A DNA stretch of 63,937 nucleotides, filler included, from Kipferlia bialata (lineage: Eukaryota): the NCBI GenBank assembly GCA_003568945.1. It is 8 parts of 8 records of this genome, joined end to end, with 100 filler letters (N's around TTAATTAATTAA, not from the genome) between each part and the next. Parts side by side here need not be neighbours in the genome. Positions count along the whole stretch, not along the records: positions 10,042 to 15,568 come from BDIP01001532.1; positions 15,669 to 25,601 come from BDIP01001533.1; positions 25,702 to 35,630 come from BDIP01001534.1; positions 35,731 to 45,652 come from BDIP01001536.1; positions 45,753 to 55,673 come from BDIP01001537.1; positions 55,774 to 60,618 come from BDIP01001540.1; positions 60,719 to 63,937 come from BDIP01001547.1; 1 more part is not named here. One strand, written 5' to 3'. The position numbers were made by a program, and so were the translations under genes. The notes under the pieces were generated by a model that was not told the DNA's origin, ran no database searches, and worked only from the letters and a program-made list of their open reading frames with translations. This document shows, piece by piece, positions 1-63,937 of the stretch (its first letter is position 1; each line of letters starts with the position of its first letter).

Positions 1-1840
1 GGGCACACTGGTCAGGGCCTGGGCGAGGGAGGAAGCCCCAGTGGCAGTGATCTCGCGGTTGTTAAGACCGATCTGGAGGTCAGAAGTCCATTGTGAAACA
101 ATTGTAACTTGCAAATGATCCATGTAAAGTGATATCAGCAACGGAGATCCTAAATCCAACGAGAGACACAGACCAGACACCACTATCCCTAACGCATTAT
201 AGATTACCAGAATGGGTGGCGGTACAAGACACACTGAACAAGTGCATATACCCACCTCCTCCAGCTTTGGAACCAGGTGAAGGGCCTGGGCCACAGCAGT
301 GACACCTTCATCACCGAAAGAGTTTAAGGTTAGATCCAGCTGAGTCAGTAGGAGATAGAAAGCATAGACTACATGTAGATACTAATGTCTCCAAAAATAT
401 TTGACAATGTCACTCATAACTGAAACAAGAGTGTCCAGCTAACAGTAGAAGCATCCTATTAACATCAGAGAGTCAGATATCCATATATCCATAAAATATA
501 ACGTTCTGAACACCAATTATCAAGAATGCGAAGCCAGTACAGAGAGAGGACAACATCAAGCCAAATCACTATATGACCTAATAATATTGCTTCATGAACC
601 AATGCACTATCGCACAACCACTTGACACGTCATATGTACACTCATATATGTACCATACACATACTACCCTCAAATTGAACTCCTTCAAGCAACGTGTACA
701 CATTCAGTATGTATGAGACATATGTATCATAAGAGAGGGCATGTGCAGAGTCTGCACTGTCGACCCACCTTCTTCAGATTCGGCACACTGGTCAGGGCCT
801 GGGCGAGGGAGGAAGCCCCAGTGGCAGTTATCTTGTTGTGGGAGAGATCGAGCTGGAGGTCAGGGTTTCCATAGGTGCTTGAGTAGACAATCATTCATAT
901 AGAAGTGTGTGTTATCAGAGTAACCAAATACTAGGAGATATATAGACCGCCAGCTTTTCATGTAGCCCCATTGGAGTAAGAAATAAAGGGTGGCAGGACA
1001 AATACAACGGCAGTAGCATGTACACCCACCTCCTCCAGCCCTGGAACCAAGTGAAGTGCCTGGGCCACAGCAGTGGCGCCATCGTCGCCAAGGCTTTCCA
1101 TAAACATGACTTTGGAGCTTAGATGAAGCTGAAGTCAGAGGGAGTCCACTTACCACACACCTGACAAAGAGAATAGAGAGGAGCTAACATTTGTTACACA
1201 CTCAAACAAATACACCTGGAATACAGCTTGAACAGAGAACAACACTATACGGTGTGACACATCATGAAGGACATTGTCAGTATTGTACTCTTTCAAGAGC
1301 GACAGAGATACAAGTAGCTCTAAGAGTATCATCTGCCTATATTTTATTATACCAATTTTTGATATGTCACCTTGAGTAGATTGGGAAACAAGGCAAGGGC
1401 CTCAACCACTGTTGGCACAAAACCAGTCCTGTCCACTATATTGGAAGCATCCAACTAACAGTCAGTGGCCAGGAAGAGACGTGAAGTATTCAGAACGGAA
1501 CAACACAAGAAGGGGGGGGGGAGTTAGAGAGAGATATGGGATGATACTACAACAAATATCATGCGCGAGAGGTGGGACAAGAGCAGAGGTGAAGACTGGG
1601 TGACTGTACAATCTGACATATGCATGAATTGTTCATCCTCTCAGTGACAGCATCCCCTACACTACACCACAACCCACCAGCATCGTGCTAGTGTATATAT
1701 ACCACCCCAGCCAGTACCTCTGTTCCCCCTCCCTCCTGGCACTGCCTCAGGGCCTTGACTAACCATCGATTCTCACACCTCAGGCACAAGGCCTCAAACA
1801 TCGTCTCTCTCTCCCTCTCCCCAGTCTCTTGACCCTCCAT
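1..1840 (-). CDS. Leucine-rich repeat protein (RNI/NLRC3-like 28-aa LRRs), spliced, 3' end runs off the window
   Basis: Phase-0 GT-AG exons each encoding one LRR: 1371-1454 LDASNIVDRTGFVPTVVEALALFPNLLK, 1030-1128 LHLSSKVMFMESLGDDGATAVAQALHLVPGLEE, 769-852 LDLSHNKITATGASSLAQALTSVPNLKK, 256-339 LDLTLNSFGDEGVTAVAQALHLVPKLEE, <1-72 IGLNNREITATGASSLAQALTSVP. Probable ATG at 1840 (MEGQETGE...); the 5' exon structure is uncertain. Confidence 0.85.
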
Positions 1841-2102
1841 TATGTATGTGAACCTATCACTGTGTGTCTTAGGTGTTGTTGGTGGCCGTGGAGTCTCGGT
1901 TGGCAGTTGGAACAGTAGACACTCAGATGAGAAGTTTTTGCTGGAGAACAACAAGAGGGTTTACGTTTCACACCTGACACTTGACCTTTCATAGGCACAG
2001 TGAGACGCTTTGGGTGTAAGTATCTGCCTAGCCTGGCGTCAGCACATCTAGTGCGTCAGCGGGAGAGTCAGAGAGCGGCTGCCTCCCTCGTGGGATATAG
2101 AC

Positions 2103-5100
2103 ATGTCAGCCAAGGACCCAGATCCGGGGATAGAGGGGGAGAGGGAGAGAGAGGGAGAGGGATCCCTTCCCTCTGTGCAGTACCCGCTCTCACTATCCAC
2201 ACTGGGCTACCCTAGTGCCCCTAGTGCCTCTAGTGTGTCTGGTGGAGTACATGCAGTGGGTGCTGGGGATGTGAGTATGGAGGGCGAGGGTACAGAGGGT
2301 GCTATGGGTGCATCTATGGGTCTGCCCCCCAGCATACCCCCCATACCTCTGATGCACGGCATGCTGGGTAGGCCGTCCATGCCCCCTGTGCCTGTGGACA
2401 TGCACCAGGGGGGGATGGGAGTGCAGAGTAGCGCACCCCTCTCCATCCCACTCAATGTCTCAATCCACCCTCATATTGGTGAGAGTCACGCTGTAGGTAC
2501 TGTAGGTGCTACAGGGAGTGTAGGGTGTGTGGGTTCTGCAGGAGATGCAGCAGTGGTGCCTAGTGGTGCGGGTGGTGCTGCCCCCCCAGTGGGATATGGG
2601 GTGGATACCCTGCCCCATGTATCTACAACTGTATCTCCCCTTGCACCTGGTGAGGCAGAGGTAGAGACAGAGGCTGAGGCTGAGATGCATGTGTACACTG
2701 TGCCCCTGTTCCCATCACGGTCATGCTGCGGGGCAAGGTATGTGTTTGTCACTCTCCATATTCATATATGTGTGTGTCTCTCTAAGCTTATGTATATCCC
2801 TGTTAATTCCTCTTGGTATCAATCAGATATGCGGATGTGATATATCTATATATATTGTATCACACACTCTCTACCCCCCCCCCCCACCCCCCCACCCTTT
2901 CATGGGTATTTACATTACATCATTTGATTGATTTGCTTCCAATTCATACACCTAATTTGTCTCACCCCAGACCTCTGCCTCTGGTCAGTGGTCCCAGGTG
3001 CAGGGTGTATCCATGGATGGGTCCTCTCACCCACACACCCACTCCCACACCCAGAGCCATGGTCATGGTCATGGTGCCATGAGTATGGGCATGTCTACTA
3101 TGGGACACCAGGGGCAGGGGGGCATGCACGCTGGGGGGTCACTGAGTTCTGATACTCTAGGGGTCAGAGATCAGATGCATAGTATCCAAGGAGATGCCTC
3201 TGGACACCTATCAACTGTCTCTGCTGTATCTACAACCCAGACCAACCAGGCCTCTCCCCCCCACACCCTATCCCATGCCGCCCAGTCTGGATACCACCAC
3301 CACTCCTATGCCACCTCTTCCCACACTCTACTCGCTGCCCCCCCTAAGTACGCAAACCCAGCCTATAACCACTCCCGCACCCTGGGTGTGGGTATGGGCC
3401 ATGCCCCTCCTGATGGTAGTCTCGACCTCACTGCACTGCGCAGTCTGACCCACCGTCTGAGGGTGCTCTACACTGTGCACAGACACCTGTGTGAGATGGC
3501 ATCCACCACAGCCTGTGCCTGTACCAAGGCGTGTGTCAGGTACCAGACCATGCCGCAGCAGATGCAGGGGAATGGCAGGGCGGGACCACGATCTGCGTAC
3601 CCGACCCACCGCCCTCCTGTCTATACAGGTCAGCCTCCTGCCCTCCAGGGCCATGACTCCAGGTACCCTAGGGCCAAGGGGTACCCCATGGCCCCTCGGC
3701 CCAGAGTCATCTCCCGGGCCCCTGCCCCAGCCACCTCCCTCTCTGGATACACCCACTCGGCTGCATCCTATACCAGCCCAGGGACCAGCCCTCAGAAGGA
3801 GGAGGTCACAAGGGGGCCCATCCTCGCCAGTTCGGCCTCGTACTCCGCCACCGGCACATACAGTGTGCCGATCCCAGGTCTGCTGGCCAAGGTGAGGGCA
3901 GCCAATGCCCAGACTGCCAGGCAGACCCCCTCCAACCAGAGCATGGGGGTGGGGGGCAGTGGACAGATGACAAGGATCCACCCCTACTCTGCACAGAGCA
4001 CGGTGGGGGTGGGGCCTGCTGTCATGCCCCTGGGGGAGGTCAATGTGGTGTCGCAAGGTACAGTTGTCTTTTGTAATTATGGTATTGAAGGTTCTTCTGT
4101 TGGATGTGTCTCTCTTCCGTCCTCTGACCCCAGATGACTCTGTCCTCGTGCACTGTGGGTATCTACCCACTGGTAGGCTTCGCACCGGAGTCACTGTGTA
4201 TGACTTTGTGTGTGCCGTGCCCTGTGACTATGTCGAGGCCTCAGGGAGTGGGCCAGTTGCGGCATCTGCTAGTGAGTACCAGGGTTCCCAGTTGGTGTCG
4301 TCCCCAGCTGTTCTGGAGATCCCACGGCTCGGGCCAGGCACCACCTCCGACCCCCAGTCTGTTGGTACCCTGTCCCACCCACCCCCCCAGACTCAGACAG
4401 TACCCAGGGTCACCAGCACCGACCAATACTCCCCTGGGTCGGGATACCACCCAGCCGTACTCACCACCCCAGGCCATGCGGCCATAGTGGCATCACTTCT
4501 AGGCCAGCAGCACAAGGCGCAGACTGAGACTGCGCCTGTGGTATCAGCACCCACCACCCAGAGGGGGAAGGGTCGGCCTGCCCAGCGCCGACAGGCAGTA
4601 CGTAGGCCCACTTCCAAGCAGGCGTCGCAGTATCCCCGCCCCAAAGTACAGGTACAGGTTGGGCCTGTGGTGCGTACCCACTATGTGTTTGACGAGACAT
4701 CTGTTGTCACGGCCAGACGCACTGTGGAGCATGCCGTTGCCTGTATCCGGAGGTACATCACAGAGCACCACTCCGGCAGGGCCTGTGTGAAGCTGTGCCT
4801 CGACCGACTGCTGGCATCCACCCCCAGGGACTGTGGCATCCTGGCCCACTCCCTGGCCTCACTCATCCGGAGTGCAGGGCTGGGCCGCATAGAGGTGTCG
4901 CTGGTGAGGCCGGGCCACCACCCCATGGCCTATACCGACTACACCAGTGAGTGGATGCCGGGCCAGGCCATCAGCCCAGGCATGGGTGTTAGATGGTTGC
5001 TGCCAGACGCCTCTGCCCACCCCTCTCCCTCTCGGTCTGCACCTGTGACGGACGGGTCTGTCTGTGTGATGCACCCCTACGACTTCACAGACGTCGCCAT

Positions 5101-7929
5101 CATATACCCAGAGGCCCCCGACCTCGTGCCATGTGCCTACTGGGAGCTGTTTCCAGAAGCCGACCCGTCTCGGGCTGCCCTGGTCCAGACCCACGGCCCT
5201 GCCCTCTCTCTCTGCCCTGTGGGCATCAGGGCCCAGGCTGTACACCCTGACACTGTGAGGGCCGTCCATGAGGTACAGACGCAGCACATGGAGATGGCAC
5301 AGCGGGAGACACAGAGTGAGACCCACAGCCCAGACCCCATGTATGAGGGCCAGGGGGTGGGGGACAATACCCGTGGCAGCATGGGGTCCACCACTGGTGT
5401 GAATGCCTTGACTGAGAGGGGTGGTGTCAACCAGGGTATGTCCCTGGGGGTGATTGGGCCTGCTGGCAAGCTTGCCCCAGACCATATGGGTGATGCTGGG
5501 GTGGAGTCCAGAAGGGACATCAACCCCCCAATGATGGGGGATATACTGTCCGGGGGTCTGTTGGGGGGTCTGGCAGATGCCGACCTGGGCTCCTTTGGGA
5601 GTCTGGGCAGCATCGGCGCTGGGGGTCTTGGCTCCCTAGGGAGTGTGGGGCAGGATGCTACAGCCCAGGGCCTCAACCAAGGCACGCAGCCCAACACAGT
5701 GGGGGACATGGGCGTTGGGCTGGGCAGCATCCCCTCCCAACCCATGGATGCCCCAGGCGGGTTTGGCCAGATCGCCCCCTCCAGTCTGTTCGATGCCTCC
5801 TTCGATGCCTCCTTCGATGGACTTGGGGCCATGCCGACTGGGGAGGACACCTTGGGCCAGGGGGTCACAGGGATGGGGTCCATCATACAGAGTGTGGGGG
5901 GGGACCTCCTGGGAGACGTGACCGACCTTTACGCCACAGGGCAGGTGAGAGTGAATGTGTGTCAATGTTCTGGTGTCTATTTGGCTGTCTCCCTTCTGAC
6001 CCCCAGTCTCTCAACATCCCTGTCCCCATGTCTCCCCTTGACTCCATGGATGCCCTCATGTCTGACATGACAACCATGTCTGCGCCCACCCTTCCCACCT
6101 CACCTGAGGCAGAGGGGGAGGGGGAGGGGGCTGGCGGTGCCGAGGGGGATGTCAGTGCTAGCGGAGAGAAGGAGACACCTGGTGATGGGAAGGCAGATGC
6201 CACAGGAGACCTCCATGCTGACCCGCTCCCTGTCTCCCACAGCCTGATGACCCAGGTGCCCATGCCCCTGGGTGACATGATGGGGGACCTCGACTCCTAT
6301 GGGTCGATGGCATCCCTGGGATCACTGGGGGCCATAGGGTCTATGGGGTCTATGGGGGACATGGGGGATATGGGAGATATGCGGTCCTTCGGCTCGCTGG
6401 GTTCCCTCGGCTCCATAGGCAGCCAGGGGGGCCTTTCCCTAGGATCTCTGGGCTCTATCCCATCTGTGGGCACTGACTCTGGACCGGGCCTCATGCAGGA
6501 CGTGCCCCAGGCCACCACATTTGGCTCCGATCAGACGTCTGCTGCGGATGATACCGCTGGCACTGCCCAGGGTGTATCCCAGCCAGCCCCTCCCCAGGCC
6601 CCCGTGCCACCCTTACTCAAGCGCCGGGCTGGGGTATACCACGACAACCAGGTGGGCTACTCCCGTGCTGTCACGCGTGTGCCCAAGTCCCAGACCCTGG
6701 ATGCACCCATGGCAGACAGACAGGACAGGCAGAGTCAGCAGCTGGTGAAGGTGGGTGCTGATGCCCAGGGCGGAAGGGCCAGTGGGTACCCTGGCACATA
6801 CAGTGCCTCAGAGTACTCCAGAGACACGCAGGTGCCTCCGTCCCGTCCGGCTAGTATCCGCCGTGTGTACGTGGCCCCTGCCTCTGCCCTCCCCTCCTCC
6901 TTCAACCTGTCTGCCATGGCCAAGGGTCCCTCTGCTGCTGGGTCTGCCTCTGGCCAGGACTCTCGCCAGACCCAGGGTGATAGGGCGGGTGGTGATGTGG
7001 CTGGAGGTAGGGGTGCCATGGTTGCACACCCCTCTAGCAATGGGGTATCTACCATGCACCAGCCCCGCCAGACCCTGACACCACGGGGCATGGATACAGG
7101 TGCCAGGTATGGACAGTATGACGTGGACAGACACCAGCAGATGAATGGGTATGCAGACTCATCTGTGGCACAGGGGAGTGGCCTAGCAGAGTATGGCAGG
7201 AGAGGGGGACAGGGTAGGCGTGGTAATGCACGCAATGCACAGGAGCCTGACGCTGCCAGGTCTAGATCCACCTCCACAGCCCACCTCCTGTCCTATCTCT
7301 CCCACAGAGACGTTGCCAGGTGTCTCGAGCCGCCCCTCCAGTCAGACCCCCAGTCCATGCCACCGGCAGCACTCTCGGAACGATCCGTTGGTCTGCTTCT
7401 CAACTACCTCAGGAGCCAGGCCCCGACCTCTACCCCTGCCTATGCGGGTGCGGGACACGGGGCAGAAGGAACGGCAGGGAGTAACCCCCATGGGATGCGT
7501 GACCAGTGGCACACTAGGATGAGTGGGTCTGTGGCTGCATTGCATGCTGCCCTGTCTGGCGCAGGGGAGAGGCTGGGGGTGGAGGCCAGGCAGCACATTG
7601 CAGAGGTGCTCTCTCACACAGAGGCCCACATGCAGTCCAACCGCCCCCCTCCCCCTCCCCTCCCCCCCTCCAGCGGCGTCCCCCCCTCCCCCATGTGGGA
7701 CTGTGACGTCGCCACCCGCCTGTCCCTAGACCCCTTGTCCGACCAAGTCAGGGAGGCGTGCATAGACTTTGTGTCCCAGGACCACCGGATGTCGGTGCTT
7801 AGACGCATCAGGGCTAGGCCTGTCTACCCCAACACCCTCATCGGCCACCTCGGAGACATGGTGGGGAGGGGCCTGGGGGCAGAGCTCTTCAACTTAGACA
7901 GCCAGTCAGGTCTATGGGGATTCCCATAG
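2103..7929 (+). CDS. Large (~1,800 aa) low-complexity G/S/P/M-rich protein of unknown function, about 4 exons
   Basis: Long ORFs join in frame across GT-AG introns 4058-4133 (CAA G|AT) and 5945-6006 (CAG|TCT). Exon 2 starts at 2971; the first intron donor is uncertain. Contains repeated GSLGS(I/L)G motifs. Confidence 0.75.
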
Positions 7930-8747
7930 CATGCCAAAGGTGGCCTGTGTGTTTAGTGTCCGGTGAGCAGTAGTGTGATGTGTGTTGTTTGGTGTATTGG
8001 TAGGGTCCCCATGATCCCTACCCCAAGTTGGATCAGCTTGGTTTTGTGTGATATCTACTTTTGGCATTGACCCCTGTCCTGGGTCGGTGTCAGACTCAGA
8101 AAGAGAGTCTCTTTCTTAGGACTTGAGGCGGAAGAGACATACCCTTCCGTGACTAGAACACTCTTCTGTCGATTGACAGTTATTGGTTACTGGTACTGTC
8201 AAAGCAGAGTGAGTCTCATTATTGAGGTGAAATGTATATATATGGACTAACTGCTGCCACTTCTAGCAGTTCAACCTCGAATGATACACCTGTATCTATT
8301 CACCTTCCTTCAGAGACACCCTACGTATGTGTGTGTACTACACAATACGGTGCCTGCTACTGTATAACCACTAGCCACTCGCTGTGTGTCGAGGGATCAC
8401 ACCAGTCAATGGACGTGACTGTCACACGAATCGCTACACACGAATCACAACACACATACGTCTCATGACACATCGTATGATGCCCCAGTAAGAGTTTACC
8501 AGTGAATCAGTGTATGAACAACTATGTAGTCGGCGGAGACTCCTAGTACTGTACTCAGACTGCTTGGCAAATGATGATGTGCTACAGGTACAGAGCTGGA
8601 GCTGGCAACGCTATGTACGGCCCCATTCTTAGAGCATATATCTAACTCAGAAGAGTGAGGAGACCTCTGCCCATGGTGGTGTGTGATGCAAACCGAAAGA
8701 GCACACATACTGGGGCTCTCAGATGCGGTATCTGACCCCCATAAGAG

Positions 8748-9557
8748 TCACAGTCCTGATAGGAAGTCGGACAGACTGAGCTCTGGGGCGCCTCCCCTCT
8801 TGCCCTTGCCCTTTCCCTTGCCCTTAGGCTTGGCCTTAGGCTTAGCCTTCTTCTTGGGATTCCCAGCACTACCAGTGTTAGTAGCCTTGGACTTATCCTT
8901 GGCGGCACTTCCAGACTGGAGTGCCTTACTCGTACCCTTGCCCTTGCCCTTGTCACTACTGCTAACACCACTACTCCCAGACACACCAGTCCCCTTAGAC
9001 CCCTTGGACCCCTTAGACCCCTCAGACCCCTGGGCCACTGTGTTACTCCTGAATGTATCCATGCTATAGAGGGAGGTTGCTGGGGCGGCTGCTCCCCCTG
9101 TCCTATCACTCTTCTGAGGCCCTGTGCCCTTAGCCTGCTTGCCCTTGAGAGACCTGCTGATCTGCTTCTTGCTAGTGATCAGGCGCATCCCCTGCTGCCC
9201 ACACACAGTACATGTGGCCACCACGTGCCCCTTCTGCACACACATCGAGGCAGAGGCCCCTGCTATCAGATACGCCCCACACCTGGGACACATCTGCCTG
9301 GCCATGCGCTGCGGCAGGGCTGGGGGTGAGGGCTCTAACAGAAGAATCTCCGGGTGGAGTCTAAAATTGGACACCGTGAGGGCAGACAGATGTACAATAT
9401 TAGAGGAATGGAGATAGGACTCACCCTTGTCATCCTTGGCTAGCTCAGTCTGTATCAGCTGTCCGTAATGTTGAGACAGACGGGGGTGGTTGCAGGTAAG
9501 ACTGTAGAGCTTCAGCAGGTGGGTCACCCGCCCTGAAGCCTCTGCTGTTTTGGACAT
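8748..9557 (-). CDS. RPP21: RNase P/MRP subunit Rpp21/Rpr2-like zinc-ribbon protein with a Lys-rich C-terminal tail
   Basis: RLSQHYG...LPQRMARQMCPRCGAYLIAG...VATCTVCG (CxxC...CxxC) matches the Rpr2 pattern. In-frame 105-nt intron at 9320-9424 (GTGAGT...CTCACCCCCAG). ATG at 9557. Confidence 0.8.
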   Translation of the reverse strand: MSKTAEASGRVTHLLKLYSLTCNHPRLSQHYGQLIQTELAKDDKGESYLHSSNIVHLSALTVSNFRLHPEILLLEPSPPALPQRMARQMCPRCGAYLIAGASASMCVQKGHVVATCTVCGQQGMRLITSKKQISRSLKGKQAKGTGPQKSDRTGGAAAPATSLYSMDTFRSNTVAQGSEGSKGSKGSKGTGVSGSSGVSSSDKGKGKGTSKALQSGSAAKDKSKATNTGSAGNPKKKAKPKAKPKGKGKGKGKRGGAPELSLSDFLSGL

Positions 9558-9722
9558 TACTGATATCAAGGAAGAGAGCTGGTTTGACTCAGCCTCAAGA
9601 CGGCAGAAACATGTCTAGACCCTTCTGCCGGAGACTTGGCCCTGACTCAGAGGTCTCTCCTGTCCACCCACCTCTGCATATCGTACTAAACCCAAAGCAC
9701 CCGTTGGTTGTGACTATTCAAA

Positions 9723-9801
9723 ATGGATGAGACCAGCAGTGAGAGCGACAGCTCTTGTGTCCGTCCTCTGAAGGTGGTCATTCTTGGAGATGGAGCTGTA
9801 G
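9723..9801 (+). CDS. First exon of a Rab-family small GTPase (Rab28-like); the rest lies beyond the contig end
   Basis: MDETSSESDSSCVRPLKVVILGDGAVG followed by a GTGAGT donor. This is the start of the G1 P-loop, and the acidic N-terminus resembles Rab28. Confidence 0.75.
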
Positions 9802-9895
9802 GTGAGTGTGCCGCCTCTCTCCTCTCAGTGCATGGGCCTTTATAGCACCATTAGTGTTTGTACTGTATGAATGTCTTATAATACGATACCTTCTC

Positions 9896-9941
<46 letters not shown>

Positions 9942-10041
9942 NNNNNNNNNNNNNNNNNNNNNNNNNNNNNNNNNNNNNNNNNNNNTTAATTAATTAANNN
10001 NNNNNNNNNNNNNNNNNNNNNNNNNNNNNNNNNNNNNNNNN
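9942..10041. other. Artificial contig linker (N44-TTAATTAATTAA-N44)
   Basis: Six-frame stop linker between N runs. Identical linkers at 15569-15668, 25602-25701, 35631-35730, 45653-45752, 55674-55773 and 60619-60718. A plain scaffold gap lies at 54066-54183. Confidence 0.98.
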
Positions 10042-10172
10042 GTACGAGACGTCTCAATTGATGCCGGCGGTAGAATCACCGGCGTCTCTTGAATCTGTTT
10101 GGAAAAGAAATCTATTGCTGTTTGGAAAAGGGGGCCTGATAAGAGTATCTTCCTCTCTATTGAAGCAGAGAC

Positions 10173-11997
10173 ATGCATACCCCTACCACGTTGGACACAG
10201 AGACATTCACTGTTGATACCTACGTAGATCTGTCCCTGTACTTCCACCCCAGGGGGGGTGATGGGGAGAGGGCCTGTAAGGCGGCAGGTTGCTTAAAGGC
10301 ATATGCTGGTGAGTAGAGATGCGTATCTCTTCTAAAGATACGTATATAGTCTTGTCTTTAGATTCTCTGTCTTCGGTTCGTACTATAACGATCTATTACG
10401 TATAGATGTACATATACAATCACTATATTACCCCAATCTCATTTGTATCATATCACAGTACACATGATGTCTTAACGACAGGCACATCAGATATGAGGCA
10501 CCACATCTTCTGCAACCACATGGATATAGCCATCCAGAATGGGGATGCTGCCGCCCTATGCTTCGAGTACTTGCGCGAGAGCAAGAAGGCAACTGAGGCT
10601 AGTGAGAGAGAGAGGGGGGAGACAGAGCAGACTGGAGAGACGAGTGTGAGAATCATCACTCCATCCAGTCCCAGTCCTGTACCCGCATCCACTGACAAGT
10701 CGACATGTTCCACAGTGCCCTCTCATCAGTCCAACACTGGCTGTGATACCAATATATCCGGTGCAGCTGTGGGCCTTCACCCCTTGTGCGGTGACCTGGT
10801 CGCATTGGTCATATGGACAGTAGGGGGGTGGGCTGCTAGGTAAGCAGAGAAGGGACACTCTCTGACTCCATTCCCAATTGCTCTCTCTATCGACGACACG
10901 CCATTCCCCTCTCCTTTGACAGAGTGATATACATTCTATACTGTTTGCTTCCCTCTTAGAAATGGATCTACTTCTGTAGTCTATGACTGGATAGAGTATA
11001 TAATACATCTGATTAGTACACCCCCCCTCGTCTACTGCCCATGATGACTCATTAATGATGACTCATCATGCCACCATCACACATATTCATATTAATAGGG
11101 CGACGTGATAGCCACCAGTGACAGAGATACATATACTTAGTATATTACAATATACAATATATACAATATATGTATAGTATCTAATGCATATATTCAATGT
11201 CAATATATTGTCTAAAGTATATACAAAAGTGTACTCTTCACTGACCCTCACCCCTAGGCAGGCGGGGTACACTGGCTGGTCAGAGTATGAGGAGAAGGTT
11301 GAGGTATATCTGCGCTGTATACCGCATGCCAATAGTTGACTATGGTCTGAGTCTCAGACTCTGAGTCGAGTCTCTCATCTCAGGAAGCGAGAATGGAGGC
11401 CAATATCGCCAAGGGTTTTGGCAAACGAAAGGTAATCAATTTGAGAAGTGTTCATAGACATGTATGCAGGTATAGGGTGGATGATATGTATTATATGTGC
11501 AGCTGCGAAGTTGCTGATCGATGTAATATTTGTATTTACATAGTCAGTCTTTGCAGGAGGAGTTTCCTCCTAGTGTCAATACAACTGATTCCCTCTTGAT
11601 CACCTCTTCCGTCTCTTGTCTCCCCTGCCGGCATCAGTGTTGTCACTTCATATGACTTGTAGACAATTTGTGTAGGATACTGTGCATGTATAGATTGAGT
11701 GTGTTAAGCGGATTCCGACACCAGGCGGCCGCTGCCCACCATGACCTAGCCGAGCTAGTCCAGAGTGTAGAGAGGAACCTCCAAGGGTTATCAGTCATCT
11801 CCCTCATAGACTGCCACACACACATATGGCCCGTCACTCCTCTGGACACCAGAGAGCAACAGCTTGCCTTTCTAGAGAAGATGGAGAGTGTAAAGATGCC
11901 CCAGAATTGCGGGGGAACTGAGGGGCTGCAAGAGTTCATTCTCCAGATGTGTGACGTGGTTAGGGAAGGGCGCCGCTTTCCTAAGAGGGTGAGGTAG
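10173..11997 (+). CDS. Hypothetical protein, paralog A of an inverted pair
   Basis: Exons 10173-10308 (MHTPTTLDTETFTVDTYVDLSLYFHPR...), 10482-10839 (TSDMRHHIFCNHMDIAIQNGDAAALCFEYL...), 11258-11303, 11384-11431 and a last exon ending ...EFILQMCDVVREGRRFPKRVR*. Differences from paralog B include synonymous substitutions. Confidence 0.75.
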
Positions 11998-12309
11998 GGG
12001 CTAACCCCCACTCCCCTCCGCTCTCCACTCTGCTATTGCCATATCCTAAGTAGACAATAGGCATCCTCTATTCTCTGCAAGAGCAATAGATCTAATCCCC
12101 CTTTCTCTATTGAATTGTTGCCATAGAGTGTAACCAAACTGTAGGGTAAAACCTTTTCTTTTGAGCTAGACACTTGAGATCCCTAATTCTAACCAATCTC
12201 TCTCCCCCTCTCCCTCTCTCTGTCTCTCTCTCTCTATATATATATGTGTGTGTGCACATATATGTACAATACATCCCCACCCTCTCCTATATACTGTCTG
12301 CCTCTATCC

Positions 12310-13926
12310 CTATCTCTCCCTCTTGGGAAAGTTACGCCCCTCCCTTACAACATCACACATCTGGTATATGAACTCCTGCAGCCCATCGCACTTCAGAGGC
12401 ATCTCCGCTCTCTCTATCTCATCTAGAAAGGCCAGCTGCTTCTCTCTGGTGTCCAGGCGTGTGAGAGGCTCTATGTGTGTATGACAGTCAATGAGGGAGA
12501 GCACTGATAACCCCTGAAGATTCCTCTCTACACTCTGGACTAGCTCGCTGAAGTGACGGTCAGCAGCTGCGGCCTGGTATCAGATAAACATTCGCTATCT
12601 ATATAATTACAGTATCATACACATCTAATCATCTTACCCTGTATGTAGTGTGAATGGCTGACAACTCTGATTCGTGATATGAGACGGGAGAGGAGACTAA
12701 GAGGGAACAGTATGTATCTGTACTCTAAGCACACTCAATAAGAGTACTGTAATATATGTAGGGAAATAGACTTTTCATATACGAAACATCTAACCACTGT
12801 GCACCTATCTATACTGTTTGTCATATAATGGACATGAACCATGTACATAAACACCCTTACCGTTGGCTTGTGGAGGTTCTTAGCAATAGTAGCCTCCGTT
12901 CCGGCTTCCTACAATGAGAGTTGGATCAGTCATACTCAGCTATCGGAAACAGATGCTATTCACAGCATACATACCTCAACCTTCTCCTCATACTCTGCCC
13001 AGCCGGAGTAGCCCGCCTCCCTGGGGGTGAGGGTCAGTCAAGAGTACATATATATATGATATATATCAGTGATATCTATCGAGAGAGAGCGTGGCGGTAC
13101 GATGTTTGGGGGGTATGGTGGTATGGGGGTATGATGAGGGAAATGAGTCCAGGGGAGGAGGGTGGGGGAGGGTGGGGGGTGGAGGGTGGAGGGGGACTGT
13201 GGACGCATATGTACACTCAACCTGATTGCCACACATTCTGAGGTCCATTTAACACTAGCGAAGAACACATAGGAATCACGTGGCATCACTTACCTTGCAG
13301 CCCACCCTCCTACTGTCCAGATTACCAGGGCAACCAAGTCCCCGCAGCGGCGAAAGGCCAGAGCTGCACAGAAGAAATTTGAGACACTCTTGGTCTTGGA
13401 CTGAGGGGAGGGGGAGGATATCGGTGCATTACTGGATGCCAGTAGAGGGCTGGGACTGGATGGAGTGATGCTACTCTCACTCTTCTCTCTATCTGCCTCA
13501 TTCTGCTCTGCCTCCCCCCTTTCTCTCTCATTCGCCTCAGTTGCCTTCTTGTTGTTGCGCAAGTACTCGAAGCAGAGGGCGGCGGCATCCCCATTCTGGA
13601 TGGCTATATCCATGTGGTGGCAGAAGATGTGGTGCCTCATATCAGATGTGCCTGACGTTAAGACATTGTGTGCATTGAATAATGATACACTTACATGTGT
13701 GGTGTTATATAGTATATATATGAGTTGTATAACAACAATATACCGTATATTATATACGTTTCTTAAGAAAACATGCGTATCTTTACTCACCAGCAAATGC
13801 CTTTGAGCAACCAGCCACCTTGCAGTCCCTCTCCCCCTCCATACCCCTGGGGTGGAAGTACAGAGATAGGTTAACCTTAGTATCGACAGTGAATGTCTCT
13901 GTGCCCATCGTGGTAGGGGTATCCAT
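12310..13926 (-). CDS. Hypothetical protein, paralog B of an inverted pair
   Basis: Same exon structure on the minus strand: MDTPTTMGTETFTVDTKVNLSLYFHPR..., TSDMRHHIFCHHMDIAIQNGDAAALCFEYL..., ...EFIYQMCDVVREGRNFPKRER*. Confidence 0.75.
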
Positions 13927-14367
13927 GCCTCTGCTTCAATAGAGAAGAGAGAAGAAGATACTCTGTGTCCAAGTCATTGTCTTCCTAATTATGAAAGGGT
14001 GTAGGACAAGATCATCCTAAAGCTATGTTTTTAGCCAAGATGGCTTGACTTGAGTTCCCTAATACTAGGCCTGGTATGAGAATAGTAGAGTTCGTATGCA
14101 AATGTGCTCTTTTCAAGAACTTGACTGCGATTAGACATTATGTCCAGACATTGTTTCCACACTTAACGTGTGAGACTCCCACAGTGATAGCATATATGAC
14201 AGTGGTGATTGGAGACAGATGAAACATCTTTTCTAGCGCAACACAGTCCATGGGAGCCCAGCTAGAAGAGCTTTGCTACTCTTCCACCGTATGAGGGCGC
14301 TAACTAAACAAAAAACAAATATCCTCTATTGCTGAGTGAGACACTTTACAACCCCTATCATCATTAT

Positions 14368-14408
<41 letters not shown>

Positions 14409-14412
<4 letters not shown>

Positions 14413-14785
14413 CTCATGAGGGTGCTGCCCTTGGGGTATGGGGACATCTGGTAGTGGAGCCTGATGAGGCCAAAGACCATGTCCCTGGATATAAGGGTGT
14501 AGAGGGGGAGAGAGAGAGAGAGAATAGATGAGGCCAAAGACCATGTCCCTGGACGTAAGGGTGTAGAGGGAGAGAGAGAGTCAGAGCCAGGTGAGCCACA
14601 AATGTCCAATTGAATATATACTATATACATTCATCTAAAAAAACACTATACCATGTTACTATTCTAGATAGTGTATATACCTCATGTCGTCTGCGAGGTA
14701 GTGGAACTGCTGGAGGGTGCCGTCCTCACAGGCCTCCTTGATCTCAGTGGAGGTGCCAAAGATGGAGGTCTGGAATTAGGGGGTG

Positions 14786-14820
<35 letters not shown>

Positions 14821-15068
14821 GGAGGTGCCAAAGATGGAGGTCTGGAATAAGGGTGAAGAGGGAGAGAGAGAGAAATGAAGAGAGGTGCCAAAGATGGACT
14901 GGTCTCTCGCATACAGTATTGATAGATAATGGTGGGGGGGGGGGGCACATATATAATAGACAAATAGTACTATGTATATATATATATATATATGTACTCA
15001 CCCTGAAGGAGACGTGGTTGTCCTCATCGCCAAGGGACACCTCAAGCTCCTGAGAGTTAAATAAGGGT

Positions 15069-15105
<37 letters not shown>

Positions 15106-15414
15106 CAGAGCAACTGCTATTACCTGGAGGCCGTTCTCGTCGGCATCGGGCCAGACAGAGTCATCCCAGTCCATGACCTTGGTGTTCATGATCTGGTGTG
15201 AAGGGTATATGGAGAGAGAGAGGGAGAGATCAATTGCATACAAAAGCAATACCTGCTTCCTGACCTCCCCGACCATAAGACAAGACAAACATACCTAATC
15301 GTCTATTCATATGCACTCATATATATAATTATATATATATACATACACATACACATATATACATGTCATACCTGCTTCCTGACCTCCCCGACCACAATGG
15401 GGGCAACCTGGAAC
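14409..15414 (-). CDS. MAGO: Mago nashi (exon junction complex core), C-terminal five exons; N-terminus beyond the contig end
   Basis: Exons 15372-15414, 15124-15192, 15002-15049, 14681-14769 and 14409-14484 splice to FQVAPIVVGEVRKQIMNTKVMDWDDSVWPDADENGLQELEVSLGDEDNHVSFRTSIFGTSTEIKEACEDGTLQQFHYLADDMRDMVFGLIRLHYQMSPY. This matches Mago EDD..WP..D..GRQELE...HISF.TSKIG...FYYLVQDLK.LVFSLI.LH. Confidence 0.9.
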
Positions 15415-15732
15415 CTGGGGGGTGAGACAAGGGTGAACGAGTTATATATATATAGTATAATATATGCATTCACAACTACCGGGCAACCTGGAACCTGGGG
15501 GTGAGACGAGAATAGTACAGGATATAAGGGGGGGGGGGGGGGGGGGGGGGGAGGGAAAGGGGAAAAAANNNNNNNNNNNNNNNNNNNNNNNNNNNNNNNN
15601 NNNNNNNNNNNNTTAATTAATTAANNNNNNNNNNNNNNNNNNNNNNNNNNNNNNNNNNNNNNNNNNNNTATATGTATCTATATGTGTATCTATTGAGTAT
15701 ACGAAGAGGGGGAGAGAGAGAGACCTCTCTAG

Positions 15733-16149
15733 ACTGGTGGGGGCAGCAGACAAGGAGACCGTGTTCAAATACGTACCAAGGTATCACAATATTGTACATG
15801 TATATGTATGTATCCCAAGGTATCATTGTGTCGTTACCGGTCTTCAGAGACAGTTGCCAACCTCTCCTAGAATTCTTATTCCGTATATGTATTCTATGTT
15901 TCTGATAGAACATTGCTCACCCCAGGCTTGTCTCTGACCCTGCCTATGCTGCAGAGACCTTTGCCCAGTTAGGCCCTCTGGCTGGGATGGGGGTCACGGG
16001 GGACATACTGCCAGTGCTGATAGGTGAGTAGGGAGTATATAGGTATATGCATATATATATTGAGAGAGAGCGGGGTGGGGGGGTGGAGGGATGGGGGTCA
16101 CGGGGGACATACTGCCGGTGCTGATAGGTATATAGTAAACAATATATGC

Positions 16150-16183
<34 letters not shown>

Positions 16184-18942
16184 GGACGTGGTATGTGATG
16201 GATAGCCATGGGTGTCACGTGGGACATTCTCTCACTGGGACATTCTCCCACTTCTGATCCGTATACGGACGGTGTGCTGTATTGTATAGTTTGGTATATT
16301 TATAATGAACACACACTTCCTCACCCCCCAGCTGCCCACAAGGACTTCCAGACACAGGCCGCGGCATTCCTGGCAAGGTATGCGGTTACCAACCCACTGT
16401 ACAGTTTTGTTACTGCGTGATTACCAATTGTTCTTGTTCTATTTTCTTAATGTATATATGTATATATATATGTCTCCCACCCCAGTGTGCTTGAGAGGGA
16501 TGTCTCTAGAAGGGCCAAGCTCAGGGGCAAGCAGCCAAGAGATGCCACTCTGGAGATGCTGGGTATGTGTCTACCTTTCCCGAATCATACTTTCTCCCTC
16601 CTTCTCTCACTCTCGCTGTAAGTATACACCTGCCCATTCTTTAGACAACTACATTGCCTCTATGACACATACTCTCTCTCTCTGCATTCTCGCTCTCTCA
16701 CTCTTACCATAGGCAACTACTTTGTCTCCATGAACGCTGCATCCATCCGTGACACCCTTGATGAGGGTGGATACAGAGAGCCAGGGGCAGAGCAGGAGAA
16801 GGGGGCAGACTCCGCATTCAGAAGGCATGTCAAGTAGTCATTATATTCAATTGTTCATTAGTGACTTGTACTAAAGTGCACTTAAGTCTCACCCCCAGGT
16901 ACCCCGCCCCTGTTGCCAAGGCTGCCAGACGCATTGTGTCAGTCATATCCACGGCCACAGACGCCGGGCTCATCGATCTCAGGTACAGTGACTTCTTTAG
17001 TAGTGTTGTTAACGTACAGAGTTGTCTCTCATCGATCTGCGATACGCTGCACCTCTGTCTCCCTCTCCCCCTCACTCTTAGATTCACCCTGGGTGTCCTC
17101 GCTAGCTTCGGTCTGCATGAGATCCTCAGTGCTCTGCTGCTAGGTATGATGTAGAGATATTGGTGTGAGTGTGCATTCCATCTCTATCCTCTCTCTCTCT
17201 CTCTCTCTCTCTCTGTAGCATGTGGTATACATGTTATACATACTAACCCTAGCCTCCAACCAGCCCAATGAGGCTGTCTTGGCCGCCCTTGACAGTGGTG
17301 ATAGTGAGCATGCCATAGCCATCGCAGACGACCTTGACAGTGTCAGGAGAAGATATACTAAATATACATGTGTCTCTATATACATATGTATGGTTTATCA
17401 CGCATGGGATCTTACCATAGGGAGGTCCTCCGCTCCATCTGTGTCAGACTGGCCAGTGACGTCAACACACTGGAGCAGGTGTGGAGTTGTGTACATACTC
17501 TTACTGATACAGATACTATATATATATTGTTGTACCATCTCTCTTTTTCCCACCCCCCACCCCACCCCCTCTCCCCCTAACACCCAGGCCCTGCAGTTAC
17601 CTCCCTCTCACTCTCTTCCCCCCTCTACACCCCTTAATACCCAGGCCCTGCAGTTACCTCTCTCTCTCTCTCTCTCCCTCTGCACCCCTAACACCCAGGC
17701 CCTGCAGCTATCTCTCTCTCTCTCTCTCTCTCTTCCCCTCTACACCCCTAACACCCAGGCCCTGCAGTTACCTCTCTCTCTCTCTCTCCCTCTACCTCCT
17801 TAACACCCAGGCCCTGCAGCTAGCCGAGGAGGGCAGGGTGCGTATCCTGGAGCTGCTGCCTGTGCTACCCGAGATGGACAGACCAGGTATAGAGTGTATG
17901 TAAATATGGAGATATCTATTATATATTGATGAATGTACTCACTCTCCAGGCCCTGCCCGTGACCTCATCTGCTCCCACTTCCTAGGGTTCCACAGAGACG
18001 CAGGTATTGTGAGTATATGATTATTCGCATTGTTATGTGGTATGTATTAATAGTACGCACTGTATTGTTTGATATGCCACTTCCTAGGGTTCCACAGAGA
18101 CGGAAGTATTAATTTCACATGTATATATACCCTTACGTAGTGTACCGTCTATATACAACCTAACCCACAGCCGCTGAGAAGGACATTATCCCATATATTT
18201 TGTATGGACTGTATATCACGTATATTATACCTACTCTATATATATTCATTGCCTCACCCCCAGCATCTGAGAAGGATCGGGTGGAGAGGAGCATGACAGC
18301 TGCCAAGAGGATCAGATCAGATCTGGAGGCAGTCAGAGACAGGTAAGGGTTGTAGTGTGGTATAGTATCTATACACTATGCCAACATGCGAATATTTGTT
18401 AATACAGTATATTTAGTACCACACTCTCCCTTACCCTCTAGGCGCTTTGTTGTCAACCGCCGCACCAGTCGGTGCTCCCACCCTGACTGCTCTCAGTTGA
18501 CCATCGCCCATGCCTTTGTTGTGTTCCCATGTGGGCACACATTCCACGAGAGGTGTCTCGACTGCATAGGTGGGGGGCATTCTCTGTACTCTGTAGTCTA
18601 GTCAGTGACATCCCCTGGACCTCCCCTCTCTCTCCCTCTCTCTCTTTCTATGTACTCTATATAGTCTCACCACCAGTCAGTGACATCCCCTGGACCCCCT
18701 TCGAGGACCCCTCCATAGCCAAGGAGAGAGAGAGCGGCAAGGACAAGGAGAGGGAGAGAGAGAGGGAGGAGGCAGAGAGGGAGGCAGAGAGAGAGAGAGA
18801 GAAGGCCAGGCTTGGCCGTGACAACCTCATCTCAGAGTGCCCCTTCTGTGGGGATAGAGACGTGGCCCTCTCCTCTAGAATCATGATACCCATCGGGTCT
18901 CTGCCCTCTGAGAACCTCAGGGGAGACTGGGGGCTCAACTAG
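15733..18942 (+). CDS. VPS18: Vps18/Pep3 (HOPS/CORVET subunit), C-terminal portion, multi-exon
   Basis: Spliced RILELLPVLPEMD...RDLICSHF...SMTAAKRIRSDLEAVRDR, then RING-H2 C..C...FVVFPCGHTFHERCL...ECPFCG...DWGLN*. This is the typical Vps18 C-terminus. Confidence 0.85.
17578..17822 (+). repeat. Five tandem copies of acceptor + exon start (AACACCCAG|GCCCTGCAG(T/C)TA) separated by (CT)n; only the last continues into the Vps18 exon
   Basis: Copies begin near 17579, 17636, 17689, 17750 and 17802. Confidence 0.92.
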
Positions 18943-19517
18943 GCTTTCTAGATTGTCTTGAAGGTCTAGAAGGCCTAGAGGGGGTGTGTTAGTAGTGAGT
19001 GGCCGACGGGCGGCATCACTTTGTCATTTTGTGTTGTTTATTGTCTCTCTTAATAGAGCGTTGTATCACATGAGGTTCTCTAGGAATTCTTGCTCATTGA
19101 CAAAGCCAAATGTTTGTTCCGATTATCACCACCAATTGGATAGAGCATATTCACATCCTTCAACACCATGTGTCCCTCGCCCAAGACTATGTTGTGTCAT
19201 CTTCTTCTATATTGCACTGTAAAACCTCTAGAAAGGAAGAGCAACCCACTCCAATACAAATAGTTGGACATGAGACAACCACGCTCAATATAACCTTGCT
19301 TGTTGGGGAGGCCCGACATGTCGGGATAGACCTTTACTCCTTTCCCTGGGTCTCAGGCTGAGAGGGCGTCTGTGGCACCCCTAGGACTAATGCCACCTGA
19401 TACATGAGACAACAGTGATATGATGATCCAGCTGCTGTAGAATATAGATACACCATCACAAGAAGAAAGTTATGTTACAAGTACCTGCAGTACAAATATA
19501 ATATGGATACTCCCATA

Positions 19518-22500
19518 TCAAATTGGTACCTGCTCGATGTGTGTGTATGACCTCAATTTCTGAGTCATTCTCTCCCTTTCCTTCATGCTATCAAGTAGAC
19601 TGGCCAATTCACTCCTGTGAGCCTTGAGCCGAGACTCGACTGACGCTGATCTCTCCAATAGTCTCGTGCCCTTCAGTCTCTGCAACCTGAGAATGAGTAT
19701 CCTCTTCACTTAACAACAACACTACGAGTAAAGTCATACACATCATAGAGGTGACAACTAGGTATCATTCACTACTGGATGTAAGCAGACATACGACGAC
19801 CACATCCAACTGACGTTGCCACAATGTAAGTAGAAATGACTGTGAATTATGTCAAACGCATGTATGAGTGTAAATCTATGAGACCATCTTAAAAGAATAG
19901 ACCCACAATATAGTCTACCTGAACTCCAGACAGTCAATCTCTATCTCATGGTCCTCTATGCGCTGAGCCGACACTCGGGGCATCTGCAAATGAGCACTGA
20001 AACCATTCGAAATAGTCTTGAAAAGGGCTGACAACGGGGTCACATATGTCAAAGGCACTATAGTTGTTAGAGTCCAGTAAACGTACTGAATGTAGTTCCT
20101 GAAGCAGATCTCTGGCCGGACTGCCCAGTGGCAGGTCCTCGAAATGCTTAGGATGGATCTGGCGTAAATATCGACAACCTCTACTATACTCTGAGAAACA
20201 ATACATAGCATGAATTACTAGCATATACCTCAGTCATGCCATCTGAATGACATGATGTAGAGGGGTCTGTCAGTGATGCACTATCAGTCTCTGGGGCTCT
20301 TGGGGGTGTTTCTCTGTCGGTCTCTGGATGCACAGGCCGCCCTAAGCCAGATGCATCTACACCCCCACTAGAGTCATCCTGAGACGCACTGGAGGGGCGC
20401 CCGAGACCTGAGGCATCAACATCCCCAATATTTTCTCTCTGTTGGTGACATACAGCGCAACGGAGACCTGAGGCGTCTACACACCCGCTAGCGTCACACT
20501 GACAAGTACAGTGTAGCAGCGTCTCTCTCTCTGCATATCTCAATGCATCTTCCTCTGTCCAGTAGGGAATCTCGTACTGACAGGACTTGCGCCCCAATCC
20601 CGATGCATCTGGCTTTGTCGAACCAGACCCAGACCCAGACCCAGACCGGGACCCAGATACACTTGGGAAGCTAGTTAGCAGAGAATCAGGTGGCTTCCTC
20701 TTGAGGTCCATCGGCCAGTGGGAGTACTTAGCCAGGTGCACTGGGTCTGCTATCTGGGGGCAGTCCTCCCCAAGGGAGCAGTGGTAGGGAACGTCCAGCA
20801 CCCTCACACTCTGCATAACCCCATCCACCTCCACTTGTATATCAGGGTGCTCAAAGGCCAGCCGATGCCCCATGTCTCCTAGCCTGCTCTGACAGTCTGC
20901 ACCTAATGTACACATGGGTCTCTTGGGGTGCAGGAAGTTCTTGTCATGCTTATACCTGCCCTTCTTCTTACATCTAGAGCCATAGTGACATACGTGGGTG
21001 TATGCTGCCACGTGTGACTGGTCGATATTGTCCTTATCATGGTACATTGAGCACCCGATAGAGTTCCAGCACTCCAGGCCGTGATTCACATTGACATATT
21101 CAATAGTCATATCATCACCGGGGAGCATCACTGTGCTACCCATTTCCCCCTTCACAGGTAGAAGTGTCTCCTCCTTGTCCGTAGTGAGAATGCACCCCTC
21201 CACAGAGGACACCTCTCCCTCGCTGCTGGATGCAAACCTGACTGCATAGTCTACAGGTTCGAGTAGGTTGCGTCTGCGCAGTGTGAGAGCAGGCATCGTT
21301 GTCTGCTTCTGCTGCCCTATCCTCTCCACCTCCACGGCGTCCTTGGTAACCCTAACCCTATAGCGTCTGAAGGAGAGCTTGTCTAGCGACAGGTGGCAAA
21401 GGTCGGAGGAGGAGACAGAGTCAGAGGGGAGAGAGTCTCTGGCGTCTTCAATGGATGCAGGGCATACGTCGACACTATCCTCAAGGAACCGGATTGTCAC
21501 ACACGTTGTCACACCAGTATCCAGGGGGGACAGGTTTAGATATACCTGAAGTCAGTGGGAAGGTCGTAGGCAACTAAGGTACCAGAATAATATCAGCAAC
21601 TATGAAGAGAGCCACTTCATTTACCTGACCGTGACAAGAGAAGACAATGTATGTCGCTGGATCTGTCTCCAGAGGAATAATGCCCGGTATCCGCACAGAC
21701 TCTGTGCCCACCCCAAACTGGTATCCAACCTCGGTACCACCATACTCATTACTCAGACACTTCTTGTACCTGTCCCAGTCAGTGACTACCAAAGAACCCT
21801 TAGGCAGCATCTGAGTGTAAGCTTTAGTGTGATTAGAAGCAGTGTGTCATGAGAAAAGAAGAATGTACAGAATGAACTGTTACCTCGAGAACATGTCTAC
21901 TCTCCTCAGAGAGAGAGTCATAACCGGCAGTATCCAGCACTACATGCTGTACGTAGTCAAGCCCTAGCGTGGAGGGTAAATGGCCCTCTATCAGGGTATG
22001 CGACTCCCACACATTTGGGTCACACATGGCCTCAACGGCCCCTCTCTCTGTGGGAGGTAGATGGGCATACTTCAGCATAGAAACCATCTCATCTGCAAGG
22101 AGTTGAGTCGTCCCCCTCTCTGCTACAGAGAACCGGTTCCTGTGGTAGTTGTCTACACGCTCCTGGGAGAGTGGCTTTCCTGGTAGTGCTAGGAACGGCC
22201 TCCCACACTGGTGCATACTCTCTGCTTGTGTGACATAGAAGGTAGCTGCCGACCAGTGGCAGTCGCTGTGTGGGTGCCGCATCACAGAGGGACGGAACAC
22301 AATCAGCGCCTCCCCATAGCGATGGTTGGTGTTGGGACCGATCACTGTGAAGATGGAGTCATCTGTGCTGACGAGGTGGTCTACCTCGTACCCAATACCA
22401 GTCGCCTTCTGGCTCACTGTAGATGCAGCTGTTACTATTCGCTGACACAACACGTCGAGTTGCCTGCACTGTTCATCACCGAGAGCAGTAGCCAATGAGT

Positions 22501-25415
22501 CCTTCTGGAGTCTCTCATGGTATCCCATAGTAGAAACACCAGTGTCTGCCAGTCTCAAGGCAGTACACACCTCCATGTAGTCTGCAACAACTGAGCGCTT
22601 TCCCTGATATCAATAGTAGTGGCCATGAATAGTATGATAGTATACTCATATAGTGTATAATAGGAACACTTACCTTGGGAAGAGTCTGAATATATGGGTG
22701 TAGTCTCGCTCTCTTGGACAGGAACCCGGGCTCAGAGATCCTCTTCTGTTGTTGCCGGGACATTAAGAACCCAGTTCCTAGTACCAACTCCAATGTGGCA
22801 AGACTCAGTCTGTGTGTGGGCCTCAGGGCCTGCACAACTGGCACTAGGTTGCTGATACTGTATGAGGGGGTCTTGACCCGCATACTCTGGTAGTTGCGCC
22901 TGAAGTCCGCTGGGACGGCAGGAGAGCCAAGGGCGAGAGGGAGCGGGGAAGGCGAATGGGCTCTTTGCTTGACATGGCGAATATCAGTCCAGCGCTTGCA
23001 GCCATCGCCACAAGCTGACCGGATGTCTGGTATACCCTAGTAGTGAGTATACTATGAGTCTAATTATGCCACCATATCTAGGTACTCTACACCAATAGAG
23101 TAGTACTATGGGGTTCAAGTACCTTGTGGCTATACTCCCATAGATGTGCCTCCCAGAGGTGTGGTACCCCAGGCATATCAAGAGGGCAAGACACACCATC
23201 ACAGGGCTCCCTAGGCAGATGAATCCTCACGCTGATGTGGTCCATGACACGATGACTGGTGTTGCCGTCCAGATACGCTATCAGGAAGGGGCACTGCTGA
23301 CCGTCACAACACACCTGCACTCCCTCTCCTGTGTGGAATAGGGGTCCAGCGAAGGGGTCAGGTGACTCAGTGTAGGAAGGTGGGTTGGTGGGGTGGTACC
23401 ACCTCTGACGGTGTGTCGCAGTAAGGTCGGGACACAGCACTCCGGCGGGACAGGCAGGGAGACTGACATCAGGACTCCAGTATACTACTGTCCAACACTG
23501 ACTATATATATGCTGAAATGCGAGAAGTACATCAATATGATACTATATGCGTAAACATACCTCGCCATTCCCCCGTTCAGTCTTCTGGTCTCCTCGCGGA
23601 TTCGCTAGCATAAGATATTTGGCTACATTGAATGAGAATGACTTGCAATATATGGGTGTATATTAGTCGATATAGAACCCACCAGAGCTGTCATCTGATC
23701 CAATAGGTCTCCTACCGAGCCTCTCATTGCCGGATCGGTCTGAAGTTACTCAGTATATGTTAATTAATATGGATACATATTATTGAGACTGCTTAGTACT
23801 AAATTGCGGTAGATACCTCCACCATGGAGTTGATTATGGCAGCCAGCCCTGGAACTCCAGTCTCCTCATCGGTCAAGACACTGGGGGATAAGAGTGCAGT
23901 ATAGGAGATATAGAGGAATGAATAGAGAAAAACATTGATAGTGATGTAGCTACTATTCTTATGCATGTATAGTGATGTCATCGTCGGTCAGGACACTGGA
24001 GGTCAGGAATACGAACAGCGAGGAGCTACCATATAAGGAAGATAAGTACACTACATCCCGATATTTCTGGAAAACAAGAGTGTCTAGATATATATGTGTT
24101 ATCTCCCGTACCCAAAGTGTCCTTCCTTGTGGACCAGTCTTAGGTCCTCTCTGTCTTGTACCTCAGACAGCACCCAGTGAGGATGTATCATCTGATAATT
24201 AGTAGAGTGTTAGTTCTACTTCCATTAGTATTAGCCGAATGCAAACTCTCCTATCTATATACCTGGTTGAAGATGAGACCTGCTGAAAAGAGGTCAGCCT
24301 TTGTGCCGTACTGAGGGTCACCGTACTGATCAGGGGGTGACCCATTGGGACGGGCATCGGCACTGTAGGGATAGCACTTGGGTGAGTGGGGATAGACTAG
24401 TATGTATATACACAATATATGTATATGGAATTCAAATATACTTAGATGTAGGACAGACACAATTAGAACACATATGCTGAACTTCTCTCTATGTGTATCC
24501 ACATAGGTATATATAAGACCATATTCCTGAAAGTATAAGGGGAACTCTATTTACACTGACAGACCCTGAATAGACTGACCCGCATACTGATACTGATACG
24601 TCTCTACGCGTATGATCTTTAGGTACTGAAACACAGATATACATATGTGTATATGAGTACAGTGCTGGCACATACCTCAGGTGCCCTGTAGAGTGGGTTC
24701 CCAACATCGAAGGTGGCTGTGATACTCGCCTAATATGAGTGTTGGAGAGAAGTATTCTATGACGACCCAGAGCCAATGAATCAGACTATCCATACAACTC
24801 CACAAGCCCCTTATCTAGAGACTGTGCTATCTATATACAGAATAAGGAGGTAAAGTACATACAGTATACCTCGTGGTACATGGGTTTGCACAGTCCAAGG
24901 TCCACAAAGTGCACGTCTGCACCGTCATCTCGGATGTCCACCATGATGTTGTCTGGCTGATGGTTAGTAGGGGGCTGGTCCTAATAGCAGCGACACATCC
25001 TTAACCAAAAGTATTCAATACACAGTACCTTGAGGTCCCTGTCGATCAGGCTCTGTTACTCCCGGAATAACTATATGTACAGATATATACAATATATATA
25101 CATATATATATTGTATACGCTATACCTTGATGTCCCTGTCGACCAGGCTCTGTTCCTCCCGGTATAACTATATGTACAGATATATACATATATATACATA
25201 TATATATATATATATTGTATACGCTATACCTTGATGTCTCTGTGGATCAGGCTCTGTTCATCTAGGTCTCTGAGACCAACGAGAATCTGAGGTAAGGTGA
25301 GACCCACTATCTTTCATAGTAGTGCTAAGTGTTGCGACGAAGAGAGAGTCAAACTCACATGGAAAATAGAGATAGAATGAGTGCAAGAGAGTTTACCTGT
25401 TCCATGATGGATAAC
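19518..25415 (-). CDS. Multidomain protein: protein kinase C-lobe + 4 PBZ-like zinc fingers + DarT-like ADP-ribosyltransferase domain + 4 PBZ-like fingers + coiled-coil tail (N-terminus off contig; C-terminal end approximate)
   Basis: Phase-consistent exons: 25230-25286 (LIHRDIK), 24870-24956 (PDNIMV...FVDLGLCK), ...YGTKADLFSAG, 24112-24191, 23817-23880, 23683-23739 (DPAMRGSVGDLL), 23561-23604, 23123-23462, 22674-23036, 21884-22603, 21625-21810, 20229-21545, 19919-20190. Eight C-x4/5-C-xn-H-x5-H motifs. Confidence 0.8.
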
Positions 25416-25543
25416 CCGAAGTTAAAGTGTGTGGGGGATACTCAGATGTAAATCAAGAGATACAGACACATACATATAGAGTGTCAGTGTAGTACACATA
25501 TGTAGAAGGAGAGAGACAGAGTACCTGCTCCATGATGGATAGC

Positions 25544-25601
<58 letters not shown>

Positions 25602-25704
25602 NNNNNNNNNNNNNNNNNNNNNNNNNNNNNNNNNNNNNNNNNNNNTTAATTAATTAANNNNNNNNNNNNNNNNNNNNNNNNNNNNNNNNNNNNNNNNNNN
25701 NGGT

Positions 25705-25748
<44 letters not shown>

Positions 25749-25832
25749 GCAGATTGGACGTTGGAGAGACAATCCACACAAGTCCCAATCTAGACGACAC
25801 TGACGATAGGTGACGTATATATACACACACTG

Positions 25833-26881
25833 ACCTCCTCGATGCTGGGGTAGAAGGGCCTGAAGTGTCTGGAGAGCATCGGCTGGATGAGGGAGCTGAA
25901 CTTGTCCTCGGCCATGCCCTGACCCGGCACATACCCCTTGGCCCTGAGCACCCTGGCCATGACACACCCGCCAAAGGTATCCACAAAGGTGGAGCAGAGG
26001 GAGGCGGCAGTGGCACTGGCCCGGCCCATCCTCACCTTCCCTATGCCAACACCAAGGGGCAGCACATACCCACTCTTGGTGGTGTAGTACCTCTTGCGGC
26101 GCAACCTGGCCAGGAGGCTGGAGACCAGGCTCTGGGGAATGGCGCTGGCCCTGCAACCGGACTTCTTGGCCTGGTATGTGACCCAGTCACTGAACTGGAG
26201 CATGGTGACACCCCCCAGCCACCCGACAAAGGCATGGACCGCTGTCTCAATGGCATCGCACATGGCCTCACGGGCCTGCTCTGAGTTGGGGTGGGGTCTG
26301 CTCTGCCTGGGCTTGGGGGCTGGGGCCTTCTTGGCAACAGGTGCACTGGCGCCGTCCCCCTTCCTAGCTAGCCTCTCGCTCTCCATGTCACGCAGCTTGT
26401 CAGCCTCCCTCTCCCTATCCCTCAGAGACTGCACACTCACCCTACTCCGCCTCTTCTGCTGCTTCTCTGGTGCTGGCCTCTCTCCCTTGCCGCCCTGCCT
26501 CCTTTCCTGTGGCTCCTCTGCGTACTTGTACTTCTGCGGCCTGCACACCAGACCCACAAAGAGCAGACCCCCACTCTCAGTACGCGCCTTCCCCTGAAGG
26601 GCGGTCTCCTTATGCCGCACGTACACGCCGCCCTCGATCTCTGTCAGCGGGTACCGGCTGAACAGGCACCCGAGCATCTCTGCCATGGGTGGGACAGGGC
26701 CAGAGGCATTACAGGACAGCCACTCAGAGACACACATCTCATACAGCTGGTGCTGCGACACAACATGCGGCTGCACAGAGACACGCCGCAGGATGGTATC
26801 CGCATGGGAACCCAGGAAGGCGTCCATATCGGTGCGATGATGGTCGTAAGAGGTCTCGCAGTAGAGTGCCCTACATGACAT
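25833..26881 (-). CDS. Hypothetical protein, long first exon, truncated by the contig end
   Basis: 363-codon ORF with coding-like GC3 and a charged basic linker; probable donor GAG|GTCAGT near 25833. No recognisable domain. Confidence 0.65.
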
Positions 26882-27018
26882 GGACTATTTATAGTTTGGT
26901 CTCCTACACCCTTTTGTTGTTTTTGAATACTATTCTCACTCTATGATTCCGTTGAGAGTTGACACGGTCATCAATGACCTATTGGACGTCTGAAGGAGAG
27001 CGCCCACTGGTACCTGAA

Positions 27019-27736
27019 CTACTGACGGTGACGGCGAACACGGTTGGTCCCAGCCAGACTGCCGTAGAAGGAGTTCTCTCCCTCCTCTTCTTCGGGAAGG
27101 GGCTTCCATCCCACTACCACTCCCTCAATGGCATCGTCACTCATCCCAAACAGACTCCTTAGAGGGACCTGTCTGTACAGCTTCACCCCCCTCACCTTCC
27201 AGCCCATCATCTCATCCCCAACAAGAGAGGCGTGGCGGCCCCTGGCGTTGGGTCTGTCGTGCTCGCCGTGGTACACCTCCAGCAGCCCATCGTCCACGGT
27301 TGATGATGTAGGTCCACTCGTTGTGCAGACAGTTGGCCAGAAAGGAGGAACAATCAGCCAGGAACCCTAGGGCTGTGAGGGACTCCAGCGAGATGTTGAA
27401 GTGGATGAGACTGCCGTATGTGGTGTGTGCCCTCTCCTCCTCAGACTCTGGGAGGAAGACCCCATCATTGAGTGTTTCACCCTCGTCACCCTCTGCAGCT
27501 GCTCTCAAGGCAGCATCAAGGGCCTCTGCAGCTGCCAGGTGAGTATCCGAGACCACCGTGCCCGCCTTCATCACCTCCATGGCCTGGACCCTCTCTCTCA
27601 ACACCTCCATACTGCCACAGTCTCTGACATACTTAAGCACAGCCTTGCCCAGGTACTCTGGGTAGGAGTCATTGTGCACCCGAGAGACCTTGTCCACCCC
27701 TCCCACACGGTACCCCTGCAGCCCATTGGTACCCAT
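27019..27736 (-). pseudogene. Intronless bacterial/phage-type hypothetical protein with a +1 frameshift near 27298 (or a sequencing error)
   Basis: MGTNGLQGYRVGGVDKVSRVHNDSYPEYLG...FLANCLHNEWTYIIN continues in another frame as VDDGLLEVYHG. One extra C in AAC-C-GTG-GAC breaks the EWxYIINxDxxxLEVYxG motif. Confidence 0.65.
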
Positions 27737-28179
27737 AGTCTTGTACCTATGGGTCACTAAATAACTTACTGTAGAGACTCACTACAGTGTAGAGAGTCTG
27801 ACCCCTGCGGAGGACCAAGATCGGAAAGTTCCGATTCTCGTTGACACCTTCATTAAGTTAGTCACTTTACTGCTGTGACAACAGTAAGAGCTAGGTGCTA
27901 GCTCTCTTTGAAGGCCTCATTGGTTTATTTCCATGATATGACTTAAGATGAATCAATATGTCATAGTTGAAAATCACCAATTCAAATGTACTACAGGCTG
28001 CTGTGTATGTAGTACAAGTTGTACTGAACATAACCTTACTTGGCCTAGTTCTTGATTTACTCTTAATAATAGTATATCTATCTATTCGCATCCTGTCATA
28101 TGAGCCCTAACCGGTAAGCTCTCTGGCCAGTAACGCGTATGTTACACTTGACTACTCTGCCACTCCCTAGTAGGAGTCC

Positions 28180-30106
28180 CTACACACCATCCCACTCATG
28201 TTCCCTCTCTCTCACTGATGCCTTGCTGGGTACTGCACCCATGGATACATCTAGTGTATTGGGCTGGGGTGGGGAAGAGGGGGGATGAGAGGGAACCACA
28301 ATTGTGCATGAGAGACGAGAAGCACTGGTACATAAACCCAGTCCGATCTGCCTCACCCTCTTTGGCGCCAGGGATGGTCTGAAGTAGGAGGGTCTGATGA
28401 AGAGCAGCATCCACAGCGCAGCCTCGCTGGTATGAGAGGCATATGTAGAGGTAGACATAGAAGCTATGGAATGAATGTATCCACTCAGGGGTAGATGTGT
28501 AGTCAGGGCCCACTCACACCACACTGTACAGGGCCAACATGATGTCAAGGCCTAGCTGCTGGCCAGGGGTGACCTCATATCCCTACTATTAGAATATACA
28601 TATATATAGTCACATATGTAAATAATAGATCCTCAAGGGGTGAGGGCATGGGAGGGGGGGGGGGGGTATATACAAGTACGAGTGATATCCTATACACACT
28701 TCCTCTGCCGCACCTCCTCGAAGTACTGTGCCACCAAGAGTGCAGCAGTCATGCAGACAGATATCACGGAGACGGTGGTGAAGCGCCTGGGTGGGACAAG
28801 ACAACTCACTCAGGGGGTATTATCATATACCCTCAACACATAGCAGTCACTCACCTACCATCACTGGAACTGACACTCTGCTGGGCCCTCCTGGTGGACC
28901 TAATAGTAAGAGTGAGAGACGGTTTAGGTACAGGATACCAGAAGAGAGTAATAAGATGTCTAGGGTATATAATACTAGTGGTAACTGCGCGCTTGCATTC
29001 TGTCCCACCTGCGTGTCGCTACTATAGTTACTCATTGATGATATACCAATGGTTGCCACTATGCACGTGTCCGCACCTACGTCTGACCACTGTGAGCAGG
29101 ATGATGGTGAGTGCAGTGGACAGAGTGGCAACAAGGTACAGGGGGAGGGCATATCCTGGGGGTAGAGGGGGGGGGGCAGCTAGATCCTCATTAGTGAATA
29201 TACTACCCTCTACTCACGTGTGACCACGAGCCAGTAGTCGTAGTAGTCCCAGCCCTTGGGGTCATGGTACTCCATGGCCTGGGGGGAGGGTCTAAGCATA
29301 TATATATATATACTATTATTGTATATACATGGAATAGTAAGGCGTTTATATGTATATACTATTATATATATACCCATGATGCCTAGGGGGTGAGGTGGGG
29401 GGGGGGTCTGTGTATAGTATGATAGGAGGTATATAGATGACTGTGCACATACCCTGATGCACAGGAACAGGAAGAGGTTCTGGCCGCCAACCACTATCAC
29501 AGTGGCTATGGTCTAGGGTGAGGGGGAGGGCAAAGAGAGAGTGTGTGTGTATGCAATGTTATTAATGATCTAGAAGAATAACACTGTGTCCCGGAATGAG
29601 AGGTTAAGCTCAGTGCGTACCAGGACTACACACAGTGCCATGACACTCCTCTGGAACCGTCGGGTGGCTCTGACACTCCACACACCCTACGGTAAGAAAG
29701 TGGCTAATAGATTCAGGAAGAGAGAGAATGAGGTGTAACACAACCGACAAAAGTCCTATCCCAGCAGAGAGTGAGAGATATATAATCATACCCTAAACAC
29801 GTGCTGGTAGACAAAGAGTAGTCCCACATACTGCACTGTAGCCACGCCCATAGTGACACTGTCCACATAGAGCTAGGGTCAGGGGGAGGAATGGGAGAGA
29901 GAGAGACAGACAGACAGTGAGAGAGTGATGGAGAGAGAGAGAGAGAGATGCATACATACAGAGTCAGGGAGTGTGAGAGAGAGAGAGCACCCACCGAGTA
30001 CATGAATATCCAGTGGGGCATGTCCCACATGTTGGGGTAGGGCACCCTGAATGCATAGTCGAGGAAGTCGGAGTAGGAGGCCAGGGCCAACAGGATGAAG
30101 GAGACC
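28180..30106 (-). CDS. Polytopic membrane protein, GPCR-like 7TM topology (6 helices visible); 5' part missing
   Basis: Spliced hydrophobic segments VSFILLALASYSDFL, WIFMYSSSMWTVSLWAWL, SVMALCVVLTIATVIVVGG, YALPLYLVATLSTALTIILLTVV, FTTVSVISVCMTAALLV and LGLDIMLALYSVVSEAALWMLLFI, followed by a Ser/Pro-rich tail ending HEWDGV*. Confidence 0.6.
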
Positions 30107-30129
30107 CTGACTGTGAGGGGTAGGGAGAA

Positions 30130-30162
<33 letters not shown>

Positions 30163-30202
30163 GGGGGGGGGGGGGGCGGGGGGGTGGGGGGGGGGGGGGG
30201 GG
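30130..30202. repeat. Long poly-G tract; similar poly-G/C tracts end most contigs (9896-9941, 15527-15551, 25702-25746, 55628-55673, 63888-63937)
   Basis: Directly visible homopolymers, mostly inside introns. Confidence 0.9.
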
Positions 30203-30291
30203 ATACATAAACTGTGTAGAAGTAGAGGAAGTGGTGTTCTAGCTAGTAGTATATTGAGGGAGTGAGGGAGGGGGGTGGGGGTGGGACGTAC

Positions 30292-30891
30292 AGAGGGAGT
30301 AACACTACAGAGTCAGGGCATACACTCATAGAACCAGACACAGAAACACTCATAATACGACACCATAACAACGCATTCTCCCCCATGCACTCCACAAGAT
30401 CTCCCTGTACCCAAATATGTGTAATATATACACCCACACTCACTTGTGGTCACTGAGGATGTCCTCGATGTGTGGGTCAAAGGTACCCAGGGCAGTGCAG
30501 ATGGCACTCCGGCACTCCAGCAACCGCCCCACGACAGCACCGAGCGTGGTACGCACCACCACCCTCTTCTGGGGGTGTATCATCTGGTCGTAGCAGTCCT
30601 CCAACAGCCTGTACACACCCAGGTACTTCATGTACCACTGGGTGTCCTGGGCCAGCTTCTGCTCGGGGGACTGCGTCAGAACACAGAGGTGGTAGTGAAA
30701 AGACCCAATGTACACATATATAGCACCAGACATACCAGAATGGTGACGGTTGAGTCGTAATTGGCCTCGACTTGGACCTGGTCCAAGAGATCGGTCATGG
30801 CTTGGCGCCAGAGCCGATCATAGGTCCTGGGGAGTCAGAATAGTAGTAGGGAACCACCCGACAGCACTCATATCACGTACGCTGTGGCCAT
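30292..30891 (-). CDS. IQCA1: DRC11/IQCA1 (IQ and AAA domain dynein regulatory complex protein), N-terminal ~110 aa only
   Basis: MATATYDRLWRQAMTDLL...WYMKYLGVYRLLEDCYDQMIHPQKRVVVRTTLGAVVGRLLE...IEDILSDH, plus a 13-nt micro-exon at 30292-30304 (VTPS). YDQxxHPQKR is the IQCA1 N-terminal signature. Confidence 0.85.
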
Positions 30892-31023
30892 CTGCCGATT
30901 CCAGTGCTCCTTTTGGTCGTTAGAAGGAGCAAGTTCAAATTGTTGCTGATTTTGCAAATCGGAAATCGGAGTCCTTTTCATCGACTTCCTCTCTCCCTCT
31001 CTTTATAGGGAGACTGTTACAGT

Positions 31024-32997
31024 ATGACGCACAGTCTACTCTCCCCACTTCGCCAGGGGAGCCCTGGGAGCCTCTCCCCGTCTGTGCATCTGTCCCCCTC
31101 TGTGTCACCCTCACCCTATGAGGCAGATGGGGCACTGAAGCCAGAGTACGGCAGAGTGGTGTCGAGGGAGAGAGAGAGGGTCAGGGTGCAGTCTGCCAAG
31201 GCAGGGGCTAGAGTGGCCAATGACCCGTACTACTCCAAGTGGTGGGCCACAGGTGGGTCGATAGGGAGCATCGATACCATGATATATGAAGTTGGTTGAG
31301 ATTGGGTTTGCTTCCTCTCTCTCTCTCTCTCTCTCCCTCTCTCATTGCCAGGTGTGAGTTACAGCACGGCCAGCCCTGCATCCACCCCTGGCACACCCTT
31401 CATGGAGACGCTCAACATGGCCAGCCAGGTAGGGTGTATACCATAAAACCTGTGTCAATGCCAGCAGAGTGGCATATACTTGTATATTACTTATACACAT
31501 ACTGGCACACCCTTCATGGAGACACTCAACATGGCCAGTCAGGTAGCATATACTATAGGACATATCGCAGCATTTGTATTGTTACATACATGTATCATAG
31601 CAGTCACTCAACATAGCCAGTCAGGTAGCCTATACTATACTATATGACTATTGGCATTATTGAGATACAGTACCTTAGTCACAGCAGAGTTCCTCTCGCC
31701 GTTAGGCTATTCAAGAACACATGGCCACCAGTAGGATCTCTCTCTATTCAAATCTATGTGTCTCTGATTGGTTTGGAGCTCCACTCAGAAGTCATACATA
31801 TAGTTACATGTGCAGCTCATATATGCTAACCCAATCCCTTTCTGAATACCCACACACATATATACACTAGCCTATGGGGCATACTGGAGGCCGAACAGCA
31901 GAGCGATACTATCTCTCTCTCTCTCTCTCTCTCTCTCTGTCCCGATATATACATATACTAACTCCAATGGCATCCTAGATACCGAGCAGTAGAGTATATA
32001 TATGTATTATGTGTGAGTGAGTCTCTGTGAATGCTCACTCTCAGGGCATCCTGGAGGCCGAGCAGCAGAGTGTCAATGCCAGCAGGGAGAGCCGACAGGC
32101 AGCTGCATCACCATGCATGTCCCAGGGCATGACAAGGGCACCCAGTCAAGGGTCATTAAGACTGGCAAGGTATAGTATATATATATATATATATATATAT
32201 ATAGGTATATATATGATATATATACTATATATGCATGTCCCAGGGGATGACACGGGCACCCAGTCAAGGCAGTTTAAGACTAGCAAGGTATATACTAGAC
32301 ATATATGTATACATATATATATAGTATATGCATGTCCCAGGGGATGACAAGGGCTCCTAGCCAAGGGTCTTTGAGGCTAGCTAGGTATGTATCAATATGT
32401 ATTCATTTTGCGACTAGCCATGTATATATATGTGTATGTATTCAGGTGTCTGACCGTGTCATGCATGTACCTCATATGTACCTCATATGTATACATATTA
32501 TGTGAATATGCATTTCTCCCTCCCTACCCCAGGCGTCTGGGTGTGTCTGACCGTGTGATGCAGGAGGGACACGGAGAGGGGGAGGGAGGGCTGATTGGCA
32601 GAGAGTGTAGGTAAGGAGTTAAGTGAATATGTATTATTTAGAGTATCATATACATTTCTTCCTAGTGTATCACATATGCCTCTCACCCTAGCCTGACTAG
32701 TCTGATAGGTGAGGAGAGTGCCCCCGGTCAGCCCGTGGAGATGGAGAGGAGTCTGGTGTACACAGTGTCCACAGCGGATCTGAACGGAGAGATGCTGAGG
32801 TGAGTCCATGGTAGTAGGTATATATAATCTGAGTCTCTCTCTCTCTCTCTCTCTCTTACCCCTCAGAGACTTCAGCAAGAACACCAACGCCCTGGTCAGG
32901 TCGATGTCCTTCACAGGTACTCTCTCTCTCTCTCTGGTTCTTCCTCTCTACACCTTGAAAATCCTGTGATCTATATATGTCATGGTCAGCTGAGATT

Positions 32998-33039
<42 letters not shown>

Positions 33040-34741
33040 ACCCCTAATCCCCCAGGTGCTGACATGCCCAAGAGGACGGAGAACCGGTCATCCGTATCTG
33101 CAGGTGGGATGAACTCTCTCTCTCTCTCTCCCTCCACTCCCTTATGGATACATAATCATATGTCCTAATGGTAGGAGGTAAGCGTCCCTATGGCCTTCAG
33201 ACCCTGTCCCACTCTCTATCTCTCTTTCTATCTCTCTCTCTCTATGTATATTAGTTGTCTTACTGTAGGTGGCAAGCGTACCTCTGGCCTCCAGACCCTG
33301 TCTCACTCTCTGTCTCTCTCTCTCTCTTTGTCTATATCTCTATGTACACATTATAAACTCTTACCACAGGTGGAAAAAGAACCTCTGGCCTCCAGACCCT
33401 GTCCCACTCTCTTTCTCTCTTTCTCTCTCTCTCTCTATAGTCTCACTGTAGGTGGTAAGCGTGCCTCTGGCCTCCAGACCCTGTCCCACTCTCTGTCCCA
33501 GCACATGATGAGGGTTCTGTCAGATGTGGAGTGCAGTGAGAGTGACAGCATGGACTACTGCTCAAGGTATGTATATGGATATACATATTTATGTATGTAT
33601 ATTCATACACTTGTGGCTCTGACCCCCAGCCCCGGGAGTCTGACAGACAGCGAGGGAGAGAGGGAGGATGGAGAGAGGGAGACCCACTCCTCCCGACCTG
33701 CCAGTGCCCAGCACCTCTGGGGTGCCAAGGACAGACGCAACAGCTCCCCACCCCCACCTGCTGCTGACACGCATGCCCTGCACCCACCACCCAACACATA
33801 CAGAGAGGAGAAGGAGAGAGAGAGAGATAAGGGGGATATGGCACCCAGGGAGATGAGTATGGAGGTGGTACCAGCCAAGGCAGACGCAGAGAGGTTCCTC
33901 AGACTGGCAGAACCTGGTGGCAGGTATGTATACAACTCTATGCCAAATGTACTACACTGTAGTATAACCCTATTCTTTGAGACTTAGTCCACACGTCGGT
34001 ATTTTGTTATAACTTGGCCCTCTGTGTGGATGTGTGTACGAGTTGGATGGTATCCCCTCTAACACCCAGGCCCCGTACTGGTAACCCAGGGAGTGGGCCA
34101 TCGGTATATAGGTATTTACATATATGGCTATATATATACATCTTCAAGTAAATCGGGATACCCCAGTAAAGATAATCAACCCCATATTGATTACATATGC
34201 ATATTCATCGCTATATTGACCTCAGGCTGCGCACCAAGTCTGCCTCTGTGTTTGTGTCAGAGAGGGACACCCACACGCTCAGTGACAGGTGGGGGTATAC
34301 TCTATTGTATACATACAAGCCTCTGTCCTTGATTGTTCTATAAATGGCTCTCTTTCCCAGTAATGCTGATGATGACATGTATATGGTATGTCTGTATGTG
34401 TGTATACACTGCATATTATATTCCACCTCCTTAACCCCAGTGATATTGACGAGGATAGACCTGGCTCCAGCATATCAGTGGCAAAGGCCCTGGCAAGGTA
34501 TTAGTCACTCCCATAATCTTCCTCTACTATATACAAAGGTACACACCCTCTTCTAAAGTCACTGAGTGCTAGATCTACAATGAGTGTGTACTTACGCATG
34601 TTCTTTAGCACTCCATACTGACCCCTCCAGAGAGGTCAGGCACCGCAGTATGGTCAGACAGGCCAGCCAGGCAGGACAGAAGGGGTAGAGAGAGAGCCAA
34701 CACCTAGAGGATCCTCCTGGGGACTCCATACCCTCTGAGTG
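31024..34741 (+). CDS. Hypothetical Ser-rich, probably disordered protein with many short exons (end approximate)
   Basis: ATG at 31024 and a series of GT-AG-bounded exons (GILEAEQQSVNASRESRQ..., DFSKNTNALVRSMSFT, GGKRASGLQTLSHSLSQHMMRVLSD..., PGSLTDSEGERED...). No known domain. Confidence 0.6.
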
Positions 34742-36222
34742 AGTGCCTATCGCCTGGGGCCTCTTGTATATAGGAGCGCGCATTCTATGTATCTGGCTGG
34801 AAGTGGGATACCCCCCCATACAGTATGACGTGGCGGCATGGGTGATGGTACCTACCGCCTACAGTGCGATGTCTGTGATGTACCAATGGGCACTCTGTAC
34901 CTCAGTGGAGGGAGAGAGAGAGTGGGACCCCTTGGGGTTGATGAGCCCTACTTCGCGAGGTTTCTGTATCAGTATCAGTATCTGTTTCTGACGCATGGCC
35001 CGCTTTGGAGAGAGTGTTCTTCTGAGCTACCCTACGGGGGTATCGAGACATTGAATACCATTCGACAGGTGAAGTGAGTTGGATCGCGTGCATTGGTATC
35101 AGATTGCATATGAGCAGTGGTTTACCCAGCTCAGGGTTGTCTTTGGACTCAAGATGCGTAGTATGTATCGGTTGTGCTCTTCCCTCATTGGAGTGCTCTC
35201 TCGTGGTCTTTCACCGTATGTGTAGTATCATAGAAGCAAGAAGAATAGATAATAAGCAACGGGGAATATGATACCTCAATAATATATTGTTATCTTGGTG
35301 AAAGAGTAGTGGTCAGACTGACATGGCTTAGTGCCATACTGAGTGCAACAACTCCATATGTCTGCAACTCAAAGGAATTGCCACCCTGACACGAGTAACC
35401 GCTGGACCAGTAAGGACAAAGAGTAGTGTATACACACAGCAGATACAGTCCATTTATGTGGGAACTGTATCGCTAATGGAAGTGCAGCTGGCCTGACACC
35501 AGTACAGGCGTGTCAGTGCATACAGTGAATGATGTGCATCCATCCTGCACTGCATTGCTACTGGACAGAGAGGTGCCCATCTAGGGTCAGTCTAACTACT
35601 ATATATGTATACTATAGTATAGTATAGTGANNNNNNNNNNNNNNNNNNNNNNNNNNNNNNNNNNNNNNNNNNNNTTAATTAATTAANNNNNNNNNNNNNN
35701 NNNNNNNNNNNNNNNNNNNNNNNNNNNNNNCATGGATGGATGAAAGTATGAAGCGTTTCGACCGTTTGATCTCGCGAGCCCTAGATATAAATACTATTTA
35801 TAGCGCCGTCATGACCCGTGTCATACTAGAAAGAAAGAAAGAACGGCAATGCTTGTAAGTGTAAATGAATTCGTGACGTAGAATGTTATTACTGTGATAA
35901 AGCGACGTACACCGCAGTAGCGCTGACTCAAGAGACGATATCACAGACTGGGGAAAGAATTGTATTATCGAGTATACACATCGAGTACAGTATCATATTG
36001 AATACATGATATACCTCAGTAACAGTGACTGTAGTGACCCCATCACAGAGAGTGGTAGAGACAGGACATATTGAATATACACTATACACAGTATATATAT
36101 ATATACTCTGTACTAAACTATACCTCAGTAACAATGACTGCAGTGACCCCATCACTGAGTGTGGTAAAAACAGAACATGTAGAATATACACTATATATAC
36201 TATATATATATACTAAACTATA

Positions 36223-39200
36223 CCTCAACAGTAATGACTGCAGTGACCCCATCACTGAGTGAGGGACAGACAGGACAGAGGGTAGGACATCCTCAATCTG
36301 ACGTCAGAGTATCCACTAAGTATCCATCACTATAACCAGAAGAAATAGTTGGTGTTTAGAAGAGTATAGATCAGTAGAGAAGTCTAGACACTGGCTTATA
36401 GACAGGACAGAGGATAGGACATCCTCAGTCTGATATCAGAACTGATTCAACCCAAGAGACTCAGTAATACTTCTAACTCTAGTATATATATGAACCCTAA
36501 ACCATAGTGGTTATAGTCCCATGTAATACTCTTTACCTGCGGCCTTGATAACTCTTCCACTTCGGCCTGCTCCTCCTTGGACATCGAAAACACCCAGTCT
36601 GCACAGTGCTTAACCTGTTGTCATTGAGACCGATTACAAGCTTAATGATTATGACACATACTATTATTAGTACCTCAAGAGTCAGCCGAAGTATCCTGAT
36701 AGGGGAGGTGTCCAGTAATACTTGTTTCAGTAAGGTTCCCGATCCCATTGGTAGTTTGTCAATCAGACCAGTACTCTTTGCGACAACCAGAGATACCCTG
36801 TTGTCAGATGGTTCTAAAGAGCTCTTTTAGTGATCCGACACTAGTAGCCGGAGAAATCTAGAGTATCATGCGAAGTATTGGACTACTGGAGTGTATTAGA
36901 GTGTCATTAACTGAAATAGTCCCCATACCCAGCTGTATGCTCCTTGTTACACTCCGTTCTGTGCATGAAAGCAGACACGTGCATCCTGCCCTCGTCCGTT
37001 ATGCCTAGGCATCAGAGATATATGTAGAGCTTTGTTCCTAGAGGTAGTTGTAGCAGACGGGTACAGAGAGAGAGAGACAGGAAGAGAGAGAGAAAAAGAA
37101 AGAGAGAAGGCATGTTACCTGAGCCAAGGTTGGAGCACAGTGCTGCTAGCAATGCAAAGAAACTCTGGCTGTTAGAGACCAATGTGCTAGTGTAGCCATA
37201 TATCCCACAAGGCCAATTTATCAGGCAGTGCGTGATAAACAGGCACAACCTGTGCCGCACAAGTCCTCCCAGAGCGGTGGGTCTCTCTCTGCCATATGTA
37301 TCTAGATAGGGACACAGTATTGATACTATACCTGATGAACACTCATGAGTATCACACCCCGCCTGCTAGCCCTGACAGAGTGCACCAGATGGTGTGTGAG
37401 GTGTATGGCATCTAGAGCAAAGGCACATGAACTGTGGGGGTATCTGTTGTACCCAGTCTGGGTGTCAGAATCTATGGCATTGTAGGGTTACCATTATGCC
37501 GGGTTACACTCAAAGTTCAAGAGAGTGTGGTGCTCCACTTACCCGGATCGCAAACACAAAGGAGAGAAAGGCCCTAACGGATACGTTACAAGCTTCAAAC
37601 CTAGGGTTAAGAAGAATACACTTACACACTTCCACTACTTGAAAGTAGTCTCGTTGCAGTGAATTCAAGTCTAATGAGTGGTTTATGAAGCAATGAGTTG
37701 TCCGTCTGCCATCCGTCTTCTTACCCTGATCCTTTGAATACAAACAGCGCAGCAGACTCTAAGCCCTTCGAGTTAGTAACTCGATCCAAGAGTGACGCTT
37801 CATACGTCACATCACCACTAAACTGGTTGAGTGAATGCCTGTTGTTAGAGTGTGAGACAATGACTCAGGCATATACCAGACCGTCAATATACACGCCGAC
37901 TCTCTGAAGTTCCCTGGGACATGTATGTGACATGTATGTGGCATGTTACGGTACCTGGACATAGTATCTGCCAACAGGTTACGGTACTCGTAAAGGAAGT
38001 CAGTCAGGCGCCCCTGGTATTGGTGGATGAAATAGTTGATATAAAAGGTGTACATTCGACATAGTACCATACTATATCTGTTCATACACTTATATTTCAT
38101 ATGCTGTACCTCGGAAGGGACGCATATGGGCTTTCGGAACAGAGTCAACGGCAGTGATGGGTTGACCTGGAGTGAGGCAATGAATAAGGTATACATATTG
38201 CGTTACTCAGGGGATACAGCACAAATAGTATTTGCAACGTACACAATTCCCACTCTTACACGTTTCAGAGATGAGACAATACATCATCGTATCGGCATAA
38301 TATAGACAATATACGTACACAGCGTCTCTTGTTCTTTCTCGTGGGTTGCAGAAACCTAGCTTCCCACTGTTTCAGGGTCGATTCAGGAAGTAGTCTCATC
38401 GATGGATCGTACACTTGGTCATATATCTGGTCATGTCCTGATGGTGATTCGGATCTTTACGTTCCAAGATGGACATACACCTTGAATGGCTTAAATACTG
38501 TTGGGTGTGGAACCCGGAGAATAGCGGTGTATATAGTCCATATACCTGGTAACCGGGGGAAGTGACCTCTCGGTCCACCTGCTGACTGTCGCCTAGGGAT
38601 GAATACTATATATAGTACAGAGTCCACTCTGTGGACTCCACAGTAATACTATTCGGACTACACTAGCTGAATAACAACAAGTCAGAGCTATCAAGACATC
38701 TATCAAGATATGTGACCTTCTCATCAGGCGCATATGCTCTCTGTGCCAATATATGGTACAGCAGCCACGGTTCTGGAGTTAGTTGTACTAAAGTGATTGG
38801 TGTATTGTGTACCTTCAAAACACTACGAATAGGGTATCTATATATAGTCAATAATAAGTTGGGACCAGTAATCATGGCGGATTCAGTGGAGCATACCCAA
38901 ATGACACATACCTCAGTTGGTCTCCCCCTTGCATCCCTTCTGTCTACGTACTGAGTCCAGCTGAACTTGCAATTGTACTGCGGTGAGGAGTGGTCGTTTA
39001 GTCTCGGGCGTCGGGTATGCCGTAGTGCCCACTGCTACTATTATATACACAACTTGTATTTGAACCACGTACTACTGTACTATCATACTAAATTAGACAA
39101 TATATTGGAGTCACTAGTGCTTACCCTTTTCCCGTGGTGCATTAGATATGCTGTACCAACTGCATAGATCGATGTGCCGACAGAGGCATCTTTCATGTGC

Positions 39201-42200
39201 TCTACACCCTATTTATAAGAGAAGAAGATATGTATCTACCCTTTACTCTTCAGTATAGGAAGGGACATACTCAGTACATGTCTTCTTCCTTGTATGGATA
39301 TTAGACACTTACATCGGGTCCCAATAGGTATGTCCTGACGTCTGGTAGCATCTGGTCCATGTGCCTCATCCACACGGCATAGGGCTGGTGTTAGTCACGT
39401 ATTGTCACAGAAAATCCATACAATTGGGTATTGTGTGTTATAAGAGCCTCATCCACACGGCATAGGGCTAAGAGTTAGTCACACATTGTCACAGACAATC
39501 CACAATTTGGGTACACCATATGTAGAAACAATAGCCACATATGTCTTTGTCACGTACCGCGTAGGGTTCCAGCATAAATACTCTGTACCAGGCCTCTGTG
39601 ACTACTAGTACAGTCCTTTGAGGGTACTGGATATAGGGTGTCTATGGGTCAGTCAGGAAGAATGGAGTATAACTAGAGAATATACTATTCGTTCCATACC
39701 TGGAAACATCTGGCCAATGCAGTGTCAGGGGGGTTAGAGATCGGGGGCCACCTGAAGAAAGTGTGGGTCAAGGACAAGTAGAAGACAAAAATGTGCTCTA
39801 GCTATATAAATGGGGAAGAAGTACAAAGTATCTCTCAATATGTACCTCAGTCTCTTGTTCCTCTCTGGTGGTACATGTGGGACACTTGGCATATCAGCAG
39901 TGCAAGTAGTCTTTGACCTATGGATAAGGTTGCAAACATCACAAAACTCCCGAGACTAACTGTATATCGTCAAGACACAATGACTATGTTGGGACACATG
40001 CAGAGTATATATTGACGGAGTGAAGATCATACCTGCTATTCTGCTGGGCCAACGGTAGCCACATAGTGTCATCAACATCCTTGTGGTCAGTAGCTTGTCA
40101 CGTACATTTGTCCCCGTGGCTATAGTCTACGGCAGAATTGTGTGTATTGTGCGACTTACCTCAGGTGCATAGGGCACGTGGTGACAAACGTGTTCCAAGG
40201 TGCGGCCTGTCACGACATAGTACTTGCAGAGCTTGGCGGCAACATGAAACCTGGTGTGAAGTAGGTTTAACAAGATTTAGACCTTGAACACATCAATTGT
40301 TGTTGCTACGTAATGAAACCCTGTTGGGGATGCTATACTAAGGAGATAACTATACTATGCCGTCTTTACTCCTACCTAGACACCTCCGGACTCTGTATTA
40401 CACTGTCCAACAAAGAGATCAGAGAACCTGATTCATGAGTTATGATCAATAATCAATATATATATGAGAGTGTAAGTTTTCCAAGAGTATTAGCAAGTGC
40501 ATTACATACCGCATGAGTCGTCGAATCCCAGTTCACTTCCTAGTGGTACTGCTGTATTGGGCTTCATAGCATTCCTACAGCGCTCTGCTAGTAGAGTGGA
40601 TCGGAGCCACTTTCTGTTGGTAAGCACAAGTGAGCGGACCTGAGAGAGTATGGTTGATTGACTGACTAGCAGAGACCGAGAAAGATGAGGACAGACACTG
40701 ATACTTCAATATAGGAGAAGGAATGTTTTCTAAACCAGATCAGTCGTACCTGTCCCTCAGCTGCATCTGGACGGGCAACACCCACTTTGCGACATGTCGT
40801 CTCAAGGGCATAGGTAGCATAAAGGCAACATTGAACATGATCTGTAGTGAGTGACTATGTAATGAATGTCTTATCTTCCTGTTTTCACACAAACCTTAGT
40901 CCTGAATAATGATATATGTGTTCTTAGAGTACTCTGTTAATACAACTATATATATATATACCTGGTGCAATAGTGTGATACCATGTGGCCCTAATGTACA
41001 TACAACAGATGAGTCCAGCATACGTTGTGCGTGGTTAGGCTGCATGGACTCAACCATCAGTCTAAGGACCTGGGGTCAGTAGAAACAGATGGTTTCCACT
41101 CCAGTTCCCACTACATGGGTTTCATAAGTGGTGGTACATAACCACTGGAATTACGACAACCGTTTCAACTATACCTGGTGTGCTGGTATGGGTGGCATAT
41201 TCGGGTGTTTCCTATCCACTTCATCGTATGCATCAGCACCGCCTGTCATTAGAAAATTCTATGACACAGCTAAATGAGTTGACTTTCCTACCGATAGGAA
41301 CATACCTATAAATATCATAGTAGTTAATATAGTGAACCCAGTATATGTGATTCCATTAGCCACTACCTACCAAGATCCAGTACAGGTACTGTCGAAGAAC
41401 AGAGGAAGGTCCAGTGTACGATGGACATGCCTAAGTGAGAACAGTGATTTAGTGTATATATCCATAGGAATACACTTATATACATATATATGTATTGTGT
41501 ACTAGGGAGTAATATGGGCATGCCTAGTTAGATTAGGGAAGCAGGACAGTAGAGGACCGGATACTCTAGTGTGATGTCGACGACCCACCTCTCTCCGAAC
41601 CATATCCAGCACATCAGGGTTGAGTAGCCATGAGCACAAGGCATGACAGAAGGGATTGGGCAGGATAGCCAGTTTACAACAGACAGCTATGTTGTATATG
41701 TACACCGGCAGGCAGTATAGCATAACCTGTTGGGTTAGAGCCTAATCATTGGAATTGCAATCTCGTTCAGCTGGACAGGTCGAGAACACATAGAAGGGCA
41801 TGAAAGAATTATTACTGAATGTGGGTCCTAGCAGGCAGTATAGCATAACCTGGAGGATCAGTGCCCTCTCACACGTGTCTGTATCACACCCCTGTTTCTA
41901 GACATAGAACGAATCCCCATTCGATTGGCTGACACTATATCACACAGGTACTCTGCGAGATAGAAATGACATTATGGATATATATACCTTTACACTCTGT
42001 TCAGGAAAACAGAACGGCATGCCTCCGGCCAAAGTGGTTACAGCAAGGGACTGAGTGAAGGTCTGTAGTCAATGAGACCTACACGTTGCAATATCATATC
42101 TAGAGAGGCCACAAGACAATATCATATAGATTTTGGGAGTTGGAATAATGACGTAGTATAACAACGTACACTTCAATAGTTATAATACTTTACAACGTCT

Positions 42201-43900
42201 CAATAGTTATAATATTCTACAACGTACCCTCACAGCCGGCCTGGACAGACACCGGTATCCCTGGTGACACAGCATGTTCTTGACACCTGGAGTCGGTAGC
42301 AATTCTGCTGAGTGTAATACCAGCTACACTCTACTTAATAGTCTCTATGTATCTGAACTGTTACCTACGCTATTACACTGTGACACTCACCTGGTCTCTC
42401 TATACACTGTGCTATGACTCGGCCAACGTCACACTCTTCGTCCCTACCCCTGGCTTTTAGTCCAACATCATTGTACCCAAGACACCAATGTGTTTGAATC
42501 AAACTTTGATAACCGATGCAATAGGAGTTTAACTCCAGAGAGTCACTATTACAACCCAGTTAGTTCCTTCCGATACAGTAAGCCATGTAATGAAGTAGGT
42601 CGAATACCTGTCTACGATTGCTGCATCCACATAGGCAAAGAGTGAGAGAACCTGAGGTAAGTGCTGCCAATAGGAATGAACAGAAGCAAAGTTAGGTTCA
42701 GTTGGTTCCCTATTTCCCAAAACTTTAGTCCCTGTATTGAAGGCACTCATATCACGCATACCTTCAACTGGCCACCCACTACCATGATGACGCCAATTGA
42801 TGCTACAAATGCTGACAGCCGAGTGCATCCAAGGAACAGACGTAGAAACTGAGGTGAGTCTACGAGATATAAGGTAACTCCAGCGTATAATACCTGTGAC
42901 ACAACTAGGAGAGCAAGGCCCCACGCCTCGCAAGACCTGGCCCTCTCGGCATCTGCGGGTCTCTTAGCTACCCCTGGCAATGGTACCTCACTCTCTGTCT
43001 CTTTTGTACTTGGGTAGTTGTGCTTCTTGTTGCTCTGCCTCTCCTTCGGTTCCCTTCCAGTCTTCATGGCATGTCTTCTCTCCTGGGCGGCCAAGGCCAC
43101 ATAGCAGAAGATGGAGCCTATCGTAAAGGGATTTAACATCAAAAGAATACATTCTAGAGTATGGGGCTGAGTCTATACATATATAAGACCACATAGCAGA
43201 AGATGGAGTCTGAAGGTAGAGGATGCAACAGGGTCTCTAGTGTTGTGGCTGGTGCCGTGTGATTGGAATGAATCCACTGAATTCCAGTTATAAACGTGTT
43301 ATGAACTTAGAGTATCAACAGTGTACCATTCTGATTCTACTCACCCACGTAGTTTGAATAGGCCGGCTGTGCTAACAGGACAGCCTCAAGCAGATAGACC
43401 CACATAGGGGATAGAAAGGGGACATCTGTACCCAAACTACCCGGGTAGATCCGATTGTAACCCGTATAGACGGCATACACTAATAGTGTTGCCGTGGCTC
43501 CAATGTAAAGGAAGAGGAATACAAGAGGGAGTTCTGGCAGCCTAGCGTAAGCACAAGTAGTACACTCTCAGAGAGTGAAGCGAAGAGAGTCACTCACTTC
43601 GTCAAGTAGTTGCGTATTTCCTGTAGGTACTATAGAGAGAGAAGAGACATAACAGCAGATACACGTTGACGCACTTATCAAGCATGTGGTCTCTCTGCAA
43701 CCCCCCCTGCCTCTCCACTCTACTCCAGACTCTAACGGTGTTTCTGTATCAGGGACCTGATAGAAATGGAGGTACCAATGTGGCTATGCGTTTTTCTTTT
43801 CCCTCTCTTGGAAAGAGAGACAGATAGGGAGAAAGAGCCTTTGAGGTGGCTGGCTCTCACAGTAGAGAGTATACAGCATATTGAGTCCAGACACGCCAGA
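36223..43900 (-). CDS. Large multi-exon hypothetical protein, probably alpha-helical (boundaries approximate)
   Basis: Long run of short GT-AG exons on the minus strand, e.g. FLRLFLGCTRLSAFVASIGVIMVVGGQLK, VLSLFAYVDAAIVDR, VMLYCLPVYIYNIAVCCKLAILPNPFCHALCSWLLNPDVLDMVRRE, IMFNVAFMLPMPLRRHVAKWVLP, IEDVLPSVLSVPHSVMGSLQSLLLR. Confidence 0.55.
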
Positions 43901-44242
43901 GGGTTTCTATGCACACTGTAGACTCCCTAGTGGAAGTTCTCTACACCCTAGGACCTATCCTAGACAGTGTATCAAGAGTATTTAGGAGATACTAGCCCTT
44001 TTGCTAACCCATATACTAGTATATATTCTATAAGAATCTTATACTAAGATAGAGTCAATGTATGTATAATGAACACCCGTATACCGCTCGGATTCAATGT
44101 GATTTACTCTAGACTGATGCCCTTCACCTCTAAGGATCGGAAACACAGTGGAAAGTATCCATTCAGATAGGGGATCGAACCCTGAGCCTCTAAGGATCAG
44201 ACCGGCTCAGTGGAGAGCGACTCAGTGCAGAGTTGGGAATAC

Positions 44243-45644
44243 CTCCTCGGGCACTGTGACCACCTTTGGCTTGAGGCCAGTCTCAACAACAATTCCATCG
44301 GTGTAGCTGATAATAAGGGTCTAGCGAGAGAGAGAGAGAGAGAGAGAGCTAGTATCAACGACAATGCCATCGGTGTAGCTGATAATAAGGGTATAGTGAG
44401 AGAGAGAGAGAGAGAGAGAGACAGGTAGTCTACTACTCATACATACAGAGGCTACTAAGAGTTTATATATACCATACACTTATGTACTAAATGAGATTAC
44501 GCATAGAGTAGTGAACGTGATATACTAGTCCTATATCTGTATCTGGTCATGTGGTCCCACTTGCCGGCCTTCTTGCCATATTCTGTATACCATACTATTT
44601 ATGTATACATAATATATTTATATAGAATATACTATATGATTATGTCAGATACCTGTATCTGGTCATGTGGTCCCACTTCCCAGTCTTCTAGCCCTATGTT
44701 GTCTATACTATATATAAATATATACTATATATTAATGTATACTATATGATTATATCAGATACCTGTATCTGGTCATGTGGTCCCACTTGCCAGCCTTCTT
44801 CTCGGGCACAATGGCAGCAACGGGGCAGGCCTAGGTATAAGTAACGTATATAATAGTATTGAAGGTCACGGTCATATTGTAGGAGTGTACATAAATGGAG
44901 ACACTTCTTCTCAGGCCCAATGGTAGTAAGGATTGTATATATATTCCATAAGAGTGTACATATTTGGATATACTTCTTCTCAGGCACAATGGCAGCAACG
45001 GGGCAGGCATTGGTGTAGGTAATTCTCTCTCTCTCTCTCTCATTCTCAATCGAATAGTATCCATAGGTATACTCACGTGTATGCATCTGAAGTATTCGTT
45101 ACACATGGAGGTGTCGTGTCCCTCTCTCTCTCTCTATCTGTTTCTCTCTCTCTCTCTCTCGATATATATACATATATATGTATATATGCTGTACTTACGT
45201 GTATGCATCTGAAGCACCCGTGGCACTTGGCAGTGTCATGCACCACCATTTCTCTCTCTCTCCCCCAATATATATATATATATACATACTCTATAAGTAT
45301 CTGTCTACAGTATATACTATGTATCTGATACTCACGTGTATGCATCTGAAGCACCCGTGGCACTTGGCGGTGTCATGTGCCTCTCTCTCTCTCTCTCTCT
45401 CTCTCTTTATATATATATAAATGTATATACTATGTATATACACTTACATGAATGCATCTGAAGCACCCGTGGCACTTGGCAGTGTCATGCATCACCATCT
45501 CTCCCTCTCTCTCTCTCTCTCTCTCGCTCCATATATATATATATATATATGGTGTACTCACGTGTATGCATCTGAAGCACCCGTGGCACTTGGAGGTGTC
45601 ATGGATGACAACCCTGGAGGAGTTGATGCCACGGGACTCTCTCT
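44243..45644 (-). CDS. 4Fe-4S ferredoxin-domain protein, C-terminal exons (EFR1-type flavodoxin-ferredoxin-like)
   Basis: Exons 45562-45644 and 44763-44830 splice to KCHGCFRCIH|ACPVAAIVPEKKAGKWDHMTRYR, a CxxCxxCxxxCP cluster motif followed by AI...RY. A further exon lies at 44243-44320. Confidence 0.75.
44535..45600 (-). repeat. Exon-border echo arrays in the ferredoxin gene introns
   Basis: The exon end AAGTGCCACGGGTGCTTCAGATGCATACAC|GT is recopied at about 45443-45497, 45330-45378, 45192-45247 and 45071-45092. The next exon's start is echoed at about 44970-45010 and its end at about 44650-44685 and 44535-44580. Confidence 0.9.
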
Positions 45645-45752
45645 CTAGGGGTNNNNNNNNNNNNNNNNNNNNNNNNNNNNNNNNNNNNNNNNNNNNTTAA
45701 TTAATTAANNNNNNNNNNNNNNNNNNNNNNNNNNNNNNNNNNNNNNNNNNNN

Positions 45753-45890
45753 CCCAGAGGTGGAGAGGGCCCTCTCCCAGTGAGAAGAAGAGAGACCTGA
45801 GGGAGTGCCAGTGAGATGCTGAGTGGGTCGAGCTGATGGTGTAGTGGTGTCTGGAGGATTCCTCCCCTTGGGGAGATGACCTTGCTTCAT
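45753..45890 (-). CDS. Possible 5' exon of a gene truncated by the contig end
   Basis: ATG-initiated ORF MKQGHLPKGRNPPDTTTPS... running into the gap. Confidence 0.3.
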
Positions 45891-46187
45891 ATATGTATAG
45901 ATTTAGTGTATATGCGCAAGGCAGTTAGTCATCAAGTACCGAATGAGGGTGTGGTATTCCATACATACACATACAGTATGTCACCTCTATATCGTTGTAA
46001 GATGGTCCCACAGATACGTCCCGTGTCGGGTATACTATAGACCACGAATGGGACCATCATGTCCCACAACTGAATCGTTTCATCCGTTCCTGTTTCCGAC
46101 CCCCATATGTCTACTCAATCGTATATAGTATGGCCCTCATACTCTCGACTTGTACAGACTGTGTCTATTCATACACCCACTCTGCAT

Positions 46188-48033
46188 ATGATGAGTGGCC
46201 CACAGGAGAGGGACATAGGCATAGTGGTGGTAGAGCCTGTGGATAGACAGGAGCCGGATAGGAACAGGTAAGAGAGCATGATTCAGGTATCATCATCATA
46301 ATGATTAATCACTGTATGCGCTATAAGTATACATTTACTGTCTACATACAGGATACAACTTTAACATAGTGTCAAGGGGTCAGGGTCGCTTTACAAGGTA
46401 TATTCATATCAGTGGCATTTTTGAATTTGAGACTGAGCCTGTGGTTCAGTATCACACTTACACTCTCCATTCTAACCCCCAAGTGTTACAGGCAAGAGGG
46501 GCCTTAGCAGGACAGCGGTAGTTGCCCTATGCGTAGGTGGAGCTGTAGTCTTACTAGGGGCAGGTGGGTATACATACATCTATATATATATATATATATA
46601 TATGTATCATTCACTTCCCTCACAGTCAGGTGCCCTCATCTACTACCTCTTCTTCCAGCCCGAGTATGACATTGTGCCCTGTGAGGATGTCAATCTGTCC
46701 TACCCATACACCATGGTGGACACAGAGCAGAGGCTGTGCTACGATGAGGTGTTCTTTCTTCCCTCTCTCTCTCTCTCCCTCTGTCTCTCTCCCCCTCTCT
46801 GTCTATCCTAGTGGACACAGAACAGAGGCTGTGCTATGACGAGGTGAGATGCCATTCTCTCTCTCTCTCTCTCTATCTCTTCCCTCTGTCTCTCCCCCCC
46901 CTCAACCCCTACCTAGCAGGATGTCAGATCACTCTCTCTCCGTGAGTGTTTGTGAGTGTCTCTCCCTCTCTCTCTCTCTTACCTCTTAGGATGGCGTTGA
47001 GATCACTGCCCCCTCTGAGTCAGACGAGTACTACGGACAGGACGCCCAGTACACAGGTATGCATGGCATATATCTGTCTCTCTACGTGTCTATTTACCTG
47101 ACCCCCAGGTGTGGGTGCCTCCTACCATGACAACCTAGACGGGACAGTGACAGACATGTCAACAGGTATACCAACACACACACATATATATACTCAAATA
47201 TGTGTATACACCAATATATATATAGTCTGTTGAGACGGGACAGTGACAGACATGTCAACAAGTACAGCTCTCTCTCTCTCTCTCTATGTGGGTGGGATCC
47301 ATCAGTCTCTACCTGATCCCCCCCCCCTCCCAGGCCAATTCTTTATCTTTCTCTTCAAGTTTTATTCATCCTTTCACCCACAGACCTCATCGAGTTCTCT
47401 CTCTCTCTTCTTCCCTTCATTCTGATCTCTATAATGAATCCTCTCACCCCCAGGCCTCATGTGGGTGCAGCCCCCCCCTTTGACACCGTATCTTTCGATG
47501 ATATTCTGCCTCTTAGTTATATATATATGTATATACTCCATCAACTCACCCAGGCCTCATGTGGGAGCAGGCTACTTCACAATCTGTCTCTTCCTCTATC
47601 ACTCTATGATAGAGTCTATCACTCTTAGTTATATATATATGTATATAGTGTATCCTCTCACCCCCAGGCCTCATGTGGGAGCAGTCCCCCCCCTCGGACA
47701 CCGTATCATTCGATGGTGCTGCTGACTATTGCACAGACCTAGACCTGGGGGGGTATGATGACTGGAGGGTGCCCTCACTCAAGGTAGCATTAGATACAGT
47801 ACTATACTGCACTAGTAATAGTATGCTATACTACTCTATATTACGGTCTCTAATTCTGTGACGATGACTGGAGGGTGCCCTCACTCAAGGTATATAGTAT
47901 ACTATTATACTATACTATATTATAGTATGCCATAATGTAGTATATTATGCTCTCTTATACTGTGACGATGACTGGAGGGTGCCCTCATTCAATGAGTATA
48001 CACTGTGCTCTTCCTATCTCTCTATCTGTCCCC

Positions 48034-48070
<37 letters not shown>

Positions 48071-50921
48071 CATTTTGTACTGTGATATGATGCTCATATG
48101 ATGACTTGAGGGTGCCCTCACTCAAGGTACATACTCCGCTCTCTCCTACTCTCTCTCTCTCTTGTCCCTAGGAATACTGTATGCTCTCTCCCCAACCTAT
48201 ACTCCAGGCTCTCTTGTCTCTCTCTCCATCTCTCTCTCTCTGTATTTGTAAAACTTACCCCCAGGCCCTCTTCTCCATATCTCTCTTTCTCTCTCTCTGT
48301 CTCTTACCCCAGGCCCTCTTCTCCATCTCTTTTTCTCTCTCTCTCTCTCTCTCTTACCCCCAGGCCCTCTTCTCCATCTCTCTCTTTGAGACAGGCTGGC
48401 CATTCATAGACGAGGACTACTTTACACTGGTAGGTTTCTCTCTCTCTCTCTCAATATTCGTACATGATATATATACATGCCCTTGAGTACTACTTTACAG
48501 TTAAGTCTTCAGCCTGGTATGCTAAGCTCTCTCTCTCTCTATATATATACATATCAATGTCAGTCATATACACTTCTAGCCCTCAGGTCGATGTCCGGGA
48601 GGAGAAGTCCCAGCAGTACTGGTCAGACCAGTTCTACAACGCAGGTTGGTACCGTCTCTCTCTCTATATATATATATGTACAATACTGTACTATATTTAC
48701 TACATATATGTATAAACACACATATATATACCTATATTTGCCTCCCACCAGGCACCACCCATGGGGGCCAGGACAGTTGTACATATATGTATATATACAC
48801 TCTAGATATATACCTCTATATACCCCCTCATACCCCTCCCTATCCCCAGTCACCACCCATGGGGGCCAGGACAGGCTTGTACTATCTGTCTCACTCCATC
48901 TATACCTCTGTATGTATATGTATATTCGCATACCCCACCCCAGGCACCACCCATGGGGGCCAGGACAGTTGTATATATAGATACATATATATATACTATC
49001 ATTTAGATACACATTCTTATACTCCAGGCACCACCCATGGGGGCCAGGACAGTGCCTTTGGGGTCAACCATGGGACAGGGCACATCAAGGTATCTAGTAG
49101 TATGTGTTTACCTCTCTATCTCTCTTTCTATTCCTCACTAACGTTGTTCCTCTCACCCCAGGCCTACCCTGACGGCTCCGATGGGGGTGACATTGCATGG
49201 AAGTACTGCAGATGTGTCAGGGGGAATGGGGACTACGGGGTCAATGACTTCACACTGGTATGGCTCGATTTCTCTATCTCTCTTCTTCTCTCTCTGTCTG
49301 TCTCGCTCATATATATCATAGATCATGGGCTGAATAACTATACACTGGTATGTGTGGTGCTGCACTTTGCTCTCTCTCTCTCTCTCTCATATACAGGACT
49401 CCTCTGCCTCCACTGTCTCTGTCTCTCTCCCTGACACCCTAGGACCCCTCTGCCTCCGCCGTGTCTGATGCATCCTCTCTCTCTCTGTATCTCTCCCTGA
49501 CACCCTAGGACCCCTCTGCCTCCGCCGTGTCTGATGTATCCTCTCTCTCTCTCTCTCTCTCTCTGATACCATAGGACCCCTCTGCCTCCACCGTGTCTGA
49601 TGCATCCACCAACATCATGTGGACAAGTACAGACAGTGGGGCCACAGGTACACTCATATGTCTAGACACTGTATACACTGTATATACACCATATTTGAGT
49701 TTACTTGGGCCACGTGGACAAGCACAGATAGTGGTGCGACAGCTACCCTTTTCACTTCTGTATTTACACACACACATATATTGACATCATATGGGGACAA
49801 AGAGTGGGTCTGTAGTCATCTGGTTGGTGGTATATTCTATACTGTTTATGCATCAGCGGTTTGCTGTTACTCTCTTTCAACCCCCAGGTCTGGACTGGTC
49901 TGATGCCCTATCTCACTGTTCCTCTCTCTCCCACGGTGGCTACGACGACTGGAGACTACCCAACGTTAAGGTACCATCATTGTCTAACCATACCCAACTG
50001 TGTCACTCAATTATATACTATGTATTCTTGGTTCTCTCTGACAAAATTGAGAATGCATTTATATACTATACGGAGTATACTTAGTAAGCTATTCCATTAT
50101 CACAACAGTTCTATCTCATTCATAGGGGCGCCACAGTATTGTGGACAACTCAGACCACATGATATATTGTATCACACCTGCATACATTATCCTGTCTCTC
50201 CCTAACACCCTAGGAGCTCCACAGCATAGTGGACTACTCTGGTGTCTATCCAGCCATCGACACCAGTCTGTTTGAGGTGTCTGACCCAACTGCGCTGTGC
50301 CTCTATTACTGGACATCGACATCTGCATATGTACGTGATATGTATGGAGTGTGACTGTATACTTACAATGAGTGATTTCTATGTAGAACCTACTGCCCTA
50401 TGTCTCTATTACTGGACATCGGCCTCCGCCTATGTACGTGTATGTATTTGGTATACTGGAGTACTATGCATATAGTATGAACAGTTGATATACCGGCATT
50501 CGCCTTCTATTCACACTTGTGTGCCATGACCCTTACCCCCAGATGAGCCCCACCGACACTGTCATGTACTATGCGTGGTACGTGGCCTTTGGCTATGCGG
50601 TAGATGACAACGGAGACGACACACACGGGGCAGGGGCTGTACGGTTTGACACAAAGTGAGTGAAATATTTGTAGTGTTCAGCGCTGCCCTTATAGTACTG
50701 GCTGTGTTCATCTTTCTCATGTAGATATGTTGGAACAGTGTTGTGTCTCTAACCCTAGGTATTCTGGTGGTCCCAGTATCAGTGTCTATTCCGGTATTCA
50801 TCTCTCTCGTATATGTTATAGTGTGTTTGATCACAGGTATGCCGGTGGCCCCAGTGCCGAGGAGGAAGAGAATGTGTACAACTACGTCAGGTGCTGCAGG
50901 GACATGGACACCACAGTGTAA
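46188..50921 (+). CDS. Type II membrane-anchored protein with two DUF1566 (Lcl C-terminal, C-type-lectin-like) domains; start uncertain
   Basis: Spliced TM AVVALCVGGAVVLLGAGALIYYLFF, then YGQDAQY, DNLDGTVTDMSTGLMWEQ, GGYDDWRVPSLK, YCRCVRG, VSDASTNIMW, GGYDDWRLPNVKELHSI, AWYVAFG, HGAGAVRFDTK, YNYVRCCRD...*. About 13 or more introns. Confidence 0.88.
47450..49600 (+). repeat. Exon-border echo arrays in the DUF1566 gene introns
   Basis: CAG|GCCTCATGTGGG x3 (about 47450, 47550, 47665); GATGACTGGAGGGTGCCCTCACTCAAG|GT x4 (about 47758, 47863, 47967, 48100); CAG|GCCCTCTTCTCCAT x4 (about 48205-48375); CAG|GCACCACCCATGGGGGCCAGGACAG x4 (about 48748-49052); AG|GACCCCTCTGCCTCC x4 (about 49395-49590). Confidence 0.92.
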
Positions 50922-51216
50922 CAGTGACGCTGTGCATGATTCTGTGGTCCAGACGAGCCATTATCCAGCATCTGAGTATGGGAGTGGTTTTCAGAAGCCA
51001 GGTGAAATTCTCTTTCTGTGGCTACCCATTTGCCATGTGTAATATATCCATGTGTGAATGATCCGAATAGCCCGAATAGAACACACTATTAGTTGGCCTA
51101 ATTAGTCCAATGCCTAAGCTCCTCTACTCCTCTGCCTCTATGGCACTTGATGACTGATGACTGTCTCCAAAGTGAACAGTGCCTATAGGCCTCTACTCCT
51201 CTATTCCTCTATTCCT

Positions 51217-54200
51217 CTATTCCTCTCCTTGTATGCACCCTGGCAGCATGGCACCTCTGTTGAGTGTAACAAGGTAGCACTGGGGTGAGCTAGGGTGTAA
51301 CAGTAAGGCCAACGCAGTTACTGAGCTCTAATGTCATGACACTATCAACCACACATACCCGTGCCCAAAGAGAGAGGATAATACGCTCATATATATAATA
51401 CGCTCATATCTGATATATACGAGATATGACTCACAGAAGGTATTACAATGAATATACATGAATATACATATATATATATATATACGAGGTATGACTCACA
51501 TGTCCATCCGTCCTCAGCAGGATGCTGTCCCCCCCCACAGGTACTGCACACCCATCCCCACTGCCATCCTCATAGCCCTGAGGATTAGGAGTGTCATATA
51601 TATACATATACATTTGGTATAGTCCAGAAGGTTATATACATACACTTGCTGATGAGGCCCATCCCCACTGCCATCCTCATAACCCTAAGGAGTAAGGTAC
51701 AGGGGGTATATAGTATATCCACTCTATCTAGTAACTACACTACACGTTCATTGCCACATATATAGAGTAGATACTGACACTGCCGTCCTCATAGCCCTGG
51801 GGGGTGAGGCAGGGGATACACACACTGTCATATATATATATATATATATATACAGCAATATATACTCGACACTGACACTGCCATAGCCGTCTAGTGATAC
51901 GTTAGTATATACATGCCCCTCACCTCCGTTGTCCACTTCTGCCAGGTGCCTGAGACACTATATACTCATCTATGTATATACAGGTGTATTCTGTATGCAT
52001 TTATCATGAGACTGACAGGCTATTTAACCGATAGGTCACTCACCTCCGTTGCCCACTTCTCCCATGTGCCTGAGACAGTGTCATAGGCATTGACCTGGGT
52101 CAGTACACATACACTACAGACATACTATACATGTAAATATATATTACATGTATATGACCACATACTAAATGCATGTGCCTGAGACAGTGTCATACACTAT
52201 ATACAACAATACCTGCAATAGTATATAGGATATGACCTGGGGGTGAGGGGTGTGCTTGTGTATGCATATATATAGTGCATTGACCTGGGGGTGAAAGAAG
52301 GAGCATGCGAGTATGTGTACATCTAACAAGTTCTACATACACCGACCATGTATATATATAATGACACGTAAATGGCTAAGGGGAACACATGATGATGCGT
52401 ACCGTCCTGTATGTGTACCCGTTACCACCCATGCACACCACATACTGGCCAATGGTACAGACAGCACACTGGCTGGGGTGAGGGGGAGTGTATAACAACA
52501 GCCACTGAGAGAGAGAGGTGGTCAACGAAATTTGTCAGAAAGAAGAATGAGAGAATGTGAGTAAGACACTGTAAACATACCCTGGCCCCAGGTGTGTGTG
52601 TGTGTCATGGTCGCACAGGACAGTCCAGCCATCTCTGAGGGAGAAGGTCATGTGGGTGAACTAGGGGTGAGGACAGGTGGTATAAATATCCCATACGGAA
52701 TCAGAGACAGGAGAGAGAGAGAGTAGTTCATGTGGGTGATTTCTGAGAAAGCGAGAGGGAGAGAGTGTGTGTGACAGTACCTTCCCTATCATCATATATT
52801 CCAATAGAGACAAGGAGAGGGTGAAGGTCATTGGTGCATGTATTGAAGACACATCACCATATATATCAATATACATCACGACTGGACTCCGTGAATAGAG
52901 AGAGAGAGAGAGAGACAGAGAGAGAGAGTACCTTCCCTATCAGGTGAAACGTGTCCCCGACCAGTGTGCCCGATGCCCAGTAGACATTGGGGGTGGGGTA
53001 GCCAGCCAGACGGGTCCAGATACCTGATATCAGGGGAGGAGACAAGAGCACTAATATACATACATACATACATACATACACCAGTGTCTGTATCGTTATA
53101 ATGTACGTGAGTGCATATATAACTATTTAGTCTCTCTAGTCTCTCTCTGCCAATATTTGAACACATATACAGTAGATGTACACACCTGTCTGTGTGTCAT
53201 ATGCCCATGGTGCCATATCACTAGTGTAGGACTACATCATCGTCCCAGTCCTCATATATATATATATATATAACCACACATACATATATAGTATATACCC
53301 ACCTGTTTCAGTGTCATATGCCCATGTTGCCATGAGTGCATCATTGTCCCAGTCCTCATGGTACAGGGACGGCACACCAGCACCTATCACTAACACGGAG
53401 CCTGGGTGTTAGGCGAGTATACATATAATATGAGGAGAGTAGATATAGTGGTAAGAATAGATACTCCTGTGTATAGCTGCCCGTATCACAGTCAAGTGGA
53501 GGTATTAACCATAGGGAGAGACGTAGACGTGATGGTAGAGAACAACTATACGCACACACATCCACCCACACATATATATACATATATATATGTATATGTA
53601 TGTCCACCATACCTATAGCAAATGCAAAGTGGCGCCACTTGCCCTGTGGCCAGGGGGCACCCTGGGGGTAAGGGGCGATATTCTCAACACACAACGAACA
53701 AATAACACACACACACATATATATATCCTACTATATATGTCCCCCCACCTCTGGTTATGGCACCTCTGTCCACATACCTATGACCCTCCACATGGTGTAT
53801 ATATGTATGGAGAATACATAGTATATATAGTATATATATACACGCTATATACAGCCCACTCACCTCTGGCCGTGGCACCTCTGTCCACAATTCTACATTC
53901 ACATATAGGATGTATTGTTTACACATATAGTGGGTCGCACCTCTGTGTGCGGCACTTCTGTCCACTCATTGGTGCCCATGTTGTATGTGTACAGACTGTT
54001 GACTGCCTCTTCATCCCCATGGTGGCCACCAAACATGAGGACCTTAGGGTAAGTATTAACACATANNNNNNNNNNNNNNNNNNNNNNNNNNNNNNNNNNN
54101 NNNNNNNNNNNNNNNNNNNNNNNNNNNNNNNNNNNNNNNNNNNNNNNNNNNNNNNNNNNNNNNNNNNNNNNNNNNNNNNNNNNTACATGTTATTGACTGC

Positions 54201-55229
54201 CTCCTCATCCCCATGGTGGCCACCAAACATGAGGACCTGGGTTAGTATATGTACCCACATCTATATATATGTATGTGCATATGCACACCTCACCTTCCCG
54301 TCCTCCATCCTGGTGACACTCATATATATATATACTTCTCTATATATATGTACATATAATGTATAAGACTTAGATATATACCTATCACATACCCACCTTC
54401 CCGTCCTCCATCCTGGTGACACTCACACCCCACATGTCACTGGAGGTCAGAGGGAGAGGGAGGGAGGGAGGGGGAGAGGGATAGAGAGAGAGAGGCTAAC
54501 AAGACCACATATCCCACAACTCCACCTCTCTATTCATACAGATATCGGTGGATATAAGTATGAGAGAGAGTATTAGGGTCAGATGCACTGTACCTGGGCA
54601 CTATGCAGTCTCTGATGCCAAAGGACCTGATGCCTCCCTCTGGGGTCAGGGACATATGCAGATAGAGAGAGATATGGAATGCAGAGAGAACAAGAGAGAG
54701 AGAGAGAGAGAAAGACTACCTGGCGTGACTCTGACCAAACTGCAGTATGGCCCCTCTCTGTCAGGAGGGGGGTGGCCCATACGATAATAGGGGGAGGATG
54801 CACCCATGAGAACAGCACATCCTAGAGGGTGAGAGAGAGAGAGAGAGAGGAAGAGAGAGAGAGAGTAGGGGGAGGAGGCACCCATGAGGACAGCATAGCC
54901 TAAGGTGGGAGGGGGGGAGGGAGGGAGAGAGAGAGAGAGGGATAGACTGCTGATATAGACAGTACACTTAGTGGGAAGAGAGAGAGAGACAGCCTGTGAG
55001 AATGAGGAATATGCAGTGATCTCAGCTGGGGGGGGGAGAGAGAGAGAGACAGAGAGAGGCAGGGTACCTGGTGTATCACATGGCACCATGGAGAATGCGT
55101 CTCCGCATGTCGGGATATTTACCTGAGGTGGGAGTCACTATATGAGATATGCGGGACATTGATGCAAGGGAAGAACCAGTATATATACATATATGTGACA
55201 CAAACCTTCTTAAAACTGAGGTGCGGCAT
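51217..55229 (-). CDS. Kelch/galactose-oxidase-type beta-propeller protein, multi-exon
   Basis: MPHLSFKK|VNIPTCG...; VLMFGGHHG...LYTYNMGTNEWTEV, PWPQGKWRHFAFAIG, WAYDTETGIWTRLAGYP, VGDTFHLIG, AYDTVSGTWEK kelch-blade motifs. Confidence 0.85.
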
Positions 55230-55625
55230 GGGAGCCTGTGGAACACACAGACTGCACCAAGTCTATATCTGTGGCTGAAGGAGCTACACCGTTAGACGTA
55301 ACAGTCGTTTTTCATATCAAAAGGGTCCGGGTCAAGTTGACTTGCAACGTTAGTGCTGAGAGGTCACTCCCTTTACTCCTCACTCCCTCCCCGAGCTGGT
55401 GTATTGGCTGTGACCTTCACGTGGCATGCGTCGCGCCAAGATTGGGCTCCTGCTGGGGCTACTTGGGCTCAGGTATGTGTTACTCTTGGTGGGGTATATA
55501 GTCTATCGGTGTTGCCACTCTCTCCAAACCGTTCCCTTATCTCCCCAACTGTTCCTCTAGATGTGTCTGTGCAGTGACATGTATACAAACCCATGTATAC
55601 ATTCCGAAGTGGGTTCGTATGCCCT

Positions 55626-55669
<44 letters not shown>

Positions 55670-55779
55670 CCCCNNNNNNNNNNNNNNNNNNNNNNNNNNN
55701 NNNNNNNNNNNNNNNNNTTAATTAATTAANNNNNNNNNNNNNNNNNNNNNNNNNNNNNNNNNNNNNNNNNNNNCCCCCT

Positions 55780-55812
<33 letters not shown>

Positions 55813-55838
55813 ATCAATTTGACCCTCCCTGACCCCCC

Positions 55839-58502
55839 GACTGGAAGTGGGGTGACCAGGATGGAATGGCAGGGGTCGGGGTCATACTAGGGCCAAACAG
55901 GTGAGCATACTTGACACACTTTCTGGATAGTCTCTCTGTGTACTACTAGTATAGATTTCCGTTCATACACATTGGTTGCCAGGTTCAAGAGCCTCCTAAT
56001 ATATTCTCACCCCAGCAACGAGTCTGAGCTAAGGGTGGAGTGGGAGGGTAACCAGATTGGCAATTACAGGTGCATGTTCGTATATATATATATATATATA
56101 TCTTACCACCACATGTCGCTACCACACCGAATGTGGAGTCAATTCGCTTCATTCGATTATACATATGCTACACTTTCTCTGTCCCTCCCTATCCCCCAGG
56201 TGTGGTGCCCAGGGCATGTTCGACCTGGTGTATGCAGGCGAGGTGGGTGGGCATTCATGTATTAGCAATAGAAATATTTTGTATTTGTGTATGCGTGGCA
56301 GACCTCTCTCTCTCTAAAATCTAACCACAGGGCGACCTCTCCAAGTACAGTCACCCCCGGTCCCACAGGTGTGTAATGTGTAGAGGTCTCTACGTATATA
56401 TTCTCTCCGTATGGAGACCTCGCGGTCATATACCAGATGTATCGCCCTTCCTAGAGTACTGCATATCACTATGTGTTTGTATGTACACTAACTGTTACGC
56501 GAACTGAACAATGTGGTGAAAGTATTGAGAGTACGCATAGTGGTACAACCGGAATTGTCCTTCCATCTGTAGACACAATAGTTACCTCTATCTCGTTATG
56601 TCAGTGTATATCTCTGCACAGTATCTGAATCCTCTTTCACACCCAGGGTAGTGCACTGTCCCTCCATGCAGGTGGGAGCCAAGGTCACACGGGGGATAGA
56701 CTGGATGTGGGGGAACCAGGTACACTGGGCTAGCAAGAACTCTAGTGAAATTGGTACATTGCTGGAATAGTCTTGGGAGATTGTAAATACATATACCCCC
56801 TGGGTCATACCGCTGTTGTAGCAACACCCCTCATCCTGTAGGACCACGGTCTCCCTGGTGTTATCCTGCCTTTGGAAGTGGACCCTGCCACTCAGGAGTG
56901 TGTAGAAAGGGAAAAGGGGTGTGTGGTGGTGCAATGGTCAGATGTGAGTGGATATCATACCGTGTCTATATAGTATATAGTGATATCATAGTGTTAGTCT
57001 ACCCTTTCCTGACCTCTAGGGCACCATCAAGGTGTACCGTGCTGGTCTGCAGGGCAAGTACGACATAGCATATGTGGACACACCCTCTATAGTGGCCCAG
57101 GACTATGGCACAGACCCAGTGCCAGAGACAGTGGTGCCAGTCAAGGTATGTTGTGGTCTTAGTATACTCACCTTGACATTTCCGTTCAGTGCCTGACCCC
57201 CAGGGTCTCCGTGTCCACTCTTCCAAGTGGGTGAGGGGTGCCAGAGTGGCACGAGGGCCAGGTATCAACGCCGTCACACAAGGAGACGAGGCATTTCGTG
57301 TATAGAATACTGATAGGCATCTCACCCCAGACTCTATGATGTTTATTGAGTATAGTCACTAGAACCCACCTCTCTCACCCCAGACTGGAAGTGGGGTAGT
57401 CACGCAGGGAGAGAGGGCACTGGCATACTGGAGGAGGGGGAGGATCAGGCATGTGCCTGTCACTATTATGGATTCAGATCTCTATTACTATCAATATATC
57501 CCCCCATACCCTTCCTATCCCTCACCCTCCAGTCGCTATGTGTTAGGTGGAGCACAGGCATGAAGAGCGGATACAGGTGGGTGGCACACTGACAAATATG
57601 TATATTTCCATGTATGTAAGGCTCGAACTGCGTGGTGTCTCCATGATCCTTCCCTTGACAAGAAGCATTTGCAGTAACTGTGTTGTTACGGAACATACTA
57701 ATTGCCAGGTGTGGTGTCCATGGTGTGTATGGCCTTGTTTACACTGGGGATGGTTGCACAGAGGAGTATGCGTGTGACCCTGCCATGAGGGTGGAGGCCG
57801 GGGATGCCTTAAGGGTCGGTGCTACAGTGGTGAGGTAGGGGGTAGCAGTCGTGTATATAATCATTTATACAATGACTCTATGGGATTGTATATTAGCTAA
57901 CTTCTAGGGGTCTCGACTGGTCGTTCGGCGATCAGGACGGAAATGGAGAGGGGAAGGTGCGTATATCAAAATGTAATACAATGACTATTCTACGTGAAAC
58001 TGATGGCGTTGGGAATTATTCTTGCTCTTGGCATTATCTACCTTATAGCTGCTATAGAGACACTACACTAGTATACATATATACATATATAGTCATATTC
58101 ACCTTAGGTCCTGGGCAATGACTGCGAGGGCCAGGTCCTGGTCAAGTGGGAGAATGGAGTCACAGCCAACTACAGGGCAGGGGCAGGTGGGAAGAGAATC
58201 ACTCGCTCTCTCTCTCACACACTCTTTCGGCTATACACTCTCTTTGACTCTTTATACAATTCACTTCCACCACCAAGTGTGTATACCTCACTGCAGGTAA
58301 CTGCTATGACCTCCTGTACGTTGACACTGGCTCTGGGGAGTCCCTTCCCTCTTCTGAAGTGGCTGAGGCTTTGACAACCACTAGTACTGGTGATATGCCT
58401 AGTGCTGGAACTGCTGGTACTGGTGTCTCTTGTGAGGATAAGGCAGACACTGTGGAGAGACTCAGACAGCAGATCAAGGCCCAGATGGGGGGGAAGGAAT
58501 AG
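55839..58502 (+). CDS. Protein with four or more tandem MIB/HERC2 domains, 5' truncated
   Basis: Repeated GxxVxRGxDW(K/M/S)(W/F)GxQDG...VxWExGxxxNYRxGxxGxxDL: DWKWGDQDG, VGAKVTRGIDWMWGNQ, GARVARGPDWKWGS, VGATVVRGLDWSFGDQDG...VKWENGVTANYRAGAGNCYDLL. Stop TAG at 58500-58502. Confidence 0.85.
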
Positions 58503-58622
58503 AGATAGAGATAGAGCACCCCAAAGCTTACGGAGAGACTCATCTCTCACACTGTCAGAATCATGGAATAACATATATATTACAGGTTCAGCTGTGTTAC
58601 TATTGTACTGTTACCAATCACA

Positions 58623-59316
58623 CTCACGTGCAAACACCAGACAATTGGCATGTACCAACTCTCACTTCTGACACCACTCACTACTCACACTCACACACTG
58701 GCATTGTATCGTTTGACACCAGTACACAGCTGGGGGTACGGCCAAAGAAGAGCTGGGGGTGAGGGTATATATATATTTAGAGACAGAGAGAGTGTGTGTG
58801 TGTGTGTGTGTAAATGGGCATAGTCACAGAAGAGCTGGGGGGGGGGGGTAAATCTATGTATTGAGAGAGAGAGAAAGAGAGAGAGAGAGAGCAGAGAGTG
58901 AATATCACATAAATATGCGGTGGAGAGTGGGGGAGCGTGGTAAAATTAGGGGTGTGCACGGCTAGGTGTCTGACTGGGGGTGTGGGTGTGTTCCGAGACT
59001 AGCACATACTGTGTATACCTTTGGACACTGTCCCATACAGTCATTGGTGGCATAGTCATATGCACAGGCCAGGTACTTGCACCGGTGGGGCTGGGGTGAG
59101 GCAGGACGAAACACATGCACTCTGGTAACAGAGAGACAAGGCAACGTGTCACAGGATACATACCAGATACTCTATGCAGAACAGATCATCTCCGTCTGTG
59201 CTCTCATTGGGACAGGACCCCTTGCACCCGTCGCCCTCGTAGTAACACGTTATCTCGGATGCAATACACACAGACACTAGAGCCACTAAGAGCAGCAACA
59301 GACATACACGACTCAT
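58623..59316 (-). CDS. Small secreted cysteine-rich protein (not in the ORF track; last exon uncertain)
   Basis: MSRVCLLLLLVALVSVCIA|SEITCYYEGDGCKGSCPNESTDGDDLFCIEYL | PHRCKYLACAYDYATNDCMGQCPK | LFFGRTPSCVLVSNDTMP... A signal peptide, about 10 Cys and phase-0 introns. Confidence 0.7.
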
Positions 59317-59575
59317 CCTTGATGAATAGTGTCAAAGTGTCACTTAAGCGTGACCACACCGACCCCAGAGAACCCTTTTCCAGTTACAAAAATACACTAG
59401 ATATCTAGGCTAGTTAGTCAGCATTGACGGGGTTCCACCATTACACACACTGACAAAGAGGGCGAATCTATTCACCCCTGCTCACGTAAAAAAGTCACAA
59501 TAAATAGAGAAACAAGCAAATTAAGAGTCCCTCAAAGGACCTATCTCTCTCTCTCTCTCTCTCTCCCCCTACCCC

Positions 59576-60573
59576 TCACATGCCTGCCAGCTGCATGCTG
59601 AGCTTCTGGGCCAGCGCCCCCATGGCCGTACCTGGTACCACCAGGACCAGCCCCCTGGGCCCTGTGCCGCTCTGGTGCTGGGGGCCCTCGGGGTTGGGGA
59701 TCTTGAAGGAGAAGGCAAGGTCGGCCATCTCAAGCAGGGGGAGGTCCTGGGGTGAGGGGTCTGTATATATGGTATATATGGTATATATGAAGTAGATATA
59801 GGCAGTGAGTGAGAGGGAGTACTTGAGCAGGGGAGGTCCTGGGGAGAGGACAATATCTATCTGTCTAACTATCAACGAGTGATAGTGACAGAGAGTGCTG
59901 TAGAATACACAATAAGGAAACCACGTCCACACCCACCTCCGGCCTGAAGAATGCTGTCTGGGACACTGGGATGCCGCACACCATGTCTGACTGACCCCTC
60001 TTGTTGGGGTTGGTGGCAGGGGCGCCATCGGCTGGGGTGGGGAGAGAGAGAGAGAGAGAGATGTGCACTATATCCACGCCCCTTCCTCCACTGGAGAGAG
60101 AGGGAGAGACAGGCATACGGGTATGTAATAAGATATGAAGAGTGATACCTTCCTCCACGGGAGATATCATGGACACGTGGATGAGGTGTGTGAAGGGGGA
60201 GAAGCCGGGGATCTCCTGCTCGGCCCACTGGCAGTCCTGGGGTATGAGAGGGGTGTGGGGATACGCTATATACAGAGAGAGACAGAGACAGAGAGGGGGT
60301 ATAGAACCTCTGCTGCTCGGCCCACTCGCCGTCCTAGGAGAGAGATGTGAATATACTGTATATATATAGGTACCTGGTCTGTGGACTGGTATATGTCTCT
60401 CTCTCTCCATCTCTCTCTCTCTCTCTCAATATATATATATATATATACATATATTTCACACCCCTACCTGGTCTGTGGACTGGTAGATGCCTGGCAGCAG
60501 GGGCAGGGGCAGAGAGACAAAGCGTCCTGTCACAATCAGACCCGGGTTGGCACCATTGGCACCGGTGGCAACA
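59576..60573 (-). CDS. BCCIP: BCCIP/Bcp1 family protein, C-terminal four exons
   Basis: GLIVTGRFVSLPLPLLPGIYQSTDQDCQWA...THLIHVS...FFRPEDLPLLEMADLAFSF...PRGLVLVVP...M*. Matches the BCIP pattern GLLLxERFxNxP, FxxxEE, PxRxVxL. Confidence 0.8.
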
Positions 60574-60873
60574 CTGGGGGTGAGGGGGGGGGGGGGGGGG
60601 GCACCCTTCTTTTTGGGGNNNNNNNNNNNNNNNNNNNNNNNNNNNNNNNNNNNNNNNNNNNNTTAATTAATTAANNNNNNNNNNNNNNNNNNNNNNNNNN
60701 NNNNNNNNNNNNNNNNNNTGCCCTGTCCCTTTAATACTCCCCCCCCCCCCCACCCCCCGCCCTCTCTTTCTCTCTCTCTCTTACCCCTCAGAGAGGACTA
60801 CAAGCTGGACACCCTGCTTGATCTCATATACTCTCTCTCTCACTCTTTCTCTCTCTCTCCTCTTACCCCTCAG

Positions 60874-61738
60874 AGAGGACTACAAGCTGGACACCCTGCT
60901 TGACCTCTTTGAGTCCCTCACTGTCACACAGTCAGTCATCTTCGTCAACAGGAGGTACGCCCCCCCCACCCCCTCCTCCTCTCTGTGTGTGTATGCCTCT
61001 CTATATCTCTTTGTGTTCACTCTCCTTACTGCCACATCCCCTGTATCTCGGGTTACTCTGTACTGTCTTCCCTAACTCCCAGGAGTGGCGCTGACTGGCT
61101 CTCTGGCCAGCTCAGGACCAAGGGCCACACTGTGGGAGAGGTGCACGGAGAGATGCCCCAGGAGGTACATATATACTCTCTCTCCCTCTCTTTCTCCCCC
61201 CCCCCCTATCTTAAGTCTTATATCTATATATTTCACCCCAGGTCAACGTTGTCATCAACTACGACCTCCCCTCCAACAGAGAGACATACCTCCACAGGAT
61301 CGGAAGGTGAGGAAGCCACATATATATACTACATGTATGTATATACCACAATTGATTAGTTGCTGTGCCTCTCTCTTCTCCTTCTCACTCTCCAGGTCCG
61401 GTCGTTTCGGCCGCACTGGCATCGCCCTGTCCTTTGTCACCAAGGAGGTAGGAGTGTTAAATGAATATATATATACTGTTTATATAGCACAACATGTATG
61501 CACTCATACACACATATATGTATTTGAGTCCCTCACTCTCAGGAGGTCCAGGTCCTGAGGGACATCGAGCAGTTATACATATATATTAGTCTATATTGAA
61601 TGAGTATATATATATATGTCCTATATGTATTCACACTTTATCATGTATGTCTCTCACCCTCAGGAGGTCCAGGCCCTGAGGGACATTGAGCAGTTCTATG
61701 CCACATCCATCCCAGAGCTCCCCATCAACCTCATGTAG
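60874..61738 (+). CDS. eIF4A-family DEAD-box helicase C-terminal domain (possibly eIF4AIII); motif-V exon absent from this assembly
   Basis: [27 protein letters not shown] | SGADWL...VHGEMPQE | [22 protein letters not shown] | [14 protein letters not shown] | [20 protein letters not shown]. Confidence 0.88.
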
Positions 61739-62127
61739 AGAGGGTGCATGTGTCCCCTTACCAGTAGGGTTAATGTATACGTGTAGAGAGGGTGCATCAC
61801 CCCATACCTGTAGGGTATAGCTGTGCACACGTGTATGCGGAACATGGAGACATATGTGGTTGTGTTGTGTTGTAGAAACATGGTTGAGTAAATATTGAAG
61901 ATACTTGGGAGCTGCTATGACTGCCTTTCTGGGGTGGTTCTAGGCGTGCTGTGACTCACTGAGAGAGTCGATGCACACTATATGCAAACTTACATTGTAT
62001 ACGCGCTGGACCCTTATGAAAATGCGAGACGAAAGGGTGCAGATTAGTTTTGGCTGACGATGATCGTGTTGTCTGCCTCTCTACCTTACCCACTGAGGGG
62101 CCACACTCCACCACAGCCCACAGACAC

Positions 62128-63582
62128 ATGTTCAAGTTCCGGCTGTCTCATGTCGGGCACCGTGGTAATCGTAGCGGGATGGCGTACATTGGGGGTCTGA
62201 CTGCCGAGGGTGACATTGATCCATACAGTGAGACCCTGGGGCGTGTCATCATTGTTGGTGAGAACAGTCAGACCAGCAGTGACAACTGCGTTATTGCCAC
62301 CCTCGATGCTGAGACTGGGAGTATGTCTCACAGGGCCATTCCATGTCCTGTGCCTGCCCTTCGCTTATCGACTGCTACTAGGGTGGGAGAGTGGGTGTTT
62401 GTCTTCGGTGGGAATCCAGGTTCTGTTGACACTCTCTACCGGTTCGACATAGCCACTGAGAAGTGGACCCAGGTGCAGAAGAGAGGGGTGTGGCCCAAGG
62501 GCAGGTGGGGGCAAGGAGCCTTCTCACTCGGGGGGAAGCTGTTCATCGCAGCGGGTTGCGATGGATCCAAAATCTCTTCTGCCTGGGTCTTCGACCCCCA
62601 GGGTGAGACTTGGACCCAGCTACCTGACTACCCCGTTGGCCTTCAGCGTCCTGCTGTGTGTACTGTTGGGGATCGTGTACACCTGATAGGAGGATCTGCA
62701 CCCACCACTCACTGCACCTACTCTGAGGCAGGTGGGTGGCACAAAGAGGCAGACCTGCCATTTAGGGTCTATGGTGCAGGTGCTGTGGCCGTGGGATCCA
62801 ACATCCATGTCATGGGTGGGAATGGTCACAGCAACCAGGTACACGTGTATGACACCGTGACCAAGAGATGGGAGGAGTCTGGGACACTCCCCGTCTCATT
62901 CAGCTATGGCAGTGCATGCTACACCACACCTTCGAGTGTGATCATCCATTCTGAGAAGCAGCTCATTATTGGGGAGTCAGAGGAGCTCAAGCAGAAGCCT
63001 GAGAGGGAGAGGCTAGCACAGGAGGAGAGAGACAGAGTGGCAGCCCAGTTGGCAGAGGCAGAGAGGCAGCGTGTGTACCAGGAGCAGGTCTCCCTCCTCC
63101 ACTCCCTTGTGACTGACCTTGGGTGTGATGTGGAGGGTGTGGCGTCTCTGACACCCGAGGAGTGCAGGCACCACATCCTGTGCACAGTGGCAGCCAGGGA
63201 GGTTGACAGGAGGAAGACTGAGCTCTGCCCTCGGTTCTCAGCCTTCGACCCGTCCTCTCTCCCACCCCTCAGGACACTCATCAGTGACGCAAAGGTATGC
63301 AACCCCCCCTTCCCTCTTCACCTCTTCTTTGTATCTCACCACACTCTCTCGACCCCCCCCCCCTCTCTCACTCTCTCATTACTCTCAGCATTTGCAACCG
63401 ATACCTCAGCGTGTCTCTTTCTCTCTTTCTCTCTCTCTCTCTGTTTGCATATATACGCCTCTGACCCCAAGCCGTTGACGCCGTTGACGCCAGTGCCCTC
63501 AGTCTCTCTTCATTCTCTCTCCTTCTCTCTGCATATTCTTTCCTGTCTTTCACAGGCCTTTGATGCCGATGCCCTTCGCCCC

Positions 63583-63619
<37 letters not shown>

Positions 63620-63871
63620 ATATGTACAAGAATAACCTCAGGCCTTTGACGCCGATGCCCTTAGCACAGCACTGGCCAACCTCAGTGAGTACCTGCCACT
63701 GGCAGAGCGCATAGACCCACAGGTGCTCTCACTCACTCCTCTCTCTCTCTCTGTCTTGCCGTAAGTGCTGTGTCAATGAGGGTCAACCTCTCGGACCTCA
63801 TGTCCCTCTCCATCCCTCATATGTCAGGTGAAGACTCTCAAGGAGTTCACTGCCCAGCACCCAATAGACAA
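62128..63871 (+). CDS. Kelch-repeat beta-propeller protein with a C-terminal coiled coil; continues off the window
   Basis: Exon 62128-63294 has six blades (VFVFGG...FDIATEKWT, WPKGRWG, FDPQGETWTQLPDYP, VHLIGG, IHVMGG...YDTVTKRWE), then ERERLAQEER... Later exons lie near 63642 and 63828. Confidence 0.88.
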
Positions 63872-63888
63872 GGTACCTAGTCGTAACC

Positions 63889-63937
<49 letters not shown>

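Follow-up and report, generated by a model that had tools for sequence, protein, structure and literature searches.

About one intron in four in a genomic window of Kipferlia bialata (63,937 nt; eight records of assembly GCA_003568945.1 joined end to end) contained tandem copies of the neighbouring splice junction. We consider it somewhat probable that these are duplications of approximately 100 nt across a single junction, skipped in the one mRNA checked, and that they arose when repair synthesis stepped back by approximately 100 nt before restarting, in many cases probably on the homologous chromosome. Individual loci with junction-spanning duplication have been described before (human F7 IVS7 and potato RdRp); a literature search outside of which most subscription papers fell found no description of the pattern in Kipferlia or genome-wide.

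Census of junction copies

Local alignment of exon-only sequence with adjacent introns yielded 76 exon-derived matches within 38 of the 144 modelled introns, in 13 of the 21 gene models and on seven of the eight scaffolds (Table 1). In the control alignments of exons with introns of other genes, 0.25% of 1614 pairs passed, corresponding to approximately 0.7 expected. A first-pass annotation had described exon-border echoes in at least ten genes on seven contigs and attributed them to real, repeated tandem duplication. Both statements were borne out, with an occurrence far above chance (76 matches versus fewer than one expected) and with 14 of 27 copies reproduced by a second assembler. The near exon border was touched by 66 of the 76 matches, and the other 10 started 9–25 nt from it. 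No match (0/76, with 144 introns aligned) reached the far exon border, and none was a whole-exon copy with both splice sites (0/76), the configuration of tandem or mutually exclusive exon duplication. An annotation-free census of near-repeats returned 101 loci versus 0–2 in three block shuffles; 88 coincided with exon-alignment matches, and 12 of the other 13, inspected by eye, were further junction copies. Copies were present in 31 of 47 introns of at least 200 nt versus two of 82 shorter than 150 nt, in agreement with the earlier proposal that the process expands introns.

An automatic gene finder mistook decoys for exons, and gene models were therefore curated by coordinates. The set leaves out an LRR gene at 1–1900 and several long ORFs, and all counts, ratios and models refer to this one window and not to the genome. 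We take the names Mago-like and eIF4A-like as presumptive. Two exons of the Mago-like gene and two of the putative BCCIP gene were without a Pfam match, as were the short single exons behind the kinase and eIF4A names.

Table 1. Loci with junction copies, in window coordinates
Feature	Position	Strand	Copies and remarks
Mago-like gene (presumptive name)	14410..15497	-	acceptor copies 14527-14548, 14819-14841, 14882-14898 and near 15481-15507; donor copy 15253-15278
Vps18 3' part	15735..18942	+	donor copies 16088-16127, 16208-16258, 18077-18102; acceptor copies 16646-16665, 18602-18624
Vps18 acceptor array	17574..17822	+	four decoy exon starts 17588, 17645, 17699, 17759; then the conserved acceptor, exon start 17811
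Kinase-like exon 25286-25230	25026..25286	-	donor copies 25126-25158, 25029-25057
Gene at 31-35 kb	31352..33566	+	11 copies across three introns; among them donor copies of 57 nt at 32231 and 32328, and acceptor copies at 33177, 33269 and 33382
Block	36010..36440	-	donor copies 36017-36068, 36133-36177; acceptor copy 36400-36427; frame uncertain
4Fe-4S-domain gene	44243..45639	-	731-nt intron: four donor and two acceptor copies; next intron: two donor copies and one acceptor copy
DUF1566/Lcl_C gene	46188..50921	+	15 exons; 19 scored copies in 9/14 introns
Kelch gene	51200..55122	-	12 scored copies
Gene called BCCIP in the first-pass annotation	59577..60573	-	donor copies 60374-60398, 60082-60097; acceptor copy 60309-60333
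eIF4A-like 3' part (presumptive name)	60764..61738	+	acceptor copies near 60790 and 61543-61577
Kelch gene KIPB_006158	62116..63722	+	acceptor copies 63480-63502, 63556-63587; exon start 63642 downstream

Support from a second assembler

The window comes from a fragmented short-read assembly whose pieces end in simple repeats, and the copies might reflect stutter in the assembly, or a pair of alleles placed in tandem at microsatellites, which their apparently allele-like divergence would fit. In contigs from a different assembler (Logan DNA contigs), however, 14 of 27 copies were found with the true junction in single contigs, in identical tandem order and with 0 mismatches, at a depth (430–480) the same as that of neighbouring unique DNA. 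Whole-unit identity was 61–92%; the copies differ every few bases, and junction words must therefore exist in the reads. We regard an artefact as extremely improbable, even though 12 of the 27 copies lay outside the eight contigs listed and this DNA may stem from run X1. Contig joints were dominated by microsatellite mis-joins and are uninformative on decoy use.

Anatomy of the repeated unit

The units, each an intron flank with a short exon piece, were arranged head to tail with up to four per side, in arrays of 2–5 copies, and made up 25% of intron DNA. A unit measured approximately 97 nt with an exon share of approximately 29 nt. The length of 15–50 nt originally given for the copies fits their exon part (12–57 nt, median 29) but not the unit. 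None of 52 units exceeded 92% identity, which leaves the first supposition of an "ongoing" process unsupported, although identical copies, if any, would be hard to assemble. The piece at 31452–31467 was out of order. Mismatch pooled by copy rank was flat (7.2, 8.2 and 7.9%), whereas among 16 multi-copy families the distal copy was more decayed in 11, with three reversed and two tied; the view that distal copies are often the most decayed thus holds by family but not for the pooled ranks.

Divergence showed a sharp step at the junction, from 7.5% mismatch in the exon part to 30% in the flanks, and in several copies the flanks had diverged while the exon part was perfect. Such a step would be produced if gene conversion, with the exon, its spliced mRNA or cDNA as donor, had renewed the exon part of old duplications. 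This explanation is nevertheless very improbable, given that the AG/GT of copies, absent from mRNA, was preserved to the same degree as the exon part and that, by argument, a same-allele donor cannot push the ratio of 4-fold to 0-fold mismatch above 2. A cDNA origin of the copies themselves was rejected, since their intron flanks mismatched at 30% versus 41–44% for unrelated flanks. Flank divergence was dropped as proof of homolog origin, being inflated by slippage and by forced end-to-end alignment.

Splicing past intact decoy sites

The description of exons as surrounded by intact decoys was confirmed: AG lay no more than 3 nt away for 30 of 34 decoys and GT for 26 of 29, and most decoy sites scored like real splice sites. 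Conservation of AG/GT was rejected as proof of homolog origin, given that simulated neutral models retain AG/GT too. An RNA-type contig for DUF1566 matched the model in length (1462 nt each) and at 6 of 6 anchors. It followed the exon-proximal sites (last acceptor, first donor) and included no decoys; the copies are skipped by the spliceosome in this one gene checked. The RNA evidence covers the DUF1566 gene and one kelch exon; the contigs behind it are presumed to be RNA and lose rare isoforms. For the Vps18 array, the best fit to the Vps18 profile was the last acceptor.

A role for the decoys as recursive-splicing stepping stones or alternative mini-exons, preserved by selection, is improbable. 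It would account for their intactness and for the coding-like divergence described below, and the public Vps18 gene model reads through one decoy. The Vps18 family profile, however, favours the non-decoy model by 16 bits, 54 of 61 decoys would introduce a stop or a frameshift if used, none was included in the DUF1566 contig, and AG/GT was retained as neutral models give. At Vps18, decoys seem to have led gene prediction astray.

Protists with short introns are generally taken to rely on intron definition. The skipping of up to four intact branch-point-plus-AG sites argues against it. In the available part of PMC6679479, 87 of 174 spliceosomal proteins are reported as found in K. bialata.

Polarity and break points

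In a placement simulation (exons of approximately 76 nt, introns of approximately 100 nt), 65% of random 100-nt duplications crossed exactly one junction. The polarity of the copies is a geometric consequence of tandem duplication, since every such duplication that crosses a single junction gives rise to it; the consistent polarity noted earlier is present but is no evidence of a special process. Exon pieces longer than 50 nt occurred in 3 of 63 copies versus 40% expected from the simulation. The census contained no intron-only or intergenic duplications, but its 90% cut-off would miss copies diverged by 30%, and this absence is therefore not proof of targeting.

Acceptor copies broke off into a dinucleotide run in 18 of 34 cases and donor copies in 8 of 30, compared with 24% of random positions in the same introns. 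The break-off into (CT)n or (TA)n that had been described thus applies to acceptors, with donors near background. Linkage of the process to microsatellites, also proposed, is partial: it is favoured by the pooled excess (26/64 versus 24%) but not by the donor breaks, which lacked run enrichment, nor by the 48 of 64 breaks without microhomology to a run. Microhomology overlap at breaks was 0.53 versus 0.25 nt (P 0.0025). The suggestion that the process could seed intron gain was unsupported, given that border repeats were at the null (2.87 versus 2.87; at least 8 nt in 0 of 144 introns) and that the DUF1566 RNA-type contig contained no new intron spliced from duplicated sequence.

Coding-like divergence of copies

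Mismatch between copies and exons was 65/1188 at 0-fold and 56/303 at 4-fold sites, a ratio of 3.4 (family bootstrap 2.1–5.2, P(ratio at most 2) 0.014; gene bootstrap P 0.028). The synonymous excess is a post hoc discovery. Duplication within the same molecule allows a ratio of at most 2, which the overall value exceeds (P 0.014–0.03); support is weaker in subsets: 5.2 for donors and 2.1, not above 2, for acceptors; 2.8 without the 31–35 kb gene (P 0.08); 2.8 for annotation-matched genes alone (P 0.23); and 2.4 in a fixed 18-nt window, or 1.6 without the 31–35 kb gene. Codon tests leave out blocks g41 and g38, whose frames are uncertain, and some tests leave out one doubtful g38 acceptor match and the 31452 piece. 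Unique changes were synonymous in 78 of 145 cases versus a 41% ceiling (p 0.001), amino-acid changes were conservative (P 0.0013), and shifted reading frames gave no synonymous excess. Changes private to inner copies were mixed (4-fold 11/88, 2-fold 4/103, 0-fold 18/390). A diverged-homolog model with parameters chosen to fit gave 0.052/0.126/0.179 versus the observed 0.054/0.120/0.184. The copies appear to differ from exons as working alleles do, which suggests exchange between diverged haplotypes in an NHEJ-less diploid. The first-pass annotation had missed this coding-like divergence.

Anatomy, polarity and splicing are accounted for just as well by slippage on the same molecule, or by misalignment of sister chromatids, with neutral decay thereafter. 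The excess would then stem from chance, few genes or faster exon third positions, and low-complexity flanks would mutate approximately 3 times faster, a rate that reproduces the divergence of flanks (0.30) and of AG/GT (0.07–0.09). Acceptor copies alone fit this account, and no second diverged allele was seen for three genes in a protein collection (one member each). In simulations with 12 same-molecule parameter sets, however, the ratio was 1.5–2.06, with P(at least 3.4) at most 0.023. The excess also persisted when CpG sites were removed (42/274 versus 49/1135), introns of a paralog pair (approximately 30% diverged) were not faster than 4-fold sites (33%), and no unit exceeded 92% identity. 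We regard same-molecule duplication as possible but rather doubtful. Logan contigs contained no alternative letters, at a 97% likeness cut-off under which a diverged allele would go unseen. No relative turned up when metagenomes were scanned with P0001 and P0011, and no other isolate was found.

Proposed origin and implications

In the favoured account, repair synthesis would step back by approximately 100 nt and resume, in many cases probably on the homologous chromosome, to yield a tandem duplication crossing one junction. In a lineage that lacks NHEJ, the template switch may use short homology, often at (CT)n, via HR or polymerase theta. The available portions of published sources describe K. 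bialata as diploid by k-mers and metamonads as lacking NHEJ, and list PolQ and Spo11 for K. bialata. Copy and exon would represent two separately functional haplotypes approximately 15% apart at synonymous sites, a difference introduced by homolog-templated duplication or by later copy–exon recombination. The copies probably survive since the spliceosome selects the site that belongs to the full exon, in an exon-definition-like choice; selection would purge whole-exon, whole-intron, exon-internal and long-exon-piece duplications.

A more tentative reading is that the introns of Kipferlia archive extinct alleles: a cell without NHEJ would repair from the homolog, slip by approximately 100 nt and leave in the intron a piece of exon border from the other haplotype. 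Tens of thousands of scars would then constitute a quarter of intron DNA, synonymous diversity of approximately 15% would be readable from one genome, and sites would be picked by exon definition in a fornicate with a reduced spliceosome and short introns. Should the allele-like divergence be borne out, the past recombination and diversity of a free-living fornicate would be on record in one genome. For K. bialata 124,912 introns have been reported, of which approximately 30,000 would be affected by extrapolation from 38/144 in one window. The junction copies show a specific way in which introns can lengthen, and they amount to a large-scale natural experiment in splice-site competition.

Comparison with known systems

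In the globin constructs of Reed and Maniatis (1986), an inner site with a truncated exon reportedly loses to an outer site with a full exon. Kipferlia decoy exon pieces are likewise short, but they are many natural cases rather than artificial constructs in mammalian extracts. Unlike introner elements, a dispersed mobile family, the copies match the adjacent exon only.

As far as the available text of PMC1557585 describes it, human F7 IVS7 carries a 37-bp minisatellite whose unit spans the exon–intron border, with downstream donor pseudo-sites intact but silent and the most upstream site used. Kipferlia shares the border-crossing unit, the intact pseudo-sites and, in one gene with an RNA-type contig, use of the exon-proximal site. 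F7 IVS7 is one locus with near-identical units and donors only, whereas in Kipferlia approximately a quarter of introns are affected, at donors and acceptors, by units of approximately 97 nt in 2–5 copies that are not near-identical (61–92%). In potato RdRp, according to the part of PMC4974935 available, tandem duplication of an intron 3' end and exon start led to intron gain, with the upstream acceptor used and a cryptic GT making the new intron. The same kind of duplication supplies splice signals within genes in Kipferlia, but in the one mRNA checked the upstream copies are left out, and no new intron was seen.

Two related processes, internal gene duplication (Gao and Lynch 2009, cited in PMC4974935 and PMC2809761) and duplication of AGGT (Hellsten 2011, PMC3265369), likewise derive intron sequence and splice sites from local duplications within genes. 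In the portions of these sources available, the Kipferlia pattern differs from them in its density, its narrow unit size and its copies, which diverge like coding homologs. Among short tandem duplications from repair, MM-BIR template switching and the patch-mediated duplications in rice (PMC7407515, in the text available) share the size class and short homologies of the Kipferlia copies, which differ from them, as described there, in being confined to junctions and in their allele-like divergence.

Gene models and intron anatomy

Kipferlia bialata is a free-living fornicate. The window joins nine stretches from eight of its scaffolds with N spacers. We curated models by coordinates for 21 genes, comprising 165 exons and 144 introns; the models probably lack a few small exons, and reading frames of blocks g41 and g38 are uncertain. 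Three ORFs were 100% identical to public K. bialata proteins, and the curated DUF1566 protein was identical to the public 423-amino acid protein. Curated and public Vps18 were the same except around one intron, and against a profile of 53 Vps18 homologs they scored 125.8 and 109.8 bits, respectively. The intron that best fits the family begins with AT rather than GT. The public model, 16 bits lower, instead takes a GT 13 nt upstream and regains the frame by means of the fourth decoy acceptor (an intronic copy of the true junction). The discrepancy may stem from faulty annotation, from a non-canonical donor, or from a donor mutation that the decoy rescues.

The DUF1566/Lcl_C gene had four relatives in the prokaryote genomes scanned, all spirochaetes (40–64% over segments). 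On these matches it is a candidate transferred gene, all introns of which would have been gained afterwards. The shortfall in the eIF4A-like gene may reflect a deletion, a simple-repeat mis-join, or a divergent paralog.

Coordinates of features in the window
Feature	Position	Strand	Observation
LRR-like gene	1–1128	-	exon pairs repeated at ~775-nt spacing
Inverted paralog, first member	10253–11995	+	small exon 11384–11431 omitted from model
Inverted paralog, second member	12310–13846	-	
Vps18 intron	17353–17420	+	begins AT
Exon piece	31452–31467	+	16-nt exact piece of downstream exon upstream of donor copies, breaking tandem order
DUF1566/Lcl_C gene	46188–50921	+	14 introns
Scaffold gap	54042–54236	-	between acceptor copy and true kelch exon
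MIB/HERC2-domain gene	57449–57532	+	GC donor required to keep frame open
eIF4A-like gene	61164–61242	+	presumably ~30 helicase C-terminal domain residues seemingly absent between two exons

Copies of splice junctions in introns

Exon sequence alone was aligned against adjacent introns, yielding 76 exon-derived matches spread over 38 of the 144 introns and 13 of the 21 genes. Given that only 0.25% of 1614 unrelated pairs passed the same test, the repeated junction copies proposed in the first-pass annotation were confirmed. The threshold overlooks short copies, with just one of four Vps18 decoys passing. The near exon border was reached by 66 of the 76 matches and the other 10 started 9–25 nt off it; none reached the far border or copied a whole exon. 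A census run independently of the annotation turned up 101 repeat loci spaced 30–300 nt (0–2 in shuffles), 100 of which were junction copies (88 by overlap with the matches, 12 by eye). No census repeat lay wholly within exon in 26 kb of exon or distant from junctions in 12 kb of unmodelled DNA. The proposed copy length of 15–50 nt holds for the exon piece (median, 29 nt), not for the whole unit of intron flank plus exon piece (median, 97 nt). Units make up 25% of intron DNA, and after their removal intron cores had a median of 107 nt, versus 108 nt for copy-free introns.

The piece at 31452 is possibly a relic of whole-intron duplication. The LRR-like gene repeats whole exons, unlike the junction copies, none of which occurred on its scaffold. 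The MIB/HERC2-domain gene had zero scored copies in 13 introns.

Whole units were 61–92% identical in 52 pairs, a divergence that assembly stutter does not yield. Logan contigs of a DNA run, built with a different assembler although possibly from the same reads, matched the window with no other letter and no gap. Among the eight longest pieces, at least 14 of the 27 copies in the stretch compared were each joined to the true junction within a single contig, at a depth (430–480) like that of neighbouring unique DNA. The scaffold gap beside the kelch exon is as expected if junction repeats break assemblies.

Placement, polarity, and microsatellites

The reported polarity is present but is no sign of a special process: any tandem duplication across one junction leaves the last acceptor copy or the first donor copy on the exon, so that polarity shows just tandem events. 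When observed unit lengths were dropped at random on copy-free gene architecture, 65% crossed one junction, 14% covered a whole exon and 8% a whole intron, while 10% fell within intron and 4% within exon. Selection on the protein could explain why the coding classes are missing. Exon pieces exceeded 50 nt in 3 of 63 cases versus 40% under random placement, with alignment trimming contributing to their shortness; this suits selection against decoys with exon enough to compete.

Dinucleotide runs of at least 10 nt occurred in 30 of 36 copy-bearing introns and 27 of 108 others, a comparison confounded by intron length. Breaks lay near such runs for 18 of 34 acceptor copies and 8 of 30 donor copies, compared with 24% of random positions. 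The claimed microsatellite link is real for acceptors but does not hold generally. The run extended only slightly into the exon piece, and not at all in 48 of 64 breaks, though more than under the null (P = 0.0025).

Decoy quality and splice-site choice

Decoy sites were intact, as had been supposed: 30 of 34 had an AG within 3 nt and 26 of 29 a GT, and 26 of 30 acceptor and 23 of 26 donor decoys scored higher than the 5th percentile for real sites. Decoys are therefore not weak splice sites, and in 54 of 61 cases their use would introduce a stop or shift the frame. A 1462-nt contig from a putative RNA run, with introns skipped, matched six DUF1566 exon pieces. A model that takes the last acceptor and the first donor throughout likewise came to 1462 nt, with correct offsets at all six anchors and inner boundaries verified through length alone. 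All 19 scored DUF1566 copies are therefore absent from the main product, to which this exclusion applies, contigs being blind to rare decoy use.

Synonymous excess in copies

A dead copy changes everywhere and its exon at silent sites only, so mismatch at 4-fold sites should be at most about twice that at 0-fold sites. Observed mismatches were 65/1188 (0-fold), 38/314 (2-fold), and 56/303 (4-fold), a 4-fold/0-fold ratio of 3.4 (family bootstrap, 2.1–5.2; P(≤2) = 0.014; gene bootstrap, P = 0.028). Synonymous changes made up 78 of 145 unique changes (random, 26%; ceiling, 41%), and replacements were conservative. The excess was absent in shifted frames and persisted without CpG sites. With the same detector, simulation gave 1.5–2.06 across 12 same-molecule settings and 3.3–4.1 across four settings with 15–20% prior allelic divergence. 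The ratio was 2.1 for acceptors alone (1.1 for their first 18 nt), 2.8 (P = 0.08) without the gene at 31–35 kb, and 2.4 in a fixed 18-nt window (1.6 without that gene). Changes private to inner copies were high at 4-fold, not 2-fold, sites. No second allele was seen for three genes in the public protein collection. Found post hoc, the excess is suggestive; an identical signal is expected from homolog copying at birth and, in a diverse population, from later recombination of copy with exon.

Within 18 nt downstream of an acceptor, exon and copy mismatched no more at silent (7/104) than at replacement sites (21/347), which may reflect splicing constraint at exon starts. The inverted paralogs differed at 13% of 0-fold and 33% of 4-fold sites, and two of their three introns showed ~30% mismatch.

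Age, mechanism, and comparison with known systems

None of the 52 unit pairs was identical, and the "ongoing" process originally envisaged is unsupported here, though very recent copies would be expected to collapse in assembly or to interrupt contigs. No modelled intron resembled its flanking exons at the borders, so the suggested seeding of intron gain is likewise unsupported in the window.

Misregistered repair synthesis would leave a tandem duplicate across a splice junction, haplotypes would exchange sequence, and exon-proximal splice-site choice would filter the duplications. We cautiously favour this scheme, since metamonads lack Ku and DNA-PKcs and presumably rely on HR, PolQ and Spo11 are given for K. 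bialata (PMC8516963 and its supplementary table), and MM-BIR switches templates at 2–5 nt homologies (PMC7407515). Its core of duplication plus selection is very probable and much safer than the haplotype step, which may equally be right or wrong.

The genome paper, as far as its available text goes, describes a short-read draft containing 124,912 GU-AG introns, interprets two k-mer peaks as diploidy, and makes no mention of intronic duplications (PMC5874029). The literature searched held no account of comparable copy density or of allele-like copies. With branch point fused to acceptor (in 113 of 144 introns the A lies 7–9 nt before the end), Kipferlia introns resemble the diplomonad introns described in PMC6679479. 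Potato RdRp demonstrates that introns can be gained through tandem duplication (PMC4974935). Human F7 IVS7 carries silent pseudo-sites within a junction-spanning repeat, as in Kipferlia (PMC1557585); relative to it, copy density and the putative allele-like divergence appear to be new.

Follow-up and report, generated by a model that had tools for sequence, protein, structure and literature searches.

A Kipferlia bialata gene joining a protein kinase part, PBZ-like finger arrays and a predicted ADP-ribosyltransferase-fold domain

One locus of Kipferlia bialata appears to encode a protein kinase, two arrays of zinc-finger-like units and a domain resembling DNA ADP-ribosyltransferases of the DarT type. 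This raises the question of whether these parts belong to one gene and, if so, what such a protein could do.

A single spliced gene

The kinase-finger-ART fusion is one real spliced gene, as a reading from the sequence alone had proposed. It lies on the minus strand at 25286 to 19334 of the window, the whole stretch of 63,937 nucleotides that was analysed. The model, which draws on RNA contigs, has 17 exons in one frame with its sole stop at the end. All 16 introns have GT-AG borders, and contigs of one RNA run contain spliced joints for 14 of them. The encoded protein is KIPB_006122, and the gene model equals the database protein P0001 from residue 4 on. Exons 1-6 lie at 25286-25230, 24956-24870, 24729-24676, 24376-24263, 24191-24112 and 23880-23817, exons 7-12 at 23739-23683, 23604-23561, 23462-23123, 23036-22674, 22603-21884 and 21810-21625, and exons 13-17 at 21545-20229, 20158-20087, 19983-19919, 19686-19530 and 19396-19334 (all minus strand).

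An RNA check had been proposed for the junctions across 23683-23123 and 22674-22603, and joints are present there at 23683/23604, 23561/23462, 23123/23036 and 22674/22603. The last is anchored by 24 letters on one side, below the tool's 31-letter bar, but the domain around it is uninterrupted in relatives. Introns 24192-24262 and 24957-25229 have no joint in the contigs of the RNA run, one joint having been dropped at repeats. Two further RNA runs placed nothing on the locus and weigh neither way. It is very improbable that gene calling or assembly merged a kinase gene with an adjoining ART gene. Such an artefact would fit the missing joint at intron 24192-24262 and the origin of all RNA support in a single run, seen as contigs. 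Against it, a 942-letter spliced contig spans finger and ART exons, four joints at the depth of that contig reach the kinase exon 24191-24112, and the stretch between the kinase and ART parts is free of stop codons.

Every motif quoted in the sequence-only reading is in its place, but its gene borders have to be redrawn. The gene stops at 19334 rather than 19518, and the proposed exon 19919-20190, although open throughout, is two exons in the RNA (20087-20158 and 19919-19983). A start near 25415 is unsupported: the RNA continues past 25289 into letters that the window lacks, 30 of which are visible. The gene's 5' exons are thus missing from the window, and the kinase N-lobe is off the contig. 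An ORF at 25790-26884 was weighed as a 5' exon and rejected, since it is on the far side of a linker and the upstream letters of the RNA do not occur in the window. Pfam scans of nine single ORFs in this region were uninformative.

The kinase part (23695..25286, minus strand) matches Pkinase (PF00069) with E 1.7e-15 over profile positions 104-258 of 263, so that the C-lobe alone is present in the window. It carries the HRD-x-K-x-x-N catalytic loop, the DFG-like DLG and APE motifs of eukaryotic protein kinases, and subdomains IX and XI. The N-lobe is not within the sequence seen, and the kinase could therefore be partial or lack activity. A PARG may lie further upstream of the kinase part.

A predicted ART fold and its nearest relatives

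The central domain (residues ~362-686; 21742..22859, minus strand), delimited from a predicted model and alignment, is predicted to have the ART superfamily fold with a helical insert and with its first-strand His and late Glu kept. The model is of high quality (pLDDT 90.1, pTM 0.88). Among 48,161 chains compared with it, all 9 with Z of at least 8 are ART-fold proteins: DarT (11.2-10.4, the four top values, all DarT1 or DarT2), SopF (9.8), OspC3/CopC (8.8-8.1) and Tpt1 (8.0). A Foldseek comparison with known ARTs had also been suggested, and its best 10 rows are SopF (DUF3626), CopC, OspC3 and DarT, none of them at E<=0.001 (best 3.2e-3). A profile search of PDB sequences found no relative (best E 0.57). 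Atlas rows for the domain were all below 0.9, and a viral fold search gave none at E<=0.001; DUF3626 appears among the leads of both, alongside giant-virus rows in the latter.

The expected active-site positions are strongly conserved. KIPB_006122 retains His377 (22812-22814; kept in 101/105 relatives), Asp498 (22379-22381; 125/127), Phe508 (22349-22351; 123/127), His625 (21998-22000; 112/119), Glu629 (21986-21988; 111/118) and His631 (21980-21982; 111/121), and Tyr519 lies at 22316-22318 (all minus strand). In the model, His377 and Glu629 each sit at a predicted strand. The earlier proposal of an ART fold with retained His and Glu is therefore upheld, and its DarT-like label holds for the fold, where DarT is the best match by Z, and fails for family membership.

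Like DarT1 and DarT2 (PF14487), the domain has an ART core (rmsd 3.4-4.2 A over 169-186 residues), a first-strand His, G-x-x-S-R and a late Glu. It differs in its low identity (8-10%), in a helical insert of ~90 residues, and in belonging to a eukaryotic, multi-domain, intron-rich family with an E-x-H motif. None of 59 family members matched PF14487 or the PADLOC DarT model at E<=1. Within residues 488-545 no column has a majority Arg, and Asp498 occupies the DarT Arg position, as placed by spacing alone; Arg378 or Arg558, both conserved, could fill the Arg role in space. The lack of Pfam and PADLOC matches, the lack of a conserved Arg at the expected site and the OspC-like E-x-H together indicate, at the level of sequence, that the domain is not a DarT family member.

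These comparisons bear on whether the protein is a eukaryotic counterpart of DarTG, in which the ART would modify a base or phosphate end of DNA or RNA, the fingers would bind nucleic acid and a PARG macrodomain would reverse the mark. We consider this unlikely, if a serious contender. The four top Z values belong to DarT enzymes, the N-terminus has a DarT-like H-x7-IL-x2-G-x2-S-R pattern, and Ser/Thr509 and Tyr519 recall S63 and F72 of DarT1. DarT systems also have a macrodomain-type eraser partner, fused to DarT in the bacterial protein 7omu, and relatives of KIPB_006122 carry a fused PARG; PARG removes ADP-ribose from nucleic-acid phosphate ends (PMC8883491). On the other hand, DarT depends on an Arg (R52 in DarT1), and at the expected place the family has Asp, with Arg in 0/127 rows; DarT also depends on a base-holding Asn or His, and the family conserves neither at that site; the absent PF14487 and PADLOC matches point the same way.

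SopF, which contains DUF3626 (PMC6682159; PF12294), heads the Foldseek rows (E 3.2e-3 and 8.3e-3) and aligns over 187 residues at its Z of 9.8. SopF is a secreted effector and the family here is not one; it has finger arrays with a PARG or kinase, and PF12294 matched 0/59 members. OspC3 and CopC (PF06128) share the His...aromatic...E-x-H layout. Their E326/H328 and D177 (OspC3) and E325/H327 and D172 (CopC) resemble the E-x-H found here and the aromatic-x-x-Asp that precedes the second core strand by about 10 residues. The residue mapping to both OspC3 and DarT rests on spacing, since neither profile alignment reached significance (probability 1.1% and 0.3% respectively), although Glu629/His631 fall on OspC3 E326/H328 in the OspC3 alignment. 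Only one candidate, Asp498, is available for the two catalytic Asp residues of OspC/CopC; the second (OspC3 D231, CopC D230) is replaced, by spacing, with a conserved Ala-Ala-Thr. The OspC/CopC profile PF06128 and the C-terminal ankyrin repeats were not found in KIPB_006122, and PF06128 matched 0/59 members.

ART folds include NADases as well as Tpt1, and CopC itself hydrolyses NAD+ (PMC9239266). The domain could then hydrolyse or cyclise NAD+ without transfer, yielding a free ADP-ribose-type signal or an NAD+ drain, with the extra invariant His and Asp activating water. We find this improbable, given that the nearest folds belong to transferases and that the domain's usual companion hydrolyses ADP-ribose conjugates.

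Finger arrays, beta domain and tail

The eight PBZ-like fingers of the sequence-only reading survive as a pattern that exceeds chance (7 matches, whereas none of 5000 shuffles gave more than 3), but not as eight equal units. Finger 1 (23393..23452) matches the relatives' finger profile as a C2H2 unit with E 2.2e-6; fingers 2 and 3 (23126..23308) are degenerate, carry insertions and match only weakly and in part (E 0.02 and 0.078); and finger 4 (22956..23012) has a shortened Cys spacing (E 0.0035). Fingers 5-8 (20718..21071), at 21071-20994, 20990-20928, 20912-20847 and 20780-20718, match with E 4.8e-4, 1.2e-5, 3.5e-6 and 4.8e-9, and their model has pLDDT 78. All are on the minus strand, and five of the eight units keep strict C-x5-C-xn-H-x5-H spacing.

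These units were also described as established PAR readers, which the profiles do not bear out. PF10283, the zf-CCHH (PBZ) profile that had been proposed as a check, gave no row on KIPB_006122 (P0001) at E<=10, and the full PBZ consensus, with its aromatic and basic PAR-contact positions (PMC4756826), occurs in 0/8 fingers here and in 2/544 fingers of relatives. The fingers share with the APLF/CHFR PBZ the C-x5-C...H-x5-H spacing, a Gly at +3 and the aromatic two before the last His (426/544 in relatives). They differ in that a basic pair rarely follows the second Cys (20/544), and this rarity would suit the nucleic-acid binding supposed for a DarTG counterpart. A fold search with the finger model gave CHFR rows at weak E values (4.8 and 7.6). 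There was no VIA match for the model at Z>=2, and neither result informs on the fold; a profile search of PDB sequences with the finger stretch found no relative.

It seems quite improbable that the protein is a PAR-reading DNA-damage scaffold. In such a scaffold the fingers would bind chains made by ordinary PARPs, the kinase would signal, and the ART fold would do no more than bind NAD+ or ADP-ribose. PBZ domains occur mainly in DNA-damage proteins (PMC4245714), and the finger arrays of 10 of the 61 scanned relatives pass the PF10283 cut-off. However, the catalytic Glu and the residues around it hardly vary among relatives, the fingers depart from the PAR-binding consensus, and the CHFR rows are weak.

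The ART domain and the second finger group are separated by a Methyltransf_FA-like beta domain of ~170 residues (21141..21732, minus strand), overlooked in the sequence-only reading. Its Atlas score is 0.95, with the best 10 named matches all to one family, and PF12248 matched 5/59 family members. Downstream of the fingers, the sequence shows a low-complexity tail (20229..20687) that contains Ser-Gly runs and short repeats. The terminal coiled coil claimed earlier is possible at 19530..19932, but it is short and its heptad pattern weak (8/16 hydrophobic a/d positions in the best phase; both features minus strand).

A eukaryotic family with a variable N-terminal slot

We collected 183 relatives, and every named one is eukaryotic; bdelloid members are among them. 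A microbial PARG profile is N-terminal in 40 of the 47 with at least 400 residues before the ART domain, and an intact GGG-x6-8-QEE occurs in 25/150 proteins. Judged from sequence, the usual architecture is eraser, fingers, writer, beta domain and fingers, and kinases apparently replaced PARG in the N-terminal slot twice, independently. Writer, candidate readers and kinase thus do share one polypeptide, as first proposed, but in a derived form. Other partner domains include a second ART, PARP, LRR-Roc-COR, vWA and RING, and database look-ups gave paralogues at 37-40% identity. Such partner variety with diverged paralogues is usual in conflict systems. The suggested search for paralogues and a macrodomain or NADAR eraser found a PARG-bearing paralogue, P0003, in K. 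bialata, and no eraser in the window's part of the gene, whose 5' end is missing, or in 30 long window ORFs. Tblastn searches of plasmids (P0010) and phages (P0033), and P0033 word patterns in genome and viral contigs, found no members; these searches are insensitive and do not imply absence. A profile search based on words retrieved just 3 proteins. No description of an ART-finger-PARG/kinase family was found in the literature, and this eukaryotic family is apparently undescribed.

Going by the models, KIPB_006122 is most likely a predicted NAD+-dependent ADP-ribose writer with a swappable control module. More specifically, and with slightly less than an even chance of being right, we suspect that an ART of the DarT/SopF/OspC branch, joined to a kinase and eight zinc-finger units, adds one or a few ADP-ribose units to a protein, with the probable role of a switch in stress or defence. 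His377, Phe508 or Thr509, and Tyr519 are predicted to hold NAD+, Glu629 to drive nicotinamide release, and Asp498, His625 and His631 to shape the acceptor site. In the usual form, the N-terminal microbial PARG would trim the mark, and its place beside the ART would put writer and eraser in one chain. With a kinase in the PARG slot, the signal would be gated or passed on by phosphorylation, and the mark would be removed in trans, for example by P0003. The candidate fingers and beta domain may position the substrate or sense the trigger. A protein target is supported by OspC3 and CopC, protein-modifying enzymes that share the E-x-H/Asp pattern; the counterweight is that the highest Z belongs to DarT, a DNA enzyme. 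In addition, PARG is reported not to cut the terminal protein-ribose bond (PMC7050489), so a chain or a nucleic-acid end would fit better than a single unit on protein.

A chain is the product in another reading, which we think rather unlikely. Here a toxin-type, non-PARP ART would build short ADP-ribose chains that its own fingers hold and its own PARG trims, in an immunity system of free-living protists and rotifers whose slot takes an eraser, kinase, second ART or LRR-Roc-COR. If true, this would be a second route to poly(ADP-ribose) signalling, and KIPB_006122 its kinase-gated form.

The DarT/SopF/OspC branch of ARTs is familiar from bacterial toxins and injected effectors. The conserved family described here, predicted to share this type of fold, occurs in several distant eukaryote groups, is unrecognised by Pfam and is usually fused to an eraser. 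The kinase fusion is a lineage-specific variant; the ART family is the larger finding, and can be tested in Naegleria, Euglena and bdelloid rotifers. Whichever target the enzyme has would extend known ADP-ribosylation chemistry.

The microbial-type PARGs of eukaryotes, whose function PMC4245714 leaves open, may have their writer in this family. The passages there that describe, citing Slade 2011, a microbial PARG with PBZ repeats in the bdelloid Adineta vaga make no mention of an ART domain, beta domain or kinase form. With its PARG and finger repeats, the A. vaga protein probably represents the N-terminal half of the family's usual form.

Gene structure and transcript support

The sequence-only reading had described a kinase, eight PBZ-like fingers and a DarT-like ADP-ribosyltransferase (ART) in one gene, and the motifs it quoted are present on the minus strand of 19334-25286. 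A one-exon query returned a single protein, identical across the query, KIPB_006122 of Kipferlia bialata (1282 residues; P0001), which mapped back to the window as 17 exons in one frame with one stop and GT-AG ends in 16 of 16 introns. Because run X1 contains spliced joints, it represents RNA; 14 of its 15 listed joints are introns of this model with GT-AG ends, and the fifteenth (depth 66, other ends) is part of a different contig. The transcript is tiled from 19152 into the kinase by three X1 contigs (1479, 1329 and 942 letters), the kinase exons being placed on the 942-letter contig by depth (7.2) and its first 236 letters, with 8 of 22 pieces listed. In the RNA, the previously proposed exon 19919-20190 is two small exons, and the gene ends at 19334 instead of 19518.

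The 22603/22674 junction, singled out earlier for an RNA check, is bridged in X1 by just 24 letters, and two of the 16 introns have no X1 joint. One run thus gives the kinase-ART fusion good support, and no single read proves it. That an artefact of gene calling or assembly produced the fusion is very unlikely.

RNA extends past 25289 as a loose end that, allowing up to 3 mismatches, is absent from the window; its length is given as 255 letters, a value shared by all three loose ends and so probably a cap. The segment holding the gene (15669-25601) ends at 25601 and measures 9933 bases, equal to the listed length of P0001's contig; thus the contig does not include the kinase N-lobe. DNA past 25601 is an unproven neighbour of the gene. 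The window is split by N-flanked linkers, which carry stops in every frame, at 9942-10041, 15569-15668, 25602-25701, 35631-35730, 45653-45752, 55674-55773 and 60619-60718; four successive segments measure 9933, 9929, 9922 and 9921 bases, a series that looks like contigs ordered by length, and gene neighbourhood across linkers warrants no trust. The end of the HRD exon recurs twice in the next intron, imperfectly (3 mismatches in 29), at 25029-25057 and 25126-25154, and the upstream exon end has similar copies near 25400 and 25530, one of which served as the annotated start. Another RNA contig, at depth 66, matches some of the kinase exon sequence at 24676-24950 and diverges at both ends; it probably comes from a related kinase transcribed at a higher level.

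The predicted central ART domain

Residues 355-686 have no ART family match in Pfam. Searching with them found 183 proteins at E≤0.001, query counted, among 1.84 billion representatives, and 128 of the 150 listed, with domain spans of 250-520 residues, were aligned. In the 127 relatives, with gapped rows left out at each position, the conserved residues are His377 (101/105), Arg378 (85/104), Ser395 (97/110), Asp498 (125/127), Thr503 (118/127), Phe508 (123/127), Tyr519 (105/126), His533 (120/127), Thr544 (106/125), Arg558 (97/125), His625 (112/119), Glu629 (111/118) and His631 (111/121). P0001 retains all 13.

The predicted model (59-sequence input) has pLDDT 90.1 and pTM 0.88. With Foldseek nothing reached E≤0.001; the ten best rows are all SopF (3.2e-3, 8.3e-3), CopC, OspC3 or DarT. 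Among 48,161 chains, VIA-align gave nine matches at Z≥8, every one an ART fold (rmsd 3.1-4.2 Å over 108-187 residues): DarT2 (11.2, 10.8, 10.4), DarT1 (10.6), SopF (9.8), OspC3 (8.8, 8.1), CopC (8.7) and Tpt1 (8.0). Rows from Z 7.5 down are mostly helical-insert matches. An ART fold is a firm prediction.

DarT tops the Z scores, and the ART part of the earlier DarT-like claim stands; membership of the DarT family is not supported, no DarT profile of Pfam or PADLOC having matched any of 59 members. By spacing rather than coordinates, the loop ahead of the second core strand carries an invariant Asp and no conserved Arg. In DarT1, E152, R52, N104 and M71 are required, and so are the corresponding residues of DarT2 (PMC11543638). 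For CopC, PMC9239266 gives H137-F183-E325 plus H327, F207, D172 and D230, with E325, D172 and D230 essential; OspC3 relies on D177 and D231 (PMC11598138). As in OspC3 (E326/H328), the P0001 family has a late Glu followed by x-His. Profile alignments to three OspC proteins (1.1%) and to one DarT (0.3%) were non-significant; the OspC one set E326/H328 against Glu629/His631. Where OspC has its second Asp and DarT its base-holding residue, the family has, again by spacing, Ala-Ala-Thr. SopF acts on a side chain of a host protein. Its DUF3626 domain is described in PMC6682159. Sequence comparison leans to the protein-modifying side and does not settle it, and we file the domain under none of DarT, SopF/DUF3626 or OspC/CopC.

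Family architecture and the kinase form

Pfam found microbial PARG in 10 of the best 30 matches; among another 31 proteins, picked for length, 22 had it. A PARG profile built from 25 signature-bearing members matched 42 of 150 proteins. Where at least 400 residues stand ahead of the ART domain, it matched 40 of 47; the seven long members lacking it include proteins with a kinase (P0012), a second ART (P0032; the second writer is PF01129) and LRR-Roc-COR (P0053). Another relative, P0002, carries EF-hands and a PARP at the opposite end. In P0012 the kinase C-lobe alone is seen (Pkinase 102-259), and this may be a cut gene model. The GGG-x6-8-QEE signature is missing from several family PARGs (P0009, P0064, P0075, P0083, P0091, P0097, P0105 and others), which may be inactive binders. 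Of 30 members looked up, an organism name is attached to 14, every one eukaryotic; these members come from Kipferlia, Eukaryota sp. TZLM1-RC, GEM-RC1, Didymodactylos, Rotaria, Diphylleia, Naegleria, Pharyngomonas and Euglena. We take TZLM1-RC and GEM-RC1 to be metamonads.

Fingers flank the ART domain in most long members (at least two before in 55/72, at least three after in 31/38), a count that misplaced the Kipferlia paralogue P0004. By eye, P0004 lacks PARG, kinase and second finger group; the paralogue P0003, 2844 residues long, combines PARG and the ART domain with 13 strict fingers and vWA. Residues 686-860 of P0001 form a Methyltransf_FA-like beta domain (Atlas 0.95), absent from the sequence-only reading; PF12248 was found in 5 of 59 family members. 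P0001 has seven loose C2H2 matches, against at most three in 5000 shuffles. With a profile of 544 relatives' fingers, five of its fingers score E<0.001, one 0.0035 and two are partial. Since some relatives pass the PF10283 cut-off (6/30 and 4/31), the arrays are, on sequence, PBZ-related. PAR reading, also claimed earlier, is putative. No P0001 finger fits the full consensus of PMC4756826, and the 544 fingers show the aromatic before Gly in 106, the basic pair in 20 and the full pattern in 2. The same paper describes a human PBZ without the residues needed for binding. For fingers 5-8, a model (pLDDT 78) gave only weak CHFR rows and no VIA match. A PAR-reading scaffold is, of the functions weighed here, the least likely.

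Members with PARG are scattered throughout a 98-domain tree. With 16 rows chosen from it, P0001 clusters with both of its Kipferlia paralogues (100/97), and the PARG signature is intact in P0003, one of these two. A clade uniting the kinase fusions P0001 and P0012 is rejected (p-AU 1.2e-46), the pair having been named after the first tree was seen and several branches being long. The simplest reading is that eraser-fingers-writer-beta-fingers would be the old form, its first slot taken by kinases twice, a swap valid for P0001 only if its missing 5' part holds no PARG.

Possible function and surroundings

Our leading, still tentative, reading is that P0001 would be an NAD+-dependent transferase attaching one or a few ADP-ribose units to protein, its kinase gating or relaying the mark and erasure occurring in trans. 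The main difficulty for protein marking is PARG bond specificity: PARG is described in PMC7050489 as cleaving between riboses while leaving the terminal link to protein uncut, and microbial PARGs as strict exohydrolases. This keeps alive a nucleic-acid target, a minority possibility, and a chain-building enzyme, which is improbable and falls partly inside the protein-marking reading; an NADase is less likely again. A defence role is suggested by fast divergence and partners only.

Among openly licensed articles and preprints, no description of the ART domain or its architecture was found; the family may be listed in Slade 2011 or in the 2012 and 2015 ART surveys by Aravind and colleagues, or in their supplements. 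The domain belongs to an ART family of eukaryotes, apparently unnamed, within the branch of bacterial toxins, and P0001 is a kinase-bearing form of it; the original observation holds with corrections, its interpretation in part. The nearest published statement is that a rotifer PARG bears PBZ repeats (PMC4245714), and passages in PMC8883491, PMC12522546, PMC9503650 and PMC7955679 deal with other ART families.

A convergent gene terminates at 18356-18942 (plus strand) in what, judged by eye, resembles a split RING finger; RNA depth is high at 18900-19123. Elsewhere in the window are a kelch-repeat ORF (62020-63714, plus) and an Rpr2-like match (8748-9614, minus).
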